From IMG/VR virus record IMGVR_UViG_3300032038_000024, positions 37,689-101,688 of that record: a stretch of DNA of 64,000 nucleotides; one strand, given 5' to 3'. Below the pieces are notes generated by a model, which made no database searches, was not told the origin of the DNA, and saw nothing but the letters and a program-made list of their open reading frames with translations. Position numbers and translations under genes: made by a program. Of the stretch, positions 1 through 64,000 are shown in pieces; positions within the stretch are counted from its first letter, which is position 1, and each line of letters opens with the position of its first letter. Origin of the DNA: a virus. Its lineage: Duplodnaviria; Heunggongvirae; Uroviricota; Caudoviricetes.

Positions 1-38
1 TGCATTAGATTCTATTATGTATTCTTTAATGTCTTTCA
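1..38 (-). CDS. 5' end (start codon at 38..36) of a gene running off the left edge; N-terminus MKDIKEYIIESNA matches the shared N-terminal motif
   Basis: Reverse complement of 1-38 reads ATG AAA GAC ATT AAA GAA TAC ATA ATA GAA; the ATG sits 1 nt after the stop of the 39..1199 gene. It is the same decapeptide family as the other motif-bearing starts. Confidence 0.3.
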
Positions 39-1199
39 TTAGTCTTCATCATATATATTTTCAGTACTTGTAACCATACGACCTCTTGAAGAAGTTTCTC
101 TATCATGGTCATTTATTGATTCTTTAAGCAATTCATAAAGTTCAGTAAACATATCGAGAATCTTTTTGTTCTTCTTAATAAACTGATTTACCTTTTGACA
201 GTAATAAGTTACATTTGAATTTGCAACATTATATTTTTTTGCAATTTCTTTGTTTTGAAGTTTCTTATGATCATAAGCACCCCAATAACTACACCAAATA
301 TCAAGTGTCTTTGCATCAAATTCCTTTGAAAGAATCTTCCATACGTCATCCCAAAGTCTCTTACGATCTTCAGCATTGATGCCATCTTCAACATCTGTTG
401 ATGAACCCATGAAGTCGAACATTGTCTTACTACCTTCATCATCATGTCCAACTGACTTGTCACCTGAAATTGACAAATTACGAGTATTATGACCTTTTTC
501 ATCACGTTCTCTCTTTTGTTGAGAATTAGGAATATGTACAAGATGTGAGTCAGCAACACCCCAACCAGTAATATGATTACGAATACAATATGCTGCATAT
601 TGACCAAATGTATAACCTTTTACTGCTTCATCAGTTGCTTTTGACTTCTTATTCTTTTTACCGTATGTATTCATTGCATATGCAAGACCTTCATAACATA
701 CACTTAACAAATCATTATATGAAAGGTTAAGTTTACCATTCCATTGTCTTGCAATCATATGAACAAGAGCTTCATATTTCTTTGCTGTTGCATTACGACC
801 AGCTTCAGTACCTAAATCAAGAATAACTTCATCAGGAGCAATTTTCTTATTGATAATTCCTTCAAAATCACTCTTTGTTTGAAATACAGGAATTTCCATT
901 GTCTTTCCTGCCTTTATAATTGTGCCAAGCAATTTATAAAGTTCTTTCAAGTTATCCTTTTCAGGTACGCCTGCCTTATAGAATCCTGCAAGGGCATTTT
1001 CATCATCATCTGTTGAAAGGTCAGAAATGTAAGAATCGTTATTAACAATAAGCCAATTAACAAGTTCCTTTGTTTCATCAGAAATAAATCTGTCTGTAAC
1101 TTCAAGGTACTTCTTCAACTCAGCTGCACTGATATAGTTAATTGAACCTTCTGGGATTTCAAACTTAACTTTACTTTTTCCTTCAGTTATCTTTTTCAT
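39..1199 (-). CDS. sigma-70 family RNA polymerase sigma factor
   Basis: Region 2-like LLSVCYEGLAYAMNTY...GYTFGQYAAYCIRNHITGW resembles the F-STYA-WWIRQAI pattern. C-terminal HTH-like EIAKKYNVANSNVTYYCQKVNQFIKK resembles region 4.2. Confidence 0.6.
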   Translation of the reverse strand: MKKITEGKSKVKFEIPEGSINYISAAELKKYLEVTDRFISDETKELVNWLIVNNDSYISDLSTDDDENALAGFYKAGVPEKDNLKELYKLLGTIIKAGKTMEIPVFQTKSDFEGIINKKIAPDEVILDLGTEAGRNATAKKYEALVHMIARQWNGKLNLSYNDLLSVCYEGLAYAMNTYGKKNKKSKATDEAVKGYTFGQYAAYCIRNHITGWGVADSHLVHIPNSQQKRERDEKGHNTRNLSISGDKSVGHDDEGSKTMFDFMGSSTDVEDGINAEDRKRLWDDVWKILSKEFDAKTLDIWCSYWGAYDHKKLQNKEIAKKYNVANSNVTYYCQKVNQFIKKNKKILDMFTELYELLKESINDHDRETSSRGRMVTSTENIYDED

Positions 1200-1513
1200 T
1201 TTTAATATATTAAATTAACTTTTTATTTACGATACAAAATTACAAAATTATTATGAAAATCGTCCCAAAGTATTGTTAATACTTGTTAAATCCTCACAAT
1301 ATTCCTAAATTAGATATTTGCTTTTATTAAAAATAAAATTTGTACATTATATATATTATTTTTATATGGAAAATTATTCATAAATAGACGTTTGATTTTT
1401 AAATTAATTACATATTAATATAGATGAAAATCATATTTTATTAAAAAATTTTATGTTTTATTTTAATTAATTAATTTCTTTTTACTATTTTTAACAAATT
1501 AACAATCATAGAC
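1200..1513. promoter_or_regulatory. 314-bp AT-rich divergent intergenic region holding promoter-like elements in both directions
   Basis: TTATTTTTATATGG at 1356-1368 (+ sense) and TTTTACTATTTTTAACAAA at 1479-1498 lie upstream of the + gene at 1514. The reverse complement of 1321-1340 gives TTTTATTTTTAATAAAAG toward the sigma gene. Confidence 0.3.
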
Positions 1514-2035
1514 ATGAAGTTTTTTAGAAATTTATTCTATAAGACATTTACTGGAAAAATTATAAAGACTATCAAATCATTATATGATTATCTTAAAGAT
1601 TATGAATATATATCAGATACATTTTATAGTGATGCATTTAAGATTGTCTTAAAAGAATATTTGAATGTTGAAATTAAAAAGGATTGGATAGGCCGTTTAT
1701 ATGGAGTAGTAAATCCTAATATTAATGAAGAAGGCAAATTTGATGTAACAAGAACAATCATTGAATTTGATGATGATAATACTAATAATAAAGAATATGT
1801 AAAACATTGGACTCATAAACAATTATACATAATTGGAGAAGTATTCAAAATTGAAAATCTTTATCATTTTATTGACTTGGAGTTCAGACATGTTGGACCA
1901 AAAGAAGCAGACAATTATTTGTTAGTATTTGATATTGTTTCAAGAAAATTATTTACACATAACTTAAAGCAAATGTTATTACATGGATTTATATATGCAG
2001 TAATAGCAGCAATAGTACTATTTATCATATTATAA
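1514..2035 (+). CDS. hypothetical protein with a C-terminal hydrophobic anchor
   Basis: ATG-initiated 173-aa ORF. The C-terminal LLHGFIYAVIAAIVLFIIL is TM-like. Confidence 0.5.
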   Translation: MKFFRNLFYKTFTGKIIKTIKSLYDYLKDYEYISDTFYSDAFKIVLKEYLNVEIKKDWIGRLYGVVNPNINEEGKFDVTRTIIEFDDDNTNNKEYVKHWTHKQLYIIGEVFKIENLYHFIDLEFRHVGPKEADNYLLVFDIVSRKLFTHNLKQMLLHGFIYAVIAAIVLFIIL

Positions 2036-2054
2036 ATATATCTTATAAGATTAA

Positions 2055-2579
2055 ATGAATATAGAGGAAAAGCAAAGAATGCTTAAAGAGTATGCAGAGT
2101 CTTTGAATGGAAAAACATTTGAAGAACTTGAAAAAATTGAGTCAGAATTAATTGCAGAAGCAGATGCTAATGACCAAAAAGTTTCAAAGACTGAATTTGA
2201 TTTACCAAAAGAAAACTATAAGGAAGTTGCTGAAGGAATCAGAATGTTATTGAATAAGCAAACTGTACAGTGGCAATATACATTAGGTCTTGTTGGTCTT
2301 TATGATTTCTGGAATCCTGAAAAGAAAGCAAAGAAGATACCTTATGCACAACTCGATGCAATACTTCGTACATTAGGTCAAATGCAATTTACAGGTTATA
2401 CAGAATGGGCAGCAGTTGTTGCAATTAATAAATACTTCGAACCTTTACATAATGCATATGTTGATGCCACTGAAAAGACATATGATATTGCTTCAAAACA
2501 TCAAGCAGTAATGCAAAAGATGGAAGATCTTAAAAAGGCTGAAGCTGGAGAAGATGATGAAAAGAAAGAAGATAAATAA
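2055..2579 (+). CDS. hypothetical acidic protein
   Basis: 174-aa ORF with an ATG start, followed directly by a strong terminator. Confidence 0.5.
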   Translation: MNIEEKQRMLKEYAESLNGKTFEELEKIESELIAEADANDQKVSKTEFDLPKENYKEVAEGIRMLLNKQTVQWQYTLGLVGLYDFWNPEKKAKKIPYAQLDAILRTLGQMQFTGYTEWAAVVAINKYFEPLHNAYVDATEKTYDIASKHQAVMQKMEDLKKAEAGEDDEKKEDK

Positions 2580-2581
2580 AT

Positions 2582-2610
2582 GAATGCCGGTTAATCCGGC
2601 ATTCGTTTTC
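2582..2610 (+). terminator. rho-independent terminator
   Basis: GAATGCCGG-TTAAT-CCGGCATTC, a 9-bp perfect stem, followed by GTTTTC. Confidence 0.7.
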
Positions 2611-2612
2611 TA

Positions 2613-2846
2613 ATGTCAAGACAAAAGAAAATTCAAAGAGAACCAAAATCTAAATTAGGCTTAAATGATAAATTGCATATATGTTACAATTGTATGTTCT
2701 ATGGACCCACTGGTTGGTGTCCATGGGAAAATAAGTTTATGAACTATAATGATAAATGTACAATACAATTAAGACATTGGCCGCATACAACATTTAGGTA
2801 TAGATTAGATCTCCCATATAAATTAATAGATCCTACAAAGAAATGA
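2613..2846 (+). CDS. small Cys-rich protein, paralog of 6006..6194
   Basis: CYNCMFYGPTGWCPW...YNDKC pattern shared with CYSCEHYDDYGPVAGRF..YNGKC. Confidence 0.45.
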   Translation: MSRQKKIQREPKSKLGLNDKLHICYNCMFYGPTGWCPWENKFMNYNDKCTIQLRHWPHTTFRYRLDLPYKLIDPTKK

Positions 2847-3781
2847 ATAAAGAATTGAAAGTATTAACTTATAATATTGACGGACTTCCAGAGACTTTAG
2901 ATTTAAATGAGCTTCCTTGTATATTAAAACCAATAACATGGATATATAAGTTAATTAAAAAGACAACTATAATTAAAATTAATGATAATAAAGATACATC
3001 TAATAAAATGAAACAAATAAGTAAATTTTTATTAGATTCGAATGCAGATATTATTGGTGTACAAGAAGATTTTAATTATCATGATGAATTAACAAGTGAA
3101 TTATATGATATATATAGTTGGGGAACATATTCAGGTGGATTTGATATTTCAAAAATATTTTCAAGTGTTGAATGTTTAAGTCATTTTCCATTACCAAGAT
3201 TTAAAGCTGATGGAATGAATTTATTTACAAAAATTGGTATTCATACATATAAAGAAGAAATTATTAATTGGAATAAATCATCAGGTTATATAGATCATGC
3301 AAATGATTTATTAACACATAAAGGTTTTAGATTTTATAATCTTAATATTGATAATATTGAACTTGATGTTTACATAGTTCACATGGATGCAGATTTTTAT
3401 CATCCAGAAAATTGTCCTGACGTAACAAAAGATATTGAAGCTCGTAAATCTCAAATTGAACAATTATTATCATATATATTTGAAAGATATTATACAAGTA
3501 CAAACCCAACAATTATAATGGGTGATACAAATAGTTACGATAAATATAATTGGGATAAAGAAAATATTGAATATTTTATTAAGAATATTAATTATGTAAA
3601 AGAATTAAATTGTCAAGAAGCAATTCCTAATAATTATAATGATTGTGATAGAATATTTTTTATTAATCATTCAAAAGGAAAATATAAATTAGAATTAAAA
3701 GAATGTCATTTTGATAAAGACATATCTTTATCAGATCATAAACCATTAGAAGCAACATTTACTTTAACAGAAAATAATTAA
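2843..3781 (+). CDS. endonuclease/exonuclease/phosphatase (EEP) family protein
   Basis: Three EEP signatures: LTYNI near the N-terminus, DIIGVQEDFNYHD (catalytic Glu), and IIMGDTNS ... SDHKPL at the C-terminus. Confidence 0.6.
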   Translation: MNKELKVLTYNIDGLPETLDLNELPCILKPITWIYKLIKKTTIIKINDNKDTSNKMKQISKFLLDSNADIIGVQEDFNYHDELTSELYDIYSWGTYSGGFDISKIFSSVECLSHFPLPRFKADGMNLFTKIGIHTYKEEIINWNKSSGYIDHANDLLTHKGFRFYNLNIDNIELDVYIVHMDADFYHPENCPDVTKDIEARKSQIEQLLSYIFERYYTSTNPTIIMGDTNSYDKYNWDKENIEYFIKNINYVKELNCQEAIPNNYNDCDRIFFINHSKGKYKLELKECHFDKDISLSDHKPLEATFTLTENN

Positions 3782-3831
3782 ACAATTAATATATTTTAAC
3801 TATATTTAAATCAAAAGATTTAGTATAGTTG

Positions 3832-4128
3832 ATGGATTTTGAAGAATTTCAACAAGAATTTAAAAAACAACTTCCGATAAAAATTCAGTATTATATAAAT
3901 CTTTTTTTAGATAAAGGTATTAATGAAGATACAGTTACTGAATTTTTATCGGATAATTCTTTCTGCTGTTTTACAGGTATAGGTTGGAGTTGTCCAATAT
4001 GTTCTCATGGATGTTTTAAGATAAATATCAAATGGGTAATGGAAAGTGACAAAAGATTTACAGAAAAAGATATGGATAAATTTTGGAAACTCGAATGTGA
4101 TTTATCTGCAAAACATATACACAAATAA
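3832..4128 (+). CDS. hypothetical Cys-rich protein (ATG start at 3832; the track start 3829 is TTG)
   Basis: 98-aa ORF containing a CPICSHGC motif. Confidence 0.4.
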   Translation: MDFEEFQQEFKKQLPIKIQYYINLFLDKGINEDTVTEFLSDNSFCCFTGIGWSCPICSHGCFKINIKWVMESDKRFTEKDMDKFWKLECDLSAKHIHK

Positions 4129-4129
4129 T

Positions 4130-6004
4130 ATGATACATTTTATATTCACTGAAAAAGATACACGATATTTGTTTCTTAAATATGATTCTGAATATGATGA
4201 AATAAACTTAAAGAAACTTAAAGAACATTTGAATTTAGTCGACCCTATATGTTATTTACCAACATATAGTGGACCTCCATATACACAAGACTTTTTATTT
4301 GATTATGTTCAACCATCAGGACAAGTTGTATATTATTGTGCAATTGGATTATGGCAAGAAGTATATAAATTCTTCAAAGATAATGATATTGCATTTGATG
4401 GTTTATTAGATCATTCTAATTTTTTCAAAAGAGACATACCACATACATTTGAGCAATTTAAAACCATAGTTGATAGTTGGGGATTAAAATATCCACCACG
4501 CCCTTATCAATATGAAGCAGCATATAAAATATTACAGTGGAAACAATCTGTATCAGAATTAGCAACACGTGCAGGTAAGACTCTTATTGCTTATATGATA
4601 TTCAGATATTGTATTGAATATTTAGGAGCAAAAAAGATATTAATGATTGTTCCATCAATTCAGTTAGTAACACAAGGATATAATGACTTCAAAGAATACG
4701 CAGAATTTTTCAATACCGAATGTGTATGGGGTGGTGGCAAATTAGTAGAGTCAGCTAATCTTACAATAGGTACATTCCAATCGTTAATTAAGTTTATTGA
4801 AAAACCAAAAAGAGGAACAGAAAATAAGAAATATAATCCAGATTTCTTTAATGGATTTGATATTGTATTTGTTGATGAAACACATAGAGCAACAGCAAAT
4901 CAAATTAGAACTATTATTAGTCAGCCATTTATGAAAGAAGTTAAGATAGCTTTCGGTATGACAGGCACAATTCCAAAGAAGAAAACAATTGAATATTATT
5001 GTCTTAAATCTTTATTAGGTGCAACTATTCAAGAAATTAAACCAAAGTATTTGATGGATGAAGGTTACATTTCAAAGGTTAATATTTTACAAGTAAGATT
5101 GGAATATCGTAATTTGAAAAAACAATTAGAAACATTTATAGATTGTGCAGAATATGGATTATCTGAATTTGAAACTGTTTCAGTTGTTAATAGAAATGGA
5201 AAGGAAACAAGACAAAAAATTAAACTTCCTAAACCTATATTTCAGATACAATATGTTAAGAAATTACCACCAGGTCTTGAAGATATTAAAGCTAAATTAT
5301 TTTTTAAGACAGGTGTAATGACTCCAGTTAATGATAAAGATACTCAAGCTGAATTAGATAAAATTAAAAAACAATTCAAACTTGAAAAAAGAGCAGATGC
5401 ATTACAAATTAAATTTGAACTTGAATATGCTTCAGTACTTAAAAATGTAATAAAACAGTCAACACAAACTAATATGTTGTTTATTGAAAGAATGATGTCT
5501 CATTTTATGACAGAACGTGTTGATTATCTTTGTAATGATATATTACCGAAGTGTGATAAGAATACATTAATACTTGCGCATCATACTGAGTATATTCATT
5601 ATATAACAGATATCATTAAAGAAAAATTCCCAACAAGACATATTGATACAATTACAGGAGCAGTAACTCCAAAGAAACGTGAAGCAATAAAACAAATGTT
5701 GAAAGACAATAATGATTGTATTTTGATTGCTTCTTATGGTACACTTTCAACTGGTATCACACTTGCTAATTTATGTTTTGGTGTATTGTTTGAATCATTT
5801 AAGTCAAATGTTATCAATATGCAGTCAATTGGTAGAGGACTTGGACTTAGTGATTTGAAAGATGAATTTGTATTATATGATGTAATTGATTGTTTTAATC
5901 AGAAGTATATTTCTAATAAGATATATCTTCAAGGATTAGCAAAATGTAAAAAATATACTGAAGAACAATATCCTTTTAGAATTGGATATTATCAGATTAG
6001 TTAA
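4130..6004 (+). CDS. SF2 DEAD/DEAH-box helicase, UvsW/Res-like
   Basis: RPYQ, Walker A TRAGKT, DETH, TGT and C-terminal SIGRGLG motifs. The ATG at 4130 follows the previous stop directly; the track start 4046 is GTG and overlaps the upstream gene. Confidence 0.65.
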   Translation: MIHFIFTEKDTRYLFLKYDSEYDEINLKKLKEHLNLVDPICYLPTYSGPPYTQDFLFDYVQPSGQVVYYCAIGLWQEVYKFFKDNDIAFDGLLDHSNFFKRDIPHTFEQFKTIVDSWGLKYPPRPYQYEAAYKILQWKQSVSELATRAGKTLIAYMIFRYCIEYLGAKKILMIVPSIQLVTQGYNDFKEYAEFFNTECVWGGGKLVESANLTIGTFQSLIKFIEKPKRGTENKKYNPDFFNGFDIVFVDETHRATANQIRTIISQPFMKEVKIAFGMTGTIPKKKTIEYYCLKSLLGATIQEIKPKYLMDEGYISKVNILQVRLEYRNLKKQLETFIDCAEYGLSEFETVSVVNRNGKETRQKIKLPKPIFQIQYVKKLPPGLEDIKAKLFFKTGVMTPVNDKDTQAELDKIKKQFKLEKRADALQIKFELEYASVLKNVIKQSTQTNMLFIERMMSHFMTERVDYLCNDILPKCDKNTLILAHHTEYIHYITDIIKEKFPTRHIDTITGAVTPKKREAIKQMLKDNNDCILIASYGTLSTGITLANLCFGVLFESFKSNVINMQSIGRGLGLSDLKDEFVLYDVIDCFNQKYISNKIYLQGLAKCKKYTEEQYPFRIGYYQIS

Positions 6005-6005
6005 T

Positions 6006-6194
6006 ATGGTTAAAGATTGTTTATTAAACCCCAATGATTATCCAGGCATGTGTTATTCATGTGAACATTATGATGATTATGGACCAGTTGCTGGAAGATT
6101 TAATGATTATAATGGTAAATGTAAATATGATGGTCATGAAACAGATGCATTAGTTAAATGTAAAATAAATCAATATAAGAAATCATGCAGTTAA
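6006..6194 (+). CDS. small Cys-rich protein, paralog of 2613..2846
   Basis: ATG at 6006, 1 nt after the helicase stop. Shares the Cys spacing motif with the paralog. Confidence 0.4.
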   Translation: MVKDCLLNPNDYPGMCYSCEHYDDYGPVAGRFNDYNGKCKYDGHETDALVKCKINQYKKSCS

Positions 6195-6940
6195 AGAAAT
6201 ATGAAGATTTTATGAAAACATCAAAGGTATATGATTGCTTACCTATTATATATCCAATTCTTGGCTTAAATGGTGAAGCTGGTGAAGCAGCTGAAAAGGT
6301 TAAGAAATGTTTACGAGACAATAAAGGTAAATTTGATGAAGAAACAAAAAATGCAATTAAAAAAGAACTTGCTGACGTACTTTGGTATATTTGGGCAGCT
6401 GCTGATGATATGAATACAAGTCTTGGTGAAATAATGTCAATAGGTATGCAAAAAGTTAAAGAGCGTCAAGAAACAAATACCGTACATGGAAATGGAGATG
6501 ACCGTGAAAAGAAAAAAGAATCATTTATTGCTAATACACCAACTGAAACTCCCGTACAAATTGAAGAATCAATAGGTGATTTACCTAAAAGAATACTTGC
6601 AGTAACTACTGATTCATTTGATGAATTAAAAGAACTTCAATATAAAATGCAATTTATAAATCGTAGCAGTAAAGTTGATTTAACAATAATACAACATATT
6701 ACAAAAAATAAAGAAGTCCATAATGAAGTCCATACATATAAAGGTAAATTCAAAGGTATAGGCAGAATTGATGGTGCAATATTCGTTCAATTAGAAAATG
6801 AAAATGATATTGATGAAATACTTAAAATAGTAAACGAAACAGATATATCAAAAGATATATTAAATTATTATGAACTTATGGTTAATGAAACACAAATAAA
6901 TTGTCCAAAAGTTCGTGAAGTACCTCTTATATATATGTAG
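6185..6940 (+). CDS. MazG-like nucleotide pyrophosphohydrolase (N-terminal domain) with an unknown C-terminal domain
   Basis: LGLNGEAGEAAEKVKK ... ELADVLWYI are EExxE/LGDVLW-type MazG motifs. Confidence 0.6.
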   Translation: MQLKKYEDFMKTSKVYDCLPIIYPILGLNGEAGEAAEKVKKCLRDNKGKFDEETKNAIKKELADVLWYIWAAADDMNTSLGEIMSIGMQKVKERQETNTVHGNGDDREKKKESFIANTPTETPVQIEESIGDLPKRILAVTTDSFDELKELQYKMQFINRSSKVDLTIIQHITKNKEVHNEVHTYKGKFKGIGRIDGAIFVQLENENDIDEILKIVNETDISKDILNYYELMVNETQINCPKVREVPLIYM

Positions 6941-6959
6941 TAAATATATTTTTATTAAA

Positions 6960-7250
6960 ATGCAAAGATTAATTGAAAACATTTTAGCAAAACCATATAT
7001 TGAAAATGGATATCTTGCAAGAATGAATGCTTTATGTGAAAAGAAATTACAAAATGGAGATTTTGCAAGATATATGAATGAAGTTGAATATGATCCTTAT
7101 GGAGAAGTATTAACAATAAATACTACAATTGTTCCAATAACATCAATTAAATCTATTACTATCAAATTAACACCAGGTATGATAACTGGAGATTTTGATG
7201 ATGCAATGAATAATTTAAATAAAGAAATTGAACAAGAATATGGACATTAA
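6960..7250 (+). CDS. hypothetical protein
   Basis: In-frame ATG at 6960; the track start 6915 is GTG inside the upstream gene. Confidence 0.35.
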   Translation: MQRLIENILAKPYIENGYLARMNALCEKKLQNGDFARYMNEVEYDPYGEVLTINTTIVPITSIKSITIKLTPGMITGDFDDAMNNLNKEIEQEYGH

Positions 7251-7566
7251 TGATTATCAAAAAACAATTAGAGAATACATTGATTATCCTCTTGAATTAG
7301 GACCATTTTCGGTTATATTAGATTTACAAAATAATGTAGGAGCATTGTCAAACAAATTAAATGATGCTCTCGTTAAAGATCATGGTAATTTTACTAAAGT
7401 AACAAAAACAAAAGCAATTATATCACTTGGAGATATTTTGAATAATATTTGTAATATTGCTTATGATTTGGGATTTGATATGAATGATGTTATAGGAATG
7501 AACATAACAAAGCATAATATGGAAGTTGAAAAGAAATTAAAAGCAAATGAACAGAAAAATCCTTAA
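7240..7566 (+). CDS. possible second MazG-like domain protein
   Basis: ISLGDILNNICNIAYDLGFDMNDVIG resembles the second MazG helix. ATG at 7240; the track start is TTG. Confidence 0.35.
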   Translation: MDINDYQKTIREYIDYPLELGPFSVILDLQNNVGALSNKLNDALVKDHGNFTKVTKTKAIISLGDILNNICNIAYDLGFDMNDVIGMNITKHNMEVEKKLKANEQKNP

Positions 7567-7616
7567 TATTTTTTAACACTTAGCTAGATATAATAAAATC
7601 CTCTAGAATATAGTAG

Positions 7617-7695
7617 AATGTTCCTCTGGCCTCATTAAATCTTAAAATAATAAAACAATATTACTTAAAAGATTTAATGGGGCCAGAGGAACATT
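7617..7695. terminator. unusually long (about 27 bp) hairpin between convergent genes; bidirectional terminator or structured RNA
   Basis: AATGTTCCTCTGGCCTCATTAAATCTT at 7617-7643 pairs with AAGATTTAATGGGGCCAGAGGAACATT at 7669-7695, with a single T-G wobble and a 25-nt AT loop. Confidence 0.5.
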
Positions 7696-7697
7696 AT

Positions 7698-8507
7698 TTA
7701 TATCTTTGGATCATCTTTATCAATAATTGAATATTCATCTTCAATATTATTTGGTAATTTATCTTTAGAATTTAATCCATCAACAAATAATCTTAGTGTA
7801 TCAAATATAATACTTGCATGACATTCTCTTCCAGATATTTTATAATAATCAATATACTTATTAAATATTTTCAAATCATTGTTACCTATTCTTGTTGAAA
7901 ATTTAGTATTTTTTGTTGCTGATAAACATTTAATATTTTTATCATTATCACAAAACCAATGTTGTTTTGCTATTTTACAATTATAATAACAATAATCACT
8001 GACTAATAATGAATACATATATTTTTTAGGTAACTTTTTAATTATATGTAATTTACGATTAAACCAAAAATGTAAGTTGATTAAATCATAATATTTTAAG
8101 TTTTCATTATTTAGTATTTCATCAACAGTTATTATTCTTGTTATTGATAAAATTAAATAAATACTATTACCGTATTTTTCTTTTAATTGTTTTGCCAATT
8201 CATCATCATTAATACAAAATATATTAATATTATAATCTTTAATATATTTTTCTATTAATTCTAATGTTGCTCCAACTTGCATGAGAATGCAAATTCTTAT
8301 TTTTTCATTTTGTAATAATTTAATATGTTTATCAAACTCATCCCAATCATAATCAAATGATTTAACACAAGAACGGGCATGTTTAATATTACCTTCTTTA
8401 ACAGCACCTACATATACAAAATCTATATATTTGTGTAGGTCTTCATTATTACGATAATAATCTATCCAAGATAATTGAAAATTATAAGGTATTTCAAATT
8501 TTTTCAT
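7698..8507 (-). CDS. hypothetical protein
   Basis: 269-aa ATG-initiated ORF; no motif recognised. Confidence 0.5.
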   Translation of the reverse strand: MKKFEIPYNFQLSWIDYYRNNEDLHKYIDFVYVGAVKEGNIKHARSCVKSFDYDWDEFDKHIKLLQNEKIRICILMQVGATLELIEKYIKDYNINIFCINDDELAKQLKEKYGNSIYLILSITRIITVDEILNNENLKYYDLINLHFWFNRKLHIIKKLPKKYMYSLLVSDYCYYNCKIAKQHWFCDNDKNIKCLSATKNTKFSTRIGNNDLKIFNKYIDYYKISGRECHASIIFDTLRLFVDGLNSKDKLPNNIEDEYSIIDKDDPKI

Positions 8508-8941
8508 ATTATTTTATCTACTATTTCTTTTTTACCATTTTCATATTTAACCCAATGGCCATCTATATAATAATAATTTGCATTTGTAGTACCTAAATGT
8601 TCCCATCTTGCATATATTGTTGGATCTTTTGTATAAAGACGTTTTTTGAAATTTGTATATAATTCTTCACATATAAAATCAGGTTTTATAAAATCTGCCT
8701 CTTGTGAAATCTGCTGACATAACTTATAATCTTTGTTTTTATATGCAACAAGACAATCTCTATATTTCTTTACCCAATCAATATGATCTTTGTACATAAA
8801 ATTACATGGATGATTTTTCCATTTGCCCGTACCTTCGACCATATTGATTAGCCAACCACATTCTTGTATTTGACGATTTAATCTTTTAGGATCTAAATCA
8901 TCTGCAGTATCTGCTGCTGTACCTGTTAAAAATATAGTCAT
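8504..8941 (-). CDS. hypothetical protein
   Basis: MTIFLTGTAADTADDL has a weak resemblance to a Rossmann-like nucleoside deoxyribosyltransferase or to T4 DenV (Thr2 N-terminus); not resolved. Confidence 0.4.
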   Translation of the reverse strand: MTIFLTGTAADTADDLDPKRLNRQIQECGWLINMVEGTGKWKNHPCNFMYKDHIDWVKKYRDCLVAYKNKDYKLCQQISQEADFIKPDFICEELYTNFKKRLYTKDPTIYARWEHLGTTNANYYYIDGHWVKYENGKKEIVDKII

Positions 8942-9771
8942 TATTCTTCTTCATCAATTTCTGGTTCTTCTCCTTCAGCAGTCATCCAAGGATGTTTGAC
9001 TGGGTGTGGTGTCATCAATTTAATATCAAGACCAAACTCTTTATTAAGTTCATTCTGTTGTGTGAACTCATATTTGGCCATCAAATTCATTGCATGAGCA
9101 TATTTATCAAATACTGACCAAAGTTTAGCAGGAGTTGTTGGTGATGGATATCCGCCTTCCTTGTAATGCTCCCAGTCAACTAATTTCTTAAAGTCCCCAT
9201 AATTCAATTCAAGCTTAGTAATATATTCAGCAGCCTTTGCATATTTCTTATATTGTCCATATAATATCTTATTGATATATTCACGTTTCTTTGCAGAGTC
9301 CTCCATTATCTTTTCAAACTCTTCAGACTTATAATCAGCAAATGGTTTATATTCTTGATTGCTTTCATCAGTAATTTTCAAATCATAACCTGACATATAT
9401 GATTCCAAGAATGAATGTCGTAAATTTGAAATAAACAAACGATTTTCAAAATCACTTTCAAATTTAGCAATTGCCTTTTCCTTAAGTTTATCATTTGACT
9501 TTAATGCACAAATATTAACAAAATCAAGATATGTCTTTTTATCAATATCAGTAATATCTTGTACTTTTGTTAAATCTTCAATTTTTATAGAATCTGCCAT
9601 TTGACAAATTTCAGTTTGAAGTGCATTACATTTATCTACAAGAATATGAATTTGCTCATTAATCGGTTTACCGGCAATATGAAGCTCACCATCTACTTGT
9701 CCATAAATTATTGCTAATTTTTGCAATTTCTTTTCTCTTTTTTCTTCTTCGGTTAATTGTTTCTTTGCCAT
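8941..9771 (-). CDS. hypothetical coiled-coil protein with an acidic tail
   Basis: ATG at 9771 (MAKKQLTEEEK). The track start 9825 is non-ATG and would overlap the divergent + gene. Confidence 0.5.
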   Translation of the reverse strand: MAKKQLTEEEKREKKLQKLAIIYGQVDGELHIAGKPINEQIHILVDKCNALQTEICQMADSIKIEDLTKVQDITDIDKKTYLDFVNICALKSNDKLKEKAIAKFESDFENRLFISNLRHSFLESYMSGYDLKITDESNQEYKPFADYKSEEFEKIMEDSAKKREYINKILYGQYKKYAKAAEYITKLELNYGDFKKLVDWEHYKEGGYPSPTTPAKLWSVFDKYAHAMNLMAKYEFTQQNELNKEFGLDIKLMTPHPVKHPWMTAEGEEPEIDEEE

Positions 9772-9817
9772 AATATTTTGTTTATTATTTATTAAATTTA
9801 TATTTAAAATAGTTAAA
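9772..9817. promoter_or_regulatory. 46-bp AT-rich divergent promoter region
   Basis: In − sense it reads CTATTTTAAATATAAATTTAAT, close to the cassette motif at 55860 and 58009. Confidence 0.35.
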
Positions 9818-10177
9818 ATGGACAAAATTTTTAATAACCCTAAGATTAATGTTTACGGGGGAGCCGGAATGCTAAATAAGTACATTTATATGAAAAGAGA
9901 AGATAATGATAACAAATTGTATTTCATATATAAAGTAAAATCAATTATAAATGAAAATTTTCCAGTTATATATGAATGTGATAAAATGTATGTTTTAGTT
10001 GCTCCTAAAAATCGAAAACAAGATATAACGGTTAAAGATAATATTAATAGTATTGAATTATTAAATAATGATATATTATATCAAATGTCAATTGATGAAT
10101 ATATAGGAGTATTTAGATCATTTGTTGAATATCAAGGTACACAAGCAAAAATAACAGACGATATATTTGAAAACTAA
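9818..10177 (+). CDS. hypothetical protein
   Basis: 119-aa ATG ORF followed by a terminator. Confidence 0.5.
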   Translation: MDKIFNNPKINVYGGAGMLNKYIYMKREDNDNKLYFIYKVKSIINENFPVIYECDKMYVLVAPKNRKQDITVKDNINSIELLNNDILYQMSIDEYIGVFRSFVEYQGTQAKITDDIFEN

Positions 10178-10210
10178 AAAAGGAACTCGAAAGAGTTCCT
10201 TTTGTTTGTT
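10176..10210. terminator. bidirectional rho-independent terminator
   Basis: AAAAAGGAACTC-GAAA-GAGTTCCTTTTG with a GAAA tetraloop, flanked by an A-run and a T-run, between convergent genes. Confidence 0.65.
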
Positions 10211-10223
10211 ATGATAAATTATC

Positions 10224-10808
10224 TTATGATAATTCGTCTTCCCAATAGTCACAACGGAATGTGCAAACTAATTGACGAGCATCATTAGACATAATATCTA
10301 AGTCATCAATATTTGTTACGCCAGTAAGCATTACATGATGGAAGATATATGATCTCCAAATATCACCATTACGAGTTGCTTCAGCTATACGTAAGTTATC
10401 TGTAATATAACCTGTCTTAATTGAACGTGTACCATCAGCAAGATTATAAGAAATATTTTCCCAAGCACGGAATACTTTCAATACGAAGTTATCTGTTACA
10501 TTACGTAAGTTAAGGTTAAATGTAATAGTAATATCAGCTGCAGTTGTATCAAGAACTGGATTCAAATAAGAAACAGTAACACCATAGAACTTTTGTTCAG
10601 AAGCTGGAGTTGTCTTTTGAAGTACATCAAGACCACTAACATTTGTTACTTGTTCTGTAAGTAATAATTCTTCTGTTTTGAACTGACTCTGAATAGCTGC
10701 TGGCAATGTAAAATATACTTCAAATATTGACTTGTGTACTGGATCGTATTTCATACGACCTGACTCAACATTCAATATATGAGGTAAGTGTGTTAAATTA
10801 TTAGCCAT
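10224..10808 (-). CDS. tail tube protein (T4 gp19-like)
   Basis: C-terminal ...CTFRCDYWEDELS matches the gp19 C-terminal ...LALDYWE. It lies immediately downstream of the sheath-size gene. Confidence 0.6.
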   Translation of the reverse strand: MANNLTHLPHILNVESGRMKYDPVHKSIFEVYFTLPAAIQSQFKTEELLLTEQVTNVSGLDVLQKTTPASEQKFYGVTVSYLNPVLDTTAADITITFNLNLRNVTDNFVLKVFRAWENISYNLADGTRSIKTGYITDNLRIAEATRNGDIWRSYIFHHVMLTGVTNIDDLDIMSNDARQLVCTFRCDYWEDELS

Positions 10809-10860
10809 AAATTATATTCATGAATATATATTTTTTATTAAACGTTTCTTCTTTTAAGTA

Positions 10861-10882
10861 GGATGGTACCGAAGTACCATCC
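10861..10882. terminator. hairpin between the sheath and tube genes (attenuator or terminator-like)
   Basis: GGATGGTAC-CGAA-GTACCATCC, a 9-bp stem. Confidence 0.4.
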
Positions 10883-10900
10883 ATTTATTTAATAATATAC

Positions 10901-13900
10901 TTAGTCTGAAATATTTGCATTCATTTGACCAGTTCTCCAGATGTGAAGTTCTTGTACCATCTTACCGCAACCCATACCTGGTTCAATGTGAGTTGTAATA
11001 ACAGCCATTTCGTTATCAATAATATCAGGTGTATTATTAGATTCGTCCATGATATTCTTATAAGCTTGAATACCACCATTAGCTGCAATTATTGAACAGA
11101 TTTGGTTAGCTCTGTCAAGGATAGCATTACGTGTACGTTGGTTATTGAACTCCCATTGATAAGCTTGAAGAACCTTTTCAATTTCATCTTGTAAGTAAAT
11201 AACAAGTTCACGAACATTAACCTTAGAAAGTGCAGAAACAGGAGTTTGTTTTGCAGTTTGGTTAGCGTTAATGAATGTACCGAAGTTTGGACGGTATACC
11301 ATTACGTTTACACCAAATGGTTCAATAATTTGTAATTCATCCATTGAATATTTGTAGTCAGGACCAACAAGACCAGAAGCAGTAATTGCACCATAGTTAG
11401 GACCTGCAACAATGTAATATGGTTGACGTGAAATATACTTATTAACGAATAAGTTAGATACAAGACCTGCAGCAGGAACTATTGTATCAAGATATCCATC
11501 AGTAAACTTAAGAGGTGTGTAGAATGCAATGAATGAAGCACCATCATTTTCTGTTGGTAAGCTAAACATCATTGAAGCTGATTTCTTCTTATTGAAACCT
11601 TTAACAACATATTCTACATTAAATACACCCTTAGAGTCTGTGAATGATGTGTAAGGACACTTAATAAAGTTCTTAACTGATGGGAAGTTAGCAATACAGA
11701 ATGCAGATTGCTTTTCTTTACATAAGTATGAAAGAACGTTCTTAAGATTAGATACTGGGAATGATTCGAATGTATCAATTACATAACGATAATCAATTTC
11801 TGACTTGTTAAGTAATGCAGTACGAAGTCCCTTATAATCAGTAATTGTAGAAAGAATGAATTCTTGCCACTTTACTTTTGGATACATACCTGTTCCAAGT
11901 GGACGGTCGTTCTTATATGTATAACCTTCAAGATATTGTGGAATCATTGTACCAATTTCTTGGTTAAGAGCAGCATCAACACGAACTAATGTACGGTTAA
12001 TAGTTGCGCCTGTTTCTGGGTCAAGAATTTCATATAACCAAGGTTCTGCAGAAATAAGAATGTAGTGGAATTTGAAATCACCAGCGTGGTGTAAAATAAC
12101 ATCACCATTTTCATCCTTTTCACCGTTCATATCTTCTTCACCTTCTTCGTAGTAAACAGTACCAAATTCTTGAACATTTACATTATCAATGTATCCGTTT
12201 TCATCATCTTCTTCACCATTTTCATTTTCATCAACAGCACCGTCTTGAGCAAGAATACAGTCACCCTTTTGAAGAATGTTAAGTAATGAAGTATCATATT
12301 GAGCTGTACCGATAAGAGCAGCTTGTTTTACACCCTTAATAATTTCAGCATCTTCAACATATTCCCAGTTATCGTCACAGAAATCAATGAATGAAACTGA
12401 AGAACCATAAACAGCATCAGCACCAACTGCAGTTGTATTAACATACTTAATTCTTGTAAGTACTTCAACTTCTTTTAATGCAGGCTTAATGTTTTCATCA
12501 ATATCAGTATATTCTGTTCCGTCAGCTGATTTGTGTTCAAGACGAGAAAGAGCAGTAATAACCTTTTGAGGACCTTCAAGAGGATTTGATGGATCCATAA
12601 ATGCATCTCCTGCTGGCCAGTATGTACCGATACCCTTCTTTGGTTTTCCTTCTTCATCAAATACAACACCAAGTTTACGAGCAGCTTCACGAACTTTCCA
12701 TTGATTTTGATTTGTATTGAAAGTCATTGTAACAGTTTGGTCAGAACCAACTTGTGCTAATTCAATTTGACCAGCTGTACCTGCTTCAACTTCAATATCT
12801 TCTCTAATTGTTTTAACATAAAGTGTACCTGCAATACGAGTCTTGCCAACATAAACGTCTTGTAATGGAGTTTCTGTTTCAGGATCCCATACGTTAGTAT
12901 AGAATGATGTTACATCAGCAATAACAGGAGCACTAACGTTACCTAATACTGATGTTGTTGCAGTACCATCATAAATCTTATCAACACTTAATGTCTTATT
13001 AGCTTTAAGAGGATTCTTTGGTGATGGAATTCTAATACGACCAGAAAGGTCAAGGTTTGCAGCATTTTCTTCTTCAAGTAAATCCTTGTTGAAAGATAAC
13101 ATCATGTTGTGAGTATCAATATCACTATTGAATACAACATCAAGACATGCATATGCACCTTGCTTATTCTTGAAGTAAGGAATGATTGCACCAATATAGT
13201 GTCCAAGAGCACCAGCAGTTTCATCTTTATATAATGCATCAAGTGTATCAACAGATTCACCGAAAGCATTAATTACTTTATCACGAAGTTTAAGTATTTG
13301 ATTACCGTCTTCGTCAAGTTCGTTTGTTACAATGAAGTAGTTTTTCAATGTATTAGAAGCAAGAACTTGCTTTGCTTCGAATTTACCTTTGAATACATAA
13401 ATTTCTGCAAAGAAGTCAGAAATTAAGTTATTCTTGTAAGGTTCCATGTACTCAGGCATTTCTTCATCTGAATACCAGTCATTAACTGTAATATTGTACC
13501 CAGAAACCTTTGTACCTGATGCTTTACGAATAAAATATGTACAAGAAGTTGCTTTAACGTTAGTTGCTGATATATTGATGTATTGGTCCATCAAAGAACC
13601 TTCAACTGAACGCAAGTCATTCAACTTTTCTGCATCAAGAGTCCAGAAACGAGTTGTATCGTAAATGTCTTCAACATTAAGTGTTACAGTGTCAATTGGA
13701 GTAAACTTTGGATTAAAGTCTGTGCTGATAGTAGCACCTTGAACTGTTTCACCGTCAAACTTTTTAAGATTAAGACATAAGATTGGACTTACTTGTAACA
13801 TTTGTAAAGCTAAACGATGGAAATAAATACCACGTTTTTCAAGTCTTTTAGATATATCACCGAAGATAGATCTGAACTCGTATGGATCTTTTACAAGCAC

Positions 13901-14044
13901 AGGTACATTGAAAGGACCTTTCTCAGAGTAACCTACAACTAATCTGAGCATTTGTGTATCTTGATTTAAGATAGCTGAGTGGTCAAAAACTACACGGTAA
14001 ATACCCGCAGCTTTAAACTGCTGCAAATGTACTGGAATTGCCAT
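10901..14044 (-). CDS. contractile tail sheath protein (large, gp18-like by position)
   Basis: 1047-aa protein with its own late-type promoter, directly upstream of the tube gene. No residue-level check was possible. Confidence 0.5.
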   Translation of the reverse strand: MAIPVHLQQFKAAGIYRVVFDHSAILNQDTQMLRLVVGYSEKGPFNVPVLVKDPYEFRSIFGDISKRLEKRGIYFHRLALQMLQVSPILCLNLKKFDGETVQGATISTDFNPKFTPIDTVTLNVEDIYDTTRFWTLDAEKLNDLRSVEGSLMDQYINISATNVKATSCTYFIRKASGTKVSGYNITVNDWYSDEEMPEYMEPYKNNLISDFFAEIYVFKGKFEAKQVLASNTLKNYFIVTNELDEDGNQILKLRDKVINAFGESVDTLDALYKDETAGALGHYIGAIIPYFKNKQGAYACLDVVFNSDIDTHNMMLSFNKDLLEEENAANLDLSGRIRIPSPKNPLKANKTLSVDKIYDGTATTSVLGNVSAPVIADVTSFYTNVWDPETETPLQDVYVGKTRIAGTLYVKTIREDIEVEAGTAGQIELAQVGSDQTVTMTFNTNQNQWKVREAARKLGVVFDEEGKPKKGIGTYWPAGDAFMDPSNPLEGPQKVITALSRLEHKSADGTEYTDIDENIKPALKEVEVLTRIKYVNTTAVGADAVYGSSVSFIDFCDDNWEYVEDAEIIKGVKQAALIGTAQYDTSLLNILQKGDCILAQDGAVDENENGEEDDENGYIDNVNVQEFGTVYYEEGEEDMNGEKDENGDVILHHAGDFKFHYILISAEPWLYEILDPETGATINRTLVRVDAALNQEIGTMIPQYLEGYTYKNDRPLGTGMYPKVKWQEFILSTITDYKGLRTALLNKSEIDYRYVIDTFESFPVSNLKNVLSYLCKEKQSAFCIANFPSVKNFIKCPYTSFTDSKGVFNVEYVVKGFNKKKSASMMFSLPTENDGASFIAFYTPLKFTDGYLDTIVPAAGLVSNLFVNKYISRQPYYIVAGPNYGAITASGLVGPDYKYSMDELQIIEPFGVNVMVYRPNFGTFINANQTAKQTPVSALSKVNVRELVIYLQDEIEKVLQAYQWEFNNQRTRNAILDRANQICSIIAANGGIQAYKNIMDESNNTPDIIDNEMAVITTHIEPGMGCGKMVQELHIWRTGQMNANISD

Positions 14045-14121
14045 ATTATATTATCTCTTTTTATATTTATTATATTCTTGTAATTGTACTTTTAATTTAA
14101 GCGAGCAATGCTTAATAGATA

Positions 14122-14145
14122 CAATTTAATAAAAATAAAATTTTT
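14122..14145 (-). promoter_or_regulatory. phage-type promoter element upstream of the sheath gene
   Basis: − sense AAAAATTTTATTTTTATTAAATTG. Confidence 0.35.
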
Positions 14146-14202
14146 GATGCCGACTTGAAAATTTTTGTTTCAAGTTTTATTATTAATATTGTTACTTTAA
14201 AC

Positions 14203-14236
14203 ACAAAAAAGGAACAGTTCTCGCGAACTGTTCCAA
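14203..14236 (-). terminator. rho-independent terminator after the major capsid gene
   Basis: GGAACAGTTC-TCGC-GAACTGTTCC, a 10-bp stem with a U-run in − sense. A second weaker hairpin lies at 14154-14174. Confidence 0.7.
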
Positions 14237-14296
14237 TTGTGATTCTTGCGAATCGGATTAATATATAGAGGCGAGAATTTTGCCTTAATATATATC

Positions 14297-16066
14297 TTAG
14301 ATAATTCCAAATGCTGAGCCAACTGCAATTGTAAGATATTGAAGTTCTGGATAGAAACCAGCTTCTGCAATTGTATAACGGCTGTTAACCAACATCTTAG
14401 GAGCCATTGTACCTTCAGCAGTAATAGAAACTGTGTCAGCAAGAATGTATGGCATGAAGATAACACCTGGTGAGTTACCGTCACCTTTACGACCGATACA
14501 GATACGTGTGTCGTTCCAGTCCATATATGGGTCAACATAAATTTGAAGACCTGCAACTGTACCTGCGTGGTATAAGTTTTGGTTGTTAGCTTGAGACATT
14601 GTGTTAAGCATTGGAGCTACAACATAACCAGAAACGTCTTGTAAAGCAGTAGCAACTTGACCGTTTGTTACAACCCATGTTGGACGTCCACGACGACCTA
14701 CTAATTGGATTAAGTTAGCAGCAGCAAGTAACTTAGACATAATACGACGTTGTCTTGTTGCAAGATTTTCAGCAGAAGTATTAACTTCAGCGTTCTTTAC
14801 ATTACCCCAAGTTGCCTTGTGATCGTGTCCATAAATATCTGTGAAGTGTGGAACACCTGGGAATGCTTGTGCAAATGGAATATCAGCACCACCATTACCC
14901 ATGTAAAGGTTAAGATCTACACCTTGACGAGCTTTTTGTTGAACAGCGTTAGTAACACCAAGTGCAAATACTCTTTCAAGAATACGTTGGTTGATGTGTT
15001 GTGTAATTTCGTTTTGAAGAGCTTCCATAACCTTAGATACAGCATCAACACCGTATAATGGAAGATCTTGTAATTGCTGACGAGTTACAGTACCTGTTAC
15101 TTCATATGAACCCATTTGGATCCACTTGCTGAATAAACGAAGACCAATAACATTACCTGTACCAGTTTCGTTTTGAGCACGTGTCATAGGATTCTTACCA
15201 CCATCGAAGAAGTTTGCGAAACCATCAACAAGATCTACAGAAGTTTGTACGAAGTCAGCAACAACTTCTTGTGCAGCTTTACCTTCAGCAGCTTCTTCAA
15301 GAGCAATTGTATAAGTTCCAATCTTTACAGAATCAGCAGCAGCAAATTCTTCGCGAATTGACTTGTTAGCAGCAGAGCATTCTACAACTTTAACAAGTGG
15401 GCAAGCGTCCATACGACCAAGCATAATAAACTTACCTTTGAAACCACCAACTTCTACAGCAGCATCAGCAGCAATTGTACCGTCTTCAATCTTTGTACGA
15501 ATACCAGCAATTTGTTCAAGTGTAAGACCTTTAATCTTAATGTAGATAGGCTTGTTTTCATTACCTTCACCCTTACCATCAAATGATGTTTCGTTTACAC
15601 GACCAAGTTTACCACCAGCATATGGGAAGTCCATATATGTTAACATAGCCCAAGGACCCTTAGAAGGAATAACTGGAACAAGTTCAAGACCAATAGTTAA
15701 CAATGCAATGTTAAGAGCCATTGGAAGAGTAGATACTGGAATATCACCAGAACCTGGAGTTTGACCCCAGAATGAACCTGTTGGGTTAGCAGCATTGTAT
15801 GGAGCTGTGCTCATTGGGTCTAATTGACTTGGAGCTGTAGGATTACCCATACCAAGTGTGTTCATTGGAGTTGTATAGATAGGACCTACGCCTGGGTGTT
15901 GAGCTGAAACAGCAACATTACCACCGTTAATACCAATTTGAGATTCATGAATTTCATGAATAGCAGCATATTGAGAAACCCAGTTAAGTTTTTCCTGGTC
16001 ATTAACGTTGAAGTTCTCCTTCAACATTTTTTCCCATGTAACTGCGCCATTTTGTTCATTAAACAT
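14297..16066 (-). CDS. major capsid protein, T4 gp23-like
   Basis: RRGRPTWVVTNGQVATALQDVSGYVVAP versus gp23 RGEGNFIIASRNVVNVLASVDTGISYAAQ; YHAGTVAGLQIYVDPYMDWNDTRICIGRKG versus VFAGVLGGKYRVYIDQYAKQDYFTVGYKG. ATG at 16066; the track start 16081 is TTG. Confidence 0.8.
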   Translation of the reverse strand: MFNEQNGAVTWEKMLKENFNVNDQEKLNWVSQYAAIHEIHESQIGINGGNVAVSAQHPGVGPIYTTPMNTLGMGNPTAPSQLDPMSTAPYNAANPTGSFWGQTPGSGDIPVSTLPMALNIALLTIGLELVPVIPSKGPWAMLTYMDFPYAGGKLGRVNETSFDGKGEGNENKPIYIKIKGLTLEQIAGIRTKIEDGTIAADAAVEVGGFKGKFIMLGRMDACPLVKVVECSAANKSIREEFAAADSVKIGTYTIALEEAAEGKAAQEVVADFVQTSVDLVDGFANFFDGGKNPMTRAQNETGTGNVIGLRLFSKWIQMGSYEVTGTVTRQQLQDLPLYGVDAVSKVMEALQNEITQHINQRILERVFALGVTNAVQQKARQGVDLNLYMGNGGADIPFAQAFPGVPHFTDIYGHDHKATWGNVKNAEVNTSAENLATRQRRIMSKLLAAANLIQLVGRRGRPTWVVTNGQVATALQDVSGYVVAPMLNTMSQANNQNLYHAGTVAGLQIYVDPYMDWNDTRICIGRKGDGNSPGVIFMPYILADTVSITAEGTMAPKMLVNSRYTIAEAGFYPELQYLTIAVGSAFGII

Positions 16067-16109
16067 ATTATTTATAATCAAAATTTATTTGTTATTTCTC
16101 TGTTTGAGA

Positions 16110-16138
16110 ATTTAATTTATATAAAAATAAAAATTTTC
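16110..16138 (-). promoter_or_regulatory. phage-type (late-like) promoter for the capsid gene
   Basis: − sense TTTTATTTTTATATAAATTAAAT, which contains TATAAAT. Confidence 0.45.
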
Positions 16139-16171
16139 TTATCTGATTGAAAATATTTAATAATAATCAAA

Positions 16172-17860
16172 TTATGCATTTAAGCCACGAAGTCTCTTCA
16201 TGTTAGCAATAATGCTGTTTTGATAATTTTCAACAGGATTCTTTGATTCTACAACTGGCTTTGTTTCTTCAGCTTTCTTGCCAAAATCAACATTAGCCCA
16301 GAATGATTCAAGTACACCTTCTTTTGTGAAATCATACATCTTTGAACTTCTAATGATGTTCTGTTGTGCAGCTTCATTAAGTAATTCCCATGATGGACGA
16401 TATTCAGCTGGCATGTTTTCTACAACATAAACTCCTTTGTACTTGTTTTCAGCATTATGTTCTTCAACAATCTTTTGAACATCTGTATTGCCTTCAGCAG
16501 CTATAGATTCAAGTAAACCATCAATTTCATCAAGGCGACCAGCCTTTTGAGATTCCATAAATGCAGAAACATTTTCGTTTACTTTTTGTTCAATAATTGC
16601 TGATTGTTCTGGAGTATATTCTTCCATTAACCAGTTCTCCATAGTAGGAGCAAATTCTTCAGTAATCCAACCTTGAATTTCTGGAGCAAATTCTTCAGTT
16701 ACCCAGTTTTGTAATTCAGGTGAATATTCTTCAACAATCCAGTTTTGTACTTCTGGAGCAAATTCTTCAACTACCCAATTTTGTACTTCAGGTGCAAATT
16801 CCTCTACAACCCAATCTTGTACTAATGGAGCAAATTCTTCAGTTACCCAAGACTTCATTTGAGAAGTAAATTCATCATTAATCCAAGTCTTAACAGCTTC
16901 CTGAATTTCTTCTGATGAATTACCATTCATCTTTTCAGTAATAACTGTATTTAAACCTTCATTGATTTTGTTTTGGAAATCAGGTGCAAATTCTTCAGTA
17001 ATCCACTTTTGAATACCTTCATAATTTGTAGGCTTAATAGACTTTACTTCGTTTAAAGATTCTTGAGCTACATGAAGCTCAGCTTCGAGAGATGTTACTT
17101 TCTCAGTAAGCTTATCAATAGCTTCTTTAAGTTCTTTCATATCGATGTCTTTATTGTCATTATTTTTGTTATCGTCTTTCTTAGGATCATCCTTAGGATC
17201 TCCCTTAGGTTCTTCCTCAGGTTTGTCATCATTCTTAGGTTCGTCTTTTGGCTTGTCGTCGTTCTTATCTTTATCATCGATAAGATCATCACCTTCAACA
17301 ATAACCCAAGTTTCATTACTATCTTCAAGACCTTCATTCAAGCATTCAAGAGTTTGATTAGTCTTTAATGTAAGCTTAGCTTGACTGAAACCAGGAGTAC
17401 CTACCAAGTCATATGTCTGTATAGTTGATAAAGTTACACGACCTTCATTAGTAATTGTACCTGCACCACGTGACGAAATGAAAAGTGGAAGACCGCCTTC
17501 AACGATAGCTTTAGCAATTTGACCTTTTGGAGTATTTAAAAGAACAATAGAACCTGTAATTGTACCATCTTCATTCATCTGAATATCTTCAATTTTGTGA
17601 GAAACATTCTCCAAATTAATATTCATTGAATTAGGATGTTCCAATTCTCCAGGACAACCTGATTCTTTTATTTTCTTTTGTAAAGATTCAACCATCTGTG
17701 CATAATTGTCTTTATCATACACACGATTATTTTGATTCTTTATTCCACAAACTCCAAATACACCTTGCAAACGCATTAAACCATCGCCTTTAGCTTCTGA
17801 CACTTGAAGATTTGAAACGCTTCCCAAAGTCTCATAAACCAAGCAACGTTTATCTGTCAT
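16172..17860 (-). CDS. prohead core protease (gp21/S77-like) fused to a repeat-containing scaffold-like C-terminal region
   Basis: GELEHP...ISSRGAGTITNEG versus gp21 GELNHP...VSSRGLGSLTDTNEG. Then a KD/PE-rich linker, a coiled coil and 8 tandem 12-aa repeats. Confidence 0.7.
   Translation of the reverse strand: MTDKRCLVYETLGSVSNLQVSEAKGDGLMRLQGVFGVCGIKNQNNRVYDKDNYAQMVESLQKKIKESGCPGELEHPNSMNINLENVSHKIEDIQMNEDGTITGSIVLLNTPKGQIAKAIVEGGLPLFISSRGAGTITNEGRVTLSTIQTYDLVGTPGFSQAKLTLKTNQTLECLNEGLEDSNETWVIVEGDDLIDDKDKNDDKPKDEPKNDDKPEEEPKGDPKDDPKKDDNKNNDNKDIDMKELKEAIDKLTEKVTSLEAELHVAQESLNEVKSIKPTNYEGIQKWITEEFAPDFQNKINEGLNTVITEKMNGNSSEEIQEAVKTWINDEFTSQMKSWVTEEFAPLVQDWVVEEFAPEVQNWVVEEFAPEVQNWIVEEYSPELQNWVTEEFAPEIQGWITEEFAPTMENWLMEEYTPEQSAIIEQKVNENVSAFMESQKAGRLDEIDGLLESIAAEGNTDVQKIVEEHNAENKYKGVYVVENMPAEYRPSWELLNEAAQQNIIRSSKMYDFTKEGVLESFWANVDFGKKAEETKPVVESKNPVENYQNSIIANMKRLRGLNA
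16611..16898. repeat. 8 tandem 36-nt in-frame coding repeats (protein W-V/I-V/T-EEFAPE-V/I-QN)
   Basis: Read directly: GGAGCAAATTCTTCAGTTACCCAGTTTTGTAATTCA-type units with period 36. Confidence 0.85.
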
Positions 17861-17997
17861 ATGCTACAATATATGTATATTTTTGTTATATGTTGCAAAT
17901 CAAATAAAAATAATATAACTAAATCACATTTATGATTTTTTAAGTCATATATTTTAATAAAAATAAATATTTTAAGACCTAATGTATTAAAAATAAA

Positions 17998-18022
17998 AGA
18001 GAGCAACATTAGTTGCCCTCTT
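17998..18022 (-). terminator. rho-independent terminator
   Basis: AGAGAGCAAC-ATTA-GTTGCCCTCT with one mismatch, then a U-run in − sense, directly after the stop at 18031. Confidence 0.55.
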
Positions 18023-18030
18023 AAATATAA

Positions 18031-19092
18031 TTATAAATTTGATTCATCTATATCACCATCCATATATGTTACAGTATCGGGATTTCTCCACCATGATGGA
18101 TCTATACCATCCTCAGAACATATTGTCCAATATTCAGAAATACGTCTTATTTGTTTAGGTGACAATACACGAGCAGCCATTTGTGTATATGTTTCAAATT
18201 GCCAATCAGGTACCCAGAATGTCATACCTTGCCAACTCCATTCCTGCCAACCATCCACACCGCCTGGCATTAAAGGAATTTTACTATCAACAAGCATATT
18301 TTTAATAGTTCCTAAACCTCTATTTGACTGCCAACTTGTAGCGTATGGGAAACCATCAGTTGTTCCAACAGTAAGAATATTTGCAATATCAAATCCTGGC
18401 TTAATATAATTATTCTTAAAATAGAAATGTTTAATAACTCTATCATCACCAGTTCCAATTCCATTACCGTCAAATGGATGATTATATGTTTCACCACTAT
18501 TTTCAAACCAGCATTTTTCTAAAGTATATGGAGTTGAACCATCAATATTAATAGCTGCAGAAAATGTTGGATGCCAATAACCTTTATTACCTTTAGGTTG
18601 TCGAACATAAATCTCTCTTAAATTATATTGTTCAAGTTCAGTAACAGATAAACCAGAAGGAATAACTGTGATAGGACATAATCCATGTTTCATCGCATAT
18701 ATATTTGTAAATGGTCTTAAATCTATTACTTCAATATTTTTATTGCCTAATAATGGACATTGACTACTTACAAATGATCCACTAATATCTATACGTTGGT
18801 TAACATCTACTACACCTATTGTATCACCAAAATAATTACTTTTACCAATATTTTCAGTAAATTCAGGATCGTCCCATTCATAATATGTACCATTAATGTT
18901 TTCAATTCTTAATTCATATCGTCTTGTTAAAAATTCAGTTTGATGTGGAAATGAATATAATGGTCTAATATAACCTTTTAAACGACCAGTTATATAACTA
19001 TCTTTTGTTAATTTATATAATTTTGGAATACATTCATTACTTACAGTTTCTGAACCTGTTGTATTTTGTGAAATTGTTATTTTATTTAACAT
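18031..19092 (-). CDS. hypothetical virion/tail-associated protein
   Basis: 353-aa protein, Trp-rich at the C-terminus, heading the fibre-gene block. Confidence 0.45.
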   Translation of the reverse strand: MLNKITISQNTTGSETVSNECIPKLYKLTKDSYITGRLKGYIRPLYSFPHQTEFLTRRYELRIENINGTYYEWDDPEFTENIGKSNYFGDTIGVVDVNQRIDISGSFVSSQCPLLGNKNIEVIDLRPFTNIYAMKHGLCPITVIPSGLSVTELEQYNLREIYVRQPKGNKGYWHPTFSAAINIDGSTPYTLEKCWFENSGETYNHPFDGNGIGTGDDRVIKHFYFKNNYIKPGFDIANILTVGTTDGFPYATSWQSNRGLGTIKNMLVDSKIPLMPGGVDGWQEWSWQGMTFWVPDWQFETYTQMAARVLSPKQIRRISEYWTICSEDGIDPSWWRNPDTVTYMDGDIDESNL

Positions 19093-19115
19093 ATATAAAT
19101 ATATCCATGTATTTC

Positions 19116-22100
19116 TTAAATTTCAGAAAGTTTAATAACTTTATCAAATAAACTAAACATACCAGTTTTTGTATTATCAGTTGTTGAAATTGTTAATTCT
19201 GATATATCTGAAGAAGATGTAATTTGTACATATTGAGCATCCAATTTAGGTTGATTAACAATTGAAATTGCTGATGGTGTACCATAGAATAATTGTTGTA
19301 TTTCAGTACCTTCATTGAATTTAACATTCATATATGTATTTGTTAAATTAACATATTCAATTACATTTGTATTTGCTCCTGTTGAACTTAAATCAATAGT
19401 TTTATATTTTTCATCTAATCTATTGTTTTCAGGATCTTCTTCAAAACCAAGTTTATTACAACCAGATAAATTAAGTTTCTTTAATTTTTTCATTTCACCA
19501 AATACAATATTTGGATAATCTACTTGTTCTTGGTTATAAGTACGTTTAGTAAATGTTGTTAATCCAATACAATTAGATAAATCAATTTCTTCAACATTTG
19601 GTAAATATTGGAATATACTTGTAAATTGTATATCATCTCTCATAACATCTCCTGATGATCCATATTTTGTACCATTTGCTAAAGTTGTTGTAATACCTGT
19701 ATGAGTTTTTGCCTTAAACATTGTAAGTGATAACAAATCAGATTTATAGAAACCTGCAGTACTTATTGTATTTGTTATTTGTGAACCAGTACTATCTAAA
19801 TATGATTCACATAATGCATCCCACATAGCTGAACTGTTATTTGTATAAATTGGATATGCGTCATCCATTAATACAATATGTTTACTTATTTCTTTCCAGT
19901 CACCAGATTTGAAAGTAAATGTACATGTTAATACATAATCAATCATACCTGTTTTAGGTATTGTACCAGTAACTTTAAGAATAATTGGATATTCATGTGA
20001 TGCATTTTGTGCATAAGAGAAATATGAATCTTGTCTTATCTTAATAGTTGTATCATTATTTGGATTTTCCTTAAATGTTGTATATGATGATGAAAGAATT
20101 ACTTGTCCTGCTGGATTTTTCAATGTCCATGTAACACCATTAGGTTTTGTATTACCTTCAGCTTCAGCAAATGGATATTCCAAATCTAAATAAAATTCTA
20201 TAGCAGGCAATGTATCACTATGGAATACGAAACCACCATTATATTGTCTTAATTCATTACTTGCAGTTAAGATATCCCATTTTTCTGGGTATGATACTGC
20301 TAATATATGTATTAATATATATGATGATTCACCATTTAATGTACATAATAACAATACATCAAAATCTTTACCACCACTACTTTCAGCAACATTAATATAT
20401 AATTTACCAGTTTCATCTTGCATGAAGTTAACTGTTCTGAATGAACCTTTATTAATACTTTGTGAACCTGTTTGAGGATCTATAAAATACCATTGTGCAT
20501 CTACTTCAGTTTCTTGAAGTGTAAATCTTGTTGCAGATACAGTTACTTTTTTACCTTCAGCAATAAATATACCACTAGTTTTTAATTCATTATTTAATTT
20601 ATTTAATGCTGCTCTATCGTTTTGCTGTGTATAATAAGAACGTAATCTATCTCTTGCTGCATTATAAACTTGTTGTGTTGATGGATCTTTGATTGTTATA
20701 TCTCCAGGATCACCACCTTCACCAAAGTTAATTTGAACATAATCAAGAGGTTGGTCTACAACTAAGTTAGATTCTCTTGCAACTTTATTAAATGTATTTT
20801 CACCAAACCAGTGTTTAATATTAGTTAATTGTTCAGCAGTTAATTTCTTTTGCTTTGATAATTGCACATAACCAGTAATTGGTTTAGGCTTATTATCTAA
20901 ACCATTATTATTCTTATTATTAAATTCTGCAATTAATGATAATTGTTCATATGTTAATAATGAAGCACAATTGTCTTGTGTCCATTCAACATATTCCATT
21001 TCTAATGTACGTTGATTTAATTCTTGTCTTAATAATATTTCAATTGCTTTATCTGTACTATCATCACCTGTTAAATTATTTTGATTTTTTATAAGAATAA
21101 TTTTATCCTTAAGAGTAGTATTTGAATGTTCAACAATATAACCTCTAATACTATCAATCCAATTTAATACTAATAATTGTGCGTTTTCAGATGATGCAGT
21201 TTTACCAGTCATCTTAATACTATTCAATGAATAAGGAATATTCAATGACTGTCTTGAATTATTTTGGTGCTTGGTATATGTTACAGAGTTATCTGCTGCA
21301 CTAATTGCTGCATCCCAGAAAATAATATCTGACCAAGTTGAATCATGTAAAATTAATGTTTTAAAACCTTTTCCATCATCACCGTCAGCCATATCTGAAC
21401 GTGTATTGTATGCAGGTAATTCAAGCATTTCAAATTGGTTACCATCTTCAGCAGATTCAAATGATGTAATACCTGTTCCTTTTGCATAGAAATTTTGTAA
21501 TTCAGTCAAATTATTTGTGTGAATAATTGACATATCACTTAATTGTGTTAAACCAACAATATTAATTTCTTTTACAATACCTAAAACATTTTTACCTTCA
21601 AGTGCACCAAAATCCAATTGAAGTGTATTACCATTAACATAACCAGTTAAAACGTTAGTACCTGGTGTTCTCATTGTTGGAACACCCATATTTAATACCT
21701 TAATACATGGACCTAATACATTATCGTATGCACCTGTAAATGTAGCTGTGTCCATACCTTTTGCTAAACAACTTATATCTAATTCTTCAATAAATGTTGC
21801 ACCATAAATATGGAATGGAACCTTTGTAGCAAGGTTTAATGATGTAATATCAAATCTTGCTGGGTTTTCATGATCACAGTGTGTTGCACCAGATCCAATC
21901 TTTTGATAGTTTTGTTCAATTGTTAAATATGTTTCAGCATTTGGTCTGATAATAATAATTTCAGGTTGATTTGCATTACCTGCAGGCTTAACGGCACCAA
22001 CATAAATTGTATGACGTCTAAAGTCACCACAATTCCATTTGGCATCATAATAGTTCATTGATGTACTTAACCACCAGTGTCTATGTGTTGTTCTTGCACC

Positions 22101-25100
22101 TTGTAACCAGTTCAACCATGTATTTGAACCACCACCTGATAATACATATTTAAAATAACCTGAATCATTATATATGCTTTCGCACCATTTACCGGCATAT
22201 TCTTCATCAAATATCTTAGTAATATTTTCATATGTTAAACCTGCAGTATATAATGCTTCTGCAACTGCAGGAACGATTGTATCAGCCCAATATGGCCATG
22301 CTTCAAGTGCATCCCATAACCAGTTAGATGTTTTATATCCACCCATACCATCACCTTGTCTACCTGATATAGCATATTCATTTCTATCAGTTGCTTTTGT
22401 TGTATTACGATCTATAGGAGGATTAAATGCAATACCACCAGTATTTTTATTACCTAAAGCAATATCCATATCCCATGGTTCATAATGCCAGTGAATACCG
22501 TCATATGTTTTTAATTGAGCATTACGTTCAAGTGAGTCAACAAGACCGAATCTTAATACATAAATATAATATGCAGCTAATTTATATAAATCTAAGTGTT
22601 GTGCTGCTGTTTTTTCAAATTCTTCTTGATTTTCATATGTACTTGTAATCCATGCAAACCAGTCAATAAATGGTTGAATTGTTTCTCTATATTTTGAACC
22701 TTCATTGAATTTATCCATTCCTTCTTCTTCTTTAATATCATCAGGATCTGGATATATTAATTCAAATTCTTGTTCCCAGTTAAATACTCTTTCATTTGTT
22801 ATTCTACCTTGTTCATCTTTAAGGAATACTGTTGCATCAAAAGGATTACCTTCCTTATCATTATATTGCATATATGATGTAAATGGAGTATTAACATCCA
22901 ATACTTCAATACGTAATACGTTTGCGTTGTTCCATACTCTATTTGATTTATGGTCTTGACCTTTTTGACCTTCAATTAATGCATTACTACCATTTTTTGT
23001 ATTAATCTTTTTTAATACAAATGGATCTTTTTCATCATAAGGATCATTTGGATAATCTGAAGCTTCTCTATTTGCTGGTAATGGGAAATTATATATTGAT
23101 CTTTCACCAAATACGAAGTCAGCTTTTTTATCTTCCATTAATACATATGAACCTAAGAATGTTTCTTTATTATCAGCAGATGTATCTTTATAGAATACAA
23201 CAACTGGAATAGAATCAGGTGCAATTTGTATATCATAAGGGAAAGCTGTAGGACGTTCATTTAATCCAGTTTCATTATTTACAAATGTATCCTTCCATAA
23301 TTTATTATCATATGTACCTCTCCAGTTAACACCAATTGAATTGTTGTTATTTGGGTCTTTGTCTTCATTTAAATTTTTATCTACATTAGATATTACTTCG
23401 TTTGTTGTAAATAATTGTGGTGCAGTTCTTAATCTAAAATCAACTTTACCATTAACATTAAATTCGGCATTATACCAAGTTTGTTGTATTAATCTTTGTA
23501 AACCACCATTATGTACACCAGAAGAGTCTGCATAGTTTGCTTGAAGAACAAATTTATTTGAAGGTATTGATGCCTTTCTTATAACTGTTCTTCCATCAGC
23601 AGATATTTCCTCATCACGTAATCTATATCTATTCTTATTAAATTTACATGCTTCTTGTCCAACACAATGTAATTCTGGAGTAACATTTTTACGTGTTGAT
23701 TTATTGAACCAGAATTTCATTGAAGGTATAGGATAGTTCAATGTTGATTGACCATGTTTTCTAATCAATGCATTATAACATATAAAATCTTTTGAAGAAT
23801 CATAAGGACATGTTCTTTGAATAGTAACATCAGTTTCTGATTGTTTCTTTTTACTATCTTTATCCAATAATCTTGATAGATCACCGGTAATCAAAATAGT
23901 ATCTAATAATCCACAACATTTATCGTAACTCATTTTGTTACTTACATAAATATCGTTTCTTGTAATAATATCTTGTTTATTTTCAGCATCAAAAACCCAG
24001 TTATTATATGCTTCTTTATATGTTAATGGAAAATCATATACTCTTATTGTATATACTTTAACACCTGAATTAGATCCACCAATCTTAATAGGACCTGTTG
24101 TTTCAAATGAGAATGAACTTGATGATATACCTCTTTCAAGAATACCATTATTTACAATAAATATTAATTCTGATTTTTCATTATTTGATCTTGGATTAAT
24201 AATGAAATGCAATTTAAGACGTTCATTTGTCTTAAAGTTTGTCTTAATACGTTCTTCACCACCAGTATCATATAATATTGCAGAGTTTGGTGTAATATCA
24301 ATTCTTGCTTGATAATCAGAACCAATTCTAATTAAAACATCTTGGTCATTATTAATCTTTTCGCTTTCAAATTCAATTTCAATTGTTTTACCTCTTGTAT
24401 AATCAGCTAATGGTGAACAATTGATTATTGCATATGAATCAGGTCCATAAGTTCTTAATGCACCATTTTGAGCATCCCAACCGTTAATGTTATCCCATTT
24501 AAATCCAGTAAATTCTGTTGAATATCTACCATATGTCCATGTATTTACACCTGAACCAATATTTTCTCTACCGTAAGCAGTTAATTTTAATTCATATGAT
24601 GCTGTTTCATATACACTGTTTCCCTTTTCAATTTTCATTGGTATTGAAATAATTTGTTGTCCATCAATTTTCGCAACCAAATAAATTGGCTTTTTGTTTT
24701 GTGTATATAATGAAGGCATAAATGATAATGGATTTTTTGCTTCCTTAAATCTACTTATACCAACACCAGTTGTCAATACAACTGTATCTCCAAGAGTTTG
24801 TTGTAATTCCCAACTAACATTAATATCACCTTGGTTATTATTATCACTATAATAACCCCATTCTAATTTATATGGATCATATTGTACTGCACTTAAAGTA
24901 GGTAAACCTAAAATTGGTAAATCTGCAACTTCTGATGCATTAATAGATGCTTTAAAGTTAACAAAATGGTTTGCAATTGATGGAGTATCTTCTCCATTAA
25001 AATCTTTTCTTACTTCAAATGTATAGAATAATATATTACTTGTAAAAACAGTATTATTTTGTGATATACGACAATAAATTTGTAATGTATGATATATTGG

Positions 25101-26006
25101 GGTTTCTGATGTACTTTGTGTTAATAAATCTTTAAGACGTACACCTTGAACAGATGTCATACCAAGAAATTGTCGTTTCATAACAACAAACTGGTTTTCA
25201 ACACTTAATTGTGTTGAATCATAGTGATCTGTTTCGTCATTTAAAGTCCATTTACCATCTAATACATAATAAATAGTAAATCCTGAATTAGGTCTTGTAT
25301 TTAAGTTAACTACAACATTATTAACATTAAATTCAGCTTGACTAATTTTATCTGATGTGTATTCAAAATCTGCATCAATATTAAAATTAATCATAGTAAT
25401 TGATACTGAAGGACTAGCTTCAGCTTCATAGTTAATTGCACTTAATTTTAATGTTACTGTATTTTCACCTTCATCAAGATACTTATAGAAATCACGAGTA
25501 ATTGTTTTTTCAGATCTACTTATTCTTTCTGTTTGTGTATGAACTTTATTTGTTGCAAGATTTTTAATTTCATATGTAGCTCTAATTTCATCAGAAAGAA
25601 TTGTTTCACCTTGTTTTATTTCCCATGAATATGTAATTGTCGATCCTGTTTGTTTATCGTCACCTTTAATAACATAACGCAAATCAGCATTAACAATTTC
25701 ACATTTTAAATCATATTCTGATTGTTTAGGCAATTCAGCAATTTGTAAGTTTTCCCATCCAGCAAATGGTGCTCTACCTTCTTTACCAGCTTTCCATAAA
25801 TTATATGCAGCTTCACTAGAAAATATTCTATATCTTGTAGTGTCTTTAAAAACATATATAGGCTTACGTAAATGCTCTTGTAAAAGATTTCTTATAGCTA
25901 AACCTGAAGGTTGTTTATTGTTTGTTGCTGACTGACCTGGTATATTTACATCTTCACCATTTATCCAGTTTACAAACTCTGTAATATTATCATTATATAA
26001 GTCCAT
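19116..26006 (-). CDS. giant (2296 aa) tail fibre/adhesin-like protein with a central CotH-like domain
   Basis: Uninterrupted 6.9-kb ORF. LYKLAAYYIYV...YDGIHWHYEPWDMDIALG resembles the CotH WDxDxxFG core; the C-terminus has LRR-like KLKKLNLSGCNKL. Confidence 0.55.
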   Translation of the reverse strand: MDLYNDNITEFVNWINGEDVNIPGQSATNNKQPSGLAIRNLLQEHLRKPIYVFKDTTRYRIFSSEAAYNLWKAGKEGRAPFAGWENLQIAELPKQSEYDLKCEIVNADLRYVIKGDDKQTGSTITYSWEIKQGETILSDEIRATYEIKNLATNKVHTQTERISRSEKTITRDFYKYLDEGENTVTLKLSAINYEAEASPSVSITMINFNIDADFEYTSDKISQAEFNVNNVVVNLNTRPNSGFTIYYVLDGKWTLNDETDHYDSTQLSVENQFVVMKRQFLGMTSVQGVRLKDLLTQSTSETPIYHTLQIYCRISQNNTVFTSNILFYTFEVRKDFNGEDTPSIANHFVNFKASINASEVADLPILGLPTLSAVQYDPYKLEWGYYSDNNNQGDINVSWELQQTLGDTVVLTTGVGISRFKEAKNPLSFMPSLYTQNKKPIYLVAKIDGQQIISIPMKIEKGNSVYETASYELKLTAYGRENIGSGVNTWTYGRYSTEFTGFKWDNINGWDAQNGALRTYGPDSYAIINCSPLADYTRGKTIEIEFESEKINNDQDVLIRIGSDYQARIDITPNSAILYDTGGEERIKTNFKTNERLKLHFIINPRSNNEKSELIFIVNNGILERGISSSSFSFETTGPIKIGGSNSGVKVYTIRVYDFPLTYKEAYNNWVFDAENKQDIITRNDIYVSNKMSYDKCCGLLDTILITGDLSRLLDKDSKKKQSETDVTIQRTCPYDSSKDFICYNALIRKHGQSTLNYPIPSMKFWFNKSTRKNVTPELHCVGQEACKFNKNRYRLRDEEISADGRTVIRKASIPSNKFVLQANYADSSGVHNGGLQRLIQQTWYNAEFNVNGKVDFRLRTAPQLFTTNEVISNVDKNLNEDKDPNNNNSIGVNWRGTYDNKLWKDTFVNNETGLNERPTAFPYDIQIAPDSIPVVVFYKDTSADNKETFLGSYVLMEDKKADFVFGERSIYNFPLPANREASDYPNDPYDEKDPFVLKKINTKNGSNALIEGQKGQDHKSNRVWNNANVLRIEVLDVNTPFTSYMQYNDKEGNPFDATVFLKDEQGRITNERVFNWEQEFELIYPDPDDIKEEEGMDKFNEGSKYRETIQPFIDWFAWITSTYENQEEFEKTAAQHLDLYKLAAYYIYVLRFGLVDSLERNAQLKTYDGIHWHYEPWDMDIALGNKNTGGIAFNPPIDRNTTKATDRNEYAISGRQGDGMGGYKTSNWLWDALEAWPYWADTIVPAVAEALYTAGLTYENITKIFDEEYAGKWCESIYNDSGYFKYVLSGGGSNTWLNWLQGARTTHRHWWLSTSMNYYDAKWNCGDFRRHTIYVGAVKPAGNANQPEIIIIRPNAETYLTIEQNYQKIGSGATHCDHENPARFDITSLNLATKVPFHIYGATFIEELDISCLAKGMDTATFTGAYDNVLGPCIKVLNMGVPTMRTPGTNVLTGYVNGNTLQLDFGALEGKNVLGIVKEINIVGLTQLSDMSIIHTNNLTELQNFYAKGTGITSFESAEDGNQFEMLELPAYNTRSDMADGDDGKGFKTLILHDSTWSDIIFWDAAISAADNSVTYTKHQNNSRQSLNIPYSLNSIKMTGKTASSENAQLLVLNWIDSIRGYIVEHSNTTLKDKIILIKNQNNLTGDDSTDKAIEILLRQELNQRTLEMEYVEWTQDNCASLLTYEQLSLIAEFNNKNNNGLDNKPKPITGYVQLSKQKKLTAEQLTNIKHWFGENTFNKVARESNLVVDQPLDYVQINFGEGGDPGDITIKDPSTQQVYNAARDRLRSYYTQQNDRAALNKLNNELKTSGIFIAEGKKVTVSATRFTLQETEVDAQWYFIDPQTGSQSINKGSFRTVNFMQDETGKLYINVAESSGGKDFDVLLLCTLNGESSYILIHILAVSYPEKWDILTASNELRQYNGGFVFHSDTLPAIEFYLDLEYPFAEAEGNTKPNGVTWTLKNPAGQVILSSSYTTFKENPNNDTTIKIRQDSYFSYAQNASHEYPIILKVTGTIPKTGMIDYVLTCTFTFKSGDWKEISKHIVLMDDAYPIYTNNSSAMWDALCESYLDSTGSQITNTISTAGFYKSDLLSLTMFKAKTHTGITTTLANGTKYGSSGDVMRDDIQFTSIFQYLPNVEEIDLSNCIGLTTFTKRTYNQEQVDYPNIVFGEMKKLKKLNLSGCNKLGFEEDPENNRLDEKYKTIDLSSTGANTNVIEYVNLTNTYMNVKFNEGTEIQQLFYGTPSAISIVNQPKLDAQYVQITSSSDISELTISTTDNTKTGMFSLFDKVIKLSEI

Positions 26007-26043
26007 ATTTAACTTTTATATTATACTTTATTTGTTATCTTAT

Positions 26044-26247
26044 TTAATCATGCCATGGTGTATCGTCTGTCCAAGGATATTCGTCTGCCCAATATCCATT
26101 ATAGTAACATGACAATATCATTTCACCTAAAGCTCCTAAAGGCCAAATTTTAATACCTCTCAAATATATTTCAGCAATTGATTGGTCTTCAAAATATACT
26201 CTATGTAAATTTGTAATTTTTCCTTTAAAATTAGAACGTTTAATCAT
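26044..26247 (-). CDS. small protein (possible fibre assembly factor)
   Basis: 67 aa; TAATG coupling with the upstream gene. Confidence 0.4.
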   Translation of the reverse strand: MIKRSNFKGKITNLHRVYFEDQSIAEIYLRGIKIWPLGALGEMILSCYYNGYWADEYPWTDDTPWHD

Positions 26248-28661
26248 TATCTTGATATATCTTTTCTATTTGTATCCATTGCTATATATTGCTCAACTGA
26301 AGCATCAGGAGCAGAAACAGTAATATTTGAAGATGGTGTTACATTTGTATTATAATGGAAATTTAATGCATTTTCTAAATTAATTGTATTAACTGCTGCA
26401 ATTGAACCAGCAATAATTATGCCTTTTAATCCATTATGTATAGTATATATGGAACCTTTTGATGCTTTACCATTTCTTCCATATATATCTGCAAACCCAC
26501 TATTCTTTTTTTCTAATTCTGTTGTTCCTGTTGTAGGACCTACTGTTGTATATACACAGTTATCTCTAACAACACAAAATCCTGAAAATGGTTTAATATC
26601 TTCAACAGTATATTTTCCGTTAGGATTTTTAACATCACTATTAATAAAATCAAAATCTATCCAATCTTGTAAAATACTTCCATTAACAATACAATCATAT
26701 CCAATACAAAATGCATTTGATTTTATTCCACGTTGACCACATTTTGTTACAATTATACTTCCTTTTGAATCATTTATTTTAACTGTACCACCATCAATAC
26801 CATCTCCTAAACTTGATGTTATATATAATACTGTTTCATTTTTTGCTTCAATATCAATATTATTTTCTGATTTTATACAGTCTCCTAAATATGTTGTTGC
26901 TGAAATAAATTCAACAGTTTCATTTTTATTTTCAATTATATTAATACCTGTTTTTGAAATAACTTTTACTTTACCGTATGCTTTACCATTATATTCTTCA
27001 GGATTAAAATAAATATTAGGAACATTTAATGCAGTTGTTAAATAAGCATTATTTAATTGAATAGTACAATCTTGTTTTGGTGCAGTTATAAGTTCTATAG
27101 GTTTATCAATAACACCAGAAATCGTTATAAATTGACAATCAGTTACATATCTATCACCTGTAACTGAAATTTCAATTTCGTCAGCTTCATCAGGATGATC
27201 CATATCATATTTTGATGCATACCCAATAATTGAAGAAGATTTAACACCTAAAACAGATTTAAATGTATTAATTGACAATTCACTCATATTATTCATTGTC
27301 ATATTACCGCTATTTCCTACAGTAATATGTTTTGAATAAAATCCTGGGTTTTTACTATCAAATAAATCTCCACTTAAATTATATCCATAAAAACTTCCTC
27401 TGAATAATAATATTTTACCAGTATTACCAGTACCTAATCCATCATTACCTTGGTTAACATAAACTGTACCGTCATGTACAGTAATGTTTTTGCCATGAAT
27501 GCCATCATGTACACATTCACAATAAATATGAGGACCACAAATATTTGTTTCTGTACCTCTTATACAGTGTCCACCAAGATTTTTTAATGCAATATAGCCA
27601 GTTCCTTTTATTGTTAAATCATGCATAGAATATATTGCACCTGGTTGTGGCACATCTTCTACTCTTGGCTCATTTTTGTTACATAATATAATGTTCTTAG
27701 AATTTCTTGCAATATTAATAATTAAACCTTGATAACCTTTATTTTCTTCTGGTGTTTTATATGTAATAGCAGTATTATTATCAGATACAATTGTAACATT
27801 ATTTAAAATAAGTTCAGTATCTCCATAAGATTTCATTAAATCTGTATCATATATGGTTGTATCTATTTCTAATTCACCATATAATATACCTGATATTGTA
27901 TATGGAGTACTACTTGGTGATAATGTAATTTTACCATTTGTTGTATATTTTACACCATTAATTGTTAAGTTTGTAGATAATACTGTATCACCACCTGGAG
28001 TATCACCACCTCCATTATTTATAATGATATAATCAGGTTCACCTGTTATAAAATATAATGTATTAGCACTATATGAAGTTAATGCATCATATTCTTCTTT
28101 TGACATTACTGCATGTTTATATTCATCTTGTGAATTTACTAGTGTTTCAAGTTCATTTAATGCATTTCTTAAAGATATAATATCTGCTTTTGTAGCTGCA
28201 GCTGTTTGTCCATTATGATATGATTCTAATGTTGTAATTTTATTTTCTGCACTACTTAAACGATTTGATAAATTATCTGGTATTTCATTCATGAACGCAG
28301 ATTGTAATCCACCAATACTTGAAGTATTTTGTGATATACGACTAGATAAATTATCTAATTGTTGAGCTAAATCTGTAGGTATATTACCACCAGCAGATCC
28401 ATTTTCAATTGCTTGTTTTAAATCTGCAATAAGAGCAAGTAATTGACCAGTAGATGTTATTGGATCATCAATACCTTCAATTTCTACTTTATTCCAATCA
28501 ATATCAATTGCATTTATAATTGGTCTAACTTTAGTAATCTTACCAGATGAATCAACTCCATATTCACCACTAGATATCTTATTACCACCAGTTTTTAAAC
28601 CTGCATTAAGTATATCTTTAAATGTTACGGTTCTTCCATTATATTCTTCACTAAAATTCAT
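26247..28661 (-). CDS. tail fibre/spike protein with an N-terminal coiled coil and a beta-helix-like G/N/T-rich body
   Basis: Repeated G-x-N/T-I-x-V motifs (HGKNITVHDGTVYVNQGNDGLGTGNTG). Confidence 0.5.
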   Translation of the reverse strand: MNFSEEYNGRTVTFKDILNAGLKTGGNKISSGEYGVDSSGKITKVRPIINAIDIDWNKVEIEGIDDPITSTGQLLALIADLKQAIENGSAGGNIPTDLAQQLDNLSSRISQNTSSIGGLQSAFMNEIPDNLSNRLSSAENKITTLESYHNGQTAAATKADIISLRNALNELETLVNSQDEYKHAVMSKEEYDALTSYSANTLYFITGEPDYIIINNGGGDTPGGDTVLSTNLTINGVKYTTNGKITLSPSSTPYTISGILYGELEIDTTIYDTDLMKSYGDTELILNNVTIVSDNNTAITYKTPEENKGYQGLIINIARNSKNIILCNKNEPRVEDVPQPGAIYSMHDLTIKGTGYIALKNLGGHCIRGTETNICGPHIYCECVHDGIHGKNITVHDGTVYVNQGNDGLGTGNTGKILLFRGSFYGYNLSGDLFDSKNPGFYSKHITVGNSGNMTMNNMSELSINTFKSVLGVKSSSIIGYASKYDMDHPDEADEIEISVTGDRYVTDCQFITISGVIDKPIELITAPKQDCTIQLNNAYLTTALNVPNIYFNPEEYNGKAYGKVKVISKTGINIIENKNETVEFISATTYLGDCIKSENNIDIEAKNETVLYITSSLGDGIDGGTVKINDSKGSIIVTKCGQRGIKSNAFCIGYDCIVNGSILQDWIDFDFINSDVKNPNGKYTVEDIKPFSGFCVVRDNCVYTTVGPTTGTTELEKKNSGFADIYGRNGKASKGSIYTIHNGLKGIIIAGSIAAVNTINLENALNFHYNTNVTPSSNITVSAPDASVEQYIAMDTNRKDISR

Positions 28662-28681
28662 AATGTGTTAAAAATATCTTT

Positions 28682-28705
28682 CTTTATATATAAAAATAAA
28701 TATTT
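28682..28705 (-). promoter_or_regulatory. phage-type promoter
   Basis: − sense AATATTTATTTTTATATATAAAG, about 21 nt from the ATG. Confidence 0.45.
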
Positions 28706-28716
28706 AAGAAACTGTT

Positions 28717-29334
28717 TTAACTTCCAGTTTGTGCTTCAGATGTATTATTATTTGATGCTTTCAATGAATTTTCAATCTGTTTAATGAAGTCACGAGAACC
28801 ACGAACAACCATTGAACCATCTTCTGATTCTTCTTTTTCTTTTTCTTGGAATGTCTTATCACAATTCTCTTGCATTTCTTTAAATATATTCTCAAGATTA
28901 GCTGTTAAAGTATTCAATTGTGCTTGCATTTGAAGCATTGAATTTTGTAATGATGTAAGAGAAGAATAAAGAGTTCCCTTTGCAGAATTGCCTGTAATAG
29001 ACATAATTAATGTATCTTGAGCCTTTTCGTTTACTGATAACATCTTTAATAATCTTCTTATATTATCAATTTCTTGCGTAATCTTTGATGTAACATAAGG
29101 ATGATTATCAATATACTTTTGGTCAAAATAATATGCTGCTAATTTGTTTGTGATATCTGTTGCTCTTTCCAATGTTCTTTTATCAACTTCATCCATGTCA
29201 ATTAAGAATATTGGAGTTTCAAGAGCATCATCAGTATCTTGTAAATCTGGAGACTCACTCTTTAAGAACAAATTATCTAATACAGTATCTTTATCTTGAG
29301 GATCTTCAGTTCCGTATTTTCCTTCGTAATTCAT
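28717..29334 (-). CDS. hypothetical coiled-coil protein
   Basis: 205-aa ORF. Confidence 0.45.
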   Translation of the reverse strand: MNYEGKYGTEDPQDKDTVLDNLFLKSESPDLQDTDDALETPIFLIDMDEVDKRTLERATDITNKLAAYYFDQKYIDNHPYVTSKITQEIDNIRRLLKMLSVNEKAQDTLIMSITGNSAKGTLYSSLTSLQNSMLQMQAQLNTLTANLENIFKEMQENCDKTFQEKEKEESEDGSMVVRGSRDFIKQIENSLKASNNNTSEAQTGS

Positions 29335-29411
29335 ATTAGCTTATTGAATTATTTTTATTATATTGTTTAGTAAAAATAAAAAAATAATTTGTAAGCCAGA
29401 GTATAAAGCAC

Positions 29412-29445
29412 AAAAAAGGTTACTGAAATAATCAGTAACCTTTAT
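29412..29445. terminator. rho-independent terminator
   Basis: AGGTTACTG-AAATAAT-CAGTAACCT flanked by an A-run and a T-run. Confidence 0.6.
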
Positions 29446-29466
29446 ATTTTTCTTAAATCTTCTCCT

Positions 29467-29970
29467 TTAATAATATGATGTTTTTAATTTTGATCTATCA
29501 TATTCATATATATCAGCAATTAAACCATTTAATGCAGCAAATATTTCTTTATATGTATAAGATTTACCACTTGAATGATATCCACCATCTGTTTTTAATA
29601 TCCAATCACATTTGTCAACACCATTTTTAATATCAAATAATGTTTCAAAACCATCAGCAGTTAACATTAAAACACCTTTATTATTACGTACGAAAATAAT
29701 AACATTGCTTCCACCAGTTGCAGTTTCTTTATGTTTTTTACGAAGATCTTTTAATACTTCAGGAGTAAGTTCAATATTATCTTCAACTAATTTTGTTATT
29801 GCATTTACTTTTCCATTTATACTTATAGGACATTTTTCAGTTTTAAATGCCTTTATTGCTTCTTTAGTATCTTTATATTTTGGTGTAGCATCATTAATAT
29901 AATAATCATTACTTTGTAATTTATTTTCATTAATTAATGATTCTAAAATAAAATTTTTAATATCCTGCAT
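29467..29970 (-). CDS. hypothetical protein with the shared N-terminal motif (MQDIKNFILE)
   Basis: 167-aa ORF. Confidence 0.45.
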   Translation of the reverse strand: MQDIKNFILESLINENKLQSNDYYINDATPKYKDTKEAIKAFKTEKCPISINGKVNAITKLVEDNIELTPEVLKDLRKKHKETATGGSNVIIFVRNNKGVLMLTADGFETLFDIKNGVDKCDWILKTDGGYHSSGKSYTYKEIFAALNGLIADIYEYDRSKLKTSYY

Positions 29971-30087
29971 AACTTATTAAATTTAATTATATTTAATATT
30001 TAATAAAAATAATAAAAATAAATTAAAAAAATGATAGACAAGTCATTAAATAAATTTATTTTAATTAAATAATACTTAAATTTATAT

Positions 30088-30900
30088 ATGATATATATAT
30101 GTAATCATTTAAAAAATCCTAACATTGATATTGATGAAAAATATTTTAAAATTATTAATGTAACTGATTTTGATAATTCCGATGATTTAATTTTACAATC
30201 TCAAAAATATTTTAATGAATTTACAGTTACATATTATATATATAAAAACAAAATATATAATAATGAACCTTGGGTTGGATTTTGTCATTATAGACGTATA
30301 CTAAAATTAAAAGATATTAATATTGAAAGAATATTAAAGAATCATGAATTACAATATTTTTATGAAATGCAATATACTTGGGAACCTGAATATAATAAAC
30401 AATTATATGATTATGAATACCCAAGAATAGCAGAATTTCTGAATAATTTTTCAACTAATGATATGTTTTATAATGATATTTGTGAATATATAAATACTTG
30501 TGGAAGTGAAGAAGATAAAAAACATTTTAAAAATATATGTTCAATAAATAGTTATTATGATGCAAATTTTATTGTAAAATCAATATATATAACTACAATT
30601 GATATTTTTGAACAAATATGCGAATTTATTATAAATTATATACGTTTTATATTTGATAAATATAATATTAATTCATTAGTTGACTTTATATTGCATATTG
30701 ACACAAATATGAAAAATCATCTTAAAGTTTCATCTTATACTATGATACCTGGAAATAATATGAGAATATATGCATATATTATTGAAATATTAACTGGAAT
30801 GTATTGTATGAAATTTGATACATTTAAAACACATCAATATAGATTAGAAATGGGATCATGTTCATGTTATAATGATGAAGCATTTTCTACAGAAGCATAA
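30088..30900 (+). CDS. hypothetical Cys-rich protein; lone + strand gene, moron-like
   Basis: 270-aa ORF, extremely AT-rich, on the opposite strand to its neighbours, ending at a bidirectional terminator. Confidence 0.4.
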   Translation: MIYICNHLKNPNIDIDEKYFKIINVTDFDNSDDLILQSQKYFNEFTVTYYIYKNKIYNNEPWVGFCHYRRILKLKDINIERILKNHELQYFYEMQYTWEPEYNKQLYDYEYPRIAEFLNNFSTNDMFYNDICEYINTCGSEEDKKHFKNICSINSYYDANFIVKSIYITTIDIFEQICEFIINYIRFIFDKYNINSLVDFILHIDTNMKNHLKVSSYTMIPGNNMRIYAYIIEILTGMYCMKFDTFKTHQYRLEMGSCSCYNDEAFSTEA

Positions 30901-30928
30901 AAAAAGCAGCTAGTTAACTAGCTGCCTT
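30901..30928. terminator. bidirectional terminator (palindrome)
   Basis: AAAAAGCAGCTAG-TTAA-CTAGCTGCCTT. Confidence 0.6.
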
Positions 30929-30949
30929 ATTATTTAAGGTATTTATTTT

Positions 30950-33049
30950 TTACTCTACCTCTTCAAATGTTTCCTCCTTAGAGTTGTCCTTCTTTTTGTT
31001 GTCCTTCTTTGTTCCCTTACCTGGTTTTGGATCTTCAGGAGCAGGAAGTTCAGATGTACCCTTTCCAAAGAGTCCCTTAAACTGATCCTTAACACCACTG
31101 TTAATCATATCCAATGCAGGAGCAAAGTTCTGAACGAAGCTCTTAGCAAAGTCAGCACCAGTGTTCTTATCACCGTAAACGGTAACATTACCAAGCTGTA
31201 CGTGTTCAAGTACCTTAGCCTGAGCCTCTGCAATACCCTTATACTGGTCAACCATCTTGTACTGAACAACAAGATCAGGATTACCACCTACAGCTGCAAC
31301 CATTCGTTCAAGAGCCATAGCAGGAGCAAGTTCCTTCTGCTGGATTGCCTCAGCTTCTGCAAGCAAGCTTGCCTTCTTACCTTCAGCCTCAGCCATCAAC
31401 TTATTCTTGGTACCTTCAGCTTCAGCATTCAACTTCATACGAGTTGCTTCTGCCTCAGCTTCAGCCTTTCTCAATACCTGAGCCTTGATTGCCTCAGCCT
31501 CAAGTTCTGCCTTACGCTTAATTGCCTCAGCCTCAATAACTGCCTTTTCTTTAGCCTTTTGTGCTGGAATAATTTCAGTAGCATTCAAGTTTTCCTCAGC
31601 AGCCTTTGCAGCAGCCTTGTTAACTTCCATCTGACGGTCTTGACGAGTCTTCTCGACTGACATCTCAGCTTCAACCTTTGCAGTTTCAGAAACCTTTACG
31701 GCATCTGCTTCAGCTTGACCTGCCTTTGCACGAGCCTGTGCAACTTCAATCTTTGCCATCTGTTCAGCAACACCTGCCTTCTTATCCTGTTCTGCCTTAC
31801 GTTGTCTCTTATTAGATTCATATTCAGCAGCCTTTGCTTCCTTCTCCTGAGTAGCCTTAATTACTTCAGCTTCCTTCTGTTGGTTAGCTTGTGCAATACG
31901 AGTTTGCTTCTTTGCTTCCTGCTCGTTCTCAGTTGCCTCAGCATCTGCCTGAGCAGTTGCAATTGCCTTTGTCTGTTCAGCTTCTGACTTTGCCTTTGCA
32001 GACTCAGCCTCTGCCTTACGTGCAGCCACTGCTGCTACCTTCTTTGCATTTGCCTCAGCTTCCTTAGAAGCAGCCTCAGCATCTGCTGCTGATACATTTG
32101 CAACCTGCTTTGCCTTAGCTGCAGCTTTCTTTGATTCTGCATCAGCCTGAGCTTCTGCAATATTTGCTACCTTTTCAGCTTCCTGAGTTGCAATACCTGA
32201 CTCACGTTCCTTTTCAGCCTCAGCCAATTGGATTTGCTTGTCTCTCTCAATACCAGCAACTTTTACTTCCTGTTCCTGACGTGTCTGATTAACAGTAACC
32301 TGCTTCTCCTTCTCAGCTGCAGCAACAGCAATTTCCTCTTCCTTCTTTGTATTAGCAATCTTTACGTTTCCTTGCTTCTTCTGTTCAGCAATATCTGCCT
32401 CAGCTTCAGCTTGCTTACGAGTTGTTGCTTTCTGACCCATGTTCTTGATATAGTTGGCATCATCAGTAATTTCTGAGATATTGATATTAGTTACATCGTA
32501 ACCTATCTTAACCAACTCCTGCTCAAGATTAGTACGAACCTTTGTCAAGAACTTATCACGGTCAGCATTAATTTCCTCAATAAGCATTGTTGCCATAATA
32601 GCACGAGTCTCACCAATCAAGATTTCTGAAATCTGACCTTGGATTTCACCAGGTGTAGCACTCAAGAAACGAGTTGCGGCATTCTGTTGGATCTCCTTGT
32701 CTCGTGAAATAGCTGTAGTTAATACAACTGGCAAGTGCAACTGAATTGCCTGTGAATCAATACCATCAACTGTCGCCTTAATCTGAATAGGCTTCATTGA
32801 CATCTTTTTGTAATCCTGAATGACAGGCCATACAAACGCACCGCCACCTTGGATAATCTTTGATGGTACTACAATTGTCTGCTGCTTTCCATCTTCTCCT
32901 TGAACTTGGATCTTACCGGACTTACCGAATACAACCAAAAGTTCATCAGGTGCAGAACGACGATAACGAGAAAGAATTCCCCAAACGGTTAGTACAAACA
33001 AAAGTACACCACCACCAATCAAACACAAAGTTAAAATTGTTTCGTTCAT
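30950..33049 (-). CDS. flotillin-like SPFH/band-7 protein (YqiK/FloT type)
   Basis: N-terminal TM helix, an SPFH-like region, then a very long Ala/Glu-rich (AEAEA) coiled coil. GC is locally higher than in surrounding genes. Confidence 0.7.
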   Translation of the reverse strand: MNETILTLCLIGGGVLLFVLTVWGILSRYRRSAPDELLVVFGKSGKIQVQGEDGKQQTIVVPSKIIQGGGAFVWPVIQDYKKMSMKPIQIKATVDGIDSQAIQLHLPVVLTTAISRDKEIQQNAATRFLSATPGEIQGQISEILIGETRAIMATMLIEEINADRDKFLTKVRTNLEQELVKIGYDVTNINISEITDDANYIKNMGQKATTRKQAEAEADIAEQKKQGNVKIANTKKEEEIAVAAAEKEKQVTVNQTRQEQEVKVAGIERDKQIQLAEAEKERESGIATQEAEKVANIAEAQADAESKKAAAKAKQVANVSAADAEAASKEAEANAKKVAAVAARKAEAESAKAKSEAEQTKAIATAQADAEATENEQEAKKQTRIAQANQQKEAEVIKATQEKEAKAAEYESNKRQRKAEQDKKAGVAEQMAKIEVAQARAKAGQAEADAVKVSETAKVEAEMSVEKTRQDRQMEVNKAAAKAAEENLNATEIIPAQKAKEKAVIEAEAIKRKAELEAEAIKAQVLRKAEAEAEATRMKLNAEAEGTKNKLMAEAEGKKASLLAEAEAIQQKELAPAMALERMVAAVGGNPDLVVQYKMVDQYKGIAEAQAKVLEHVQLGNVTVYGDKNTGADFAKSFVQNFAPALDMINSGVKDQFKGLFGKGTSELPAPEDPKPGKGTKKDNKKKDNSKEETFEEVE

Positions 33050-33082
33050 TTAATATAAAAATTTAAGTTAATAAAAAATATG

Positions 33083-33295
33083 TTAATTTAATTCTGTTCC
33101 AAGTTTCGATAATTTATGTTGCTCATCATAACAAGATATCTTATATGCATCATTTAATTTCTTAAAATCATCATCTTCAGATAATCCTTTCTTTAATGCC
33201 CATGTTGCAACATTTACTGAATGTTGAATTTCATCTTTAGTAACCGGAATATCAACACCATTCCATAAAAATTTAATTAATTGCGTAATTGTCAT
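33083..33295 (-). CDS. hypothetical protein
   Basis: 70-aa ORF. Confidence 0.4.
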   Translation of the reverse strand: MTITQLIKFLWNGVDIPVTKDEIQHSVNVATWALKKGLSEDDDFKKLNDAYKISCYDEQHKLSKLGTELN

Positions 33296-33462
33296 ACTTC
33301 GTCAATATTAATCTTATCTAATTGTTTTTTAACGTATTTCAAATTGGAATACATTGAATAATCATACAATAGTTTTGTTCCAATTAGTGCTCCCACTGTA
33401 GCACCCAAGCCAATTACAGTATATTTTACTGGCTTACTCCATATCAGATCCTTTAATGTCAT
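33292..33462 (-). CDS. possible 56-aa single-TM protein (not in the ORF track)
   Basis: ATG at 33462, VIGLGATVGALIGTKLL, ATGA overlap with the next gene. Confidence 0.25.
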   Translation of the reverse strand: MTLKDLIWSKPVKYTVIGLGATVGALIGTKLLYDYSMYSNLKYVKKQLDKINIDEV

Positions 33463-34000
33463 TTTCTAAATGCTTAATAAAAATATTGTTACCCTCTTTT
33501 TCTAATGTTACTTCTGTACCGGGTTCCAATTCATCTCCTGTATAAAATGCTGTTACATTTGTTGTACCTGCAGGTGTATGTGCTTGAACTGAATAAGAAC
33601 CATTTCCTAAATTAATATAGATTGTTCCTTTTGAATTATCAATTAAATCTTCAGGATCTTTTGTAGAATTATTTGCTTTCATTGCTAACTTATAAGCATA
33701 GAATAATGCAATCATTACAATTATACCAATAACAATAGCCCATACAAAATCTCCAAAACTAAATTGTACTTTTCCATCAACAATATTTACTGTATCAGTA
33801 TGTGCACGTGCAAATAAATATGAACTAAAGCCTACTAAAAAATGCAATGCGCCTTTGAAAGAAAAAGCACTTGATGTATCAAAATCACTATCACCATCAA
33901 AGTCAACATCTAAATCTATATCACCAGCAAATAATGAAATTGCTAACTTTACTACAAATAAAGATATAACTGTAATAAATAAAATAGTATACCACGCCAT
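33434..34000 (-). CDS. NfeD-like membrane protein (TM helices plus a C-terminal beta-rich OB-like domain), partner of the SPFH gene
   Basis: Three hydrophobic segments, then GTIYINLGNGSYSVQAHTPAGTTNVTAFYTGDELEPGTEVTLEKEGNNIFIKH; positioned upstream of the flotillin as in yqiJ-yqiK. Confidence 0.45.
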   Translation of the reverse strand: MAWYTILFITVISLFVVKLAISLFAGDIDLDVDFDGDSDFDTSSAFSFKGALHFLVGFSSYLFARAHTDTVNIVDGKVQFSFGDFVWAIVIGIIVMIALFYAYKLAMKANNSTKDPEDLIDNSKGTIYINLGNGSYSVQAHTPAGTTNVTAFYTGDELEPGTEVTLEKEGNNIFIKHLENDIKGSDME

Positions 34001-34012
34001 AATAAATCTTCA

Positions 34013-34237
34013 TTAATTAAATTGTTTTTCAATTTCGCGCAAACGAATTTCAATAGATTTCTTAATCAAATCTTTTACATCATCTGAATATTTTTTATAA
34101 TTAACACCAGCACCATCCCAATCATTATATATAATTCCAATGCTTGTATTAATATTTTTTAAATCTTTTTCTAATTTGATTAATTCATCATGTTCATGAA
34201 TTAACTTTTGTGCGTTTACAAAAAAATTCTTTTCCAT
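34013..34237 (-). CDS. hypothetical protein
   Basis: 74 aa. Confidence 0.4.
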   Translation of the reverse strand: MEKNFFVNAQKLIHEHDELIKLEKDLKNINTSIGIIYNDWDGAGVNYKKYSDDVKDLIKKSIEIRLREIEKQFN

Positions 34238-34271
34238 ATTTTTAAATCATTTGATGATTATAAAATAGAAT

Positions 34272-34547
34272 TTACTGAGAATTATTCAAATTTTCGGAAA
34301 GATATTTTTCAATAAGTTTATTTCTATCTTCAAGCATATTTGCAAACATATCTCCGTATGTATGATCTAACGTTTCATATTTGCTACATTGTGCACCGCT
34401 TTCCCAAATAAAACCTAATAGGCATTTTGAACCATCACGTCCCAATTCAATATATTTTTTATTACGATCATATTCATGCATTAATTTACGAATATCATCA
34501 AAATTCTTTGGACGTTTAACATCTAAATCTAATCTTTGATTTTTCAT
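34272..34547 (-). CDS. hypothetical protein
   Basis: 91 aa. Confidence 0.4.
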   Translation of the reverse strand: MKNQRLDLDVKRPKNFDDIRKLMHEYDRNKKYIELGRDGSKCLLGFIWESGAQCSKYETLDHTYGDMFANMLEDRNKLIEKYLSENLNNSQ

Positions 34548-35041
34548 TATTTAATAAGGTTTAAATCCGACTCTAATAAACATTTACAATGTGTGTACAT
34601 TTGATAACAACAGAACTTAATATGATCTGTATCTGATGCATCAGTTGAATGCATTTCATCATACCATTTCTTGAAATTATTATGAGCATATTTAGTCAAT
34701 AAATCATTATGAAGATTTGACTTATAATTTGCAAAATGAACATCATTATTAATAAATGCATAAATATACTCCATATTTGAAATCATCTGACGAACATCAG
34801 AAGTATTCATATTATCTTCAGGCAATACAACTTGAAGTTTATTATAACATTCATCCCAAAATTCTGGAGTATGCAAAAGATGATCTATACGAAGAATATC
34901 AATAACGATTCTTCCATCTTCAGTTTCACGCCCTGCTTTCTTTAAGGTCTTTTCATCAATGTCGAACTTTTTACAAATCTCATCCTTGCGATCTTGCGAT
35001 AAGTTCTTAAACCATTGTTTATTTCTAAAATTATCTGCCAT
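34547..35041 (-). CDS. hypothetical protein
   Basis: 164 aa. Confidence 0.45.
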   Translation of the reverse strand: MADNFRNKQWFKNLSQDRKDEICKKFDIDEKTLKKAGRETEDGRIVIDILRIDHLLHTPEFWDECYNKLQVVLPEDNMNTSDVRQMISNMEYIYAFINNDVHFANYKSNLHNDLLTKYAHNNFKKWYDEMHSTDASDTDHIKFCCYQMYTHCKCLLESDLNLIK

Positions 35042-35046
35042 TTTAA

Positions 35047-35280
35047 TTAAGGGATTAAAGTCATATCATCAATATGAAGATAATCAATTTCAAAATTATC
35101 TCTATCTGTAATATATGACTTGTAAACATTCTGATAATTTTCTGCAAGCCATTTTTGAAATTCATTAGTCAAATTAAAATTTTCATCATAGATATCTCTC
35201 TTAGGATGATTAGTCTTAAAATGATACTCTGAATATTCAGGATCATAATATTGTCCTGTCTTAATTTCAACTATATTCAT
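35047..35280 (-). CDS. hypothetical protein
   Basis: 77 aa. Confidence 0.4.
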   Translation of the reverse strand: MNIVEIKTGQYYDPEYSEYHFKTNHPKRDIYDENFNLTNEFQKWLAENYQNVYKSYITDRDNFEIDYLHIDDMTLIP

Positions 35281-35459
35281 TTGTTATAAAATTTTGCAAA
35301 AAACTTATTATAATTATTCATCTCAGAACTCTCATTTAGAGTTTTTGTTTGTGGTGTTGGATATCCTTCAGGAAACATCCCACCAGTTTCAATATCAAAT
35401 CCCATTTTCCTCCTTTTCAAATATTTCTGATTTGTCTGCATTCGGAATGAAAAACTCAT
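35277..35459 (-). CDS. possible small coupled ORF (true start may be the ATG at 35405)
   Basis: ATGA overlap with the downstream gene; overlaps the upstream gene end. Confidence 0.2.
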   Translation of the reverse strand: MSFSFRMQTNQKYLKRRKMGFDIETGGMFPEGYPTPQTKTLNESSEMNNYNKFFAKFYNK

Positions 35460-35775
35460 TACCCATATAACTTTGAATACCTATAATTCTTTCATTATCA
35501 ATAATTACTCGAATTGGTTTTCCAACAACATCATTCAATGCTTTAACTCCAACAACCTTAAGAACCTTTGTAATATAATAACCTGCATAATTTGTTGGAT
35601 CTCCGTTTTCAAAATTCTTACGAATATATGGTTCATTTTCATGAGCTAATGACCAACCACCGAGGCAAGTCTTACCACCATTGTCTAAGCTAATCCAAAT
35701 ATCGAGAGTCAAACAACAATGATCTTCAATATAAAGTTTAGCATCTTCAATAACTCCGTATTCCTTTGTAAACAT
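35395..35775 (-). CDS. hypothetical protein
   Basis: ATG at 35775; the track start is TTG. Confidence 0.4.
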   Translation of the reverse strand: MFTKEYGVIEDAKLYIEDHCCLTLDIWISLDNGGKTCLGGWSLAHENEPYIRKNFENGDPTNYAGYYITKVLKVVGVKALNDVVGKPIRVIIDNERIIGIQSYMGNEFFIPNADKSEIFEKEENGI

Positions 35776-35776
35776 A

Positions 35777-35932
35777 TTAATCTTCAAATTCGTTTTCTAC
35801 ATCATAATCAGTTGCAACAGAATCACAAAACTCATCAATTTGGTCAGCAGTAAAATAATTTGATACTTCCTGTAGTACAGTTTCATCTCCGAGGATCTCC
35901 CTCAACTTTTCAAATTTTTCCCAATATTCCAT
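35777..35932 (-). CDS. possible 51-aa acidic ORF (not in the track)
   Basis: MEYWEKFEKLREILGDETVLQEVSNYFTADQIDEFCDSVATDYDVENEFED; TAA followed by ATG coupling. Confidence 0.2.
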   Translation of the reverse strand: MEYWEKFEKLREILGDETVLQEVSNYFTADQIDEFCDSVATDYDVENEFED

Positions 35933-35936
35933 ATTC

Positions 35937-36206
35937 TTAATCTTCTACAAGGTGAATAAATGATAAATCTCGATATTCATAGGGTTTTTTACATTCCTCA
36001 ATGTACATATTGATTATCTCTACAGTTGCAACAACATTGTTACCACCCTTAACATAAGTACCTCTCCAAGTAGCATGAGTAAAATTAAAATTCTCATCAA
36101 TTGAAAATTCTTCTTGAGTCAAATCCCACTGAATACCGCGAGCCTTGTCATAAAGCTTAGTACAAATTTCGCGGCGCTTTGCCTCTTCATCGACAATTTT
36201 CTTCAT
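35937..36206 (-). CDS. hypothetical protein
   Basis: ATG at 36206 (MKKIVDEE); the track start is TTG. Confidence 0.4.
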   Translation of the reverse strand: MKKIVDEEAKRREICTKLYDKARGIQWDLTQEEFSIDENFNFTHATWRGTYVKGGNNVVATVEIINMYIEECKKPYEYRDLSFIHLVED

Positions 36207-36295
36207 ACTACTTTGATTAATAAAGGAAAATAAAAAAGAATAAAAGAAAATAAAACAGCTTTCGTTGTGTAATAACAAATAAAAGAAGATGGGAA

Positions 36296-36601
36296 TTAAC
36301 CCACCTTGACAAACTGTCCCTTTTCATTTCGTGGACGCTTTGGAGCTTCCATTACCAAGTCGAACTCCGTCTCAGTTCCGCGGTACTTACGACCGTCAAG
36401 ATTATATTTCTCAACTGAACCCTCAAATACAGGAGCTACAGCCTTACTTGAGAAACCGATAATTCGGGAACGGTGGTTAACCTTGACAAGCAGCTTACCG
36501 TCAGCAGTAACACAGATGAACTTTACAGGGTTACCCAACTTAGTTGTTGCAGTTTTACCGGCCTTGAACTCGTTCAGATTGAAATAATTGTTTGTCTTCA
36601 T
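36296..36601 (-). CDS. hypothetical protein
   Basis: ATG at 36601; the track start is TTG. Confidence 0.4.
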   Translation of the reverse strand: MKTNNYFNLNEFKAGKTATTKLGNPVKFICVTADGKLLVKVNHRSRIIGFSSKAVAPVFEGSVEKYNLDGRKYRGTETEFDLVMEAPKRPRNEKGQFVKVG

Positions 36602-36632
36602 AATTTTCAAATTTTGTTTGTTATTTTATTAA

Positions 36633-36672
36633 TTACAAATATAATATAGTAAAAGCTGGAATTATTTCAAAT
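36633..36672 (-). promoter_or_regulatory. class-2 promoter-like element TTTGAA-N12-TTTTACTATATTATATTTGTAA
   Basis: Near-identical copies at 45714-45753 and 54534-54572, each 15-25 nt upstream of an ATG. Confidence 0.4.
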
Positions 36673-36680
36673 TCCAGCTT
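36653..36680. terminator. hairpin terminator overlapping the promoter element
   Basis: AAGCTGGAAT-TATTTCAA-ATTCCAGCTT followed by a T-run. Confidence 0.5.
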
Positions 36681-36705
36681 AATTTTTTTAATAATATTTA
36701 GAAAT

Positions 36706-37176
36706 TTATTTAAATTTTTCGTTAGCATATTCAACAAATTTCTTCATCCATTCTTCATCTATTGAAACTAATCTTTCAATTCTATATTGTCCGTAATCAC
36801 CAAGAGCTAAATAATCACCACAAAAAGGTCCATATTGAATATATGTTTCTGTTAATTTTTGTGACCAATTTGATATTTGTAATCCAAAATGATTTTTATC
36901 TATAAATACAAATTTATTATTTTTATCATAATCAGTCATTTCCCATTCTTCAGCATCAGATCTATGTTTATTTGAAATATTAGATACTTTTCCAATTCTA
37001 TAGTTTAATTTTGAATGATTAAATATATATAATTTATCACCTTTTTTTAATTTATCCCATAAAGTATAATCAAATTCTTTAATTTCTTTTTTATTTTCTT
37101 TAACAAAACTTTCAATTAAATTGTTTAATTGACTTAACTTTATTCCTTCATTAATATATGTTACTATGTTCTTCAT
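36706..37176 (-). CDS. hypothetical protein with the shared N-terminal motif (MKNIVTYINE)
   Basis: 156 aa. Confidence 0.45.
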   Translation of the reverse strand: MKNIVTYINEGIKLSQLNNLIESFVKENKKEIKEFDYTLWDKLKKGDKLYIFNHSKLNYRIGKVSNISNKHRSDAEEWEMTDYDKNNKFVFIDKNHFGLQISNWSQKLTETYIQYGPFCGDYLALGDYGQYRIERLVSIDEEWMKKFVEYANEKFK

Positions 37177-37182
37177 AAATAA

Positions 37183-37689
37183 TTAATATCTATTTGTAAC
37201 TATTATTGTGTCTTTATTATTCTTGAATTTTTCTTTTACTTTATCAAGACCTAATTGCATATCATCAATAACTTTTTCAGGTATATGTTCTTTACGACGA
37301 TCTTTACAAATTTCTTTAGGAGTATCAATAATGATTATTTGAACATTAGCATTAGCTTTCTTTAATTTATCATAATAATTTTGTACTCTTCCTGCTTTAA
37401 TATTTGTATTATCAATAACAAAATCTCTTCTATCTTTAATTGCTTTATCAATTCGTTCTAAACAAATTCTTGTAACTTCCTTTTCTTGTTCTGAATTACC
37501 AATTGCTTTATGGTTGTCATCCTTCATTATACCAAGTTCAACTCTAATTGAATCTTGGTTTATAATTTCGATATTCTTTGGAAGTTCTTCTTTAATATAT
37601 GTTGACTTACCTGAACCTGGAAGCCCGCACATAATCCAAACATTAAATGGATTTTGTTTTTCAAATATATAAGCTATTAATGATTTCAT
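37183..37689 (-). CDS. polynucleotide 5'-kinase (T4 Pnk kinase-domain homolog), with the shared N-terminal motif
   Basis: CGLPGSGKST (T4 GCPGSGKST), INQDSIR (INRDDYR), IDNTNIKAGR (SDTNLNPERR). N-terminus MKSLIAYIFE. Confidence 0.6.
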   Translation of the reverse strand: MKSLIAYIFEKQNPFNVWIMCGLPGSGKSTYIKEELPKNIEIINQDSIRVELGIMKDDNHKAIGNSEQEKEVTRICLERIDKAIKDRRDFVIDNTNIKAGRVQNYYDKLKKANANVQIIIIDTPKEICKDRRKEHIPEKVIDDMQLGLDKVKEKFKNNKDTIIVTNRY

Positions 37690-38891
37690 TTTTCTAATTC
37701 AAATCTTGTTCCTAAAGCTTGATTCATTGGTGCAAAAGATCCAGTCATTTTAAGACGACGTCCTTTATACATAATTACAATACCTTCTGCTGCATTATAT
37801 TTATCACCAAGAGCTTTAAGTCTATTTAATGATTTTTCTAATGTTGCCTTTGCTTTAACTGAATCTGATTTTTCAACTTCTTCAACAGTTGCTTCTAAAT
37901 CTGCTTTAAGAGATTTAATAATTGAATCTTTTGCACCTGAATTAACAAAGCCATCTAATAAATCAATTAATTCATTTCCAATTGCTAAGAAAAGATTATC
38001 CATAGGTTCCATAATCTTACCTACAACTTCTTTTCTTAAATCTTTATCAAGTAATGCAATTTCATCTTTATGTTCAGGATAACGTTTTTTCAATTCTGTT
38101 GCTTTAACTGATTTGTCATCATTACACATTCTATTGAATATGTCGTCATCATCTTTACACCAATCAGGAGCAAATTTCTTATATCTTACTTTTTTCCATT
38201 CTTCAATTGAAACATCAGGTTTTAAACCTTCATCTTCCCAAAGCTTAGATATTGCTTTTGTAAACTTTTCAGCAAATTTAATACCTTCTTCTGCTGATTT
38301 AATTACAAGATTAGGACGTGGCTTTGCAGCATCAATACCTTCTGCTGCTTTATATATATCATCAACATGTCCTTCAACATCTTCAACTTCTTTATATTTA
38401 CCATCAACTAATTCATATATTTTATAACCATGAAATGCTACTCTATCTGTTGCATAAGGCATAACATTTGTTTTACCAGCAATAATACATTCACAATTAA
38501 TTAATTTACGATGAGTTGAATCTGGATTAAAGAAATCTTTACCAAGTTTATTGAATATCTTAGTAATGATTTCGCCTGATTGTACGAATACTTTTTTCTG
38601 ATGCTCACGTTCACCCCATTTTTCTACCATGTCATCAATAGACATACCACCTTTTTCTGAATTTAAATTACCAATATTACGAACAAACACAACTTCTCCT
38701 TTGTCGTTCATTGTAGCCATAATATTAAATCCATCAAGTTTTTCTTTAAGGTTTTCAATTTTACCTTTGAATAATGAATCCACCAAATCAATTAAATCAT
38801 TGGCAGTGAAATCTGTATAATCAAATGGATGTGCCATGTGGCCTGCTTGACCACCTTCAAAAAGCATTATATATCTTTGTAAATCTAACAT
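37686..38891 (-). CDS. ATP-dependent RNA ligase (Rnl1-like)
   Basis: Nucleotidyltransferase motif I EKLDGFN (KxDG); helical C-terminal domain; adjacent to the Pnk kinase gene. Confidence 0.55.
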   Translation of the reverse strand: MLDLQRYIMLFEGGQAGHMAHPFDYTDFTANDLIDLVDSLFKGKIENLKEKLDGFNIMATMNDKGEVVFVRNIGNLNSEKGGMSIDDMVEKWGEREHQKKVFVQSGEIITKIFNKLGKDFFNPDSTHRKLINCECIIAGKTNVMPYATDRVAFHGYKIYELVDGKYKEVEDVEGHVDDIYKAAEGIDAAKPRPNLVIKSAEEGIKFAEKFTKAISKLWEDEGLKPDVSIEEWKKVRYKKFAPDWCKDDDDIFNRMCNDDKSVKATELKKRYPEHKDEIALLDKDLRKEVVGKIMEPMDNLFLAIGNELIDLLDGFVNSGAKDSIIKSLKADLEATVEEVEKSDSVKAKATLEKSLNRLKALGDKYNAAEGIVIMYKGRRLKMTGSFAPMNQALGTRFELEK

Positions 38892-38893
38892 AA

Positions 38894-39352
38894 TTAACTA
38901 ATTCTTGATTTAATTTCTGATAATTTAGTTTTTGGTGGAAAAGTTATTTTTGCTTTTTCTAATCTTTCATCAGTATGTTCGCTATATGTCTTTCCTTTAT
39001 TTAAATAATCGCTAAGTGTGTCTGCATCATTCATTAAGTCTCCATCATAAGGTTCTTCTTCTTTTGAAATACCATGTCCATTACCTCTACCTCCACCTAT
39101 AATAGTATTCAAATAAAATTTTTGTGCTGATGCATGACCTTGGTCATACCCTAATGTATACCAAGCGTAATTTCTAAATACAACGATATCTTTAGACTTA
39201 TCGTCAGGATAACATACTAATGAATATTTCATTTTAGGATCTAACCTATGAGCCCATCGGTCTTTAATTTTTATCCACCCAAAAGACCAACCTTTACAAT
39301 CAGAAAAAACAATTTTTTTACTTTCTGTTATATATTCATTAATATTCTTCAT
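38894..39352 (-). CDS. hypothetical protein with the shared N-terminal motif (MKNINEYITE)
   Basis: 152 aa. Confidence 0.45.
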   Translation of the reverse strand: MKNINEYITESKKIVFSDCKGWSFGWIKIKDRWAHRLDPKMKYSLVCYPDDKSKDIVVFRNYAWYTLGYDQGHASAQKFYLNTIIGGGRGNGHGISKEEEPYDGDLMNDADTLSDYLNKGKTYSEHTDERLEKAKITFPPKTKLSEIKSRIS

Positions 39353-39363
39353 ACAATATTAAA

Positions 39364-39684
39364 TTATTTTTGCAATGTTTGTGCAATACAAAATGATATA
39401 TCTGCTGCATTCAAATTCTTCATATCAACACATTCTTCCCAACCAAAATGTTTAACTATTTTTACTAAATCATTTTGATTAAGTTCTTTCATATAATCAA
39501 ATAAGAATTGCCCAGCAGCAAACCAAACTTCTTTATCTTTACCAGTATATTTTTCTTCGTCAGAATCCCATTTACAATCAGGATGTTCACTTGATAACTG
39601 ATTGATAATTGTTTGTATCATTTCAACACAACCTGCACCAGTTGTTTTCTTTTCTTCATTTATATATTCATTAATTGACTTCAT
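39364..39684 (-). CDS. hypothetical protein with the shared N-terminal motif (MKSINEYINE)
   Basis: 106 aa. Confidence 0.45.
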   Translation of the reverse strand: MKSINEYINEEKKTTGAGCVEMIQTIINQLSSEHPDCKWDSDEEKYTGKDKEVWFAAGQFLFDYMKELNQNDLVKIVKHFGWEECVDMKNLNAADISFCIAQTLQK

Positions 39685-48800: not shown

Positions 48801-49694
48801 TTATTGTGTATTATTGTCTAATTCTATTGGTTCTATTGACGGACCTTGTAAATTTATCCACATTGATAATTGTACAGCATCTTGCCCAATAATATTTGGC
48901 ATGTCTGCGTCTACCCATAATTGTTCTGTAAATAATGGAGTTTGCCATTCAATAACAAGCATACCCATCATCTTATTGTTATCATCATATAATGTATTGT
49001 AGAATGCTGCAGTCGTACGATTATCTCTTAATAATGAGAACAATTGAGGATTTTCATTTTCCATTTGTTCCATGTCAGTATAAAGTTTCTGATGTTTACC
49101 TGTACGTTTTACATCTCCTACAATCTTTGCCATTGTGCTAAATGGTAAACCAACAATTTTTGTACCAATCTGTTCTAATCCTTTATCAAACCATTCAAAT
49201 GTACATGTATATTTAGCAAATGGTGAACCAGCTAAATTCTTATATGAATTATGGAACTCGATAATAAATGCTCTTACAGCATGAGTCTTATTCATTATAT
49301 CTTTTAATTTTTCAATTATACTTTCTGCTACTTCAATTCGTTTTTCTACTTGACGGTCATGTATTTCCGCATTTGCAGTATCTTTATTCATTATATATGA
49401 AAGTAATCTTTCATTTTGTGAACTTATTGCTTTTATCAATTCTGTATTTTGTTTTGCAATGTTCTGTGAAAGCATTTCAAGTTGTGAAGAATTAGTAGAA
49501 GACATTTCCTGTAGCTGATTAGCTACAGTTCCTGTAAGTTTATGCGCAATAACATCCATGCCACCCTTAACACCATCAGTAATCTTGCTTGCAACTAATT
49601 TAACACAAATATAAATTAGTCCCATGCCAGCAGCTATTAAAAGACTCCACCAACCATACTTTCCTATTATTTCAAAGAGAGTACTTAAATCCAT
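48801..49694 (-). CDS. membrane-anchored coiled-coil protein
   Basis: N-terminal TM WWSLLIAAGMGLIYICVKLV. Confidence 0.45.
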   Translation of the reverse strand: MDLSTLFEIIGKYGWWSLLIAAGMGLIYICVKLVASKITDGVKGGMDVIAHKLTGTVANQLQEMSSTNSSQLEMLSQNIAKQNTELIKAISSQNERLLSYIMNKDTANAEIHDRQVEKRIEVAESIIEKLKDIMNKTHAVRAFIIEFHNSYKNLAGSPFAKYTCTFEWFDKGLEQIGTKIVGLPFSTMAKIVGDVKRTGKHQKLYTDMEQMENENPQLFSLLRDNRTTAAFYNTLYDDNNKMMGMLVIEWQTPLFTEQLWVDADMPNIIGQDAVQLSMWINLQGPSIEPIELDNNTQ

Positions 49695-49718
49695 TTTTAT
49701 ATCATATAAGACTATATA

Positions 49719-49742
49719 TTTTTTATTTATATAAAAATAAAC
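49719..49742 (-). promoter_or_regulatory. phage-type promoter
   Basis: − sense GTTTATTTTTATATAAATAAAAAA (contains TATAAATA). Confidence 0.45.
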
Positions 49743-49823
49743 TTTTTAACATTTTACATATATTATTAATAAGTATCAAATATACAACTTATTTTATGAA
49801 ACTATGTGTATAGTTATGATAAT

Positions 49824-49856
49824 CAAAAATAAAAGGAACGTTAATCACGTTCCTTT
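49824..49856 (-). terminator. hairpin terminator overlapping a gene end
   Basis: AGGAACG-TTAATCA-CGTTCCT with a U-run in − sense. Confidence 0.5.
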
Positions 49857-50899
49857 CTAACCCATATTAGAAATTCATTCCTATTTTCGTGTTCATCAAT
49901 TGAAATATAATCAGGTGTAATATCTGTTCCTTCAATTTCTTGTCCAACACAAATTATTGGACCACCTACTGGATCTATCATTGTTATCTTACCTTCATTA
50001 CGATAAAGTTTCTGAATTTTATATGGTAAGCATAATTGATAAATTGTATTTTCAGAATTTCCGTTTTGTACTAATCTTAAATAATTATCAATATTATCAC
50101 GAGTATATAATTCAATTGTCTTGTTCTTGAATATTACATCATTATGAACAATTTCCCATATAGTCTTAAATAATTCATCATAAGAACCTGAATTATCAAT
50201 TATGTAATTATAATCTTCAATATCATCAAGTTCATGTTCTGCAATATTATCTAACTGCTGAACTGAATTACGATTAATTGTTATTGTAATACCGTTATTC
50301 TCATAAATATAATTAAGTTCATGATTAAATCTATTATCAGTTATAATAACATATTTAAGATTAGGATTACGATGTTGTTCTTCTCGTATCTTATTACGAA
50401 CAATATTAACAAAAATTTGTTTATTTACATTTTGTTGTAATACATAAGTACCTACATAAACTAATATTTCTCTCAATGACATCCAATATTTAATATCATT
50501 TGTATTAGAATATCCCGAAAGATTATAATAGTAATCATCAGCTGTTACAAGATGTTCTTCATCAGGTTTTATTTCTGTATATTGAAATTTATCATTAAGA
50601 CAGATCCAAGCATTTGATTTGTTTTGATAAAATCTTTGTACAGGAATACCAAATATAGTTGAACATATTTCTTTCAATTGGTCAGCATATGCAATACATA
50701 ATACTGAAGAATCCTTATCTAATTGTGAAGGAGGAAATGTTGCAGATTGTGTAGGATTTGTATATCGTGAGAAATAATATTCTTTACATTCATCTAAAGT
50801 TTCCCAGTCTTTAGATAATATTGTCTTAAGCATCTTTGCAACAGTATCTTTACCAGATCCTGCTAAACCATTAAGACCAATGTATAAAAGTTTATTCAT
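49841..50899 (-). CDS. deoxynucleoside monophosphate kinase (T4 gp1-like N-terminal domain) with a C-terminal extension
   Basis: LYIGLNGLAGSGKDTVAKML versus T4 gp1 LIFLSGVKRSGKDTTADF. ATG at 50899. Confidence 0.6.
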   Translation of the reverse strand: MNKLLYIGLNGLAGSGKDTVAKMLKTILSKDWETLDECKEYYFSRYTNPTQSATFPPSQLDKDSSVLCIAYADQLKEICSTIFGIPVQRFYQNKSNAWICLNDKFQYTEIKPDEEHLVTADDYYYNLSGYSNTNDIKYWMSLREILVYVGTYVLQQNVNKQIFVNIVRNKIREEQHRNPNLKYVIITDNRFNHELNYIYENNGITITINRNSVQQLDNIAEHELDDIEDYNYIIDNSGSYDELFKTIWEIVHNDVIFKNKTIELYTRDNIDNYLRLVQNGNSENTIYQLCLPYKIQKLYRNEGKITMIDPVGGPIICVGQEIEGTDITPDYISIDEHENRNEFLIWVRKERD

Positions 50900-50904
50900 C
50901 AAAA

Positions 50905-50957
50905 AATATATGCATATATTTATCTAATTATATAAAAATAGACAATATATGCATATA
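50905..50957 (-). promoter_or_regulatory. promoter (50924-50944) flanked by two copies of the palindrome AATATATGCATATA
   Basis: Copies at 50905-50918 and 50944-50957; possible operator pair. Confidence 0.35.
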
Positions 50958-50979
50958 GTTAAAATATATTAAAAAATAT

Positions 50980-53193
50980 TTAAGCTGCTTCTTGCATTGA
51001 TACACTAAACATAGTATCTGACCAGTTATTTGTTCTCATTATTTTAATATGTTCAGCTTCAGTTAAGAATGGGTTTGAAATTTTACCTTCAGTTAATTCA
51101 GGTCTATATTGAAATTTATTCCCATTACCACTATATGTTGTTACATCATTTTGATAACCTTCATCAATTGTTTTTTCACTTCCTTGTCCAGTAGTTTGAA
51201 CACCAGTACCTGCTCCATAAAATTGATTTAAATCATGATGAGCAAAATGTTGATATATAGTTGCAGCACCTTTTGTGTACATACGACTTATTTCAGTCAA
51301 ATCACGAGGACGGGCATGTTTTAATGTTATTGATACTTTTAATTCTGACGGGAAATCATCAATACCTAATGGACCACTATGTGTTACTGTTGCATTTGTC
51401 AATATCAAATTACCCATAGCTAAAATAGGATTACGAGGGTTTCCAATTGTTACGTGCCATAATCCAACGTCATCACCGCTTAATAATGATTGCCATGCAT
51501 ATAAAGTTGGTCTTCCTAAAGCATTTTTAAGATATCCCTTTGCTGCTTCAGTAAATGCAGTTGTTGAATTTAAGCTTCTTATTTTTTCTGCTAATGCTGA
51601 ACCAGCTTCACTTAATCCATTTCCTTTAGCTAAATTCATTGCTTGTCCAATAAGGTTATTAAATGTTGAACCAATCTTACCTAATATATCTTGGAAATTA
51701 ATACCACCATCTATTAATGATGAAAAGAATCCACCAAGCTTATCGAAAGCATTATCAATAAATGCACTTGTTTTATTAAATGGACCCATATCTTGTGGTG
51801 GACCAATTAATTTTCTATCACCACCCCAGAATTTACCACGTCTATATGTTACTTCCAATATATTACCAATTAAATCTGTTAATGCAGAACGTGGATTAAT
51901 ATTGTCATAAGCACGTAATTGATATGAAAAGTTCAATGTAAATTCATGTGAGAACTCTAATTTACCTTCATATATATTTGTTGATTGAACAGTATTCGTT
52001 GGCGTATATACTTTATTATTATCATAGTTTCTTAAAAGACCATTGTTCTTACCAATACCTTGGAATGTATGATCCGATAATTGAGAACCAAGCCAGCCCC
52101 AAATACTATGATTACCTGCTTGTCCAGCATTAACTGCTTTATTATATGCAGGGTTGAATGCATTAGATATCATACCTAATATACCTGTACTTGGATCATC
52201 TGCTTGTGAATCTTGTTCTTCAATTTTTGCTTCAAGTTCTTTCCATGTTGCATGATAACTATATTTACAAATATCTTCTAATCTATTATCATCTGTTCCA
52301 AACCATGTTACAAGACGTCCAATATCACCTTCAACTTGGAATGAATGATCTCCTGCGGTTGCAACATATTTAGGAGAAGACATTTCAAATATATGATCCC
52401 CAATAGGATGAGCAAATTTTCTTAATGTAATCAAATGGTTATTTGATACTTTACCAAGATCTTTACAATACATAAAGTCAGCATATTTGTATCTTGCCAT
52501 TCCTAAAGATGAGTTTGCTGTCTTTGATAATGCACATAATGTACGAATAGAACAATCTGTAATCTGAGGATCTAATTGAGCATCTATAGTATCGTTCATT
52601 AATGGTGTATTTCTTGTAATACCTAATACGCAAACACCATACATTGGATTGAACATTGATGGTGCAACTGCTGTTTCTGCAAGTTTTGCTTTCATTGAGT
52701 CACCTTCCTTTTCAGCATTAACAATAGATTTTACTCTATTCTTATATACCCAGTCATAATCTTTTGCAAGTGCAATTACATCAGCTGGTAATTGTAATGG
52801 GTTTTCATAGAATATTGCTTCTTGTCGGTCTTCAGCAGATTGTACTCCAGTTTTATATTTACCACCACTTTTAACTTCACTTTTTTGATTACCATCTTTA
52901 TCTAAAGAATATTCTGTATATGAACCTTCTCTTTCAACAACTTTCATATCGCGGTCAGTACCAGATATCATTGTAGATGGGTTATCCACACTATGCATAT
53001 TTGGGTATTTCTGATAGTTAGAAATATTGATATTTGTTTGCTTCAACATTTCTTGTACTACAGGAATACTCTTATTCAAATTCAAAGCACCATGTTTTAT
53101 TCTTTCAATATCAAAAGTAGCTTCATAAGATTGTGACCTTGTTGAACCATACATATTCTGAGATTCATTCAAGGTGCTTGGAAATGATTTCAT
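50980..53193 (-). CDS. hypothetical virion structural protein (737 aa)
   Basis: Late-type promoter; no motif resolved. Confidence 0.45.
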   Translation of the reverse strand: MKSFPSTLNESQNMYGSTRSQSYEATFDIERIKHGALNLNKSIPVVQEMLKQTNINISNYQKYPNMHSVDNPSTMISGTDRDMKVVEREGSYTEYSLDKDGNQKSEVKSGGKYKTGVQSAEDRQEAIFYENPLQLPADVIALAKDYDWVYKNRVKSIVNAEKEGDSMKAKLAETAVAPSMFNPMYGVCVLGITRNTPLMNDTIDAQLDPQITDCSIRTLCALSKTANSSLGMARYKYADFMYCKDLGKVSNNHLITLRKFAHPIGDHIFEMSSPKYVATAGDHSFQVEGDIGRLVTWFGTDDNRLEDICKYSYHATWKELEAKIEEQDSQADDPSTGILGMISNAFNPAYNKAVNAGQAGNHSIWGWLGSQLSDHTFQGIGKNNGLLRNYDNNKVYTPTNTVQSTNIYEGKLEFSHEFTLNFSYQLRAYDNINPRSALTDLIGNILEVTYRRGKFWGGDRKLIGPPQDMGPFNKTSAFIDNAFDKLGGFFSSLIDGGINFQDILGKIGSTFNNLIGQAMNLAKGNGLSEAGSALAEKIRSLNSTTAFTEAAKGYLKNALGRPTLYAWQSLLSGDDVGLWHVTIGNPRNPILAMGNLILTNATVTHSGPLGIDDFPSELKVSITLKHARPRDLTEISRMYTKGAATIYQHFAHHDLNQFYGAGTGVQTTGQGSEKTIDEGYQNDVTTYSGNGNKFQYRPELTEGKISNPFLTEAEHIKIMRTNNWSDTMFSVSMQEAA

Positions 53194-53217
53194 TAATAAA
53201 ATTAACTACATATATTT

Positions 53218-53240
53218 TGTTATATATAAAAATAATTTTA
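53218..53240 (-). promoter_or_regulatory. phage-type promoter
   Basis: − sense AAAATTATTTTTATATATAACAA. Confidence 0.45.
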
Positions 53241-53270
53241 AAAATAAAAAAGCAGCATCACTGCTGCTTC
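53241..53270 (-). terminator. hairpin terminator overlapping a stop codon
   Basis: AGCAGCA-TCAC-TGCTGCT preceded by an A-run. Confidence 0.5.
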
Positions 53271-53530
53271 AATATCTTTGTAATAAAATTTTCATATTCA
53301 TTTTCAGCCTGAAATACTTGTTTAGGACGAATATGCTCAGTTTTTATAATATCAAGTATTTCAATATTTGTTACTTTGCCACAACTGTTATCATTTTCCT
53401 TTAAGAAATTAATTAACTCCTTTTTGATTGCAGCTCGCAATACTTTTCTATTCTTGCCTTTTGTTTCAAATTCAAAAGACATCTTCAAATTACAATCATC
53501 CTGTACTCTACAAATAACTTCGTATTTCAT
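53258..53530 (-). CDS. hypothetical protein
   Basis: 90 aa. Confidence 0.4.
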   Translation of the reverse strand: MKYEVICRVQDDCNLKMSFEFETKGKNRKVLRAAIKKELINFLKENDNSCGKVTNIEILDIIKTEHIRPKQVFQAENEYENFITKILKQQ

Positions 53531-53654
53531 TGTAAATATAAATCTTCTAACTTATCCAACACTTTACTATAAACAATTCTTTCTTCTTGTGGAACATTCT
53601 TGTCATTAACTTTATGACAAAGCCACTTATCTAATTCTTTTAATATATCCATAT

Positions 53655-53837
53655 TTATCTATGTTTAATATTATAAATAATTCCACCAAGAGTTGCAGCA
53701 ATAACCATTGATATTAAAAACAATGTCATTAATACATACCATATTGCAATATTAACCCAATATTTTGGAGATGAACCTTCATTCATATAACGAAAATCTT
53801 CCCAAAAATCTTTAATAAAAAATTTAATTTTATTCAT
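53655..53837 (-). CDS. small single-TM protein (holin/pinholin-like by context)
   Basis: WVNIAIWYVLMTLFLISMVIAATLGGIIY; downstream of the endolysin gene. Confidence 0.35.
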   Translation of the reverse strand: MNKIKFFIKDFWEDFRYMNEGSSPKYWVNIAIWYVLMTLFLISMVIAATLGGIIYNIKHR

Positions 53838-53843
53838 GTTATA

Positions 53844-54521
53844 TTAATTCAACATTAGTTTATGTTCATCATATCGTCTCTCAATATGTCCTGGAGCAGA
53901 AATTCTACTTGTTTTAACAGCAGCAATTGTAAAATTCAAATCATTCTGATTTATAAATCCTGGAGTATTCTTATCATATCTGCATCTTGACCAACGATCC
54001 CAAAATTCAGTCAATGTTACACCACGCTCACCACAATTATAAATCAAACTACCAAGACCATCAATAAATCCCTGTGAATAAATAAATCGTCTGTCATGTT
54101 GTTTAATAAGTCGATTGATTGCATCGTTTACCCATTCAATATCCTTTTCAAACAATTCATCTGCTTTCTTTTGTGTAATATGTTCTAGACTTTCACCAGG
54201 TTGTATCTGATGACCCCAACCAACAGAACGACGTTGTGGATCCGGATCATTATAAGCATTCAATACACAAGTCTCCTTTGACTTAATAAAATCTTTACCA
54301 GTTTTTGAAAGCCTATAAGTATTAGGACGTTTAAGATGTTCAACATTTACAGTCTGTTCAGAAATATTGAACATGGCTGAAGTATTGAACAATGAATCTG
54401 TTTTCACAAAATTTGTATTATTTTCAGCTGACATGAAACTGGTACAAAACAGCTGATAAAATATTGCTAAACAAAAAATTACTGAAAGAAATCTGTTTGG
54501 TGTAATTTTACTATTCATCAT
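53844..54521 (-). CDS. endolysin, GH24 lysozyme with an N-terminal signal/SAR-like hydrophobic segment
   Basis: RRSVGWGHQIQPG...ITQKKADELFEKDIEWVNDAI aligns with T4L TIGIGH...[21 protein letters not shown]. N-terminal LSVIFCLAIFYQLFCTSF. Confidence 0.6.
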   Translation of the reverse strand: MMNSKITPNRFLSVIFCLAIFYQLFCTSFMSAENNTNFVKTDSLFNTSAMFNISEQTVNVEHLKRPNTYRLSKTGKDFIKSKETCVLNAYNDPDPQRRSVGWGHQIQPGESLEHITQKKADELFEKDIEWVNDAINRLIKQHDRRFIYSQGFIDGLGSLIYNCGERGVTLTEFWDRWSRCRYDKNTPGFINQNDLNFTIAAVKTSRISAPGHIERRYDEHKLMLN

Positions 54522-54533
54522 ATTTATTGTTTG

Positions 54534-54572
54534 TTACAAATATAATATAGTAAAATCTTTATAAAATTCAAA
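54534..54572 (-). promoter_or_regulatory. class-2 promoter-like element
   Basis: − sense TTTGAA-N12-TTTTACTATATTATATTTGTAA, 12 nt before the ATG. Confidence 0.4.
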
Positions 54573-54581
54573 TATTATTAA

Positions 54582-55241
54582 TTATTTCTTAAAATATGTA
54601 TTATAGTAAATTTCAATTCCTTTCATATGAATACATATTGTATCATTTAAACCTCTTGGTGATAACAAATAATCAACATCTTGTTTATTATCCATAAAGA
54701 AATTTTCAGATAATGTTGCTGCACAATTAGCACCTCTAATTATTTGATAATTTGCTTCCCAGTCTCTATCACCATCTTGTTTATCTTCACGAATTGGTTT
54801 TTGTTTAGTTTGACCCTTAAAAGAGTCTATATATTGTTTGTTTTGTCTTAATACGAAATCAGCTCCTTCATATAAGCATTCAGCAAGTTTATCAGATATA
54901 TTTTGTCCTTTTGTTGTCCATGTTGACCATCCACGTCCTGTCATCCAAGCACCATTTCCTGATGCATTTACATGAACAGATATCATAATACAATTTGCTG
55001 CTCCATATTTTCTACAATATTGATTGATACGATTAACACGAGTATCTAAACTAATATCTGTATTTTCAGGAGTAATCTTAATAGGAGTATATTCTTTATA
55101 ACACTTAAGACGGTCATATAATGCATCTACAACTTCTCTACAGAATTTCCATTCAAAGAATTGATCTCCATTTGCTAACTTTGGAGAACGCTTGCCTGGA
55201 GTATTACACCCATGACCATTATCAAGTAATATATATAACAT
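54582..55241 (-). CDS. N-acetylmuramoyl-L-alanine amidase (Amidase_3 family)
   Basis: LLDNGHG..(E)...ISVHVNASGNG...ENFFMDNKQD match the DxGHGG, SIHADA and E-GF-N-D motifs. Confidence 0.65.
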   Translation of the reverse strand: MLYILLDNGHGCNTPGKRSPKLANGDQFFEWKFCREVVDALYDRLKCYKEYTPIKITPENTDISLDTRVNRINQYCRKYGAANCIMISVHVNASGNGAWMTGRGWSTWTTKGQNISDKLAECLYEGADFVLRQNKQYIDSFKGQTKQKPIREDKQDGDRDWEANYQIIRGANCAATLSENFFMDNKQDVDYLLSPRGLNDTICIHMKGIEIYYNTYFKK

Positions 55242-55429
55242 TATTTCATCAATTTTTTATTAAACTGTATAAGATAACAACCTCTATTTGATGGTTCGGT
55301 TGTTAAACCATGAAAATTGCAAATATAAGATCCATTTACCATTTTTTTATGGTCATTAAATAATTTGCAATTTCCGCATATATCTGTATTCATTTTATTG
55401 TCATCTATATATTTATAAAGATAACAAAT

Positions 55430-55843
55430 TTACTCGAAAACTATTTTTGACTCTCTTTTAACATTTTCAATTGAGTCAGAACTATGCATAGCATTTTTCA
55501 TATCGTTCTTTCCCCATTTATCTCTAACTTTATCTTTAAGTGAATCCATTTCTTCAATTGGATCTTCACATTCCTTATAGCATTTTACGCATAAGCATTC
55601 TCCAGATGACATATATTCAACAAGATCATCATAGAAGTCTTTTCCCTTATGCATCATATATAATTGTTCAGCTTGCTCTTTTGTTAATTTTAATTTCTTT
55701 TTATCAAGAATATCCCATTCATCTTCTTCTAACATCTTGAGCCAAGCTTCTTCATGTTCTAAAAATTCAGGTTTTAATATAACGAATGAATTTACATAGT
55801 CTTCTTTCGATTCGTTAATTATGTAGTCTTTTAATGATATCAT
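55430..55843 (-). CDS. hypothetical acidic protein with the shared N-terminal motif (MISLKDYIINE)
   Basis: 137 aa. Confidence 0.45.
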   Translation of the reverse strand: MISLKDYIINESKEDYVNSFVILKPEFLEHEEAWLKMLEEDEWDILDKKKLKLTKEQAEQLYMMHKGKDFYDDLVEYMSSGECLCVKCYKECEDPIEEMDSLKDKVRDKWGKNDMKNAMHSSDSIENVKRESKIVFE

Positions 55844-55859
55844 AATATCTTTATTTAAT

Positions 55860-55905
55860 CTATATTTAAAAATAACAAAAAGAGTAACCGAAGCTACTCT
55901 TTTAC
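55860..55905 (-). promoter_or_regulatory. promoter/terminator cassette, copy 1
   Basis: − sense hairpin AGAGTAGC-TTCG-GTTACTCT, then TTGTTATTTTTAAATATAG. Identical to 58009-58050 except for 1 nt. Confidence 0.55.
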
Positions 55906-55920
55906 TTATATTTATATGAT

Positions 55921-57984
55921 TTATTGTTCTACCTTAGTCCAATTATACTTACCTAAGTAATAATATCCTGTATCCATCCATGTATCATAACCAGTACTAC
56001 CACTTGGCACTGTTAATGTACCACCCATTTTCACATCTTTGAATGTATTGTCATATATAATAGGTGCAGTCATAGCATTAGACACTATATTTGTAAGACC
56101 ACTACAAGCAGCGAAAGCACTAACAGCAATGTTTGTAACACTACTACCTATGGTTACACTTGTTAAACCAGTACAATCTGCGAAAGCAGCACTTCCAATA
56201 GATGGTGTAGAATCACCTATAATTACTGTTTCAAGATTAACCCAACCAGCTCTAAAAGAAGAACTTAACTCACATTTTGCATTGTAGTTTAAAACATTTA
56301 AAGCATCAGTACTTCCGAAAGCTCCCATACCAATACTTGTAACACTATCTGGTATGGTTATACTTGTAATACCACCACAATTAGCGAAAGCACTAACACC
56401 AATACTTGTAACACTATCTGGTATATCTATACTTGTTAAACCACTACAATTATAGAAAGCACCATCATTAATAATTGTAACATTATTGCCTATAGTTATA
56501 CTTGTTAAACCAGTACAACCTACGAAAGCACCTTCACCAATGCTTGTACATAATTTTCCAATTTCAACGTTTACAAGTGTTGACTTATAATCTTGTATCA
56601 TAGTAGATGTTAATTCACCACTATCTTCAAGCTCAACAACACTGTCGTCATTTAATGTAAGTTTGCAGAAGAAAGAAGGTTCAACTTTAGTCCAATTATA
56701 CTTACCTAAGTAGTAATCTTCAGCACTCATCCATGTATCATATCCTGTACTACCACTTGGTACTGTTAATGTACCACCAGTTTTTATATTTTGGAATGTA
56801 AAACTTTCTATTGTAGGTGCAGTTATTGCATTAGATACTATACTTGCTAAACTACTACAATCTCTAAAAGCAAAATTACCAATACTTGTAACACTATCTG
56901 GTATATCTATAATTGTTAGACTACTACAATCTTGGAACGCATAATTACCTATACTTGTAACACCACTGCCTATTGTTACACTTGTTAAACTGCTACACCC
57001 ATTAAAAACATTAGCATCAATGCTTGTAACACTATCAGGTATATCTATACTTGTTAAATTAGTACAGCCGTAGAAAGCACTATCATCAATGCTTGTAACA
57101 CTATCTGGTATATCTATACTTGTTAAACCTATACAATTACTGAAAGCAGAATAACCAATGCTTGTAACACTATCAGGTATAATTGTGTTTTTACAACATT
57201 GTATAATTGCATTAGTACTTGTATTAATAATTCCATTACAATTGTTACGTGAGTCATATACTGTATTATTACTATCAACTGTCATACTTGTAAGATTATC
57301 ACAACCTGAGAAAGCATTATTTCCGATGCTTGTAACACTACTACCTATAGTTACACTTGTAAGACCATTACAACCGCGGAAAGCATACTGACTAATGTTT
57401 GTAACACTATCTGGTATAATTATACTTGTTAAACCACTACAATTTTCAAAAGCATAGCTATTAATATTTGTAACACTATCAGGTATATCTATACTTGTTA
57501 ATGAACCACAACTATCAAAAGCATTATTTCCGATGCTTGTAACACTACTACCTATAGTTACACTTGTAAGACCACTACAGTTATTGAAAACATTATAACT
57601 AATATTTGTAACACTATTTGGTATTATACACTCTATTAAATTACTATTATAAAACACAGGAGCTTGATTACCTAATTTTGTTTCATCATATAACTCATAC
57701 TTAACTGTATGTTCACCTGTTGTGTTAAATGTATAGGCAGCTACAAGTTCATCTAACATAACACCATCAATTTCCATTGACTTAAATATATTCTCCTCAA
57801 AGTTTGTTCTTAATGTTGTAGGAGAAGATGTACTTGTTACATTATACTTACATACAAGCTTTGTTTCTGGTACATAAGGATTGTAACTCACACCCATGGT
57901 TTCTTCTATCAAAGACACATTAGGCAAATCTAATGTTGCTGCATTATAAGCTGCAGCTGTTTCAAATAATGTTATATATTTCAT
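55921..57984 (-). CDS. BspA-like leucine-rich-repeat (LRR_5) surface/adhesin-type protein with an internal tandem duplication
   Basis: About 20 repeats of IPDSVTSIGNxAFxxCxxLTSx. Two copies of the LRR block plus a GGTLTVPSGSTGYDTWM...YYLGKYNWTKVE module; at DNA level 55937-56687 repeats 56687 onward. Confidence 0.7.
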   Translation of the reverse strand: MKYITLFETAAAYNAATLDLPNVSLIEETMGVSYNPYVPETKLVCKYNVTSTSSPTTLRTNFEENIFKSMEIDGVMLDELVAAYTFNTTGEHTVKYELYDETKLGNQAPVFYNSNLIECIIPNSVTNISYNVFNNCSGLTSVTIGSSVTSIGNNAFDSCGSLTSIDIPDSVTNINSYAFENCSGLTSIIIPDSVTNISQYAFRGCNGLTSVTIGSSVTSIGNNAFSGCDNLTSMTVDSNNTVYDSRNNCNGIINTSTNAIIQCCKNTIIPDSVTSIGYSAFSNCIGLTSIDIPDSVTSIDDSAFYGCTNLTSIDIPDSVTSIDANVFNGCSSLTSVTIGSGVTSIGNYAFQDCSSLTIIDIPDSVTSIGNFAFRDCSSLASIVSNAITAPTIESFTFQNIKTGGTLTVPSGSTGYDTWMSAEDYYLGKYNWTKVEPSFFCKLTLNDDSVVELEDSGELTSTMIQDYKSTLVNVEIGKLCTSIGEGAFVGCTGLTSITIGNNVTIINDGAFYNCSGLTSIDIPDSVTSIGVSAFANCGGITSITIPDSVTSIGMGAFGSTDALNVLNYNAKCELSSSFRAGWVNLETVIIGDSTPSIGSAAFADCTGLTSVTIGSSVTNIAVSAFAACSGLTNIVSNAMTAPIIYDNTFKDVKMGGTLTVPSGSTGYDTWMDTGYYYLGKYNWTKVEQ

Positions 57985-58008
57985 ACAATAAAATTATATT
58001 TATTAAAT

Positions 58009-58050
58009 CTATATTTAAAAATAACAAAAAGAGTAGCCGAAGCTACTCTA
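58009..58050 (-). promoter_or_regulatory. promoter/terminator cassette, copy 2
   Basis: Perfect 8-bp stem AGAGTAGC-CGAA-GCTACTCT plus CTATATTTAAAAATAACAA. Confidence 0.55.
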
Positions 58051-58052
58051 AT

Positions 58053-61000
58053 TTATGATATTCTAATTGTACTTGTATTCTTAAACTGATGTTGAATATC
58101 TCTGTCCAACGAATATTTAACTGTTACTTTATAATAACCACGTTCATATTTTGCATCGTTCTTAGGTAATGACAATATTGTCATTTCTCCATTAGATTCA
58201 AATGATGTATCTGTAGACATACCTAATGACATTGGATGTATATTCCATTTTGAACTTATACTTGCATTAAACGGTAATCTATCATTATTATGTAAATAAC
58301 AACAAACAATATCATCAGTCTTAAATTGATTGAAACCTTCTGAAGTATTAAATTCAAGTCTATTTATCAAATATTCTTCTGAACTCTTTTCATAATTCAA
58401 TATATACTTATTCTTTAATATCTTCTTTTTATCTGCTTCATTTCTTAATTTCAAATCTTCATTTGTTCTTATCTTATCGCAAGTTTCTTGAGAAATGTAT
58501 AATCCATACCAATAATTTTCATCATGCATCAAATAGAAGTCATAATTCAAGTATGTATCTAATTTAATTTCTTCATCATATTCATAAACACTATGTAACA
58601 ATACATTCTTCAATTCTTTGTTTTCAAAATACGAATCATATACATTAAATTTCAACTTAAAGAAATCATTATACAAATTGAATATATAAGCATTATCATT
58701 ATCTCCATACTCAAATTCTTGATTAAGATATTTTGTTTTAACAATATTCTTACCAGATTCTAATGGTTTATATTCTAATCGTTTTTCATTTACACTTATT
58801 TTAATAAATTTTGGAATTATATAAATATCTGTTCTATCATTCCAATTTATATTAGTTTCACTATTTATTGAAATAAATACTGTTATCTTCTTTTCATTTC
58901 CTGTAAATTCAAATTCTGTTCCTACTTCAGTATAATTAGTAACATTTCCATTTTCATCAATTACTTCAGTATGCATTGTTGCATATTGTTCAATATTAGT
59001 AATAAATTCCATTCTATATTTGCCCTTAATACCTGTTAAATCTTTTATAAGATAATTCTTAAATCTATATCTTGCAATATCTTCATCTTTGGCATATCTA
59101 TTACCTTTGAAATTATTTAGATAATTATCTAAATTAGCTTTAATTGTTTCATAAGAATCATTTTCGTTATATACATATCTTTCAATTTCATTCAAATAAG
59201 ATGGTAATGATTCTAAAGATAATTTATCTGCATTATACCAATACATAGAAGGATTTTGTACTGATACTAAATGATTATAAGAATTATCTTTATACATATA
59301 TTTATCATCATATTTTATTAATTCAACAATGTATTTAGATCCATTAATCTCAATATTCAAATAATATGTATTATCTTTAACAGATATAATTGAATTATTT
59401 TCTATATTGTTTTCTTTTAAGTAATTAAGATAATCACTTAAAATATAGAATCTATTTCTAACAATATGAGCTTTATGATAATAGAATGTTACAATTATCT
59501 TATTATATTCAATATTATCAATTTGATTTAATGAAATTCCTTCAATCCTATTATCTAATTCATCAAAGAATGCAATTGAATAACTTAATTTATTTGCATA
59601 ATGTTTTGATAAATCATTTAAATCACATATTTCTTTATCATCAAAACAATAAATATTTCCTTCTTCATATTCTTTAACATAAATATCAATATCTTCAAAT
59701 CCTTTATTTAAACTTTTAGATAATTGTCTATTTGCATAAAAATCATTAAGTGTCTTATATGTTATTGCACCAACACATGTTTCTTTACTTTCGATATAAT
59801 ATGTAAATTCATTTGTATCAAATTCATATAAATTAGGTACTTCCCAAATATGCATTGCTGATGTTCCTCTAATTGGATCATAACATTTTCTTGCATCACG
59901 TTTAACATAAAATCCTAATCTATCTTTAATTTCAATTACTTGTGATGGTGCTAATGGTTTATGACCATCTGCTAATGGGGATGTCCAGTATAATCCATAA
60001 GTATCTGGGAATCTTGTATCAATACTTGAATCTAATGTACCTTGTATAAATATTTTCAATTGTTCATCATTGTTAAGATCTTTTGTAACACCATGTGTAA
60101 AACGAAGACCATCAATATGCATATCAATATTATTATGGAATATTAATATGTTATTTTCAGTAATTACATTTTCATATATTCCAAATAAATGTAAAGAATT
60201 TTTATACTTAGGGTTATTTGGTAAGTTAACTAATGTTGAATATCTTGAATAAATCTTTTCACTATTTGCATAAAGTTTATCATATATTTCATAAGTATGA
60301 ATCACATCCCCATTTTCATCATATTCTTTGTATGTATTATCTAAATAATCATATTTAATATCAATTGTATCATATTTTAAGAACTCTTCAGTATCTTCAG
60401 TTTTGAATAACACTTCAGATTCTATTTCAGAAGCATTTAATATTTCATAATTTTTATCATCATTTGAACTATCAAATGTTTCTGCTAAAATAAATATATC
60501 ACCTTGATATGCACATAACAATATTGTATCATTATCATTAAGATAATCAGGGAAGAAACTAATATCATAACCTATTAAATCTTTATGTATATATACTTCA
60601 TGATTGTTTCCTAATGTATCTTTATAAATAATATATTGATAAAATTCACCATCAGTCAAAGTACCATCCATATATAACAAGTTATGATCTAAATGATATT
60701 TTAATATGGTTTGGAAATTAACATCAAAATTAATTTCATTCATATCAACTAATTGCTTATTATGCATATAAGCATTAAACATTACTTTATTGTTTTTATC
60801 ATCTAAACCTCTAATTTGTTTAAATGGTGATAGCAAATTATAATGATCCTTAAAGAATTGATATATATGTTCTGCTTCAGATAAATTAAATGATTGAATC
60901 CATGTTTCTTGATTCCATTCATTATGTATATCTTGATTTAAGTTATATGTATTATATAAGTATTGATTAATTGCTTGTAAATCATTTTTAATAAACACAG

Positions 61001-63326
61001 GATATCCCCAATTATTTGGACATATTAATATAACTGGGTTATCTATGTTGATATATTTCAATTGTCCATTATAAACAGTTGCATTATTAATGTTTAATAA
61101 TTTATCTTCTGAATAATTATAAACATAATATGTTGATGATTCTTCATTATCCCAGTTAATTGTCCAAGATAGTTTTATTTCATTATTAAACTTATCTAAT
61201 TCTTTAATATATGAATTATCTAATAAATAACAAACATAATCATTTGGTAAATTAAATATATAACTGTTAAATATTGATGGCTGTTTAAATAATGAATTAC
61301 TATAATCTAAATTTTGATTATTTATTTTATATGTATCATTAGCACCACAGAATATTAAATTATGAATACTATTATCATTTTTATTTGTTATCTTACTAAA
61401 TAAGTAATTACGATCATTGAAATAATAACGATACTTAAGCGTTCCAAAATCAATTGTAGGATTATGAATCTTTAACTTAAAATCATATTCATACCATTTA
61501 TTGTTTACTAACAACTTAATAATAAAATCATTATTTACCCAATATTCAAAATATTTTGTTTCAACATTATTTTCAGTTGTAATAATATTTAACTTTTTAG
61601 GATATATAATAAAGTTACGATATGTTTTATTTTCACATTGATAGAAGTTAAAATGTGATTCATATAATACTTCATTATTTGCTGCCTTTTGTAATAAAAG
61701 AACACAATTAAAATATCCTTTATTAAATTCATTATTAATAAATTGAACTGGAATATTTACACAAGTATCATTAAGATAATACCATTCTCTATTATCTTCA
61801 TCAATATTTGTTGTTCCTAATTCAAATTCATTAAAGTATTCATCTATATAATGTATTTGCTTTGTAAAATAATGTAATCCGTTACCTTTGAATTCAACTT
61901 CTCTTTTATCATTCAAGACAATAGATGGCTGATTTTCAATAATATGTAATGAATTTGTTAATTTAATATTATTTGCAAATACACGGTATCCTAATGATGT
62001 ATGATGAATATTTAAGTGTATTGGTAAAAAGTATTTCTTATAATAATAAGCAAGACATACTAATTTAACACCTAATTCATTAAATGAAAAATCAAAATAA
62101 GGTTTCCAATACCAATATTTTTCATCATCATTTTCAATAGGCATATCATGATTTCCTATTTTGATTTTCTGATAATAATCTAATAATGAAAGCATCTTAG
62201 GTCTGTTTTCTCCATAAAAGAATGATTTATTACTCATATTCTTACTTAATGATGCTAATGATAAATCATCCCAACCACCTTCATTATCACAGAATGTAAA
62301 TGGATATCTTTTATCAGTTTCTTTATTTATCATTATCATTAAAGAAACAAATGCAGTTGCAATAAATGTCTTAAATGATTCAATAATATCATTTGAAATA
62401 TCAAAATAGTCTAATATGTATTGTTGCTTAAAATCATTATCAGTTCTTAATAACTTTGATATTGTTATTCTATCTCCATAACCAAACCATTTTAATGATT
62501 TAATTGCAGAATCGAAGTTACCAATTTCTCCACGAATACCCATATAGTTAAGCATATATTCTTTCATTTTTTCATTGAATAATGCTTCATTATATTCATC
62601 ATTATATAAACTTTCTGCATAAACAGATTTAAGTATATCCTTTGGTAAAGATACACCCATATTACGTCCATTAATTACAAGTTCTTCATATTCATCAATA
62701 AATTCACCACCTACTGATATATAACACCATTCATCAGTATTATTTGAATTGTTATGAATATGTATCATTAAATTTGTTATCCAAGTACCTGCTTCTTTTG
62801 ACATAGCAATTGGATAAATAGGAATCATAAGATAATTAATTGTAGTACCTGTAATATCTTGTTCATCAGCATATTTAATTTCCTCAGTTTTTACACAATA
62901 AAGATCTTCGTTAGTTAATCTTTCTTTTAAGAAACTATATTTTTCATTATATTCAATTGAACTTCCATTTGTTATAGTCTCGAACATATTCAAGTCAACA
63001 TAATCTGTCAACTTAAAGTCATCTTTAGATATTGATTTTTGTAATTCTCTTGAAGATATTAATTTGTAAACATTTGAATTATTAACATAAATTTCAATAT
63101 CTAATGCTGAATTATAATCATCTTCTAAATCTTCAATATCAAAATTCTTATTTAATTCATATAATGCATATATTGGTTTTGAATAGAAATTATTAACTGA
63201 CAACTTTGATGTATTATTTCCATCAATCCAAAATACATATGAATATTCATCATATTCATAACCAATAGGTTTCTCACTATATGAAGGTAAACTAAATATG
63301 TGACCTGTATTATCTACAAATTCCAT
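58053..63326 (-). CDS. giant (1757 aa) Asn/Tyr/Lys-rich hypothetical protein
   Basis: Uninterrupted 5.3-kb ORF in an AT-rich genome, flanked by a promoter and terminator cassette on each side. Confidence 0.55.
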   Translation of the reverse strand: MEFVDNTGHIFSLPSYSEKPIGYEYDEYSYVFWIDGNNTSKLSVNNFYSKPIYALYELNKNFDIEDLEDDYNSALDIEIYVNNSNVYKLISSRELQKSISKDDFKLTDYVDLNMFETITNGSSIEYNEKYSFLKERLTNEDLYCVKTEEIKYADEQDITGTTINYLMIPIYPIAMSKEAGTWITNLMIHIHNNSNNTDEWCYISVGGEFIDEYEELVINGRNMGVSLPKDILKSVYAESLYNDEYNEALFNEKMKEYMLNYMGIRGEIGNFDSAIKSLKWFGYGDRITISKLLRTDNDFKQQYILDYFDISNDIIESFKTFIATAFVSLMIMINKETDKRYPFTFCDNEGGWDDLSLASLSKNMSNKSFFYGENRPKMLSLLDYYQKIKIGNHDMPIENDDEKYWYWKPYFDFSFNELGVKLVCLAYYYKKYFLPIHLNIHHTSLGYRVFANNIKLTNSLHIIENQPSIVLNDKREVEFKGNGLHYFTKQIHYIDEYFNEFELGTTNIDEDNREWYYLNDTCVNIPVQFINNEFNKGYFNCVLLLQKAANNEVLYESHFNFYQCENKTYRNFIIYPKKLNIITTENNVETKYFEYWVNNDFIIKLLVNNKWYEYDFKLKIHNPTIDFGTLKYRYYFNDRNYLFSKITNKNDNSIHNLIFCGANDTYKINNQNLDYSNSLFKQPSIFNSYIFNLPNDYVCYLLDNSYIKELDKFNNEIKLSWTINWDNEESSTYYVYNYSEDKLLNINNATVYNGQLKYINIDNPVILICPNNWGYPVFIKNDLQAINQYLYNTYNLNQDIHNEWNQETWIQSFNLSEAEHIYQFFKDHYNLLSPFKQIRGLDDKNNKVMFNAYMHNKQLVDMNEINFDVNFQTILKYHLDHNLLYMDGTLTDGEFYQYIIYKDTLGNNHEVYIHKDLIGYDISFFPDYLNDNDTILLCAYQGDIFILAETFDSSNDDKNYEILNASEIESEVLFKTEDTEEFLKYDTIDIKYDYLDNTYKEYDENGDVIHTYEIYDKLYANSEKIYSRYSTLVNLPNNPKYKNSLHLFGIYENVITENNILIFHNNIDMHIDGLRFTHGVTKDLNNDEQLKIFIQGTLDSSIDTRFPDTYGLYWTSPLADGHKPLAPSQVIEIKDRLGFYVKRDARKCYDPIRGTSAMHIWEVPNLYEFDTNEFTYYIESKETCVGAITYKTLNDFYANRQLSKSLNKGFEDIDIYVKEYEEGNIYCFDDKEICDLNDLSKHYANKLSYSIAFFDELDNRIEGISLNQIDNIEYNKIIVTFYYHKAHIVRNRFYILSDYLNYLKENNIENNSIISVKDNTYYLNIEINGSKYIVELIKYDDKYMYKDNSYNHLVSVQNPSMYWYNADKLSLESLPSYLNEIERYVYNENDSYETIKANLDNYLNNFKGNRYAKDEDIARYRFKNYLIKDLTGIKGKYRMEFITNIEQYATMHTEVIDENGNVTNYTEVGTEFEFTGNEKKITVFISINSETNINWNDRTDIYIIPKFIKISVNEKRLEYKPLESGKNIVKTKYLNQEFEYGDNDNAYIFNLYNDFFKLKFNVYDSYFENKELKNVLLHSVYEYDEEIKLDTYLNYDFYLMHDENYWYGLYISQETCDKIRTNEDLKLRNEADKKKILKNKYILNYEKSSEEYLINRLEFNTSEGFNQFKTDDIVCCYLHNNDRLPFNASISSKWNIHPMSLGMSTDTSFESNGEMTILSLPKNDAKYERGYYKVTVKYSLDRDIQHQFKNTSTIRIS

Positions 63327-63350
63327 TAAGTGTAAGTTATTGTTTATTTA

Positions 63351-63370
63351 CTATATATAAAAATAATTTA
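63351..63370 (-). promoter_or_regulatory. phage-type promoter
   Basis: − sense AATTATTTTTATATATAGTAAAT, about 25 nt from the ATG. Confidence 0.45.
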
Positions 63371-63390
63371 ATTTATTCAATTTCAAGAAA

Positions 63391-63418
63391 ATAAAAGAGG
63401 TTCTTGAGAACCTCTTTA
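63391..63418 (-). terminator. rho-independent terminator overlapping a stop codon
   Basis: AAGAGGTTC-TTGA-GAACCTCTT, a 9-bp stem with a U-run in − sense. Confidence 0.6.
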
Positions 63419-63655
63419 TTCATACCATGTTATATATTTGAATCTTTTTAATCTATCTACATATTTTAACAACATAATTATTCGCAAATCAATCAATTGC
63501 AAGAATGTTACAAGAATTGAATTACCTTTGAACAAAACTTTAGGAAGTGTTTTGCTCAATATACCATTTTTTGCATAATCATATTTATTATTTCCTGTAA
63601 ATTCAAATTGTTTTAGTTCTTCAGAACGATATGTTAAACTTTGTTTTATATCCAT
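63416..63655 (-). CDS. hypothetical protein
   Basis: 79 aa. Confidence 0.4.
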   Translation of the reverse strand: MDIKQSLTYRSEELKQFEFTGNNKYDYAKNGILSKTLPKVLFKGNSILVTFLQLIDLRIIMLLKYVDRLKRFKYITWYE

Positions 63656-63656
63656 A

Positions 63657-63992
63657 TTATATAGTATTTGACATAAAGAAGTATTCAGCTGAATGTTGTG
63701 TCTTTATATATTCATCAATTTTATCAAGTTCCTCTACAGCCATATCATGGAATCTTGACCAGTTAATTTCAACATTACCAGGCATCTTAAATCCATAAGA
63801 ACCTATAATAGTTGCAAGACCTCTCATACCTAATGCAACACAATATCTAAAGAAGTAATAGTTATTGTATAAATCTTGTATGCGGCATCTTGTAAAACAT
63901 TGCAATATCAAATCAGAATTACCTAATGCACCAAGTATAACAAGTTTCTTTGAATTAGGATTGAAGTTAAATGTCAAAGGCGTATCGAACAT
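63657..63992 (-). CDS. hypothetical protein
   Basis: 111 aa; ATG at 63992. Confidence 0.4.
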   Translation of the reverse strand: MFDTPLTFNFNPNSKKLVILGALGNSDLILQCFTRCRIQDLYNNYYFFRYCVALGMRGLATIIGSYGFKMPGNVEINWSRFHDMAVEELDKIDEYIKTQHSAEYFFMSNTI

Positions 63993-64000
63993 TGCTTTAT

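Follow-up and report, generated by a model that had tools for sequence, protein, structure and literature searches.

The window, by which we mean the whole 64,000-nt stretch of viral DNA analysed here, carries a divergent sigma-70-family gene at one end (39..1199, 386 aa) with sigma2 and sigma3/4-like regions, whose product is a candidate reader of a short, recurrent, AT-rich element. This gene, as well as the copies of the element and the hairpins described below, is on the minus strand unless otherwise indicated. A copy, TTATTTTTA(ATAAAA), was mapped to 1328..1336, 128 nt before the sigma gene, with two host-type TAATTTTG boxes closer to the ATG, at about 1235-1250. On the plus strand, TTATTTTTA(TATG) at 1356..1364 is found 149 nt before the operon 1514..7566 (helicase, MazG), and another motif copy is present at 1485-1493. 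Scanning the window for tRNAs and Rfam families gave no matches.

In this uncultured huge phage, as in its relatives, the element precedes most structural genes. For the tail sheath gene (10901..14044) it takes the variant form TTATTTTTATTAA at 14126..14138, at a distance of 85 nt, with a hairpin at 14211-14234, 72 nt upstream of this copy. The major capsid gene (14297..16062), whose true ATG is near 16062, is preceded by TTATTTTTATATA at 16118..16130. Three tandem copies spanning 17905..17996 (17988-17996, 17958-17966 and 17905-17913) precede the prohead protease gene (16172..17860), and a terminator-like hairpin (17997..18022) abuts the first of them. The 50-aa ORF called at this triple copy (17857-18009) is probably spurious. 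Further along, TTATTTTTATATA at 28687..28699 precedes 26247..28661, encoding an 804-aa protein with a phage tail tip domain, and heads a gene run that includes a 2296-aa gene. We also mapped TTATTTTTA(CTAAAC) at 29371..29379 before 28717..29334, having a terminator hairpin 35 nt upstream (29415-29443), and two overlapping copies, TTATTTTTATTATTTTTA, at 30004..30021 before 29467..29970.

In the remaining part of the window, TTATTTTTATATA(TAAATA) at 44420..44432 heads the operon running from 44403 to 36706, with a terminator-like hairpin and T-run (44449..44470) 16 nt upstream. The copy TTATTTTTATATA(AATA) at 49728..49740 precedes 48801..49694, its terminator hairpin lying 90 nt upstream (49831-49857), and CTATTTTTATATA at 50929..50941, where an upstream hairpin is absent, precedes the dNMP-kinase-like gene 49841..50902. 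Two tandem copies at 53223..53247 (TTATTTTTA at 53239-53247 and TTATTTTTATATA at 53223-53235) precede 50980..53193; a terminator-like hairpin with a T-run is found upstream of them (53249..53270), and its tail is overlapped by the copy at 53239-53247. The copy TTATTTTTAAATA occurs at 55863..55875, before 55430..55843 and 2 nt downstream of a terminator-like hairpin and T-run (55878..55903), and again at 58012..58024, before the BspA-type LRR gene 55921..57984 and 5 nt downstream of the terminator-like hairpin GAGTAGC-TTCG-GCTACTC with its T-run (58030..58049). The sites at 55860 and 58009 are one duplicated terminator-promoter cassette of ~53 nt, and hence are not independent. Finally, TTATTTTTATATA at 63354..63366 is located 31 nt 5' of the ATG of a 1757-aa gene (58053..63326), with a terminator-like hairpin and T-run (63394..63417) 27 nt upstream. 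Ten sites had been listed in an earlier note on this DNA, and all ten were recovered in place, on the minus strand and in sense orientation to the downstream gene. The copies at 1328-1336, 1356-1364, 1485-1493, 17905-17996, 29371-29379, 30004-30021 and 53239-53247 had been missed.

Intergenic DNA represents 5% of the window and has a GC content of 19%. TTATTTTTA was found in 19 intergenic and 2 coding copies. AT-richness is rejected as the cause of this excess, since shuffles of the intergenic DNA gave a mean of 2.2 copies and a maximum of 7. All seven copies of the exact 12-mer TATTTTTATATA are intergenic. Allowing at most one mismatch, TTATTTTTATATA gave 13 matches (3.5 expected), and exact TATTTTTANATA gave 9 (0.94 expected), all nine on the minus strand. 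Intergenic TATTTTTA is sense to the downstream gene in 21 of 22 copies. An unbiased 8-mer scan was run on the upstream regions of the window and of 16 related huge-phage contigs; TATTTTTA was the top word both in the window, where 16 copies are spread over 13 of the 27 upstream regions (2.4 copies expected), and in the window combined with the 16 related loci, where 85 copies are spread over 73 of the 200 regions (16 copies expected). A second promoter-like class, which is bipartite (TTGAAw-N16-18-ACTATATTA...), is present in the same genomes.

The consensus takes the form ttT-TATTTTTA-www-A, with ttTTATTTTTA-www-A as the conserved part. The consensus first proposed was a T-tract followed by TATATA(A)AT, of which the TATATA tail lies outside the conserved part; among the ten listed sites, that of the sheath gene (TTATTTTTATTAAAT) and the two with TAAATA represent variants. 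In a logo of 90 aligned sites, T is found at -1 in 82% and A at +4 in 80%, a purine occupying +4 in 90% (p=4e-13). A -35-like box is absent from these 90 sites, where every column between positions -50 and -4, counted from the core, stays within 0.3 bit. The last base of TATTTTTN in upstream regions is A in 85 cases, T in 23, G in 2 and C in 2.

Most cores lie 20-60 nt from the start codon, with distances of up to 128 nt, and none is found at 10-20 nt. The earlier note had placed the element 20-30 nt before start codons; most sites of the window are found at 20-45 nt, but the capsid (~55 nt) and sheath (85 nt) sites are not. Because the distance varies and is never 10-20 nt, we tie the element to transcription rather than translation; the motif that is fixed 20-30 nt 5' of start codons is another one, ATAACAAA. 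The element is also found before non-structural operons, namely that of the polynucleotide kinase and cytidylyltransferase (44.4-36.7 kb) and possibly the helicase operon, so the label "late" is not a clean one.

Hairpins exceed expectation in both 20-kb segments scanned, 10001-30000 and 44001-64000 (totals of 10 versus 3.2 expected and 18 versus 6.1 expected), and in the two scans together nine minus-strand hairpins, each with a T-run, precede copies of the motif. Fusion to a terminator hairpin, first described for most sites, holds for about half: among the ten listed sites, a hairpin is located within 30 nt upstream in five and at 70-90 nt in two, with none in the other three.

A near-identical phage was looked for by megablast with 20 kb of the window, and none was found among 50,697 phage records. 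The window is a member of an undescribed clade, its nearest relatives being metagenomic contigs, with LR756500.1, the Tenacibaculum phages pT24/PTm1, PAU and the Lak phages as distant ones. The host phylum is probably Bacteroidota, because a Shine-Dalgarno-like 4-mer precedes only 1 of 64 genes and most of the cultured relatives infect Bacteroidota. In related contigs, the flanking DNA diverges but the element persists 5' of the orthologues of the capsid, protease and sheath genes, with capsid protein identities as low as 58%. The capsid-gene copy at 16118..16130 is kept in 13 of 16 related loci, and both the triple copy 5' of the protease gene and the variant sheath-gene copy are kept as well. 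Among the putative promoters of orthologous capsid genes, the TATAAA part varies and TTATTTTTA is retained, and a contig with a sigma of only 43% identity still has the motif next to genes. The strand bias, the intergenic restriction, the variable and never short distance to the start codon, and the conservation before orthologues all support the recurrent phage-specific promoter that had been proposed.

Distant relatives differ in their upstream motifs. The top motif is GATATATAA in LR756500.1, and TATATTTG and TATAAATA lead in pT24; each of these two phages was examined over ~41 kb, whose 20 upstream regions contain only one TATTTTTA. Cultured pT24 served as a positive control for the scan, with the host -7 box TATATTTG as top word (20 versus 1.0 expected) and TATAAATA also enriched (16 versus 4.0 expected). 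No homologue of the 39-1199 sigma was detected in LR756500.1 or pT24 by tblastn at E<=1e-3, a threshold that very divergent homologues would escape, and the co-occurrence of sigma and motif rests on this negative result. A sigma factor of pT24 also fails as a bridge, as none is annotated or detected in its whole genome.

The assignment of ORF 39-1199 to the sigma-70 family, made from the reading frame alone in the earlier note, was confirmed, and the protein is divergent. It matches the PHROG sigma factor family (E=1e-15), a profile of its family matches region 2 of SigA/RpoS in PDB, TIGR02937 is matched across regions 2-4 by 20 of 20 family members, and the top 50 Foldseek matches are all primary sigma chains. 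Searching 50,697 phage records with the family by tblastn gave no match except one weak fragment, and no second sigma paralogue was found in the clade sequences examined. Homologues numbering 149 were found among contigs, and the presence of the motif was compared with that of the sigma in three cases. A pairing of the two is proposed from this co-occurrence of sigma family and motif. The protein carries a region-4-like HTH, although the motif is without a -35 partner.

The promoter of the Bacteroidota primary sigma (sigma-ABfr) was reportedly defined by Bayley in 2000 as consisting of a -7 element, TAnnTTTG / TAHHTTTG, and a weak TTTG at -33. In mapped host promoters, the -7 box comprises T-12, A-11, T-8, T-7, T-6 and G-5 and is 4-5 nt from the start site (Baez et al. 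2019, PMC6847099). Phage TATTTTTA matches T-12, A-11, T-8, T-7 and T-6 (5/5) and shares an AT-rich upstream region with the host promoter. It differs in having A at -5 (85 A to 2 G), in fixing the two free positions as TT, in keeping an extra T at -13, and in lacking the -33 TTTG or any conserved upstream column. The fixed TT and the conserved extra T point to a specificity different from that of the host box. Genuine TAHHTTTG boxes are present as separate sites, 5' of the sigma gene and of a few other genes. Host-type TAnnTTTG does not form a clean second class in the window, where its enrichment is weak (7 versus 3.7 expected).

Judging from sequence, the element is very probably a promoter, and its activity is likely to depend on a phage factor. 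The explanation we favour, with some reserve, is a -10-only, phage-specific middle/late promoter used by the host core RNA polymerase together with a phage factor, of which the 39-1199 sigma is the likeliest. That this sigma is the factor that reads the element is a serious proposal whose case falls just short of evenly balanced; the bipartite TTGAAw class could equally be its target. In the proposed mechanism, the change from G-5 to A in the TAHHTTTG box would prevent the host holoenzyme from using the promoters. The sigma gene itself would be expressed early, because host-type TAATTTTG boxes precede it. Activation would come once the host core RNA polymerase carries the phage-encoded specificity factor, most likely the 39-1199 protein. 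The predicted start of transcription, ~4-6 nt beyond the core, would coincide with the conserved purine or be close to it, and the timing of transcription is likewise a prediction. The genes driven would be middle/late ones, comprising those for the sheath, capsid, prohead protease, tail-tip, giant virion-type, LRR and lysis-type proteins, and an intrinsic terminator would often insulate each gene or short operon from the preceding one. A broader proposal, which we regard as doubtful, is that the single-base switch from TAHHTTTG to TATTTTTA defines an orthogonal class served by an uncharacterised sigma family that is restricted to a clade of 300-440 kb phages. Such huge phages, devoid of an RNA polymerase, would then control the timing of late genes by altering one base contact of the host-type holoenzyme, in place of a gp55/gp33/clamp system.

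A T4-type late promoter, read by a gp55-like minimal sigma with gp33-like and sliding-clamp co-activators encoded elsewhere while the 39-1199 sigma serves another class, for example the bipartite one, is the main alternative, and an unlikely one. It would account for the missing -35 box, as in T4 late promoters, and would suit this phage, whose capsid is of the gp23 type and whose core is T4-like. A bipartite promoter, of which a class is present, is also a better match for a sigma that has region 4; the enrichment of TATAAATA in pT24 is in its favour too. Jumbo phages of this broad group have moreover been reported to have minimal gp55-type sigmas and gp33 orthologues (PMC7824862). Against it, none of the ~62 ORFs scanned in the window, which covers only ~15% of the genome (some 300-440 kb), matched a gp55 or gp33 family in PHROGs, and phmmer with T4 gp55 found nothing in ~0.6 Mb of related sequence, complete pT24 included. 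The T4 octamer TATAAATA, which had been reported in several copies of the element, is exact in 2 of the ten sites in no fixed register, is at chance level in the intergenic DNA of the window (5 versus a shuffle mean of 4.8), and is not conserved. The TATTTTTA core differs from it at three central positions, and the octamer was discarded as the core.

Even less probable are ordinary host-type promoters, in which the Bacteroidota primary sigma would tolerate TATTTTTA as a variant of TAnnTTTG and make a phage factor unneeded. TATTTTTA agrees with the -7 consensus of the host at seven of eight positions, and the host-type boxes of pT24 are spaced similarly from start codons. However, G-5 is near-invariant in mapped host promoters, where the -33 TTTG is weak (PMC6847099), and it is replaced by A in the phage sites; the fixed TT, the extra upstream T and the separate existence of true TAHHTTTG boxes are equally at odds with this reading. 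A by-product of AT-rich DNA or of terminator T-tails, or else an RNA-level or operator signal (processing site, translational enhancer, regulator binding site), is the most improbable of all: the low GC content, the copy overlapping a terminator tail and the ability of AU-rich leaders to work at the RNA level would agree with it, but the excess over shuffled DNA, the five of ten listed sites without a hairpin within 30 nt, the start-codon distances of 20 to 128 nt and the location of the element between terminator and next gene, where re-initiation is needed, do not.

Huge phages that lack an RNA polymerase are believed to use sigma factors of their own to redirect that of the host, and this strategy is the one expected for jumbo phages of that kind (PMC13282480). 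The literature searched contained nothing relevant on the motif itself, and in it no promoter or sigma-promoter pair was described for uncultured Bacteroidota-type huge-phage clades. For such clades the element is a concrete, conserved and testable promoter candidate that would let late and structural genes be marked in related metagenomic genomes and gene calls be corrected, for example at the ORF 17857-18009. If the pairing with the sigma is true, Bacteroidota genetics would gain an orthogonal sigma/promoter pair. Phage transcription as generally understood is not altered by the element. A phage-specific promoter is a routine kind of signal; the distinctive point is that the element resembles a host promoter box with one base changed.

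Among known systems, T4 late promoters carry their octamer at -10 and depend on the gp55 sigma, the gp33 co-activator and the gp45 clamp. Like them, the element is a single AT-rich -10-type box with no -35, situated shortly before late structural genes in a myovirus with a gp23-type capsid. Here, however, the octamer is neither enriched, in register nor conserved, and the window encodes a sigma with regions 2-4, with no gp55 or gp33 detected. In extended -10 promoters of sigma-70 holoenzymes, specificity resides in or just upstream of the -10 region and the -35 is dispensable. The specificity of the phage element is likewise concentrated in or just 5' of the -10 region, but its extension is a T-run, theirs being TGn; we conjecture that the T-run contacts a region-3-like segment. 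Phage sigma-70-family factors with dependent promoters include gp28 and gp33/34 of Bacillus phage SPO1. Other promoters that depend on such factors are those of phiEco32 (gp36) and phage 7-11 (PMC8948821, PMC12276001). Going by the tblastn search of phage records, the sigma family described here is unrelated in sequence to those of phiEco32, 7-11 and SPO1, the host phylum and consensus differ, and this system is known from sequence. As in those systems, a sigma-70-family protein is encoded in the phage genome, and middle/late genes (sheath, capsid, protease, tail-tip) are preceded by a consensus that differs from that of the host.

The window has 28% GC, and almost all its genes are on the - strand. 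These include the genes for the tail sheath (10901-14044), a gp23-type major capsid protein (14297-16081, true ATG near 16062) and the prohead protease (16172-17860), as well as those for BspA-type LRR, SPFH, dNMP-kinase-like and several peptidoglycan hydrolase-like proteins. Two giant ORFs (19116-26006, 2296 aa, and 58053-63326, 1757 aa; - strand), each downstream of a promoter motif copy, may code for virion or ejected proteins. In Pfam the 1757-aa ORF had no match and the 2296-aa ORF only an LRR_4 match below threshold; the PHROG scan covered the 1757-aa ORF alone and returned nothing. A DNA-level search of phage records found none close to the window. IMG/VR contigs as long as 435 kb carry capsid relatives with 48-95% protein identity; the described relatives are distant (30-38% capsid identity) and comprise LR756500.1, Tenacibaculum pT24/PTm1, Chryseobacterium and Flavobacterium phages, PAU and the Lak phages. 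A Shine-Dalgarno-like 4-mer precedes only 1 of 64 genes; taken with what the cultured relatives infect, this suggests a host in the Bacteroidota.

All ten promoter-like sites listed in the earlier note were found as described. In the window, TATTTTTANATA occurs nine times, always on the - strand (0.94 expected), and the exact 12-mer TATTTTTATATA seven times, each in intergenic DNA, which makes up 5% of the window. The note had proposed that a similar density in coding DNA would reduce the motif to AT-richness; TTATTTTTA is present in 19 copies in 3.2 kb of intergenic DNA versus 2 in 60.7 kb of coding DNA. AT-richness is not the explanation, since shuffled intergenic DNA (19% GC) gave a mean of 2.2 copies and a maximum of 7. 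The core, TATTTTTA, is directed at a co-oriented downstream gene in 21 of its 22 intergenic copies. It also came first in an unbiased scan of every upstream 8-mer, with a first-order Markov model of the same regions as background: 16 observed versus 2.4 expected in the window (13/27 regions) and 85 versus 16 in the window plus 16 related huge-phage loci (73/200 regions). Further copies, not previously listed, were located in tandem (three) upstream of the protease gene, upstream of 28717..29334 and 29467..29970, 128 nt upstream of the sigma gene and, on the + strand (two), upstream of the helicase/MazG operon. A terminator hairpin and three motif copies in tandem fill the entire 50-aa ORF 17857-18009 (- strand), which is therefore probably a spurious gene call.

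An alignment of 90 intergenic copies in sense orientation, drawn from the window and its relatives (81 without near-duplicates), gave the consensus ttT-TATTTTTA-www-A-a-a, with T at position -1 in 82% of copies and A at position +4 in 80% (purine in 90%, p=4e-13). No -35-like partner was seen, no upstream column exceeding 0.3 bit across the 90 copies. The spacing of 20-30 nt before start codons claimed earlier is only the lower part of the range: the core lies mostly 20-60 nt and up to about 130 nt from the called start codon, and never 10-20 nt. Another enriched word, (A)TAACAAA, is fixed 20-30 nt ahead of start codons. As (A)TAACAAA(TAAA) it was observed 27 times versus 3.6 expected across the 27 upstream regions of the window and the loci L001-L016, for example in the capsid (16083-16097) and protease (17884-17892) leaders. 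It probably acts in the leader or in translation initiation, in a system that lacks Shine-Dalgarno sequences. Judged by its variable distance, TTATTTTTA thus behaves as a transcription signal, and ATAACAAA, locked at 20-30 nt, as a leader or translation signal. A small hairpin in the capsid mRNA leader (~16095-16108, - strand), between the promoter motif and ATAACAAA, is found at the same place in loci L001-L014, with compensatory changes in its stem (TCTC/GAGA, TTATC/GATAA, GTAGT/ACTAC, TCTTC/GAAGA and TTCTTG/CAAGAA); it may form a stem-loop that stabilises the transcript at its 5' end.

Fusion of the motif to terminators held for half of the ten sites, where a hairpin lies at most 30 nt away; two have one at 70-90 nt and three have none. 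Sites 55860 and 58009 are two copies of a single terminator-promoter cassette of ~53 nt (GAGTAGCTTCGGYTACTCTTTTTGTTATTTTTAAATATAGATT). The copies (55860-55905 and 58009-58052) are nearly identical and lie on both sides of the gene for the BspA-type LRR protein, a hint that either the cassette or that gene has been duplicated or is mobile.

Relatives with as little as 58% protein identity retain TTATTTTTA upstream of the capsid orthologue; the bases after it vary (TATAAA, ATAAAT, ATTAAG, CTAAAT, ACAAAA), as do the flanks. The tandem copies upstream of the protease gene and a TTATTTTTATTWAAATTGTAT variant upstream of the sheath gene are also conserved. On a contig with a sigma of only 43% identity, TTTATTTTTA precedes a 644-aa gene and the neighbour of a Peptidase_S74 (tail-fibre-type) gene. 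In a 300-kb relative, the early/replication genes around the sigma gene have the motif in only 1-2 of 17 upstream regions and use another motif. The top words of the more distant phages are GATATATAA in LR756500.1 and TATATTTG plus TATAAATA in pT24, with one TATTTTTA each in 20 upstream regions of a ~41-kb stretch. For pT24, a cultured Bacteroidota phage, the 8-mer scan put the host -7 box TAnnTTTG first (TATATTTG, 20 observed versus 1.0 expected), 16-36 nt ahead of small early and replication genes, and this recovery is a positive control. No sigma is annotated in pT24, and none was detected with T4 gp55 or the window-sigma profile. A repeated ~40-nt element, ACCTAGGTGCATTTTCTTTTATATATTATAAATACAAATAAC, was also noted in pT24 (LC168164.1), with at least six intergenic occurrences.

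The assignment of ORF 39-1199 (- strand) to the sigma-70 family was borne out. It matched a PHROG sigma family (1e-15); as a single sequence it had no Pfam or PDB match. Its 149 homologues are all on phage-like contigs, of up to 442 kb. A profile built from 20 of them matches region 2 of SigA/RpoS (E=2e-4); TIGR02937 matched 20/20 over regions 2-4, the RpoD C-terminal model 13/20 and Pfam Sigma70_r2 6/20. The top 50 PDB matches of an AlphaFold model (pLDDT 74) are all primary sigma chains. These matches identify the product as a divergent member of the sigma-70 family that has sigma2 and sigma3/4-like parts; its N-terminal domain of ~130 residues is well folded in the model. A tblastn search of a 50,697-record phage collection (E<=1e-3) gave no homologue except a weak fragment in an unannotated metagenomic record.

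Both the window and a distant relative have two host-type TAATTTTG boxes upstream of the sigma gene. Those of the window are tandem -7 boxes (TAATTTTGTAATTTTG; 1235-1250, - strand), 35-43 nt ahead of the gene, and similar TAATTTTGTA repeats precede the sigma gene of the 43%-identical relative (L022, ~9750-9850). These boxes suggest early expression by the host holoenzyme, to which a TTATTTTTA copy farther upstream (1328-1336) could add positive autoregulation.

Starting from the observed motif statistics, conservation and sigma fold, we infer promoter activity, start site, timing and sigma-motif pairing as follows. Early genes, including the sigma gene, would be transcribed by the host holoenzyme from host-type boxes; structural and lysis genes, with some of nucleotide metabolism, would follow once the phage factor steered core polymerase to their TTATTTTTA promoters, and intrinsic terminators between genes would yield many single-gene, separately tunable units.

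The main doubt concerns the pairing. A second conserved intergenic class is bipartite, TTGAA(A/T), N16-18, (T)ACTATATTA, often with TATTTG after it, or with TATTTGTAA, a host-type TAnnTTTG box. It was mapped to 36611-36705, 45700-45780 and 54522-54581 of the window (- strand), to the related loci L005 (~3887) and L009 (~15820), and to four sites in the early region of another relative (L021; ~280, ~1040, ~3520, ~20570). It ends 19-34 nt ahead of start codons, is common in the early/replication region of a relative, and may either serve early transcription as a host-type promoter class or be what the phage sigma really recognises. In the latter case TTATTTTTA would need another factor, one candidate being a minimal gp55-like sigma. 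A -35 box would be the expectation for a sigma with a region-4-like HTH, and this promoter-like class is present in the same genomes. Comparative work on this broad phage group reported minimal gp55-like sigmas (PMC7824862); none was found in the window or the related sequence searched, although most of the genome lies outside the window. Three separate endolysin-/peptidase-like genes lie within 8 kb (48056-48793, 53844-54521 and 54582-55241, - strand), two in TTATTTTTA-headed units and one behind the bipartite class. The earlier link to the T4 late octamer was not upheld, TATAAATA being in only 2/10 sites and, in intergenic DNA, at chance level (5 observed versus 4.8 expected).

Promoters read via phage-encoded sigmas are of a well-known kind. 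Their use by jumbo phages without RNA polymerase is the current expectation (PMC13282480). In the literature searched, neither this consensus nor the target of this sigma family is described. In mapped Flavobacterium promoters, the -7 element of the primary sigma is T-12 A-11 H H T-8 T-7 T-6 G-5, 4-5 nt from the start site, and the -33 box is only weak (PMC6847099). By this geometry, the phage start site would lie 5-6 nt past the core, beside the conserved purine. TATTTTTA agrees with the Bacteroidota box at all defined positions but the last, where G-5 is replaced by A (85 times A, 2 times G), and the free H H positions are fixed as TT. From its sequence, the element is best described as a host-type -7 box in which G is systematically changed to A, rather than as the T4 octamer, and this single-base relation to the Bacteroidota box is possibly what specialists will find notable.

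Follow-up and report, generated by a model that had tools for sequence, protein, structure and literature searches.

In phage T4 the prohead protease gp21 (212 aa) and gp22 (269 aa), the scaffold protein that it degrades, are encoded by two genes, and the locus described here raises the question of whether both functions can reside in a single polypeptide. The window, by which we mean the whole 64,000-nt stretch of DNA that was analyzed, comes from a huge (about 440–470 kb) uncultured myovirus-type phage. On its minus strand, which carries all the features described below, an open reading frame with an ATG start (16172..17860) encodes 562 aa laid out as a protease, a linker, and a scaffold-like region. 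Taken as a whole, this gene is best explained as encoding a bifunctional head-assembly polyprotein, protease plus scaffold, and we regard this reading as probable.

The initial annotation had recognized a gp21-type protease at the N-terminus of this reading frame, and profile, alignment, and fold comparisons bear this out. The Pfam model Peptidase_S77 (PF03420) matches aa 29–152 with 44.8 bits, the cut-off being 27 (e value 1.3e-11), and in BLASTP analysis aa 1–185 align with T4 gp21 over 139 aa at 27% identity (e value 8e-10). In this alignment GELEHP pairs with GELNHP of T4, with His75 (codon 17636..17638) corresponding to T4 His85, and ISSRGAGTI--TNEG pairs with VSSRGLGSLTDTNEG, with Ser129 (17474..17476) corresponding to T4 Ser140. 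Both residues are invariant in 56 of 56 sequences, as is Asp151 (17408..17410), which probably completes the catalytic triad. A His/Ser/Asp triad has been reported for T4 gp21 and SPN3US gp245 (PMC5694885). In the AlphaFold2 model the domain has pLDDT values of 86–91 with a folded core at aa 29–165, and the top Foldseek match is 5JBL (e value 2.9e-8, TM 0.64–0.71, rmsd 2.5–3.0 Å), followed by herpesvirus assemblins. A single-sequence phmmer search of the PDB gave nothing meaningful and 5JBL was reached by the family profile only; weak matches of this profile to Pumilio repeats in the PDB (e values 0.008–0.7) were set aside as noise from the repeats, and a comparison of the full-length protein with NCBIfam gave nothing relevant. 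On alignment and predicted fold, aa 1–165 (17366..17860) are a T4 gp21-type serine protease (MEROPS S77, assemblin-fold) with His75 and Ser129 as catalytic residues and Asp151 as the probable third.

A gene of this length might result from a sequencing or assembly error or from a frameshift that joined two genes, which the initial annotation had named as the finding that would undo the fusion. An identical 562-aa protein is present in two independent assemblies (ENA ERZ27256903 and JGI 3300032037), and more than 120 uninterrupted full-length homologs with 62–100% identity come from many samples, on contigs of up to 467 kb and including scaffolds of 441–467 kb; the same fusion is found in two cultured, completely sequenced phages. 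The observation that speaks for an artifact is a 2.9-kb contig (L006; P0129) with in-frame stops upstream of an internal Met at which the gene caller's 313-aa product begins; however, the first 100 nt of this contig lie at its end and match nothing in any frame. Given the short contig and this unmatched start, we do not take it as clear evidence of a stand-alone scaffold gene beginning at the internal Met, which it had at first resembled. We therefore give an artifactual origin next to no probability. Most of the 450–650 aa matches to the C-terminal region in a representative search also carry the protease domain, BFVD contains many gp21-type proteases of 500–660 aa, and LR756500 has the same layout but a different, Tyr-based repeat. 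When the 6 kb surrounding the gene were compared with 50,697 phage records, megablast returned no match, and tblastn returned matches to the protease domain only, with no record covering at least 80% of the query. Homologs from Lak phages, which are not readable as single reading frames under code 11, were left out. As judged from these sequences, the joining of a gp21-type protease to a long helical C-terminal region is a real and conserved fusion, found in every relative.

Beyond the protease, the protein continues through a charged linker and a coiled coil, as had been proposed. The linker, DDKDKNDDKPKDEPKNDDKPEEEPKGDPKDDPKKDD (aa 166–240, 17141..17365), is a low-complexity segment of K, D, E, P, and N that is predicted to be disordered (pLDDT about 30 at aa 166–239), and its DNA is periodic at 12 nt and 30 nt. 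Its length and sequence differ even between homologs that are 94–99% identical; the slippage-prone, hypervariable segment of this gene is the charged linker and not the W repeats described below. A predicted helix at aa 241–272 (17045..17140) follows, and a heptad pattern with hydrophobic a/d residues (M241, L244, I248, L251, V255, L258, and L262, read from the sequence) and a conserved LEAxLHVA motif marks it as a probable coiled coil. In the AlphaFold2 model the whole of aa 241–562 is an elongated, all-helical region.

Within this region lie eight tandem 12-residue units (aa 326–421, 16598..16885) with the consensus W-x-x-E-E-F-A-P, or more loosely W-h-x-E-E-F/Y-x-P, in which Trp recurs exactly every 12 residues, and an isolated ninth unit, WITEEFAPDFQN, precedes them (aa 286–297, 16970..17005). 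The number and period of the tandem units had been given correctly, whereas the range of 16611–16898 given for them covers these 288 nt with an offset of 13 nt. They had also been described as exact repeats at the DNA level, and this does not hold: Tandem Repeats Finder reports a period of 36 (5.7 copies, 76% matches) and a period of 72 (81% matches), and pairwise DNA identity between units is only 47–86%. Even the units at aa 350 and aa 362, which encode the same peptide (WVVEEFAPEVQN), have six synonymous differences in their 36 nt and no others. The anticipated variation in copy number is seen, with 5–10 tandem units among relatives and the register always kept; close relatives at 82–99% identity have five to nine units, and all of the 441–467 kb scaffolds have eight. 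In 90% or more of the sequences W362 and W386 are retained.

The array is part of a single long helix (aa 316–455, about 140 residues, 16496..16915) in an AlphaFold2 model of the monomer, whose confidence is moderate (pLDDT 67–82), in a sequence with a proline every 12 residues. A continuous helix rising about 1.8 nm per unit, in a family in which the number changes by whole units only, could be a molecular ruler whose unit number sets the capsid radius or triangulation number. Against this, the unit number differs from five to nine among close relatives, and relatives have repeat periods of 12, 16, 20, or 28 residues or the Tyr-based repeat. Because the periods vary, the helix has no conserved hydrophobic phase, and varying period and copy number together argue against a strict geometric ruler, which we consider very improbable.

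The protein ends in a small helical domain (aa 478–523, 16292..16429, pLDDT 80–84) with the conserved pattern MPxxYxPxW..L.E....FW, in which P484 is invariant and F520 and W521 are kept by 90% or more of the sequences. The domain is common to LR756500 and to the Tenacibaculum phages pT24 and PTm1, though their repeats differ. We infer that it is a candidate capsid-protein-binding domain.

The two Tenacibaculum phages are the cultured phages in which the fusion recurs. Their proteins, BAV39266.1 of pT24 (527 aa, "prohead core scaffold") and BBI90692.1 of PTm1 (564 aa, "prohead core scaffolding protein and protease"), are homologous to the present protein over their whole length, with 49–52% identity in the protease, W-based helical repeats, the C-terminal MP..W..L.E...FW domain, and a capsid gene directly downstream. 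PHROG 207, the family of these pT24/PTm1-type long prohead proteases, matches aa 17–471 (e value 2.3e-44), and in BLASTP analysis the C-terminal region, including its MP..W..FW domain, matches pT24 with an e value of 5e-12 and PTm1 with an e value of 5e-10. They differ from the present protein in that the identity of the C-terminal region is only 21–34% and local, and in that their charged low-complexity segment follows the repeats, whereas here it precedes them. pT24 has only about two to three W units, and PTm1 has units of roughly 16 residues without the E-E-F-A-P core. Our literature search found no paper discussing a fusion of the pT24/PTm1 type. Sphingomonas phage PAU is arranged differently. 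Its capsid maturation protease gp151 is 41.5% identical to the present protease and its head genes are in a similar order, with the portal upstream and the capsid gene downstream; however, the protease (gp151, 246 aa) and the scaffolding protein (gp152, 277 aa) are encoded by separate adjacent genes. The initial annotation had raised the question of whether protease and scaffold are separate genes in related phages: they are separate in PAU and fused in pT24 and PTm1.

What, then, is the C-terminal region? Its genomic position corresponds to that of a scaffold. A gene for a gp23-type major capsid protein (589 aa, ATG at 16066, 14297..16066; Pfam Gp23, e value 1e-27) lies 105 nt downstream and also adjoins the fusion gene in 10 related loci (L004, L005, and L011–L018), and in none of these loci, the present one included, does a further gene separate the two. 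The C-terminal region thereby fills the slot of gene 22 in the T4 order 21-22-23, flanked by protease and gp23-type capsid gene, where PAU has its separate scaffold gene. A terminator-like hairpin of 11 pairs followed by a T run precedes the fusion gene (17997..18022), another of 10 pairs and a T run follows the capsid gene (14211..14234), and no terminator-like site was found between the two genes on the minus strand; the hairpins apparently bracket a two-gene unit, and the fusion and capsid genes would be in one transcription unit. A scan for sigma-70 promoters stayed at chance level (25 found versus 24 expected). Several neighboring ORFs, such as that at 18031–19092, have no assigned function.

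The earlier proposal of gp21-like and gp22-like functions in one polypeptide stands for the protease, for the fusion, and for the gene 22 slot, but homology to gp22 was not found. Comparison of the C-terminal part with T4 gp22 detected no homology (hhalign probability 0.2%; BLASTP e value 3.4), comparison with PAU gp152 showed no similarity, and the best match of this part among the PHROGs has an e value of 0.003 ("head morphogenesis"), with no annotated scaffold family matched. Like T4 gp21, the protein has a protease of this family and fold with the catalytic His and Ser, but T4 has neither 12-residue W repeats nor a long charged linker. As gp22 homology is lacking, the label "scaffold" rests on position and architecture, and the C-terminal part may be called gp22-like by genomic slot and predicted shape only.

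The same lack of homology to any known scaffold leaves room for a different reading, in which the C-terminal 320–370 residues are a mere targeting or pro-region that brings the protease into the prohead and is later removed while the real scaffold or core is encoded elsewhere, perhaps by a neighboring ORF without assigned function. We consider this unlikely. The region is at least as long as the stand-alone scaffolds T4 gp22 and PAU gp152 and occupies the scaffold slot, with no other gene there in the 10 related loci; the upstream neighbor of the fusion gene is not conserved among the loci compared; and the coiled coil and repeats are features typical of self-associating rods. For the polyprotein reading, we propose that the helical part would form the prohead scaffold or core, with the coiled coil and repeat helix mediating its oligomerization, and that the conserved C-terminal domain would contact the capsid protein and so carry the protease into the prohead.

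Candidate cleavage sites are consistent with such a role. T4 gp21, whose cleavage sites follow L/I-x-E, breaks gp22 into fragments, and it carries such a motif itself (LIE-9) at the same place as V-Y-E at aa 8–10 of the present protein (PMC9026906). This candidate N-terminal self-cleavage motif (17831..17839) is [LIVM]-x-E in 89% of 56 homologs. A second candidate, I-V-E at aa 187–189 (17294..17302), lies after the protease domain and is [LIVM]-x-E in 88% of homologs, with IIE at this position in pT24. A third, V-V-E at aa 536–538 (16247..16255), is found in 71% of homologs and together with V-E-E at aa 465–467 flanks the C-terminal domain. In aa 241–562 there are 15 [LI]xE motifs versus 6.3 expected (P = 0.001) and 29 [LIVM]xE motifs versus 12.4 expected, and nearly every repeat unit contains a hydrophobic-x-Glu motif; by the same count, the enrichment is absent from the protease domain. 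The scaffold part is in this respect like gp22, a substrate that is cut at many sites. At the N-terminus of the capsid protein, I-x-E motifs are invariant across four phages. From these motifs we infer that the polyprotein may be cleaved at its hydrophobic-x-Glu motifs.

Once the shell has assembled, the protease would free itself at the flanking motifs at aa 8–10 and aa 187–189, and it would then cut the scaffold part into small peptides that exit the shell, as gp21 does with gp22 in T4. A cut at aa 187–189 could also simply release a stable C-terminal product, and the heads of giant phages contain many internal proteins that have been processed (PMC9026906), so that the freed helical repeat region might instead remain in the mature head, either as an internal, "inner body"-like protein or as one that is ejected. 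The two-fold enrichment of cleavage motifs in aa 241–562 fits degradation better than retention, and the region resembles no known internal or ejection protein; we judge retention in the head to be improbable.

Met241 (ATG at 17138..17140), the first residue after the linker, is a candidate internal start of a 322-aa scaffold-only product. It is kept in 59 of 59 distinct close variants, and the predicted helix begins exactly there. Beyond close relatives, 23 of 36 representatives of less than 50% identity have a Met where the low-complexity block ends, versus 32% expected by chance (P = 7e-5), a count that is indicative only, since its window was widened after seeing the data; the narrower first window gave 14 of 40 (P = 0.002). 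The ratio of observed to expected synonymous changes, estimated from nine related sequences only, is 0.41–0.58 at codons 229–252 versus 0.51 at the true start; a stronger dip inside the repeats than around Met241 is unexplained. The conserved Met and the constrained synonymous sites suggest a nested scaffold-only product.

Met241 also fits the heptad pattern, as its first "a" residue, and the boundary Met is absent from the pT24/PTm1 subgroup. Genes in the window have A/T-rich leaders without Shine-Dalgarno sequences, and the sequence before Met241 is similar; among internal ATGs its leader-composition score reaches only the 89th percentile, a value shared by Met311, so leader composition does not single out Met241. 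No Bacteroidota-type TAnnTTTG motif was seen upstream of Met241 on reading the sequence. We regard it as an even chance that Met241 is the start of a further product, made in greater amount and consisting of the scaffold alone. Such a product would supply an excess of scaffold over protease, comparable to herpesvirus UL26/UL26.5 and lambda C/Nu3.

Herpesviruses provide a precedent for a nested scaffold-only product (10.1101/2024.05.03.592320). The resemblance to UL26/UL26.5 includes the protease fold and the order of protease, linker, scaffold (putative here), and conserved C-terminal end, and it may extend to an in-frame product that consists of the scaffold alone and begins at an internal start. 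Outside the protease fold, however, the sequences are not homologous, and the herpesvirus short form has its own transcript, whereas an internal start here would use the same bacterial mRNA. Herpesvirus cleavage is at Ala-Ser, whereas cleavage after Glu is assumed for this phage. Among other phages, lambda C/Nu3, Mu I/Z, and P2 gpO likewise encode protease and scaffold within one reading frame, the scaffold having its own initiation site in some cases and not in others; lambda and P2 use proteases of families other than S77, and none of the three systems is known to be related in sequence or to have a W-repeat array. More tentatively, and with somewhat less than even probability, the gene may combine a UL26/UL26.5 strategy with W units that act as a self-destruct cassette, each unit offering one hydrophobic-x-Glu cleavage site so that peptides of about 1.4 kDa, small enough to exit the shell, would result.

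The scaffolds of giant phages are poorly known, and this protease-linked family offers a concrete candidate that is encoded in genome scaffolds of 440–470 kb and, as it is also present in the two cultured Tenacibaculum phages, can be tested there. The database label "prohead protease" on its own overlooks two thirds of such proteins. With its natural variation in copy number, the 12-residue unit provides a simple experimental handle on capsid size and on the length and cleavage of the scaffold. Should the nested start prove real, the phage and herpesvirus modules would share fold, domain order, and expression strategy, and the case for a common ancestry of the capsid-maturation module would be stronger.

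The minus-strand ORF at 16172–17860 starts with ATG and specifies a protein of 562 aa (ORF list), of which aa 29–152 matched the Pfam model Peptidase_S77 above threshold. In BLASTP analysis, the protease domain was 27% identical to T4 gp21 (E 8e-10), and the alignment of GELEHP with GELNHP and of ISSRGAGTI..TNEG with VSSRGLGSLTDTNEG equates His75 with T4 His85 and Ser129 with T4 Ser140. A profile of 56 sequences matched the T4 gp21 protease structure (PDB 5JBL) at E 2.7e-7; in the deposited chain, Ala occupies the positions aligned to His75 and Ser129, and these are residues 85 and 140 once the chain's 19 additional residues are allowed for. None of His75, Ser129, Ser130, and Asp151 varies among the 56 sequences, and a published study reports a His/Ser/Asp triad for gp21 and for its homologues in giant phages (PMC5694885). 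AlphaFold2 gave a pLDDT of 86–91 over aa 29–165, and the model matched 5JBL (E 2.9e-8, TM 0.64–0.71), with herpesvirus assemblins as the next matches. The gp21-type protease of the initial annotation is thus borne out by domain, sequence, profile, and fold matches as well as by invariant catalytic residues.

An assembly artefact as the source of the fusion was ruled out, because the identical 562-aa protein, repeats included, is encoded in two independent assemblies, one from ENA and one from JGI, and because the homologues are uninterrupted. In a search of 5.8 billion proteins, we found at least 120 full-length homologues (530–589 aa, 62–100% identity) on contigs of up to 467 kb; given that related scaffolds reach 441–467 kb, we consider the phage a megaphage. 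At eight further loci (L011–L018), the gene is uninterrupted in every case and is followed 92–123 nt downstream by the capsid gene, whereas its upstream neighbour differs. A HMMER search with aa 238–562 against 1.84 billion cluster representatives returned only 169 matches; most of those 450–650 aa long also have the protease domain, and the shorter ones look like fragments. Many gp21-type proteases of 500–660 aa are present in BFVD. At one related locus (L006; ENA ERZ27293308, contig k141_635251), positions 1–310 contain in-frame stops upstream of the internal Met, which led to the calling of a 313-aa scaffold-only ORF. The first 100 nt of this locus matched nothing recognisable; either the gene is truly split here or the end of the contig is faulty.

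The protease domain is followed by a segment predicted to be disordered (aa 166–239, AlphaFold2 pLDDT about 30), within which lies the K/D/E/P stretch noted in the initial annotation. The DNA of this charged linker (17141–17365, especially 17175–17267) has periodicities of 12 nt and 30 nt. Linker length and sequence vary even among homologues that are 94–99% identical, and it is mostly here, not in the repeat array, that the closest relatives differ in length. AlphaFold2 predicts a helix at aa 241–272 that begins exactly at Met241 and whose hydrophobic residues follow a heptad pattern, another helix at aa 280–310, a single helix at aa 316–455 (pLDDT 67–82) within which the repeat array falls, a small helical domain at aa 478–523 (pLDDT 80–84), and a terminal helix at aa 542–559. 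In the most conserved part outside the protease, Pro484 never varies, and at least 90% of sequences keep Phe520 and Trp521.

The array consists of eight tandem 12-residue units (W units; W-x-x-E-E-F-A-P) at aa 326–421 (16598–16885), with one isolated unit at aa 286–297 (16970–17005). The initial annotation had recognised the eight units and the same 288 nt, with coordinates 13 nt off, but the exact DNA repeats that it described were not found, as the DNA units are only 47–86% identical. One pair of units encodes the same peptide yet shows six nucleotide differences, all synonymous, and judged from such divergence the array is old and kept up at the protein level. The suggested copy-number variation is real although the DNA repeats have diverged: homologues have 5 to 10 tandem units, in 12-residue register throughout, and W-unit periods of 12, 16, 20, or 28 residues occur among relatives. 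Codons 388–402 (16655–16699, repeat units 6–7) have a synonymous observed/expected ratio of 0.26–0.37 in nine homologues, the strongest synonymous-site constraint of the whole gene, exceeding that at either start codon; this could reflect gene conversion between units, misalignment of non-orthologous units, or an RNA element. Among the proteins matched with aa 238–562, P0181 (1452 aa) is a high-G+C, Pro/Gly/Trp-rich giant protein in which 12-residue units occur by the dozen; these units, RPGWLDETIDTT and RPDWLNEEFAPA among them, share a W-L-x-E-E-F-A-P core with the phage units, and P0199 (1043 aa) also has many W-motif matches.

We found no similarity between the C-terminal region and T4 gp22 (hhalign probability 0.2%; BLASTP E 3.4) or gp152, the scaffold of Sphingomonas phage PAU, and no match to annotated scaffold families. 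The region nevertheless fills the gene 22 slot, equals known scaffolds in length, and combines an acidic, helical character with a coiled coil, a long rod, and a conserved domain at its end. The gp22-like scaffold proposed initially therefore holds for position and architecture but not for homology to gp22. These two features make the region the best scaffold candidate, and from them we infer a scaffold function. The terminal conserved domain is of the kind with which scaffolds bind the capsid protein, and is a candidate for such binding.

T4 gp21 cleaves after Glu in L/I-x-E and fragments gp22, and gp21 itself has LIE-9 near its N-terminus and undergoes C-terminal processing (PMC9026906). Here, hydrophobic-x-Glu motifs are located at aa 8–10, at aa 187–189 just past the protease domain, and at aa 536–538 (kept in 89%, 88%, and 71% of 56 homologues, respectively), and in most repeat units (59–77%). 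In aa 241–562, [LI]xE occurs 15 times where shuffles predict 6.3 (P 0.001), and [LIVM]xE 29 times where they predict 12.4; the shuffle test found no such enrichment in the protease domain. This conservation and enrichment fit a scheme in which cleavage at the flanking motifs would release a protease of about 180 residues, which would fragment the rod into short peptides. Near its N-terminus, the capsid protein has L/I-x-E motifs at aa 15–17 (16016–16024) and aa 36–38 (15953–15961), numbered from the ATG at 16066; both are common to the Tenacibaculum phages PTm1 and pT24 and to PAU, and probably mark where the protease cuts off a propeptide.

In herpesviruses, a product with the scaffold alone is expressed from within the protease-scaffold gene at an about ten-fold higher level (10.1101/2024.05.03.592320), and an internal start is annotated in T4 gene 21. 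Met241 lies precisely where the linker gives way to the helix, and all 59 distinct close variants have it, with variable neighbours. In a set of representatives with mutual identity below 50%, the low-complexity block ends with a Met in 23 of 36, where chance alone would give 32% (P 7e-5, with a window chosen post hoc); the pT24/PTm1 subgroup has its charged segment after the repeats and no boundary Met. When nine genes (66–89% amino-acid identity) were aligned by codon, the ratio of synonymous differences to their amino-acid-specific expectation was 0.51 at codons 1–12 and 0.41–0.58 across codons 229–252, the 1st–6th percentile of all windows, and AAC AAA AAT AAT upstream of the Met241 ATG was almost invariant as DNA. 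The preceding 25 nt resemble true leaders in composition, though not uniquely. We regard a nested scaffold-only product starting at Met241 as an evenly balanced possibility.

The gp23-type major capsid gene (14297–16066; Pfam Gp23, E 1e-27) lies 105 nt downstream; the ORF lister starts it at TTG (16081), and gene callers at ATG 16066, giving 589 aa. Terminator-like hairpins on the minus strand at 17997–18022 and 14211–14234 bracket the two head genes, and our hairpin scan of the window found none between them, which suggests a two-gene transcription unit. The tail sheath gene follows (10901–14044); its product is unusually long at 1047 aa, of which only the C-terminal 300 residues match sheath families. 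Upstream, a 353-aa ORF (18031–19092) had no family match, and 19116–26006 encodes a giant protein of 2296 aa, which measures 2177–2904 aa in some relatives and is replaced by leucine-rich-repeat proteins at L013 and L014; in the window and at L011–L018, this variable region adjoins the conserved head module. G+C of the window is 22–38% (average about 29%). In the start regions of 39 ORFs, leaders are 87% A+T and a Shine-Dalgarno-like motif occurs once; together with Tenacibaculum as the host of the nearest cultured relatives, this suggests a host of the Bacteroidota type.

Fusions of protease and scaffold are already known from herpesvirus UL26, lambda C/Nu3, Mu I/Z, and P2 gpO, and GenBank contains homologous fusions of cultured phages. 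pT24 (527 aa, "prohead core scaffold") and PTm1 (564 aa, "prohead core scaffolding protein and protease") share the layout, W-type repeats, and C-terminal domain, and the 462-kb phage LR756500 encodes a 632-aa fusion, directly after its portal gene, with the same C-terminal domain and a Tyr-based repeat instead. In contrast, PAU and T4 encode protease and scaffold in two genes at the corresponding place. In our literature search, no paper was found that discusses this clade's fusion or its W repeats. Newly described here are a 12-residue W-unit array with natural copy-number variation and a conserved domain at the C-terminal end; also new is the evidence that translation may start internally.

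Follow-up and report, generated by a model that had tools for sequence, protein, structure and literature searches.

The CotH proteins of Bacillus phosphorylate proteins of the spore coat while being components of that coat themselves, and the CotH invasins of the Mucorales bind host GRP78. Kinase-like folds also include glycan and LPS kinases, e.g. Fam20B, POMK and WaaP. In B. subtilis CotH the catalytic residue is Asp228 and Asp251 is metal-binding (PMC7821199), while the CotH proteins of fungi serve as surface ligands (PMC9973265). Proteins of the Hankyphage type have been described as having CotH, carbohydrate-binding and LRR motifs (10.1101/2024.11.15.621889). The Hankyphage protein family is PC_00012 of Roux et al. 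and 'domain group 3' of Macadangdang et al., and manipulation of host signalling was proposed by Roux et al. for its DGR-linked relatives (10.1101/2020.04.01.020958). The Hankyphage protein is termed a tail fibre, and it was detected by mass spectrometry in PEG-precipitated lysate with 6% coverage (PMC12135933 S6 table). Published work just notes the existence of the giant CotH proteins and calls them unstudied. Here we describe a new member of this known family, which others had noticed before us. Its carrier is a jumbo myovirus, a phage of very large size from the gut or rumen.

RESULTS

A giant modular protein with a conserved core

The window (the whole 64-kb stretch of DNA that was analyzed) contains an open reading frame on the minus strand at 19116..26006 that encodes 2,296 aa, as the sequence-only reading had it, and begins with ATG. 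All features given below lie on the same strand. The product is modular and resembles a fibre, with CotH at its core, and its residue 1 is already within the homology to gp54 of the crAss-like phage cr272_1. The family of giant CotH proteins comprises 1,407 clusters (50% identity) at E ≤ 1e-3; the best 150 are nearly all 1,900–2,700 aa in length, with the domain at ~aa 850–1300. The protein has the traits of this family, being >2,000 aa long with a homologous lectin-like and CotH core at ~aa 450–1400. Conservation is very uneven along its length. Among 150 compared sequences (148 family representatives, cr272 gp54 and the Hankyphage protein) the core, including the region aa ~470–690, is common to 119, the N-terminal region aa 1–460 to 32, the region aa ~1400–1760 to 30, and the distal tip at aa ~1780–2296 to just 5.

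The N-terminal half is predicted to consist of adhesin-like beta-sandwiches and a lectin jelly roll. Residues 1–460 (24627..26006) form a moderately variable string of Ig/MG/Fn3-like beta-sandwiches in the AF2 model of aa 1–720, which in Foldseek matched the MG strings of complement C3 and alpha-2-macroglobulin together with fibronectin; pLDDT is low in parts. The segment aa ~470–690 (23937..24599) is modelled at pLDDT ~90 as a ConA/LamG-like jelly roll, and is part of the conserved core. Foldseek matched it to the PilC lectin module (7OA7), to trans-sialidase lectin domains and to the HCN domain of BoNT (5TPB; rmsd 4.3 over 231 columns). Pfam gave no match within this segment.

The CotH domain

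Residues ~700–1340 (21987..23909) correspond to a protein-kinase-like domain of the CotH type; several large insertions in it are apparent on comparison with compact relatives. A central CotH domain had been proposed from the sequence, to be given up if no significant CotH match were found, and the proposal is borne out by Pfam, by the predicted fold and by the homologues. PF08757 matched aa 1001–1300 (E = 8.5e-8, 32.5 bits) and aa 1101–1333 (E = 5.2e-7, 29.9 bits), both above the curated gathering cut-off of 23.8 bits. The domain is detectable by Pfam only when pieces of 230–300 aa are scanned; PF08757 is silent on the full-length protein and on an 800-aa piece. The match spans profile positions 98–275 of 322, so that the N-lobe is unmatched by sequence. 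Precomputed PF08757 assignments are present in 18 of 40 homologues, and five of nine diverse family members matched the profile (best E = 7e-11). Relatives in BFVD bear names such as 'Spore coat protein H kinase fold' or 'CotH kinase protein'.

The AF2 model of aa 700–1560 (pLDDT 78, pTM 0.83) matched the CotH kinase structures 5JD9 (E = 2.3e-7) and 5JDA (E = 3.4e-7) in Foldseek with probability 1.0. The TM score normalized to the target is 0.62–0.64 over ~640 aligned columns, and no other solved fold fell below E = 1e-3 with this model. The match of the predicted fold is far beyond chance. Sequence profiles never reached a solved CotH at significance. The Pfam match and the model place the domain in the PF08757 family, with the predicted two-lobed, atypical protein-kinase-like fold of CotH.

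Active-site residues

The segment quoted in the sequence-only reading, aa 1140–1191 (22434..22589), contains the catalytic-type motif. DSSP of the AF2 model gives the order helix, catalytic loop with D1157-x4-N1162, beta hairpin and D1179-x-D1181. Each of D1157, N1162, D1179 and D1181 is 100% conserved in 119 diverse relatives that are otherwise just 27–40% identical. G752, S754, K960, E1034, K1286 and Y1287 are also invariant in these relatives, and E1082 is conserved at 97%. The invariant K960, K1286 and E1034, and also E1082, may include the ATP-binding lysine or the Lys-Glu pair of the N-lobe, a lobe whose alignment to 5JD9 is unreliable.

Two hhalign runs gave an identical register, placing D1157, N1162, D1179 and D1181 opposite FDG..HN..WDYD of 5JD9. 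Their E-values (0.13 and 0.06) are weak alone, and the equivalence of the residues thus rests on the consistent register taken with the Pfam match and the fold. In B. subtilis CotH the corresponding residues are D228, N233, D251 and D253. The B. subtilis sequence behind this numbering retrieves 5JD9 (E = 5e-142), and its residue numbers agree with those in the literature (PMC7821199). On the question whether the catalytic Asp is kept, the alignments indicate that the Asp/Asn/Asp residues of catalytic type are retained in the domain, and invariant across the 119 relatives.

The C-terminal region and distal tip

The region that follows the CotH domain, aa ~1400–1760 (20727..21809), is semi-conserved and is probably an LRR-like solenoid. 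Regularly spaced short strands are found at aa ~1400–1560 in the model, which ends at aa 1560, and BFVD relatives are also named LRR or internalin-like. Pfam gave no LRR match in aa ~1400–1760. The variable tip at aa ~1780–2296 (19119..20669) has an end at ~aa 2130–2210 that may be LRR-like; for the C-terminal LRR-like repeats of the sequence-only reading the Pfam scores are sub-threshold (LRR_4 23.5 bits versus a cut-off of 27; LRR_EndoS 16 bits). A strict LRR regular expression matched once, versus 3.6 matches expected by chance. The tip is 18–36% identical to that of cr272, and a large protein search returned no homologues of it. Specific binding to the host surface is most likely the task of this fast-evolving tip.

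A hypervariable cassette

The giant gene sits in what appears to be a late unit of four genes, beginning with p205 (28717..29334), followed by p804 (26247..28661) and the giant gene, and ending with p353 (18031..19092). The unit is bounded by terminator-like hairpins, at 29415..29443 upstream of p205, and at 17997..18022 after p353; the latter is the left edge of the variable cassette. The N-terminal end of p804, a putative beta-helix spike in the sequence-only reading, is conserved, whereas its C-terminal 570 aa are variable. At aa 185–206 it carries PF24243 Phage_tail_C (E = 1.7e-7), a tail-fibre motif, and its aa 230–803 are 38% identical to cr272 gp55, encoded directly upstream of gp54. 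p353, put down as a putative structural protein in the sequence-only reading, gave neither a family match nor a phage match; its only match, at 26%, is with the protein at the same position in the sister phage L009.

Comparison with sister jumbo phages shows that the cassette is hypervariable. Proteins of the flanking genes are 80–95% identical: with L009 the values are 95% for the MCP, 80% for the protease and 95% for the SPFH protein, and p205 is conserved at 85–89% in L009, L013 and L040 (89% in L009). Against this, the cassette proteins fall to 39% (p804), 32–52% (giant gene) and 26% (p353) with L009. Such a contrast is the mark of a host-range cassette. In the DNA, the 86% identity to L009 stops at 17993, and conservation picks up again at 28440, inside p804. 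The host-recognition block proposed in the sequence-only reading is supported by independent evidence: p353, the giant gene and the greater part of p804 are hypervariable between conserved structural genes, p804 has the tail-fibre motif, and the Hankyphage homologue is a DGR-diversified tail fibre.

The gene for that homologue is the DGR target and comes after the tape measure, hub and minor tail genes. No VR/TR-like repeats were found in the giant gene or elsewhere in the 64-kb window, and no reverse transcriptase among its scanned ORFs; we therefore regard the protein as a non-DGR member of the family. A C-type-lectin variable region was also absent from the window.

DISCUSSION

The proposed role

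The giant gene probably encodes a modular host-recognition protein, a distal tail fibre or adhesin, of the jumbo myovirus, and there is a good likelihood that the protein sits on the virion. The beta-sandwich domains would form the stalk. They would lead to the two-part conserved core, a ConA/LamG-like lectin jelly roll with the CotH-type protein-kinase-like domain, and this would be followed by the probable LRR-like solenoid and the fast-evolving tip that contacts the host surface. Within such a fibre the CotH domain may act as a host-cell-binding or modifying module.

What use might a tail fibre have for a kinase fold? The chances are even or slightly better that the domain is a phosphotransferase that binds nucleotide and metal. 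Such chemistry is hard to picture at the cell surface, where an outward-facing fibre has little ATP. Phosphotransfer could instead occur while the fibres are being assembled in the infected cell, with ATP at hand, and the targets would be the giant protein itself or partner fibre proteins, in the manner of Bacillus CotH with the coat proteins. We prefer this assembly-time phosphorylation of self or partners as the mechanism, tentatively and with a fairly low probability.

It is rather unlikely that the domain serves without catalysis, to bind a ligand or as a scaffold, like that of the Mucorales invasins, in a protein that is purely an adhesin. The modelled part of the protein fits this, the domain being flanked by the lectin-like jelly roll and an LRR-looking region; an external fibre has no ready supply of ATP, and CotH proteins of fungi are indeed surface ligands (PMC9973265). 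Yet complete retention of D-x4-N, D-x-D and the further lysine and glutamate residues in 119 relatives is unexpected for a scaffold, and the GRP78-binding motif QTNDGAY of the Mucorales is missing from the protein.

The same conserved residues would be accommodated by an enzyme that acts on the host, either phosphorylating or otherwise altering a glycan of the surface or a protein of the envelope when the phage adsorbs, or being delivered into the cell to phosphorylate host proteins at an early stage. The lectin-like and possibly LRR-like neighbours could position a surface substrate, glycan and LPS kinases are found among the kinase-like folds, and manipulation of host signalling is what Roux et al. 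proposed for the DGR-linked relatives. We consider it improbable nonetheless. Outside the cell a source of ATP is absent, a protein of 2,296 aa with a hypervariable tip of the kind targetable by a DGR looks like an external binder and not like ejected cargo, and a candidate substrate was not found.

The position of the crAss-like homologue, upstream of endolysin and terminase and away from recognized tail genes, could suggest a large non-structural late protein that just happens to lie among structural genes and acts, for example, in envelope modification for superinfection exclusion or in lysis timing. This is very improbable given that the gene upstream in the cassette combines a tail-fibre motif with a conserved N-terminal end and a distal part that varies, and that the Hankyphage homologue, found by mass spectrometry in particle preparations, is diversified by a DGR and encoded in the distal tail block.

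Significance

Assembly-time phosphorylation would be one form of a broader and rather speculative idea, that the lectin and CotH core works on the virion as an active phosphotransferase and is swappable as a cassette across myovirus, podovirus and siphovirus lineages of gut Bacteroidota phages. It would phosphorylate fibre or virion components in an obligatory step of assembly, or modify a glycan or protein of the host envelope on contact. If this is true, a new, enzymatic class would be added to the host-recognition proteins of phages. Giant CotH proteins occupy the host-recognition position in highly abundant gut phages, including Hankyphage and several crAss-like lineages. New here are the presence of the core in jumbo myoviruses without any DGR, its location in a cassette that crAss-like phages exchange with them and that is hypervariable among sister phages, and the family-wide invariance of the kinase-type active-site residues. 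These make the role of the kinase fold in a tail fibre a concrete and testable question. There is also a practical warning, in that routine HMM annotation at full length overlooks the CotH domain; this probably explains many 'hypothetical protein' labels. cr272_1 gp54 is annotated as hypothetical in its record.

Comparison with known CotH proteins and phages

Bacillus CotH (B. cereus 5JD9/5JDA; B. subtilis) has the same atypical kinase-like fold as that predicted here and belongs to the same Pfam family. Its D-x4-N and D-x-D motifs align with those of the giant protein, and it too is a component of the structure that it helps to build. It is a stand-alone protein of ~360 aa, in contrast to a domain of ~640 aa with large insertions inside 2,296 aa; the two are ~10% identical, and sequence profiles fail to connect them. 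No gene for a Ser/Lys/Arg-rich substrate like CotB or CotG was found in the window. The Mucorales invasins CotH2 and CotH3 likewise present a CotH-family domain at a surface and use it in host-cell interaction, but they are eukaryotic and GPI-anchored, with an architecture unlike that of the giant protein.

Among phages, the Hankyphage p00 DGR target or 'tail fibre' (BK010646 31489–38226, 2,245 aa) is likewise giant. It shares the LamG-like and CotH core, with homology that extends slightly beyond the core, as far as aa 1532 (tblastn over aa 457–1532, ~25% identity, E = 7e-19; blastp agrees). The two proteins differ in the N-terminal 450 aa and in the tip; the Hankyphage tip is common to just five of the 150 compared sequences, Hankyphage itself included. 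Its carrier is a temperate siphovirus, as against a jumbo myovirus here. The homologue in the crAss-like phages cr272_1 (gp54) and cr273_1 (Crassvirales, Suoliviridae, Buhlduvirus) is full-length, at 35% identity overall. Conservation is highest in the CotH core, identity in its catalytic part rising to 64% at aa 1101–1200. The upstream partner is also common to both (p804 and gp55), although gp55 is without the 230-aa N-terminal part of p804, and the cr272 carrier is a podovirus-type genome of ~98 kb with in-frame TAG codons in the gene. The cassette of giant gene, p353 and most of p804 appears to be exchangeable between jumbo myoviruses and crAss-like podoviruses. Hankyphage-type siphoviruses share just its LamG and CotH core.

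A CotH domain within a giant phage protein

An uninterrupted ORF on the minus strand, 19116..26006, encodes from its ATG start a protein of 2,296 aa, within a region of uniform G+C content (about 28-30%). The sequence-only reading had placed a CotH domain in this protein on the basis of the segment LYKLAAYY...WDMDIALG, which lies at aa 1140-1191 (window 22434..22589), and this is borne out both by the Pfam CotH model PF08757 and by comparison of folds. PF08757 matches aa 1001-1300 with an E-value of 8.5e-8 and 32.5 bits, above the curated cut-off of 23.8, and aa 1101-1333 with an E-value of 5.2e-7; the match is genuine. It is revealed by hmmscan in pieces of 230-300 aa only, and Pfam scans of the full-length protein and of an 800-aa piece did not detect CotH, so that routine full-length annotation would miss the domain. 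PF08757 was found in five of nine diverse family members scanned singly (best E 7e-11), and a precomputed match exists for 18 of 40 homologues in a collection of 5.8 billion proteins. Full-length annotation pipelines will label the family 'hypothetical', as in the cr272_1 (crAss-like phage) and Hankyphage records.

Structure prediction by domain, as the same reading had proposed, leads to the solved CotH kinase of Bacillus cereus. An AlphaFold2 model of aa 700-1560, made from a 37-sequence alignment (pLDDT 78, pTM 0.83), was compared with known structures using Foldseek, and this kinase was the only solved structure below an E-value of 1e-3 (5JD9, E 2.3e-7; 5JDA, E 3.4e-7; probability 1.0; TM 0.62-0.64 normalised to CotH). 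The alignment covers about 640 query columns, and the CotH domain thus spans about aa 700-1340. Several large insertions, which show up on alignment to more compact relatives, make it about twice as large as Bacillus CotH. A PDB search with phmmer and three family profiles reached no solved CotH, a local hmmsearch of a 119-sequence family profile against 5JD9 was not significant, and an NCBIfam scan gave no match. The link to the solved CotH runs through the Pfam model and the predicted fold, not through sequence profiles.

Residues of catalytic type

In an alignment of 119 diverse family members spanning aa 700-1420, G752, S754, K960, E1034, D1157, N1162, D1179, D1181, K1286, Y1287 and G1303 are 100% conserved; the catalytic-type aspartates whose retention had been in question (D1157, D1179 and D1181) are kept in every one. 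A sequence that we take to be B. subtilis CotH, on which its positions are numbered, served solely as a probe. It retrieved 5JD9_A at an E-value of 5e-142, and this true B. cereus chain was used for alignment. Two family alignments were set against it using hhalign, with weak scores (E 0.13 and 0.06) and an identical register in the catalytic region. In both of these weakly scoring runs VD(1157)SLERN(1162) falls opposite FDGFVHN, and PWD(1179)MD(1181) opposite PWDYD. By the same weak alignments, and in the numbering of the probe, D1157, N1162, D1179 and D1181 correspond to D228, N233, D251 and D253. Over the N-lobe the alignment proved unreliable, and the conserved K764, K960 and K1286 are candidates for the ATP-binding Lys. 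Mutation of D228 and D251 inactivates B. subtilis CotH (PMC7821199).

The secondary structure of the model agrees with this assignment, in that the predicted long helix aa 1140-1153 is followed by a loop containing D1157 and N1162, then by a beta hairpin (aa 1163-1167 and 1173-1177), and then by D1179 and D1181. Protein kinases, PKA among them (D166, N171, D184), show the same order, catalytic loop and then metal-binding Asp. In our reading the CotH domain would be catalytically competent. The alternative, that it serves as a non-catalytic binding module, is unlikely; the catalytic residues are invariant, and the GRP78-binding motif of the fungal (Mucorales) proteins is absent from the giant protein.

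For a competent domain we tentatively prefer, by analogy, a role within the infected cell while virions are assembled, because ATP would be available there and because the only characterised bacterial CotH is, to our knowledge, a structural component and phosphorylates the proteins around it. That the domain works enzymatically on the host envelope or within the host is less probable still than a purely binding role. A search for a Ser/Lys/Arg-rich CotB/CotG-like substrate nearby found none, its two sole matches being antisense frames.

The remainder of the protein and its family

The N-terminal 720 aa and C-terminal 756 aa were characterised through cluster representatives, IMG/VR loci and one AlphaFold2 model only. 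That model, of aa 1-720, has pLDDT 71.6 and pTM 0.51, rising to a pLDDT of about 90 at aa 470-670. By Foldseek it resembles strings of beta-sandwiches (the MG domains of complement C3 and alpha-2-macroglobulin, and fibronectin) and ConA-like lectin jelly rolls (the PilC lectin module 7OA7, trans-sialidase lectin domains and the botulinum toxin HCN domain). Following CotH, the aa 700-1560 model has short strands at regular spacing over aa ~1400-1560, suggesting an LRR-like solenoid; the Hankyphage protein remains homologous, in pairwise comparison, as far as aa 1532. Structural relatives in BFVD bear the names LRR or internalin-like. At the extreme C-terminus the Pfam LRR matches are sub-threshold, and a strict LRR regex on the giant protein gave no enrichment. 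The label 'LRR-like' for the C-terminal regions is plausible.

An exhaustive HMM search with a profile of the catalytic lobe returned 1,407 cluster representatives at E<=1e-3, of which 260 remain at E<=1e-30. Among the 150 best of the 1,407, almost every protein has a length of 1,900-2,700 aa and carries the domain at about aa 850-1300. Regions were compared in 150 sequences, comprising 148 representatives newly returned by this search together with gp54 of cr272 and the Hankyphage protein. The lectin-like and CotH core is common to 119 of the 150, the N-terminal 450 aa to 32, the region after CotH (aa 1420-1780) to 30 and the tip of this protein to five.

A variable cassette in a jumbo phage

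The window comes from a jumbo myovirus. Encoded in it are a 1,047-aa sheath, a prohead protease and a gp23-like capsid protein, whose nearest counterparts are those of huge phages. A scan of IMG/VR gave 37 loci. Gene order is the same in three of these, L009, L013 (on a contig of 435 kb) and L040, which are sister phages. Protein identity to L009 and L013, respectively, is 95 and 84% for the capsid protein, 80 and 68% for the protease, 95 and 83% for the SPFH protein, and 89 and 85% for p205 (28717..29334, minus strand). It is 39 and 33% for p804, the upstream neighbour (26247..28661, minus strand), and 32-52% and 23-48% for the giant gene; p353, the downstream neighbour (18031..19092, minus strand), is 26% identical in L009 and has no match in L013. 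DNA similarity to L009 (79-86%) breaks off at 17993 and restarts at 28440, and between these points only the lectin-CotH core aligns, weakly.

The left edge of the cassette coincides with a terminator-like hairpin after p353, and another such hairpin precedes p205. The right edge falls within p804, so that its first ~75 residues are conserved and the remainder is variable. p804 has the tail-fibre motif PF24243, and the variable 570 aa at its C-terminus have a homologue in cr272 gp55, encoded directly upstream of the crAss homologue. The core of the window protein resembles the crAss-like versions (45-51%) no less than those of its own sister phages (42-52%). A swapped distal cassette between conserved anchors is a classical signature of host-range determinants. 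We infer that the giant protein is a distal fibre or adhesin, the tip of which would bind the host; that it is a late protein outside the virion is very improbable. The sequence-only reading was correct in observation and in main interpretation. The analysis itself establishes the fold, the family, the conserved residues of active-site type, the modular layout and the behaviour of the cassette.

p804 was rejected as a partner in every carrier, since cr272/cr273, L041 and the sister jumbo phages were the only carriers in which it was found. A scan for a promoter consensus found sites no commoner than in shuffled sequence. Beside the fibre cassette 29359-30947 does not align to L009; containing p167 and, on the opposite strand, a DUF4422 glycosyltransferase-like gene (30088..30900), it resembles a second, small islet of variation. 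At 30950-33049 a 699-aa SPFH/Band-7 protein lies among structural genes, and shares 82-95% identity with its counterparts in the sister jumbo phages.

Elsewhere in the window a BspA-type LRR protein (55921..57984; LRR_5, E 6e-119; 69-nt periodic repeats) has on either side a direct repeat of 71 nt (55830-55900 and 57979-58049); the two copies are 86% identical and include a hairpin. In the crAss-like carriers a BspA-like LRR gene lies just downstream of the CotH gene. A second giant ORF (58053-63326, minus strand; 1,757 aa) has no Pfam or PHROG match. Two phage-lysozyme-domain proteins and an N-acetylmuramoyl-L-alanine amidase lie within 7 kb (48056-48793, 53844-54521 and 54582-55241).

Relation to known phage proteins

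The existence of CotH-containing phage proteins is already published, and this locus is no new kind of element; the family has been noticed before and never characterised. The domain was recorded as PC_00012 (10.1101/2020.04.01.020958), described as 'currently unstudied' (PMC8008677), and included in a domain group 3 of CotH, carbohydrate-binding and LRR (10.1101/2024.11.15.621889). In BFVD some phage proteins already go by the names 'Spore coat protein H kinase fold' and 'CotH kinase protein'. A CotH-like fold (E 4.8e-13) is also seen in the large protein gp353 of Bacillus phage G (BFVD G3MA94), another jumbo phage, whose host forms spores; this suggests that phages recruited the fold independently or anciently. 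The present locus sharpens the question of what a kinase fold would do in a tail fibre.

Contigs of about 176-183 kb (L019, L023, L029 and L041) carry homologues too, and form a third size class beside the ~100-kb crAss-like and 435-kb jumbo contigs. In 185,579 reference genomes the only matches were two rumen MAG contigs labelled Erysipelotrichaceae (L005 and L006; core 46-49% identical); these probably stem from phages and were binned into MAGs, and they do not identify a host reliably. A further observation concerns L001 12001-18537 (cr272_1 gp54), L003 and L004. The crAss-like homologue has four in-frame TAG codons within its first 430 codons and a tRNA-Gln gene 3.5 kb upstream, and metagenome gene calls split this gene into fragments of 770-1,280 aa. 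Both findings fit stop-codon recoding in these phages.

The giant gene is a new, jumbo-phage-borne, non-DGR member of a large family of CotH-containing phage proteins; status as a DGR target was ruled out, there being no VR/TR repeats in the gene or the 64-kb window and no RT among the ORFs scanned. Among annotated phages its only full-length homologues are those of crAss-like cr272_1 and cr273_1, at 35% identity. In the Bacteroides Hankyphage group the core alone is matched (aa 457-1532, about 25% identity), and the homologue there is a 2,245-aa DGR target encoded directly after tape measure, hub and minor tail genes, named a 'tail fibre' by its authors and detected by mass spectrometry in particle preparations (PMC12135933).

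Follow-up and report, generated by a model that had tools for sequence, protein, structure and literature searches.

The window, i.e., the whole 64,000-nt stretch of DNA that was analyzed, belongs to a large low-GC gut or rumen phage and contains phage genes for a tail sheath, a gp23-like capsid protein, a T4-type prohead protease and a tail-tip domain. Four open reading frames in the ORF list, all on the minus strand and adjoining tail genes, form an operon that is ordered, in the direction of transcription, from an NfeD-like gene through two micro-genes to a flotillin gene and a terminator. Features of this locus were as follows.

33434..34000, minus strand: NfeD-like membrane partner gene, 188 aa (ORF, fold, synteny)
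33926..33994, minus strand: transmembrane (TM) helix 1, aa 3-25, in which one polar position is conserved (AF2 helix, hydropathy, alignments A1 and A2)
33866..33925, minus strand: acidic D-x-D repeat loop, aa 26-45, GDIDLDVDFDGDSDFD (modeled as disordered)
33803..33859, minus strand: TM helix 2, aa 48-66, with motif SFKGxxHFxxGF (AF2, alignments)
33674..33757, minus strand: TM helix 3, aa 82-109, followed by the basic stretch KLAMKANNSTK (AF2, hydropathy)
33473..33643, minus strand: five-strand OB-fold domain, aa 120-176, putative flotillin-binding domain
33292..33462, minus strand: 56-aa micro-protein, probable single-pass membrane protein (ORF; homologues in loci L009, L004, L003 and L010)
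33083..33295, minus strand: 70-aa soluble micro-protein (ORF; conserved N-terminus in L009 and L004)
30950..33049, minus strand: flotillin gene, 699 aa (Pfam Band_7, NCBIfam FloT, PDB, Bacteroides and phage homologues)
32972..33037, minus strand: N-terminal membrane anchor, aa 5-26, followed by conserved SRYRRSAPDELLVVFGK (hydropathy, AF2 helix 2-31, invariant columns)
32378..32947, minus strand: SPFH/Band_7 domain, aa 35-224 (Pfam PF01145, E=3.8e-20)
31280..32377, minus strand: extended Ala/Glu-rich coiled coil, aa 225-590 (composition, AF2 helices, alignment gaps)
31070..31279, minus strand: conserved C-terminal flotillin region, aa 591-660 (aligns with the Bacteroides flotillin segment that passes PF15975; invariant columns)
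30903..30928, no single strand: bidirectional intrinsic terminator hairpin of 11 pairs (T-run on the minus strand)

The preliminary description of this DNA depicted the 699-aa product as a flotillin-type protein with an N-terminal TM helix, an SPFH domain and a very long Ala/Glu-rich coiled coil, and all of these elements were recovered. Thus, PF01145 matched at 73.1 bits (cutoff 23.6 bits) over positions 6-175 of the 176 in the profile, and a single hydrophobic segment (aa 5-26) was followed by RYRR, which by the positive-inside rule only would leave the protein anchored at its N-terminus with the remainder in the cytoplasm. The region after the SPFH domain was rich in A (17%), E (12%), K (12%) and Q (7%) with AEAEAEA-type repeats, and helices spanned residues 198-586 in an AF2 model that, at pLDDT 52, was left out of the fold search. 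The only NCBIfam match was FloT and, with the best ones considered, the only PDB sequence matches were flotillin-1 and flotillin-2, while HflK/HflC gave no match in either NCBIfam or PDB and the module carries a single SPFH gene rather than a paralogous pair. Together with full-length homology to a Bacteroides flotillin, these matches point firmly to a flotillin. Orthologues in phages share 72-90% identity with it. The score against the FloT equivalog NF058507 was 116.5 bits, below the 700-bit cutoff; the protein is a flotillin, yet no orthologue of Bacillus FloT. PF15975 (Flot) did not match the phage protein at E≤0.1 in the Pfam scan, whereas the equivalent Bacteroides segment passed the 27-bit cutoff with 30.6 bits; within the aligned segment, the phage protein carries an insertion of 22 residues.

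The 188-aa protein encoded upstream, which had been described as a multi-TM protein with a beta-rich C-terminus of the NfeD type, was predicted by AF2 (pLDDT 79.6) to consist of three helices (aa 3-25, 48-66 and 82-109), a linker (aa 110-122) and a five-strand beta domain. By definition, an NfeD protein begins with three hydrophobic helices, after which comes a short hydrophilic linker (PMC2636767). The AF2 model reproduces this arrangement, and the predicted domain at aa 120-176 likewise corresponds to the C-terminal all-beta OB fold of PH0471 (2EXD). In TM helix 1, the conserved polar position is K18 in the window protein and Q in most of the family. The D-x-D loop contains eight acidic and no basic residues, among which D31, D33, D39 and D41 are invariant among close relatives, and SFKGxxHFxxGF is the most conserved motif of the family (K49, G50, H53, F54 and G57 conserved in at least 90% of 93 diverse members). 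A Foldseek search against PDB returned generic OB folds alone and did not separate NfeD from other OB folds.

Profile searches supported the NfeD assignment in part. PF01957 (NfeD) did not match the 188-aa protein at E≤10, and scans of Pfam, NCBIfam and PHROGs gave neither an NfeD nor a YqiJ match. Weak PF01957 matches were noted in 5 of 93 family members (best E=0.0015), the best PDB match of the family profile was YuaF (E=0.045) and one viral homologue is named NfeD-like in UniProt. Published NfeD2 proteins are only about 21% identical to NfeD (PMC2636767), and the protein was accordingly filed as NfeD-like rather than as a Pfam NfeD member. Searches with the 188-aa protein by tblastn against phages gave no match at E≤1e-3, but BLASTP with the partner protein of phage csAssE-Sib did detect homology. 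The gene order was constant: an NfeD-like gene lay directly upstream of, and co-directional with, the SPFH gene in the window, in 36 of 36 IMG/VR loci and on a Bacteroides chromosome, and the same order was noted in loci L001, L004, L005 and L008-L014. The NfeD-like identity of the protein is thus supported by its fold and architecture, by weak links between profiles and by a synteny without exceptions, although the protein itself has no direct Pfam match to NfeD or YqiJ. Both features whose absence would have refuted the original proposal, an SPFH domain and an NfeD-type OB domain, are present.

The two tiny ORFs noted earlier between these genes are real genes, since both are conserved in related phages (63% identity in L009 and 33% in L004 for the 56-aa protein; 67% and 68% over the N-terminus of the 70-aa protein, where LIKFLWNGVDIPxTxDEIQH is conserved in L009 and L004). 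The 56-aa protein, which was said to be single-TM, contains a single hydrophobic segment rich in Gly (aa 14-32), and its homologues keep a hydrophobic stretch there; it is probably, although not certainly, a single-pass membrane protein. Its gene overlaps the NfeD-like gene by 29 nt, and the overlap of its stop codon with the start of the 70-aa gene (ATGA) suggests translational coupling of the two micro-genes. The terminator hairpin, situated 22 nt past the flotillin stop codon, closes both the operon and a convergent DUF4422 gene. Sigma-70 promoter matches were no commoner than in shuffled sequence.

The operon is a phage copy of the bacterial nfeD-flotillin operon of the SPFH2/NfeD2 type, like yuaF-floT and yqiJ-yqiK. 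Compared with YuaF-FloT (YuaG), the NfeD2-SPFH2 operon of Bacillus subtilis, the likeness was distant (116 of the 700 bits for FloT, and the marginal YuaF match). FloT is about 509 aa in length, the phage flotillin being some 190 residues longer, and YuaF is not known to have an acidic D-x-D loop. Escherichia coli YqiJ-YqiK follows the same operon logic, YqiJ being a multi-TM protein with a C-terminal OB domain and an Asp/His-rich loop before its ALHYL helix. An hhalign comparison of the 93 family members with 18 YqiJ sequences, a shallow set from Enterobacterales only, gave a probability of 10.7% (P=0.003) with co-linear alignment over TM3 and the OB domain, while neither YqiJ_N (PF21001) nor YqiJ_OB (PF07290) matched the window protein or family members in Pfam; by sequence, the 188-aa protein is therefore not demonstrably a YqiJ family member. 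With one YqiJ sequence alone as the target, hhalign was uninformative. Among solved structures, the closest by sequence to the phage flotillin were human flotillin-1/flotillin-2 (PDB 9bq2 and 9l3g; SPFH domain and start of the coiled coil, E about 1e-18), from which the cage or dome assembly model is taken; they form a hetero-oligomer of two paralogues, in contrast with the single SPFH gene of the phage module. Human flotillins have no NfeD partner and are attached by acylation and a hairpin rather than a TM helix. Staphylococcus aureus NfeD-FloA has, by its published description, the operon order of the phage module, and in it the cytosolic domain of NfeD binds and stabilizes the flotillin oligomer (Ukleja et al. 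2024, PMC11222466). At 328 aa in a Psychrobacillus homologue, FloA is short beside the 699 aa of the phage flotillin.

Closer relatives were identified in Bacteroidota and in a second group of phages. The clue to a donor came from PLSDB records that are really chromosome fragments, and the lineage that the preliminary description proposed to seek was recognized through a chromosomal pair of Bacteroides finegoldii, WP_007757712.1 (165-aa hypothetical protein) and WP_007757713.1 (flotillin family protein), arranged in the same order as a two-gene operon. The B. finegoldii partner belongs over its full length to the family of the 188-aa protein (hhalign probability 100%, E=2.8e-45) and shares with it the acidic D-x-D loop and the SFKG-H-F motif. 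The flotillins are co-linear to the C-terminus and 36% identical over their full length (E=1e-108), with 47% identity in the SPFH domain. The B. finegoldii genes differ in being directly adjacent, 21 nt apart and free of micro-ORFs, of which the phage has two, and the 548-aa B. finegoldii flotillin lacks about 150 coiled-coil residues, an 11-residue SPFH insertion and the 22-residue Flot-region insertion of the phage protein, from which it also differs in codon usage. In phage csAssE-Sib (OR575929), WOZ57346.1 ("transmembrane protein", not recognized in the record as NfeD-like) and WOZ57345.1 ("flotillin family protein", 566 aa) are likewise encoded as a pair by a phage, with the order unchanged. 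Identity to the window proteins is 33% for the partner (E=9e-14) and 35-41% for the flotillin, but here the genes are directly adjacent without micro-ORFs and lie among replication genes, and the genome, at approximately 38% GC, shows no codon anomaly. This second clade comprises about 28 IMG/VR contigs. From these homologies, the operon appears to have been captured as a unit from Bacteroidota, long ago rather than recently.

A cellular origin had been proposed before on the grounds that the flotillin gene is richer in GC than its neighbors. The difference itself was confirmed (GC 0.437 versus 0.19-0.30; GC3 0.34 versus 0.05-0.22), and the conclusion is right, with Bacteroidota as the origin and a date that is not recent, on the independent evidence of homology; the step from GC to acquisition fails. 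Recent acquisition of the flotillin gene from a host, with its GC as an unameliorated donor signature, would fit a value of 0.437 against about 0.28, synonymous codon use sharply unlike that of the neighbors and the Bacteroidota origin of the operon. However, the amino acid composition of the flotillin alone predicts a GC of 0.357, i.e., approximately half of the excess. The codon bias is unlike Bacteroides usage (AAG 0.92 versus 0.40, GAG 0.40 versus 0.07, GCT+GCA 0.96 versus 0.50), it is kept in orthologues from phages with just 63% identity between capsid proteins and nearly saturated four-fold sites, and it is absent from the co-inherited NfeD-like gene, the GC3 of which (0.12) is typical of phage. 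All close homologues of the flotillin (68-90% identical) were, moreover, found in phage contexts. High GC is thus no sign of acquisition, and a recent transfer is very improbable. A-runs were strongly depleted (2 observed, 18 expected), but GAG use was independent of the next base, so that this test of whether the bias toward G-ending codons comes from context-dependent poly-A avoidance did not discriminate. The expression-type bias and the terminal position of the gene before a strong terminator suggest that the flotillin may be produced abundantly.

That the region is bacterial DNA, present through host contamination, chimeric assembly or as prophage cargo, can be given almost no credence. 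The top PLSDB match is indeed a bacterial chromosome fragment, and the contig of one relative was assigned to a Methanobrevibacter MAG, but that contig is 5.9 kb long and has the phage micro-ORFs as well. In the window and on contigs of 128-465 kb, the module is embedded among structural genes of phage and long trains of co-directional phage genes, and it occurs in 36 IMG/VR viral contigs and in the complete deposited genome of csAssE-Sib. The MAG contig, the only locus that a scan of genome contigs returned, is probably a mis-binned phage contig and so pointed to no donor lineage. It is also quite unlikely that the 188-aa protein is a small membrane protein of other descent, whose beta domain is a generic OB or Ig-like one and which simply travels with the flotillin. 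In favor of this are the absent Pfam matches to NfeD and YqiJ, the generic OB folds from Foldseek, a sub-threshold match to the Ig-like Big_3_5 (24.5 bits, cutoff 35.5 bits) in 14 of 34 close members and an Ig-like repeat protein as top PDB match of a shallow profile. Identity with Big_3_5 or an Ig-like repeat was rejected, as the signal was gone with a deeper profile and is at odds with the predicted barrel.

With regard to function, the flotillin would most likely be anchored in the inner membrane of the host, its SPFH domain and coiled coil extending into the cytoplasm, and may oligomerize into a ring or cage-like scaffold. The NfeD-like partner would bind and stabilize this scaffold through its cytoplasmic OB domain. 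By analogy with S. aureus NfeD-FloA, the source of the model (PMC11222466), such an assembly would most likely act as an ATP-independent scaffold or holdase, and could preserve the function of the host membrane, and of membrane proteins on which the phage depends, during the long infection cycle that goes with a very large phage. Another possibility, raised in the preliminary description, is that the pair regulates the host protease FtsH in the manner of HflK/C or QmcA-YbbJ and so shields phage or host proteins. SPFH proteins of E. coli with and without NfeD partners do bind FtsH (PMC2636767), but the phage protein groups with flotillins and not with HflK/C, stomatin or prohibitin, has no paralogous partner and, from its charge distribution, would hold its SPFH domain in the cytoplasm while HflK/C face the periplasm; since the module also contains no protease domain or protease gene, this role is unlikely. 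Participation in superinfection exclusion, lysis timing or counter-defense, e.g., by buffering membrane-depolarizing abortive-infection effectors or organizing holins, seems rather doubtful as well. Such a role would suit a membrane-located phage module with small single-pass membrane proteins, which in L005 is found within a few kb of genes for lysozyme and peptidase, whereas in the window the module adjoins tail rather than lysis genes, no holin or spanin signature was detected, no known defense or exclusion family was found (PADLOC, none for six proteins at E≤0.01; PHROGs, phrog_200 as the sole match) and genes engaged in an arms race are not usually better conserved than the capsid gene.

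An old capture of the operon as a unit from a Bacteroidota-type host, its retention by the phage as an nfeD-flotillin operon and a role as membrane scaffold or holdase together form a reading that we consider probable. Among large phages of the gut and rumen, two clades or more retain the operon under strong purifying selection, and the flotillin gene is better conserved than the phage's own capsid gene. The 7 kb around the locus gave no megablast match to deposited phages, and no functional study of a phage-encoded flotillin was found in the literature. More tentatively, and more likely wrong than right, the host flotillin-NfeD operon may have become a core viral function in large gut and rumen phages that infect Bacteroidota, with an enlarged phage-specific cage, an NfeD-like partner of its own, dedicated micro-proteins and very high output giving a virus-controlled inner-membrane microdomain required for infection. 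Such a microdomain, which might protect membrane energetics or anchor assembly, would explain both the conservation of the flotillin above the capsid and the codon bias that its gene maintains.

Almost all bacteria have flotillin-NfeD operons, the cellular role of which is still debated. Here an entire operon, rather than a lone gene, occurs in two or more clades of large phages from gut and rumen and is more strongly constrained than the capsid gene, which makes it a candidate viral strategy for managing host membrane integrity. Its derivation from Bacteroidota is also a pointer to the hosts that an uncultured clade of jumbo phages infects. These operons further offer a natural experiment on flotillin design, with coiled-coil length ranging from 519 to 706 residues, and a widespread Bacteroidota and phage family annotated as "hypothetical" or "transmembrane protein" can be labeled as the NfeD-like partner of flotillin.

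The window is phage DNA, in which genes for a tail sheath, a gp23-like capsid protein, a T4-type prohead protease and a tail-tip domain protein were identified; no close DNA-level relative was found among deposited phages. The four minus-strand ORFs of the preliminary description, including two tiny ones between the NfeD-like partner and the flotillin, were present and were followed by a terminator:

33434-34000, minus strand, ORF, partner gene (188 aa)
33292-33462, minus strand, ORF, micro-gene (56 aa)
33083-33295, minus strand, ORF, micro-gene (70 aa)
30950-33049, minus strand, ORF, flotillin gene (699 aa)
30903-30928, terminator after the flotillin stop (11-pair hairpin plus T-run), also serving the convergent plus-strand gene

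The ORFs are tightly packed: the 3' end of the 188-aa gene overlaps the 56-aa gene by 29 nt, the ATGA that closes the 56-aa gene is the start of the 70-aa gene, and 33 nt separate the latter from the flotillin start. Between the flotillin gene and a 205-aa gene, positions 29467-30900 hold a 167-aa minus-strand gene and a plus-strand DUF4422 glycosyltransferase-like gene (GC 0.19); since the 205-aa homologue directly follows flotillin in two related loci (L004 and L010), this interval is a variable insertion spot. Giant minus-strand ORFs (19116-26006, 2296 aa; 58053-63326, 1757 aa) flank the region, and a protein with an RNA-polymerase sigma-factor-like PHROG match is encoded at 39-1199.

Identification of the 699-aa protein as an SPFH protein was borne out by a Pfam Band_7 match at aa 35-224 (73 bits against a cutoff of 23.6 bits). 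Its only solved-structure matches were human flotillin-2 and flotillin-1 (E ~1e-18), and its sole NCBIfam match was FloT, at 116 bits far under the equivalog cutoff of 700 bits. The transmembrane helix and the long Ala/Glu-rich coiled coil described earlier were also recovered, the former as a single N-terminal hydrophobic helix followed by RYRR and the latter as a nearly all-helical stretch from the SPFH domain to about residue 586, in a protein of 17% Ala and 12% Glu. Secondary structure alone was taken from the AF2 model, the pLDDT of which was poor (52). The suggested Flot domain (PF15975) gave no direct Pfam match in the phage protein and was found instead in its Bacteroides finegoldii homologue, which aligns with it end to end (E=1e-108) and passes both Band_7 and Flot. 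Compared with this homologue, the phage flotillin has a coiled coil about 150 residues longer and two insertions, one of 11 residues in the SPFH domain and one of 22 residues within the Flot segment; the latter probably accounts for the missing Flot match.

The proposal that the upstream protein is an NfeD partner was supported, though not by direct Pfam matches. Neither Pfam NfeD nor YqiJ was detected in the 188-aa protein or in 33 close relatives, even with the threshold relaxed to E<=10. At 50% clustering, a full HMMER profile search yielded 281 representatives of the family; five of 93 of them individually touched Pfam NfeD (best E=0.0015), and a profile of these 93, compared with 177,635 PDB sequences, best matched YuaF over the OB domain (E=0.045). 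In a Foldseek search of predicted viral structures, the partner matched over its full length (E=4.7e-13, 28% identity) a protein named in UniProt 'NfeD-like C-terminal domain-containing protein', and profile-profile comparison with an alignment of 18 YqiJ sequences gave a weak match (probability 10.7%), co-linear over TM3 and the OB domain. The partner also has the layout of published NfeD proteins (i.e., three hydrophobic stretches and, after a short hydrophilic linker, an all-beta domain like that of 2EXD), among which the sequence similarity of the flotillin-associated NfeD2 proteins has been described as slight (PMC2636767). Because the sequence test fails while profile, structure and layout evidence supports the relationship, the protein is labeled NfeD-like and is not placed in the Pfam NfeD or YqiJ families. 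Its TM1-TM2 loop (33866-33925, aa 26-45), disordered in the model, contains an invariant acidic D-x-D repeat, with eight acidic and no basic residues, at the same place as an Asp/His-rich loop of E. coli YqiJ, and may serve to bind cations or a partner.

The origin of the operon is cellular, as had been surmised. The top five matches in a tblastn search of PLSDB with the SPFH region were all from Bacteroidota, the best being a B. finegoldii record (NZ_OY725925.1, 'plasmid 23') that carries truA, purC, ubiE and aroE and is really a chromosome fragment. The gene 21 nt upstream of its flotillin encodes a 165-aa 'hypothetical protein' that belongs unambiguously, over its full length, to the family of the phage partner (hhalign probability 100%, E=2.8e-45) and has both the acidic D-x-D loop and the SFKG-H-F motif. 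The two genes are therefore common to Bacteroidota chromosomes and these phages as one unit. Another PLSDB record, the E. coli PN43 'plasmid' NZ_MG591698.1, carries the chromosomal glgS-yqiJ-hldE region and looks like a chromosome fragment; its yqiK reads as two ORFs (251 and 302 aa), which suggests a frameshift.

Weak Shine-Dalgarno usage is associated with Bacteroidota. Among the 36 genes of at least 150 aa in the window, just 2 were preceded by such a motif, and no tRNA genes were found within the 64 kb, which is consistent with a Bacteroidota-type host. That the prohead protease has its nearest relatives among isolates in phages infecting Tenacibaculum, and that many relatives come from cattle-rumen metagenomes, also fits a host of this kind.

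Pairing of the two genes is conserved. Each of the closest flotillin homologues (68-90% identical) sits in a phage context and shares the layout of partner gene, small ORFs and flotillin, the partner in L005, a related locus, being somewhat further upstream (6409-6930); distant members of the partner family (~25-30% identical) have a Band_7 protein within 8-9 nt downstream. In IMG/VR, all 36 viral contigs (27-435 kb) with a partner relative had a same-strand flotillin downstream. One group is a low-GC clade that resembles the window and has small ORFs between partner and flotillin, and the other (~38% GC, the two genes adjacent) is mostly related to the deposited phage csAssE-Sib, where they are annotated 'transmembrane protein' and 'flotillin family protein'. 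The order, NfeD-like gene before flotillin, is that usual in bacteria (PMC11222466). Both micro-genes are kept in related phages, some relatives having another set of three or an inserted beta-flower repeat protein. The latter (153-159 aa; L005 7097-7558, L008 6554-7033), located between the NfeD-like gene and flotillin, has a signal-peptide-like N-terminus; in L008 it gives a match to Pfam Bflower_3 (6-fold beta flower, E=1e-27).

Several contigs with the module were noted individually. On the 46-kb contig IMGVR_UViG_3300001519_000020, the flotillin N-terminus (260 aa) is 100% and the NfeD-like protein 94% identical to its window counterpart; this contig probably comes from the same phage or one almost identical to it. 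A 5.9-kb contig (CACYVR010000057.1, 1-5906), with the same micro-ORFs and a flotillin 82-84% identical, had been assigned to the GTDB representative 'uncultured Methanobrevibacter sp. RUG12316'; it probably belongs to a low-GC phage and was placed in this archaeal MAG by a binning error. Contigs of 360-465 kb from metagenomes of cattle rumen and other sources (including L008, L018, L023, L050 and L051) also carry relatives of the module, so that genomes of megaphage size belong to the clade. The prohead protease is 41% identical to that of Prevotella Lak phages.

As described earlier, the flotillin gene (GC 0.437) is GC-richer than its neighbours, with GC3 of 0.34 versus 0.05-0.22 elsewhere; window GC is ~0.28 overall and 0.43-0.46 in the 31-33 kb interval. 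The reading of this difference as a sign of acquisition did not survive, however. Given its own amino acids and genome codon usage, a GC of 0.357 is expected, so that composition accounts for about half of the excess. The other half reflects a specific synonymous pattern: two-fold purine-ending families all prefer G (AAG 0.92, CAG 0.69, GAG 0.40, TTG 0.50) and four-fold families remain A/T-ending; preferences for AAG, CGT and AAC are common to the capsid and sheath genes whereas those for CAG, GAG and TTG are not. The pattern recurs in the L004 and L005 orthologues, although four-fold sites are near saturation (0.57-0.58 identical to the window vs 0.49-0.50 expected), is unlike codon usage of B. 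finegoldii, and does not extend to the partner gene inherited together with flotillin. On these grounds a relic of recent transfer was ruled out, and the bias, which differs from the phage background as well as from Bacteroides, was concluded to be kept by selection. A-runs of at least 5 are strongly depleted (2 observed, 18 expected), and GAG use showed no dependence on sequence context.

Between the window and L004, identity was 75.6% for flotillin, 62.6% for the capsid protein, 59.9% for the prohead protease and 57.7% for the partner; being more conserved than these, flotillin behaves like one of the core genes of the clade.

By analogy with bacterial and eukaryotic flotillins, the protein would be anchored in the inner membrane of the host, its SPFH domain and coiled coil facing the cytoplasm, and would oligomerise to a ring or cage, which the cytoplasmic OB domain of the partner may bind and stabilise (PMC11222466). 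The module would then most likely be an ATP-independent scaffold or holdase that maintains the membrane and its proteins while a very large phage completes its long infection. A role in superinfection exclusion, lysis timing or counter-defence seems unlikely, defence or exclusion having found no support from PADLOC or PHROGs, and control of FtsH by the module is likewise considered unlikely. That the module constitutes an essential, virus-specialised membrane microdomain is a tentative suggestion, less likely than not.

Such phage genes already bear the GenBank label 'flotillin family protein', and a literature search for functional studies of phage-encoded flotillins found annotation-level mentions only. 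New here are the recognition of the partner as NfeD-like, the occurrence of the whole operon in phages of two clades, its Bacteroidota origin, its unusually strong conservation and the maintained codon bias.

What the first reader, a model, noticed from the sequence alone, without database searches (positions are those of the whole stretch)
55921..57984. LRR_5 (BspA-type) protein with an internal tandem duplication of the whole module
The protein consists of two consecutive copies of the same domain series: an N-terminal domain, then LRR_5 repeats (IPDSVTSIGNNAFSGC..LTS), then a conserved C-terminal module GGTLTVPSGSTGYDTWM...YYLGKYNWTKVE. The DNA shows the duplication with a period of about 750 bp (55937 versus 56687).
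BspA-like LRR proteins are cell-surface adhesins in Bacteroidetes, Treponema and some protists. In a phage this points to a virion decoration or receptor-binding protein, or to a host-mimicking surface factor. The second LRR block is diverged, consistent with specificity diversification.
Basis: partly seen in the sequence, partly recalled or inferred. Interest (0 to 1): 0.55.

Follow-up and report, generated by a model that had tools for sequence, protein, structure and literature searches.

The report
Swappable two-module LRR protein, jumbo phage
A large rumen-type phage carries a real BspA-type leucine-rich-repeat protein made of two different binding modules joined in frame behind a phage-specific 40-residue N-terminal tag, and the gene lies in a swap-in/swap-out slot bounded by repeated terminator elements, which suggests (but does not show) an exchangeable adhesin on the virus particle.

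Summary
ORF 55921-57984 (-) encodes a 687-aa protein with a very strong LRR_5 hit (E 6e-119). A 275-nt DNA repeat lies at a 753-nt period.

The "internal tandem duplication" reading is only partly right. The protein is a ~40-aa leader followed by two complete, separately capped LRR_5 solenoids with different N-caps and repeat counts. The two C-caps (64% aa identity) are less alike than each is to caps in other phages (71-73%). Relatives carry 1-4 such modules. This looks like concatenation of two paralogous cassettes, not a recent duplication, and it is not an assembly artefact.

New context:
- The gene occupies a hypervariable island between a conserved 1757-aa gene and an NDK-like gene.
- The island is bounded by direct repeats of a terminator plus AT-rich element.
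- Close relatives hold 0, 1, 3 or more, or 4 cassettes there. Empty sites keep one repeat copy, and deletion scars exist. This resembles T4-type PeSL shuffling.
- The leader replaces the signal peptide of bacterial homologs. It heads about 3,000 protein clusters, mostly LRR_5 or lectin-like.

Best guess, about 45% and untested: a dispensable, exchangeable virion-displayed adhesin. Interest is moderate.

The parts
55921..57984 (-). Complete ORF, 687 aa plus stop: leader followed by two capped LRR_5 modules.
   Evidence: ORF listing. Pfam LRR_5 E=5.9e-119. Identical protein P0001 on a 118,154-bp contig. AF2 model with mean pLDDT 84.6.
57865..57984 (-). Leader, aa 1-40 (MKYITLFETAAAYNAATLDLPNVSLIEETMGVSYNPYVPE). 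It is family-specific and is not a signal peptide.
   Evidence: Nearly identical 117 nt head every cassette gene in L001 and L007. The 95%-identity flank shared with L007 ends at window 57868. A leader profile finds 2,977 clusters, nearly always at residue 1. pLDDT is about 50.
57631..57864 (-). Type I N-cap of module A, aa 41-118 (KLVCKYNVTSTS...EHTVKYELYDE...).
   Evidence: Shared with P0005, P0040, P0073, L008 and L022. Beta strands with pLDDT about 90.
57286..57630 (-). LRR block A1: five 23-aa LRR_5 repeats, aa 119-233.
   Evidence: Repeat register. TRF period 69.
57187..57285 (-). Hairpin insert, aa 234-266 (MTVDSNNTVYDSRNNCNGIINTSTNAIIQCCKNT).
   Evidence: A 56-aa spacing between repeat cores. 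The same element occurs in L001, L007 and P0035.
56842..57186 (-). LRR block A2: five 23-aa repeats, aa 267-381.
56680..56841 (-). C-cap of module A, aa 382-435 (..NAITAPTI..GGTLTVPSGSTGYDTWMSAEDYYLGKYNWTKVE). It runs into module B with no stop codon.
   Evidence: It is one copy of DNA repeat D2 (56679-56953).
56569..56679 (-). Type II N-cap of module B, aa 436-472 (PSFFCKLTLNDDSVVELEDSGELTSTMIQDYKSTLVN).
   Evidence: The same element follows the leader directly in stand-alone genes (L001:8887, L007:11561 and 12244) and in P0004, P0009 and P0075. It is 66% identical to L004/L007 LRR218 over aa 436-569.
56089..56568 (-). LRR block B, aa 473-632: about 6 repeats with an irregular insert at aa 556-586 (GSTDALNVLNYNAKCELSSSFRAGWVNLETV).
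   Evidence: The insert is shared with the single-module gene of L008.
55924..56088 (-). C-cap of module B, aa 633-687 (...GGTLTVPSGSTGYDTWMDTGYYYLGKYNWTKVEQ), followed by the stop codon at 55921-55923.
   Evidence: It is the other copy of D2 (55926-56200).
57979..58049 (-). Upstream copy of the 71-nt flanking direct repeat: terminator hairpin (58030-58049) plus an AT-rich stretch running into the LRR start codon.
   Evidence: the repeat finder D3, 86% identity. The 31-nt core is unique to these two places, with 0 expected by chance. Terminator scan.
55830..55900 (-). Downstream copy of the flanking repeat: terminator hairpin (55878-55903) plus an AT-rich stretch running into the start of the NDK-like gene.
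   Evidence: Empty-site relatives L025 and L029 keep a single copy.
58053..63326 (-). Conserved left border gene, 1757 aa, function unknown.
   Evidence: No Pfam, PHROG, NCBIfam or PDB hit. Family members lie on contigs up to 468 kb. Both ends are conserved and the centre is variable.
55430..55843 (-). Conserved right border gene, 137 aa, NDK-like.
   Evidence: Pfam NDK E=2.7e-21. Used as an anchor to find 30 related loci.

Best explanation
Shown:
- The gene encodes a signal-peptide-less phage protein: a ~40-aa family-specific N-terminal leader followed by two complete BspA-type LRR_5 solenoids. Each solenoid has its own N-cap and C-cap.
- The two solenoids are different cassette types joined in frame. 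They are not a recent tandem duplication. The same leader-LRR family has 1 to 4 such modules in other large phages.
- In this genome the gene is the only occupant of a hypervariable island between a conserved 1757-aa gene and an NDK-like gene.
- The island is bounded by direct repeats of a terminator hairpin plus AT-rich element.
- Closely related phages carry 0, 1, 3 or more, or 4 cassettes there. Empty sites have exactly one repeat copy. Some sites keep deletion scars.

Inferred:
- Cassettes are gained, lost and exchanged by homologous recombination. The repeated regulatory element, the near-identical leader DNA and the conserved C-cap DNA serve as homology arms, as with PeSL cassettes in T4-type phages.
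- The two-module gene arose by fusing a type I cassette to a following type II cassette, with loss of the stop codon, spacer and second leader.

Most likely function (inferred, not tested): a dispensable, exchangeable virion-displayed adhesin, meaning an auxiliary receptor-binding or decoration protein. The leader would dock it to the particle. The two LRR surfaces would bind host-cell or environmental ligands, giving two binding specificities on one polypeptide.
For: Architecture:
- The AF2 model has pLDDT 84.6.
- The closest solved folds are JCSG LRR_5 cell-surface proteins 4fs7, 4gt6 and 4h09.

Not a recent duplication:
- Cap A versus cap B is 64% identical, against 71-73% to caps elsewhere.
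- The type II N-cap is the first module elsewhere.

Island polymorphism:
- With flanking genes at least 95% identical, the window has one 687-aa gene, L022 one 449-aa gene, L008 one 470-aa gene, L007 four genes, L001 at least three, and L025 none.
- Sequence shared with L007 is 95% identical up to the end of the leader (57868) and again from just after the stop codon (55917). It is only 70-79% identical in between.

Repeats and scars:
- Empty sites L025 and L029 have one hybrid copy joining the 1757 stop codon to the NDK start codon.
- The scar in L010 keeps two copies plus the last 42 nt of an LRR gene (..YYLAKYNWTKVEQ*). L007 has a leader start fused to the 3'UTR.
- The PeSL precedent is described in PMC2839356.

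Adhesin reading:
- There is no signal peptide, whereas 86 of 120 LRR_5 homologs have one.
- The same leader heads a lectin-like protein in L007.
- Of 104 leader proteins of at least 140 aa, 66 carry LRR_5, 5 carry Lcl_C or Fib_succ_major, 1 carries Big_2, and none has a recognised enzyme or toxin domain; about a third have no Pfam hit at all.
- Leader genes lie among tail genes in other phages: gp19, T4_baseplate, Phage_tail_C and a GH2 giant protein.
- In the window the gene lies on the same strand as the structural and lysis genes, just upstream of the endolysins.
Against: - There is no direct evidence that the protein is in the virion.
- The leader is predicted with low confidence (pLDDT about 50) and has no detectable homology to known fibre or spike anchors.
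- No trimerisation domain or beta-helix typical of phage fibres is present.
- The neighbouring 1757-aa protein could not be identified as a tail or baseplate part.
- The gene is absent from this site in close relatives, so it is not an essential receptor-binding protein.
- Hypervariable islands bounded by promoter/terminator cassettes in T4-type phages mostly hold early, non-structural ORFans. That pattern fits an intracellular accessory role equally well.
- The AT-rich half of the repeat is not a recognisable promoter and is not a window-wide motif. Only two copies exist in the 64 kb.
Confidence: 0.5

Rival explanations
1. Intracellular accessory protein of a hyperplastic region, for example an anti-defence or host-takeover factor. 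On this view it is not a virion part, and the LRR solenoids bind a host cytoplasmic protein.
For: - No signal peptide.
- The gene is dispensable, fast-turnover and varies in copy number between near-identical phages.
- It is bounded by terminator/AT-rich cassettes like the PeSL-flanked non-essential ORFans of T4-type phages.
- The same upstream element also precedes the NDK-like gene.
Against: - The payloads attached to the leader are fold types typical of extracellular binding proteins: LRR_5, Lcl_C/FISUMP lectin-like and Big_2.
- Leader genes cluster with tail genes in other phages.
- The closest homologs and solved structures are bacterial cell-surface proteins.
Confidence: 0.25
2. One reading: a recent internal tandem duplication of one whole module (period about 750 bp), followed by divergence of the second copy.
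For: - A 275-nt direct repeat at 753-nt spacing, 75% identical.
- Both halves end in the same C-cap motif.
Against: - The N-caps are of two different types.
- Only about 275 of the 753 nt are recognisably repeated.
- Cap A versus cap B identity (64%) is below their identity to caps of other proteins (71-73%).
- Module B's N-cap region is 66% identical to a stand-alone gene in L007.
- The closest relative phage, L022, has a one-module gene.
Confidence: 0.1
3. Capsid-packaged, ejected protein. The leader would act as a capsid-targeting propeptide, like the T4 CTS of internal proteins IPI-III, and would be cleaved by the prohead protease.
For: - A conserved N-terminal tag on diverse payloads is the logic of the T4 CTS (PMC3012670; PMC8442874).
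- The leader contains L-x-E motifs (LFE, LIE).
- The window encodes a prohead protease homolog.
Against: - The window has a separate set of at least 8 ORFs whose N-termini (MKSINEYINE and similar) resemble the T4 CTS MKTYQEFIAE far better than the LRR leader does.
- The leader is about 40 aa, not about 10.
- Rigid LRR solenoids of up to 1,199 aa are unlikely cargo for ejection.
- The payload types are extracellular binding folds.
Confidence: 0.08
4. Assembly artefact: a chimeric or collapsed join of two strain variants at the conserved C-cap sequence.
For: The last ~100 nt of the C-cap are highly conserved between cassettes, which could mislead an assembler.
Against: - The join creates a new in-frame junction with no stop codon, spacer or leader.
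- The same kind of junction is found in independent assemblies and samples: P0005/L001, P0004, P0009, P0075, P0002, P0003.
- The modules are too diverged (45-64%) for a collapse.
Confidence: 0.02

Closest known systems
BspA-type LRR_5 cell-surface proteins of gut and oral bacteria (Pfam PF13306; solved examples 4fs7, 4gt6, 4h09, TpLRR 6mlx, PcpA 4cp6)
   Same: - The same 23-aa repeat (..IPDSVTSIGxxAFxxCxxLTS..), including the hairpin insert and the VP.GS..Y..W-type C-cap.
- Pfam E=6e-119.
- PDB sequence hits down to 2e-59, and Foldseek hits with TM (target-normalised) up to 0.65.
- 40-56% identity over the LRR region to proteins in Bacteroidales and Clostridia MAGs.
   Different: - No signal peptide or lipobox.
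- No anchoring domain (T9SS CTD, SLH, dockerin, Big_2, Listeria-Bacteroides repeat), unlike the bacterial hits.
- It carries a phage-specific 40-aa leader instead.
- It has two capped solenoids in tandem and is encoded in a lytic-type jumbo phage.
[quoted passage not shown] 2010, PMC2839356; PMC4122927)
   Same: - A composite stem-loop terminator plus AT-rich or promoter-like intergenic element is directly repeated on both sides of a non-essential, highly plastic gene.
- Related genomes differ by insertion, deletion or replacement exactly at these elements.
- Empty sites keep one copy.
   Different: - Only two copies occur in 64 kb, rather than about 50 dispersed copies.
- No convincing sigma-70 or Bacteroidota promoter consensus was found.
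- Additional coding homology arms (leader, C-cap) are involved.
- Mini-circles were not tested.
Phage receptor-binding proteins with a conserved N-terminal anchor and exchangeable C-terminal binding part (tail fibres, tailspikes, fibritin; own knowledge; fibritin C-terminal swapping in PMC3797505)
   Same: - A constant N-terminus with hypervariable, horizontally exchanged distal parts.
- Several paralogs per genome share one anchor.
- The position is next to tail or lysis genes.
   Different: - No sequence or fold similarity of the leader to known anchors.
- The predicted fold is a monomeric LRR solenoid rather than a trimeric fibre.
- Virion location is unproven.
T4 internal proteins with a capsid targeting sequence (MKTYQEFIAE; PMC8442874, PMC3012670)
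   Same: A short conserved N-terminal tag on a polymorphic set of payloads in a plastic locus.
   Different: - The leader is four times longer and unlike the CTS.
- CTS-like decapeptides occur on other ORFs of this window, not on this one.

Membership tests
LRR_5 / BspA-type leucine-rich repeat (PF13306) | Profile match above the curated gathering score. | tested here: met
   391.9 bits against a cut-off of 27.7, E=5.9e-119, 5 stretches.
LRR_5 / BspA-type leucine-rich repeat (PF13306) | A 23-residue repeat forming a right-handed solenoid like the solved LRR_5 proteins. | tested here: met
   16 repeat cores at 23-aa spacing. AF2 pLDDT 84.6. Foldseek hits to 4fs7, 4gt6 and 4h09 at E 1e-10 to 1e-14.
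Bacterial BspA-like cell-surface adhesin | N-terminal Sec or lipoprotein signal peptide. | tested here: not met
   The N-terminus MKYITLFETAAAYNAATLDLPNVS has no hydrophobic core, whereas 86 of 120 homologs have one (this was a heuristic check, not SignalP).
Bacterial BspA-like cell-surface adhesin | A cell-envelope anchoring or sorting domain (T9SS CTD, SLH, dockerin, Big_2 stalk or similar). | tested here: not met
   Only LRR families were found by Pfam. Bacterial hits carry PF18962, PF00395, PF00404, PF09479 or PF02368.
Bacterial BspA-like cell-surface adhesin | Demonstrated ligand binding (fibronectin, fibrinogen, coaggregation). | not testable with these tools
   This needs recombinant protein.
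PeSL-type mobile regulatory cassette | A stable stem-loop acting as a terminator in an intergenic position. | tested here: met
   Terminator-like hairpins followed by T-runs at 58049-58030 and 55903-55878 on the minus strand. Four were found against 0.5 expected. Function was not assayed.
PeSL-type mobile regulatory cassette | A strong sigma-70-like promoter within the cassette. | tested here: inconclusive
   Only weak 9/12 matches were found. No genes here have Shine-Dalgarno sequences, and the host promoter type is unknown.
PeSL-type mobile regulatory cassette | Many dispersed copies concentrated in hyperplastic regions. | tested here: not met
   Only two copies occur in the 64-kb window. 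The rest of the genome was not seen.
PeSL-type mobile regulatory cassette | Indels and replacements between close relatives have their end points at the cassettes. | tested here: met
   Occupied sites have two copies, empty sites one, and scars lie between two copies.
Phage receptor-binding or decoration protein | Presence in the virion. | not testable with these tools
   There is no proteome. No cultured relative was found: INPHARED megablast gave none, and tblastn found only 24 uncultured records, none with the leader.
Phage receptor-binding or decoration protein | A conserved attachment part combined with a variable distal binding part. | tested here: met
   The leader is 85-95% conserved at DNA level among paralogs and relatives, while payloads are 70-79% identical or unrelated.
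T4-type capsid targeting sequence cargo | An N-terminal ~10-aa CTS-like motif (MKTYQEFIAE) ending in a protease site. | tested here: not met
   The leader does not match. Other window ORFs do.

The most novel reading that the evidence does not exclude
The ~40-aa leader (M-K-Y-[IL]-K-x-F-E...Y...L-P-N-V-S...V-x-Y-N-P) may be a previously undescribed universal docking tag of rumen and gut jumbo phages. It would plug interchangeable binding modules (LRR_5 solenoids singly or in strings of 2-4, lectin-like FISUMP/Lcl_C domains, Ig-like domains) onto the virion. The repertoire would be re-dealt by cassette recombination at repeated terminator elements. In some lineages it would also be switched by poly-C slippage at the leader-payload junction. 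Together this would be a modular, rapidly reprogrammable multi-adhesin system.
Probability: 0.3. Interest if true: 0.7.

Novelty: new variant of a known kind. Interest (0 to 1): 0.45.

Why it matters
- LRR_5 'BspA-like' genes are annotated in many uncultured phage genomes, but nobody knows what they do.
- This analysis shows that in a group of jumbo phages they form a defined family. They share a common N-terminal tag instead of a secretion signal, are built from concatenable capped modules, and sit in a slot where cassettes are swapped between near-identical genomes.
- If they are virion adhesins, they would be a new structural class of phage host-recognition or adherence proteins, and a natural plug-and-play scaffold.
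- If they are intracellular, they would be a large new class of LRR effectors.
- Either way, the leader gives a simple handle for finding them: about 3,000 clusters at 50% identity.
- It also sets up a direct experiment: is the leader retained, and is the protein in particles?

Tried and rejected
- Megablast of 53800-63400 against INPHARED gave no match.
- A viral-contig scan with the LRR protein found nothing, because its peptide patterns were too specific. Anchoring on the border genes worked instead.
- A word-index search with the leader profile returned only ORFs of 31-80 aa. This was uninformative for payloads but exposed the poly-C frameshifts. The exhaustive profile search was then used.
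- The genome-contig scan gave LRR-only matches in many phyla, so no host could be inferred.
- The 1757-aa neighbour has no Pfam, PHROG, NCBIfam or PDB hit.
- AF2 of residues 1-620 of the 1757-aa protein gave pLDDT 57, so no fold search was run on it.
- The AT-rich half of the flanking repeat is not a recurrent upstream motif in the window, so it cannot be called a promoter class.
- The idea that L022's cap is orthologous to cap B rather than cap A was rejected. The long BLAST alignment was carried by the downstream flank, and the caps are about equally similar.
- P0361 (2,101 aa, 15 partial matches to the leader profile) is an unrelated bacterial repeat protein and a spurious hit.
- Literature searches for BspA or LRR_5 in phages found no functional study.
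Full report
**What is there**

The window is AT-rich (29% GC). It encodes a 1047-aa tail sheath, a major head protein, a prohead protease, a helicase and two endolysins, so it is part of a large myovirus-type phage. The finding's protein is identical to P0001, which lies on a 118,154-bp contig. The neighbouring 1757-aa protein is 97% identical to one on a 214-kb contig, and its family reaches contigs of 468 kb. This is therefore a jumbo-phage lineage. The sample and contig names of the relatives look like ruminant gut and rumen metagenomes; I did not verify sample metadata. No INPHARED record is similar at the DNA level.

**Check of the observation**

- ORF 55921-57984 on the minus strand encodes 687 aa.
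- Pfam LRR_5 scores 391.9 bits, E=5.9e-119.
- TRF and the repeat finder show 69-nt (23-aa) units.
- A 275-nt direct repeat lies at 55926-56200 versus 56679-56953, 75% identical, spacing 753.

The C-cap motif occurs twice, ending at aa 435 and aa 686. The raw observation is correct.

**Anatomy**

| Residues | Element |
|---|---|
| 1-40 | Leader |
| 41-118 | Type I N-cap |
| 119-233 | Five repeats |
| 234-266 | Hairpin insert |
| 267-381 | Five repeats |
| 382-435 | C-cap A |
| 436-472 | Type II N-cap (PSFFCKLTLNDD..) |
| 473-632 | About six repeats with an irregular insert at 556-586 |
| 633-687 | C-cap B |

The AF2 model has mean pLDDT 84.6, but only about 50 for the leader. Its pTM of 0.59 fits two domains without a fixed mutual orientation. 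The closest solved structures are the functionally uncharacterised LRR_5 cell-surface proteins 4fs7, 4gt6 and 4h09, followed by TpLRR and PcpA.

**Duplication or concatenation?**

Among the best homologs, a subset shares both the leader and the C-cap, and the capped unit occurs 1 to 4 times:
- One module: P0040 and P0073.
- Two modules: P0005, P0004 and P0009.
- Three modules: P0002, P0003 and P0016.
- Four modules: P0026.

The type II N-cap of the window's second module is the first module in P0004, P0009, P0075 and P0011. It also directly follows the leader in stand-alone genes of related phages (L001 356 aa; L007 218 and 356 aa).

The two C-caps of the window protein are 64% identical. Each is 70-73% identical to caps in other proteins. 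At the DNA level the last ~100 nt of the cap are conserved in all cassettes.

So the 753-nt 'period' reflects family-wide conservation of the cap, not a recent internal duplication. The join KVE|PSFFCKL equals the end of one cassette (..KVEQ*) fused to the start of the next payload (..YVP|PFFCKL), with loss of the stop codon, spacer and second leader. Independent assemblies show the same kind of join (P0005/L001: TVE|PPFSCKL), which also argues against an assembly artefact.

**The locus**

Using the two border genes as anchors, I compared about 20 related contigs. The content between the 1757-aa gene and the NDK-like gene varies widely:

| Locus | Content of the island |
|---|---|
| Window | One 687-aa gene |
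| L022 (flanks 94-99% identical) | One 449-aa single-module gene, 65% identical to module A |
| L008 | One 470-aa gene |
| L027, L031, L033, L034 | One gene each, 265-329 aa |
| L001 | At least three genes (356, 741, >=425 aa) |
| L007 | Four genes: three LRR genes plus a 245-aa lectin-like protein with the same leader |
| L023, L026, L028 | A non-LRR gene with a divergent leader-like start |
| L012 | A DUF285 gene |
| L025, L029, L009/L035 | Nothing (63-65 nt gap) |

Identity between L007 and the window is 95% up to window 57868, the last base of the leader. It is 95% again from 55917, just after the stop codon. In between it is 70-79%. No relative matches the window's payload at more than about 85% in any 60-nt bin, and the best matches come from different relatives.

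**Flanking repeats**

A 71-nt direct repeat (86% identity) brackets the gene at 57979-58049 and 55830-55900. Each copy is a terminator hairpin (AGAGTAGCTTCGGYTACTC followed by a T-run) plus an AT-rich stretch that ends at the next start codon. The 31-nt core occurs only at these two places in the window, with 0 expected by chance.

All occupied sites in relatives have one copy after the 1757 stop codon and one after the last cassette. The empty sites L025 and L029 have exactly one copy, which joins the 1757 stop codon to the NDK start codon.

Two scars were found:
- L010/L030 is a deletion scar. It has two copies flanking the last 42 nt of an LRR gene (TATTACTTAGCCAAATATAATTGGACTAAGGTAGAACAATAA, which reads YYLAKYNWTKVEQ*).
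- L007 has a leader start fused to a cassette 3'UTR.

This is the pattern described for PeSL cassettes in T4-type phages, where recombination between repeated promoter/stem-loop elements inserts, deletes and replaces non-essential genes (PMC2839356). Two differences stand out. There are only two copies in this 64 kb, and the AT-rich half is neither a recurrent motif nor a clear promoter.

**The leader**

All cassette genes of a phage share nearly identical leader DNA. Among the 120 best LRR_5 hits, 86 begin with a signal-peptide-like sequence and 13-15 begin with the leader. In the phage proteins, the leader therefore takes the place of the export signal.

A profile of the leader finds 2,977 clusters (at 50% identity) at E<=1e-3 and 840 at E<=1e-10. 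The match almost always starts at residue 1-9. Of 104 such proteins of at least 140 aa, the Pfam content is:
- LRR_5: 66.
- Lcl_C: 4.
- Fib_succ_major: 1.
- Big_2: 1.
- No Pfam domain: the rest.
- Enzyme, nuclease or toxin domain: none.

The contexts examined are all phage-like, on contigs up to 358 kb, and several lie among tail genes:
- Between gp19 and T4_baseplate in L017.
- Next to Phage_tail_C in L016.
- After a 1,875-aa GH2 protein in L015.

Pfam, NCBIfam and PHROGs have no model for the leader.

**Function**

What is shown is the fold, the modular family, the missing export signal, the dispensability at this site and the cassette dynamics. What is inferred is the role.

I favour a virion-displayed, exchangeable adhesin at about 45%, for four reasons:
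- The design is a constant N-terminus plus swappable binding domains.
- The payload types are extracellular-type binding folds.
- Leader genes lie near tail genes in other phages.
- The window gene sits at the end of the structural and lysis strand.

The main rival, at about 25%, is an intracellular accessory or anti-defence protein. Plastic islands bounded by regulatory cassettes usually hold such genes in T4-type phages.

A capsid-targeting role of the leader is less likely, at about 8%. The window has another set of ORFs with N-termini that closely resemble the T4 CTS MKTYQEFIAE (MKSINEYINE, MKNINEYITE and others), and the LRR leader is unlike them.

**Novelty**

LRR or BspA-like proteins are already annotated in uncultured phages (BFVD hits; 24 INPHARED records). 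The literature library holds no functional work on them.

The domain family and the shuffling principle are known. Three things appear undescribed in the libraries searched:
- The leader-defined family.
- The concatenated capped modules.
- The well-resolved cassette slot.

I therefore classify the finding as a new variant of a known kind, with moderate interest.

Noticed in passing
window 36706-37176, 37183-37689, 38894-39352, 39364-39684, 39977-40996, 41771-42919, 43401-44045, 55430-55843, 29467-29970 (all minus strand): At least 8-9 ORFs begin with a shared decapeptide-like motif: MKSINEYINE, MKNINEYITE, MKSLIAYIFE, MKNIVTYINE, MISLNEYSQE, MKHFNEYFFE, MKSLIVYINE, MISLKDYIINE. This closely resembles the T4 capsid targeting sequence MKTYQEFIAE (PMC8442874). 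The ORFs include the NDK-like gene next to the LRR gene and a P-loop kinase-like ORF, and the window has a prohead protease homolog (16172-17860). It may mark a set of capsid-packaged proteins. This was not tested.
   Followed up: partly
L020:6100-6145 and L017:6100-6150: In other large myophages the leader ORF stops after 47-50 aa at a poly-C tract (C11 and C9) at the leader-payload junction. The lectin-like payload (..YFQWGD..) continues in another frame. Many such leader-only ORFs exist; one cluster has 39 members. This is either homopolymer sequencing error or slipped-strand phase variation. The window gene has no such tract.
   Followed up: partly
window 54582-55241 (-): The Amidase_3 endolysin gene between the NDK-like gene and the lysozyme gene is present in some close relatives (L022, L023, L027) and absent from others (L007/L004, L005, L025). 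It is a second presence/absence polymorphism, about 200 nt downstream of the NDK-like border gene (55430-55843) of the LRR slot.
   Followed up: partly
window 58053-63326 (-): This 1757-aa protein has no match in any family library or in the PDB. Homologs are restricted to very large phage contigs (up to 468 kb). Residues 1-600 and 1500-1757 are conserved and the centre is hypervariable. AF2 of residues 1-620 was poor (pLDDT 57).
   Followed up: partly
L012:11509-11871; L026:88-846 (also L023, L028): The same slot can hold other repeat or unknown genes. One is a 120-aa DUF285 (Mycoplasma/PARCEL-type repeat) protein. Another is a 250-261-aa protein starting MKHIKKFNNGDLLDTYKKSNFVTPHLYL, which looks like a divergent leader.
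   Followed up: no
L002:8082-9087: A 54-aa leader-only ORF is followed by a leaderless LRR ORF. This looks like a frameshifted LRR cassette, suggesting rapid decay as well as exchange.
   Followed up: no
L007:15388-15640: About 250 nt of comparatively GC-rich non-coding sequence lies between the lectin-like cassette and the NDK-like gene. It has no counterpart in the window, and its origin is unknown.
   Followed up: no
window, all gene starts (e.g. 45343-45699): No Shine-Dalgarno-like sequence precedes any of about 47 genes; the upstream regions are A/T-rich only. ORF 45343-45699 starts with a lipoprotein-like signal (MKKYFVLILISLVLFTSC). This is compatible with a Bacteroidota-type host, but the host remains unknown.
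   Followed up: no
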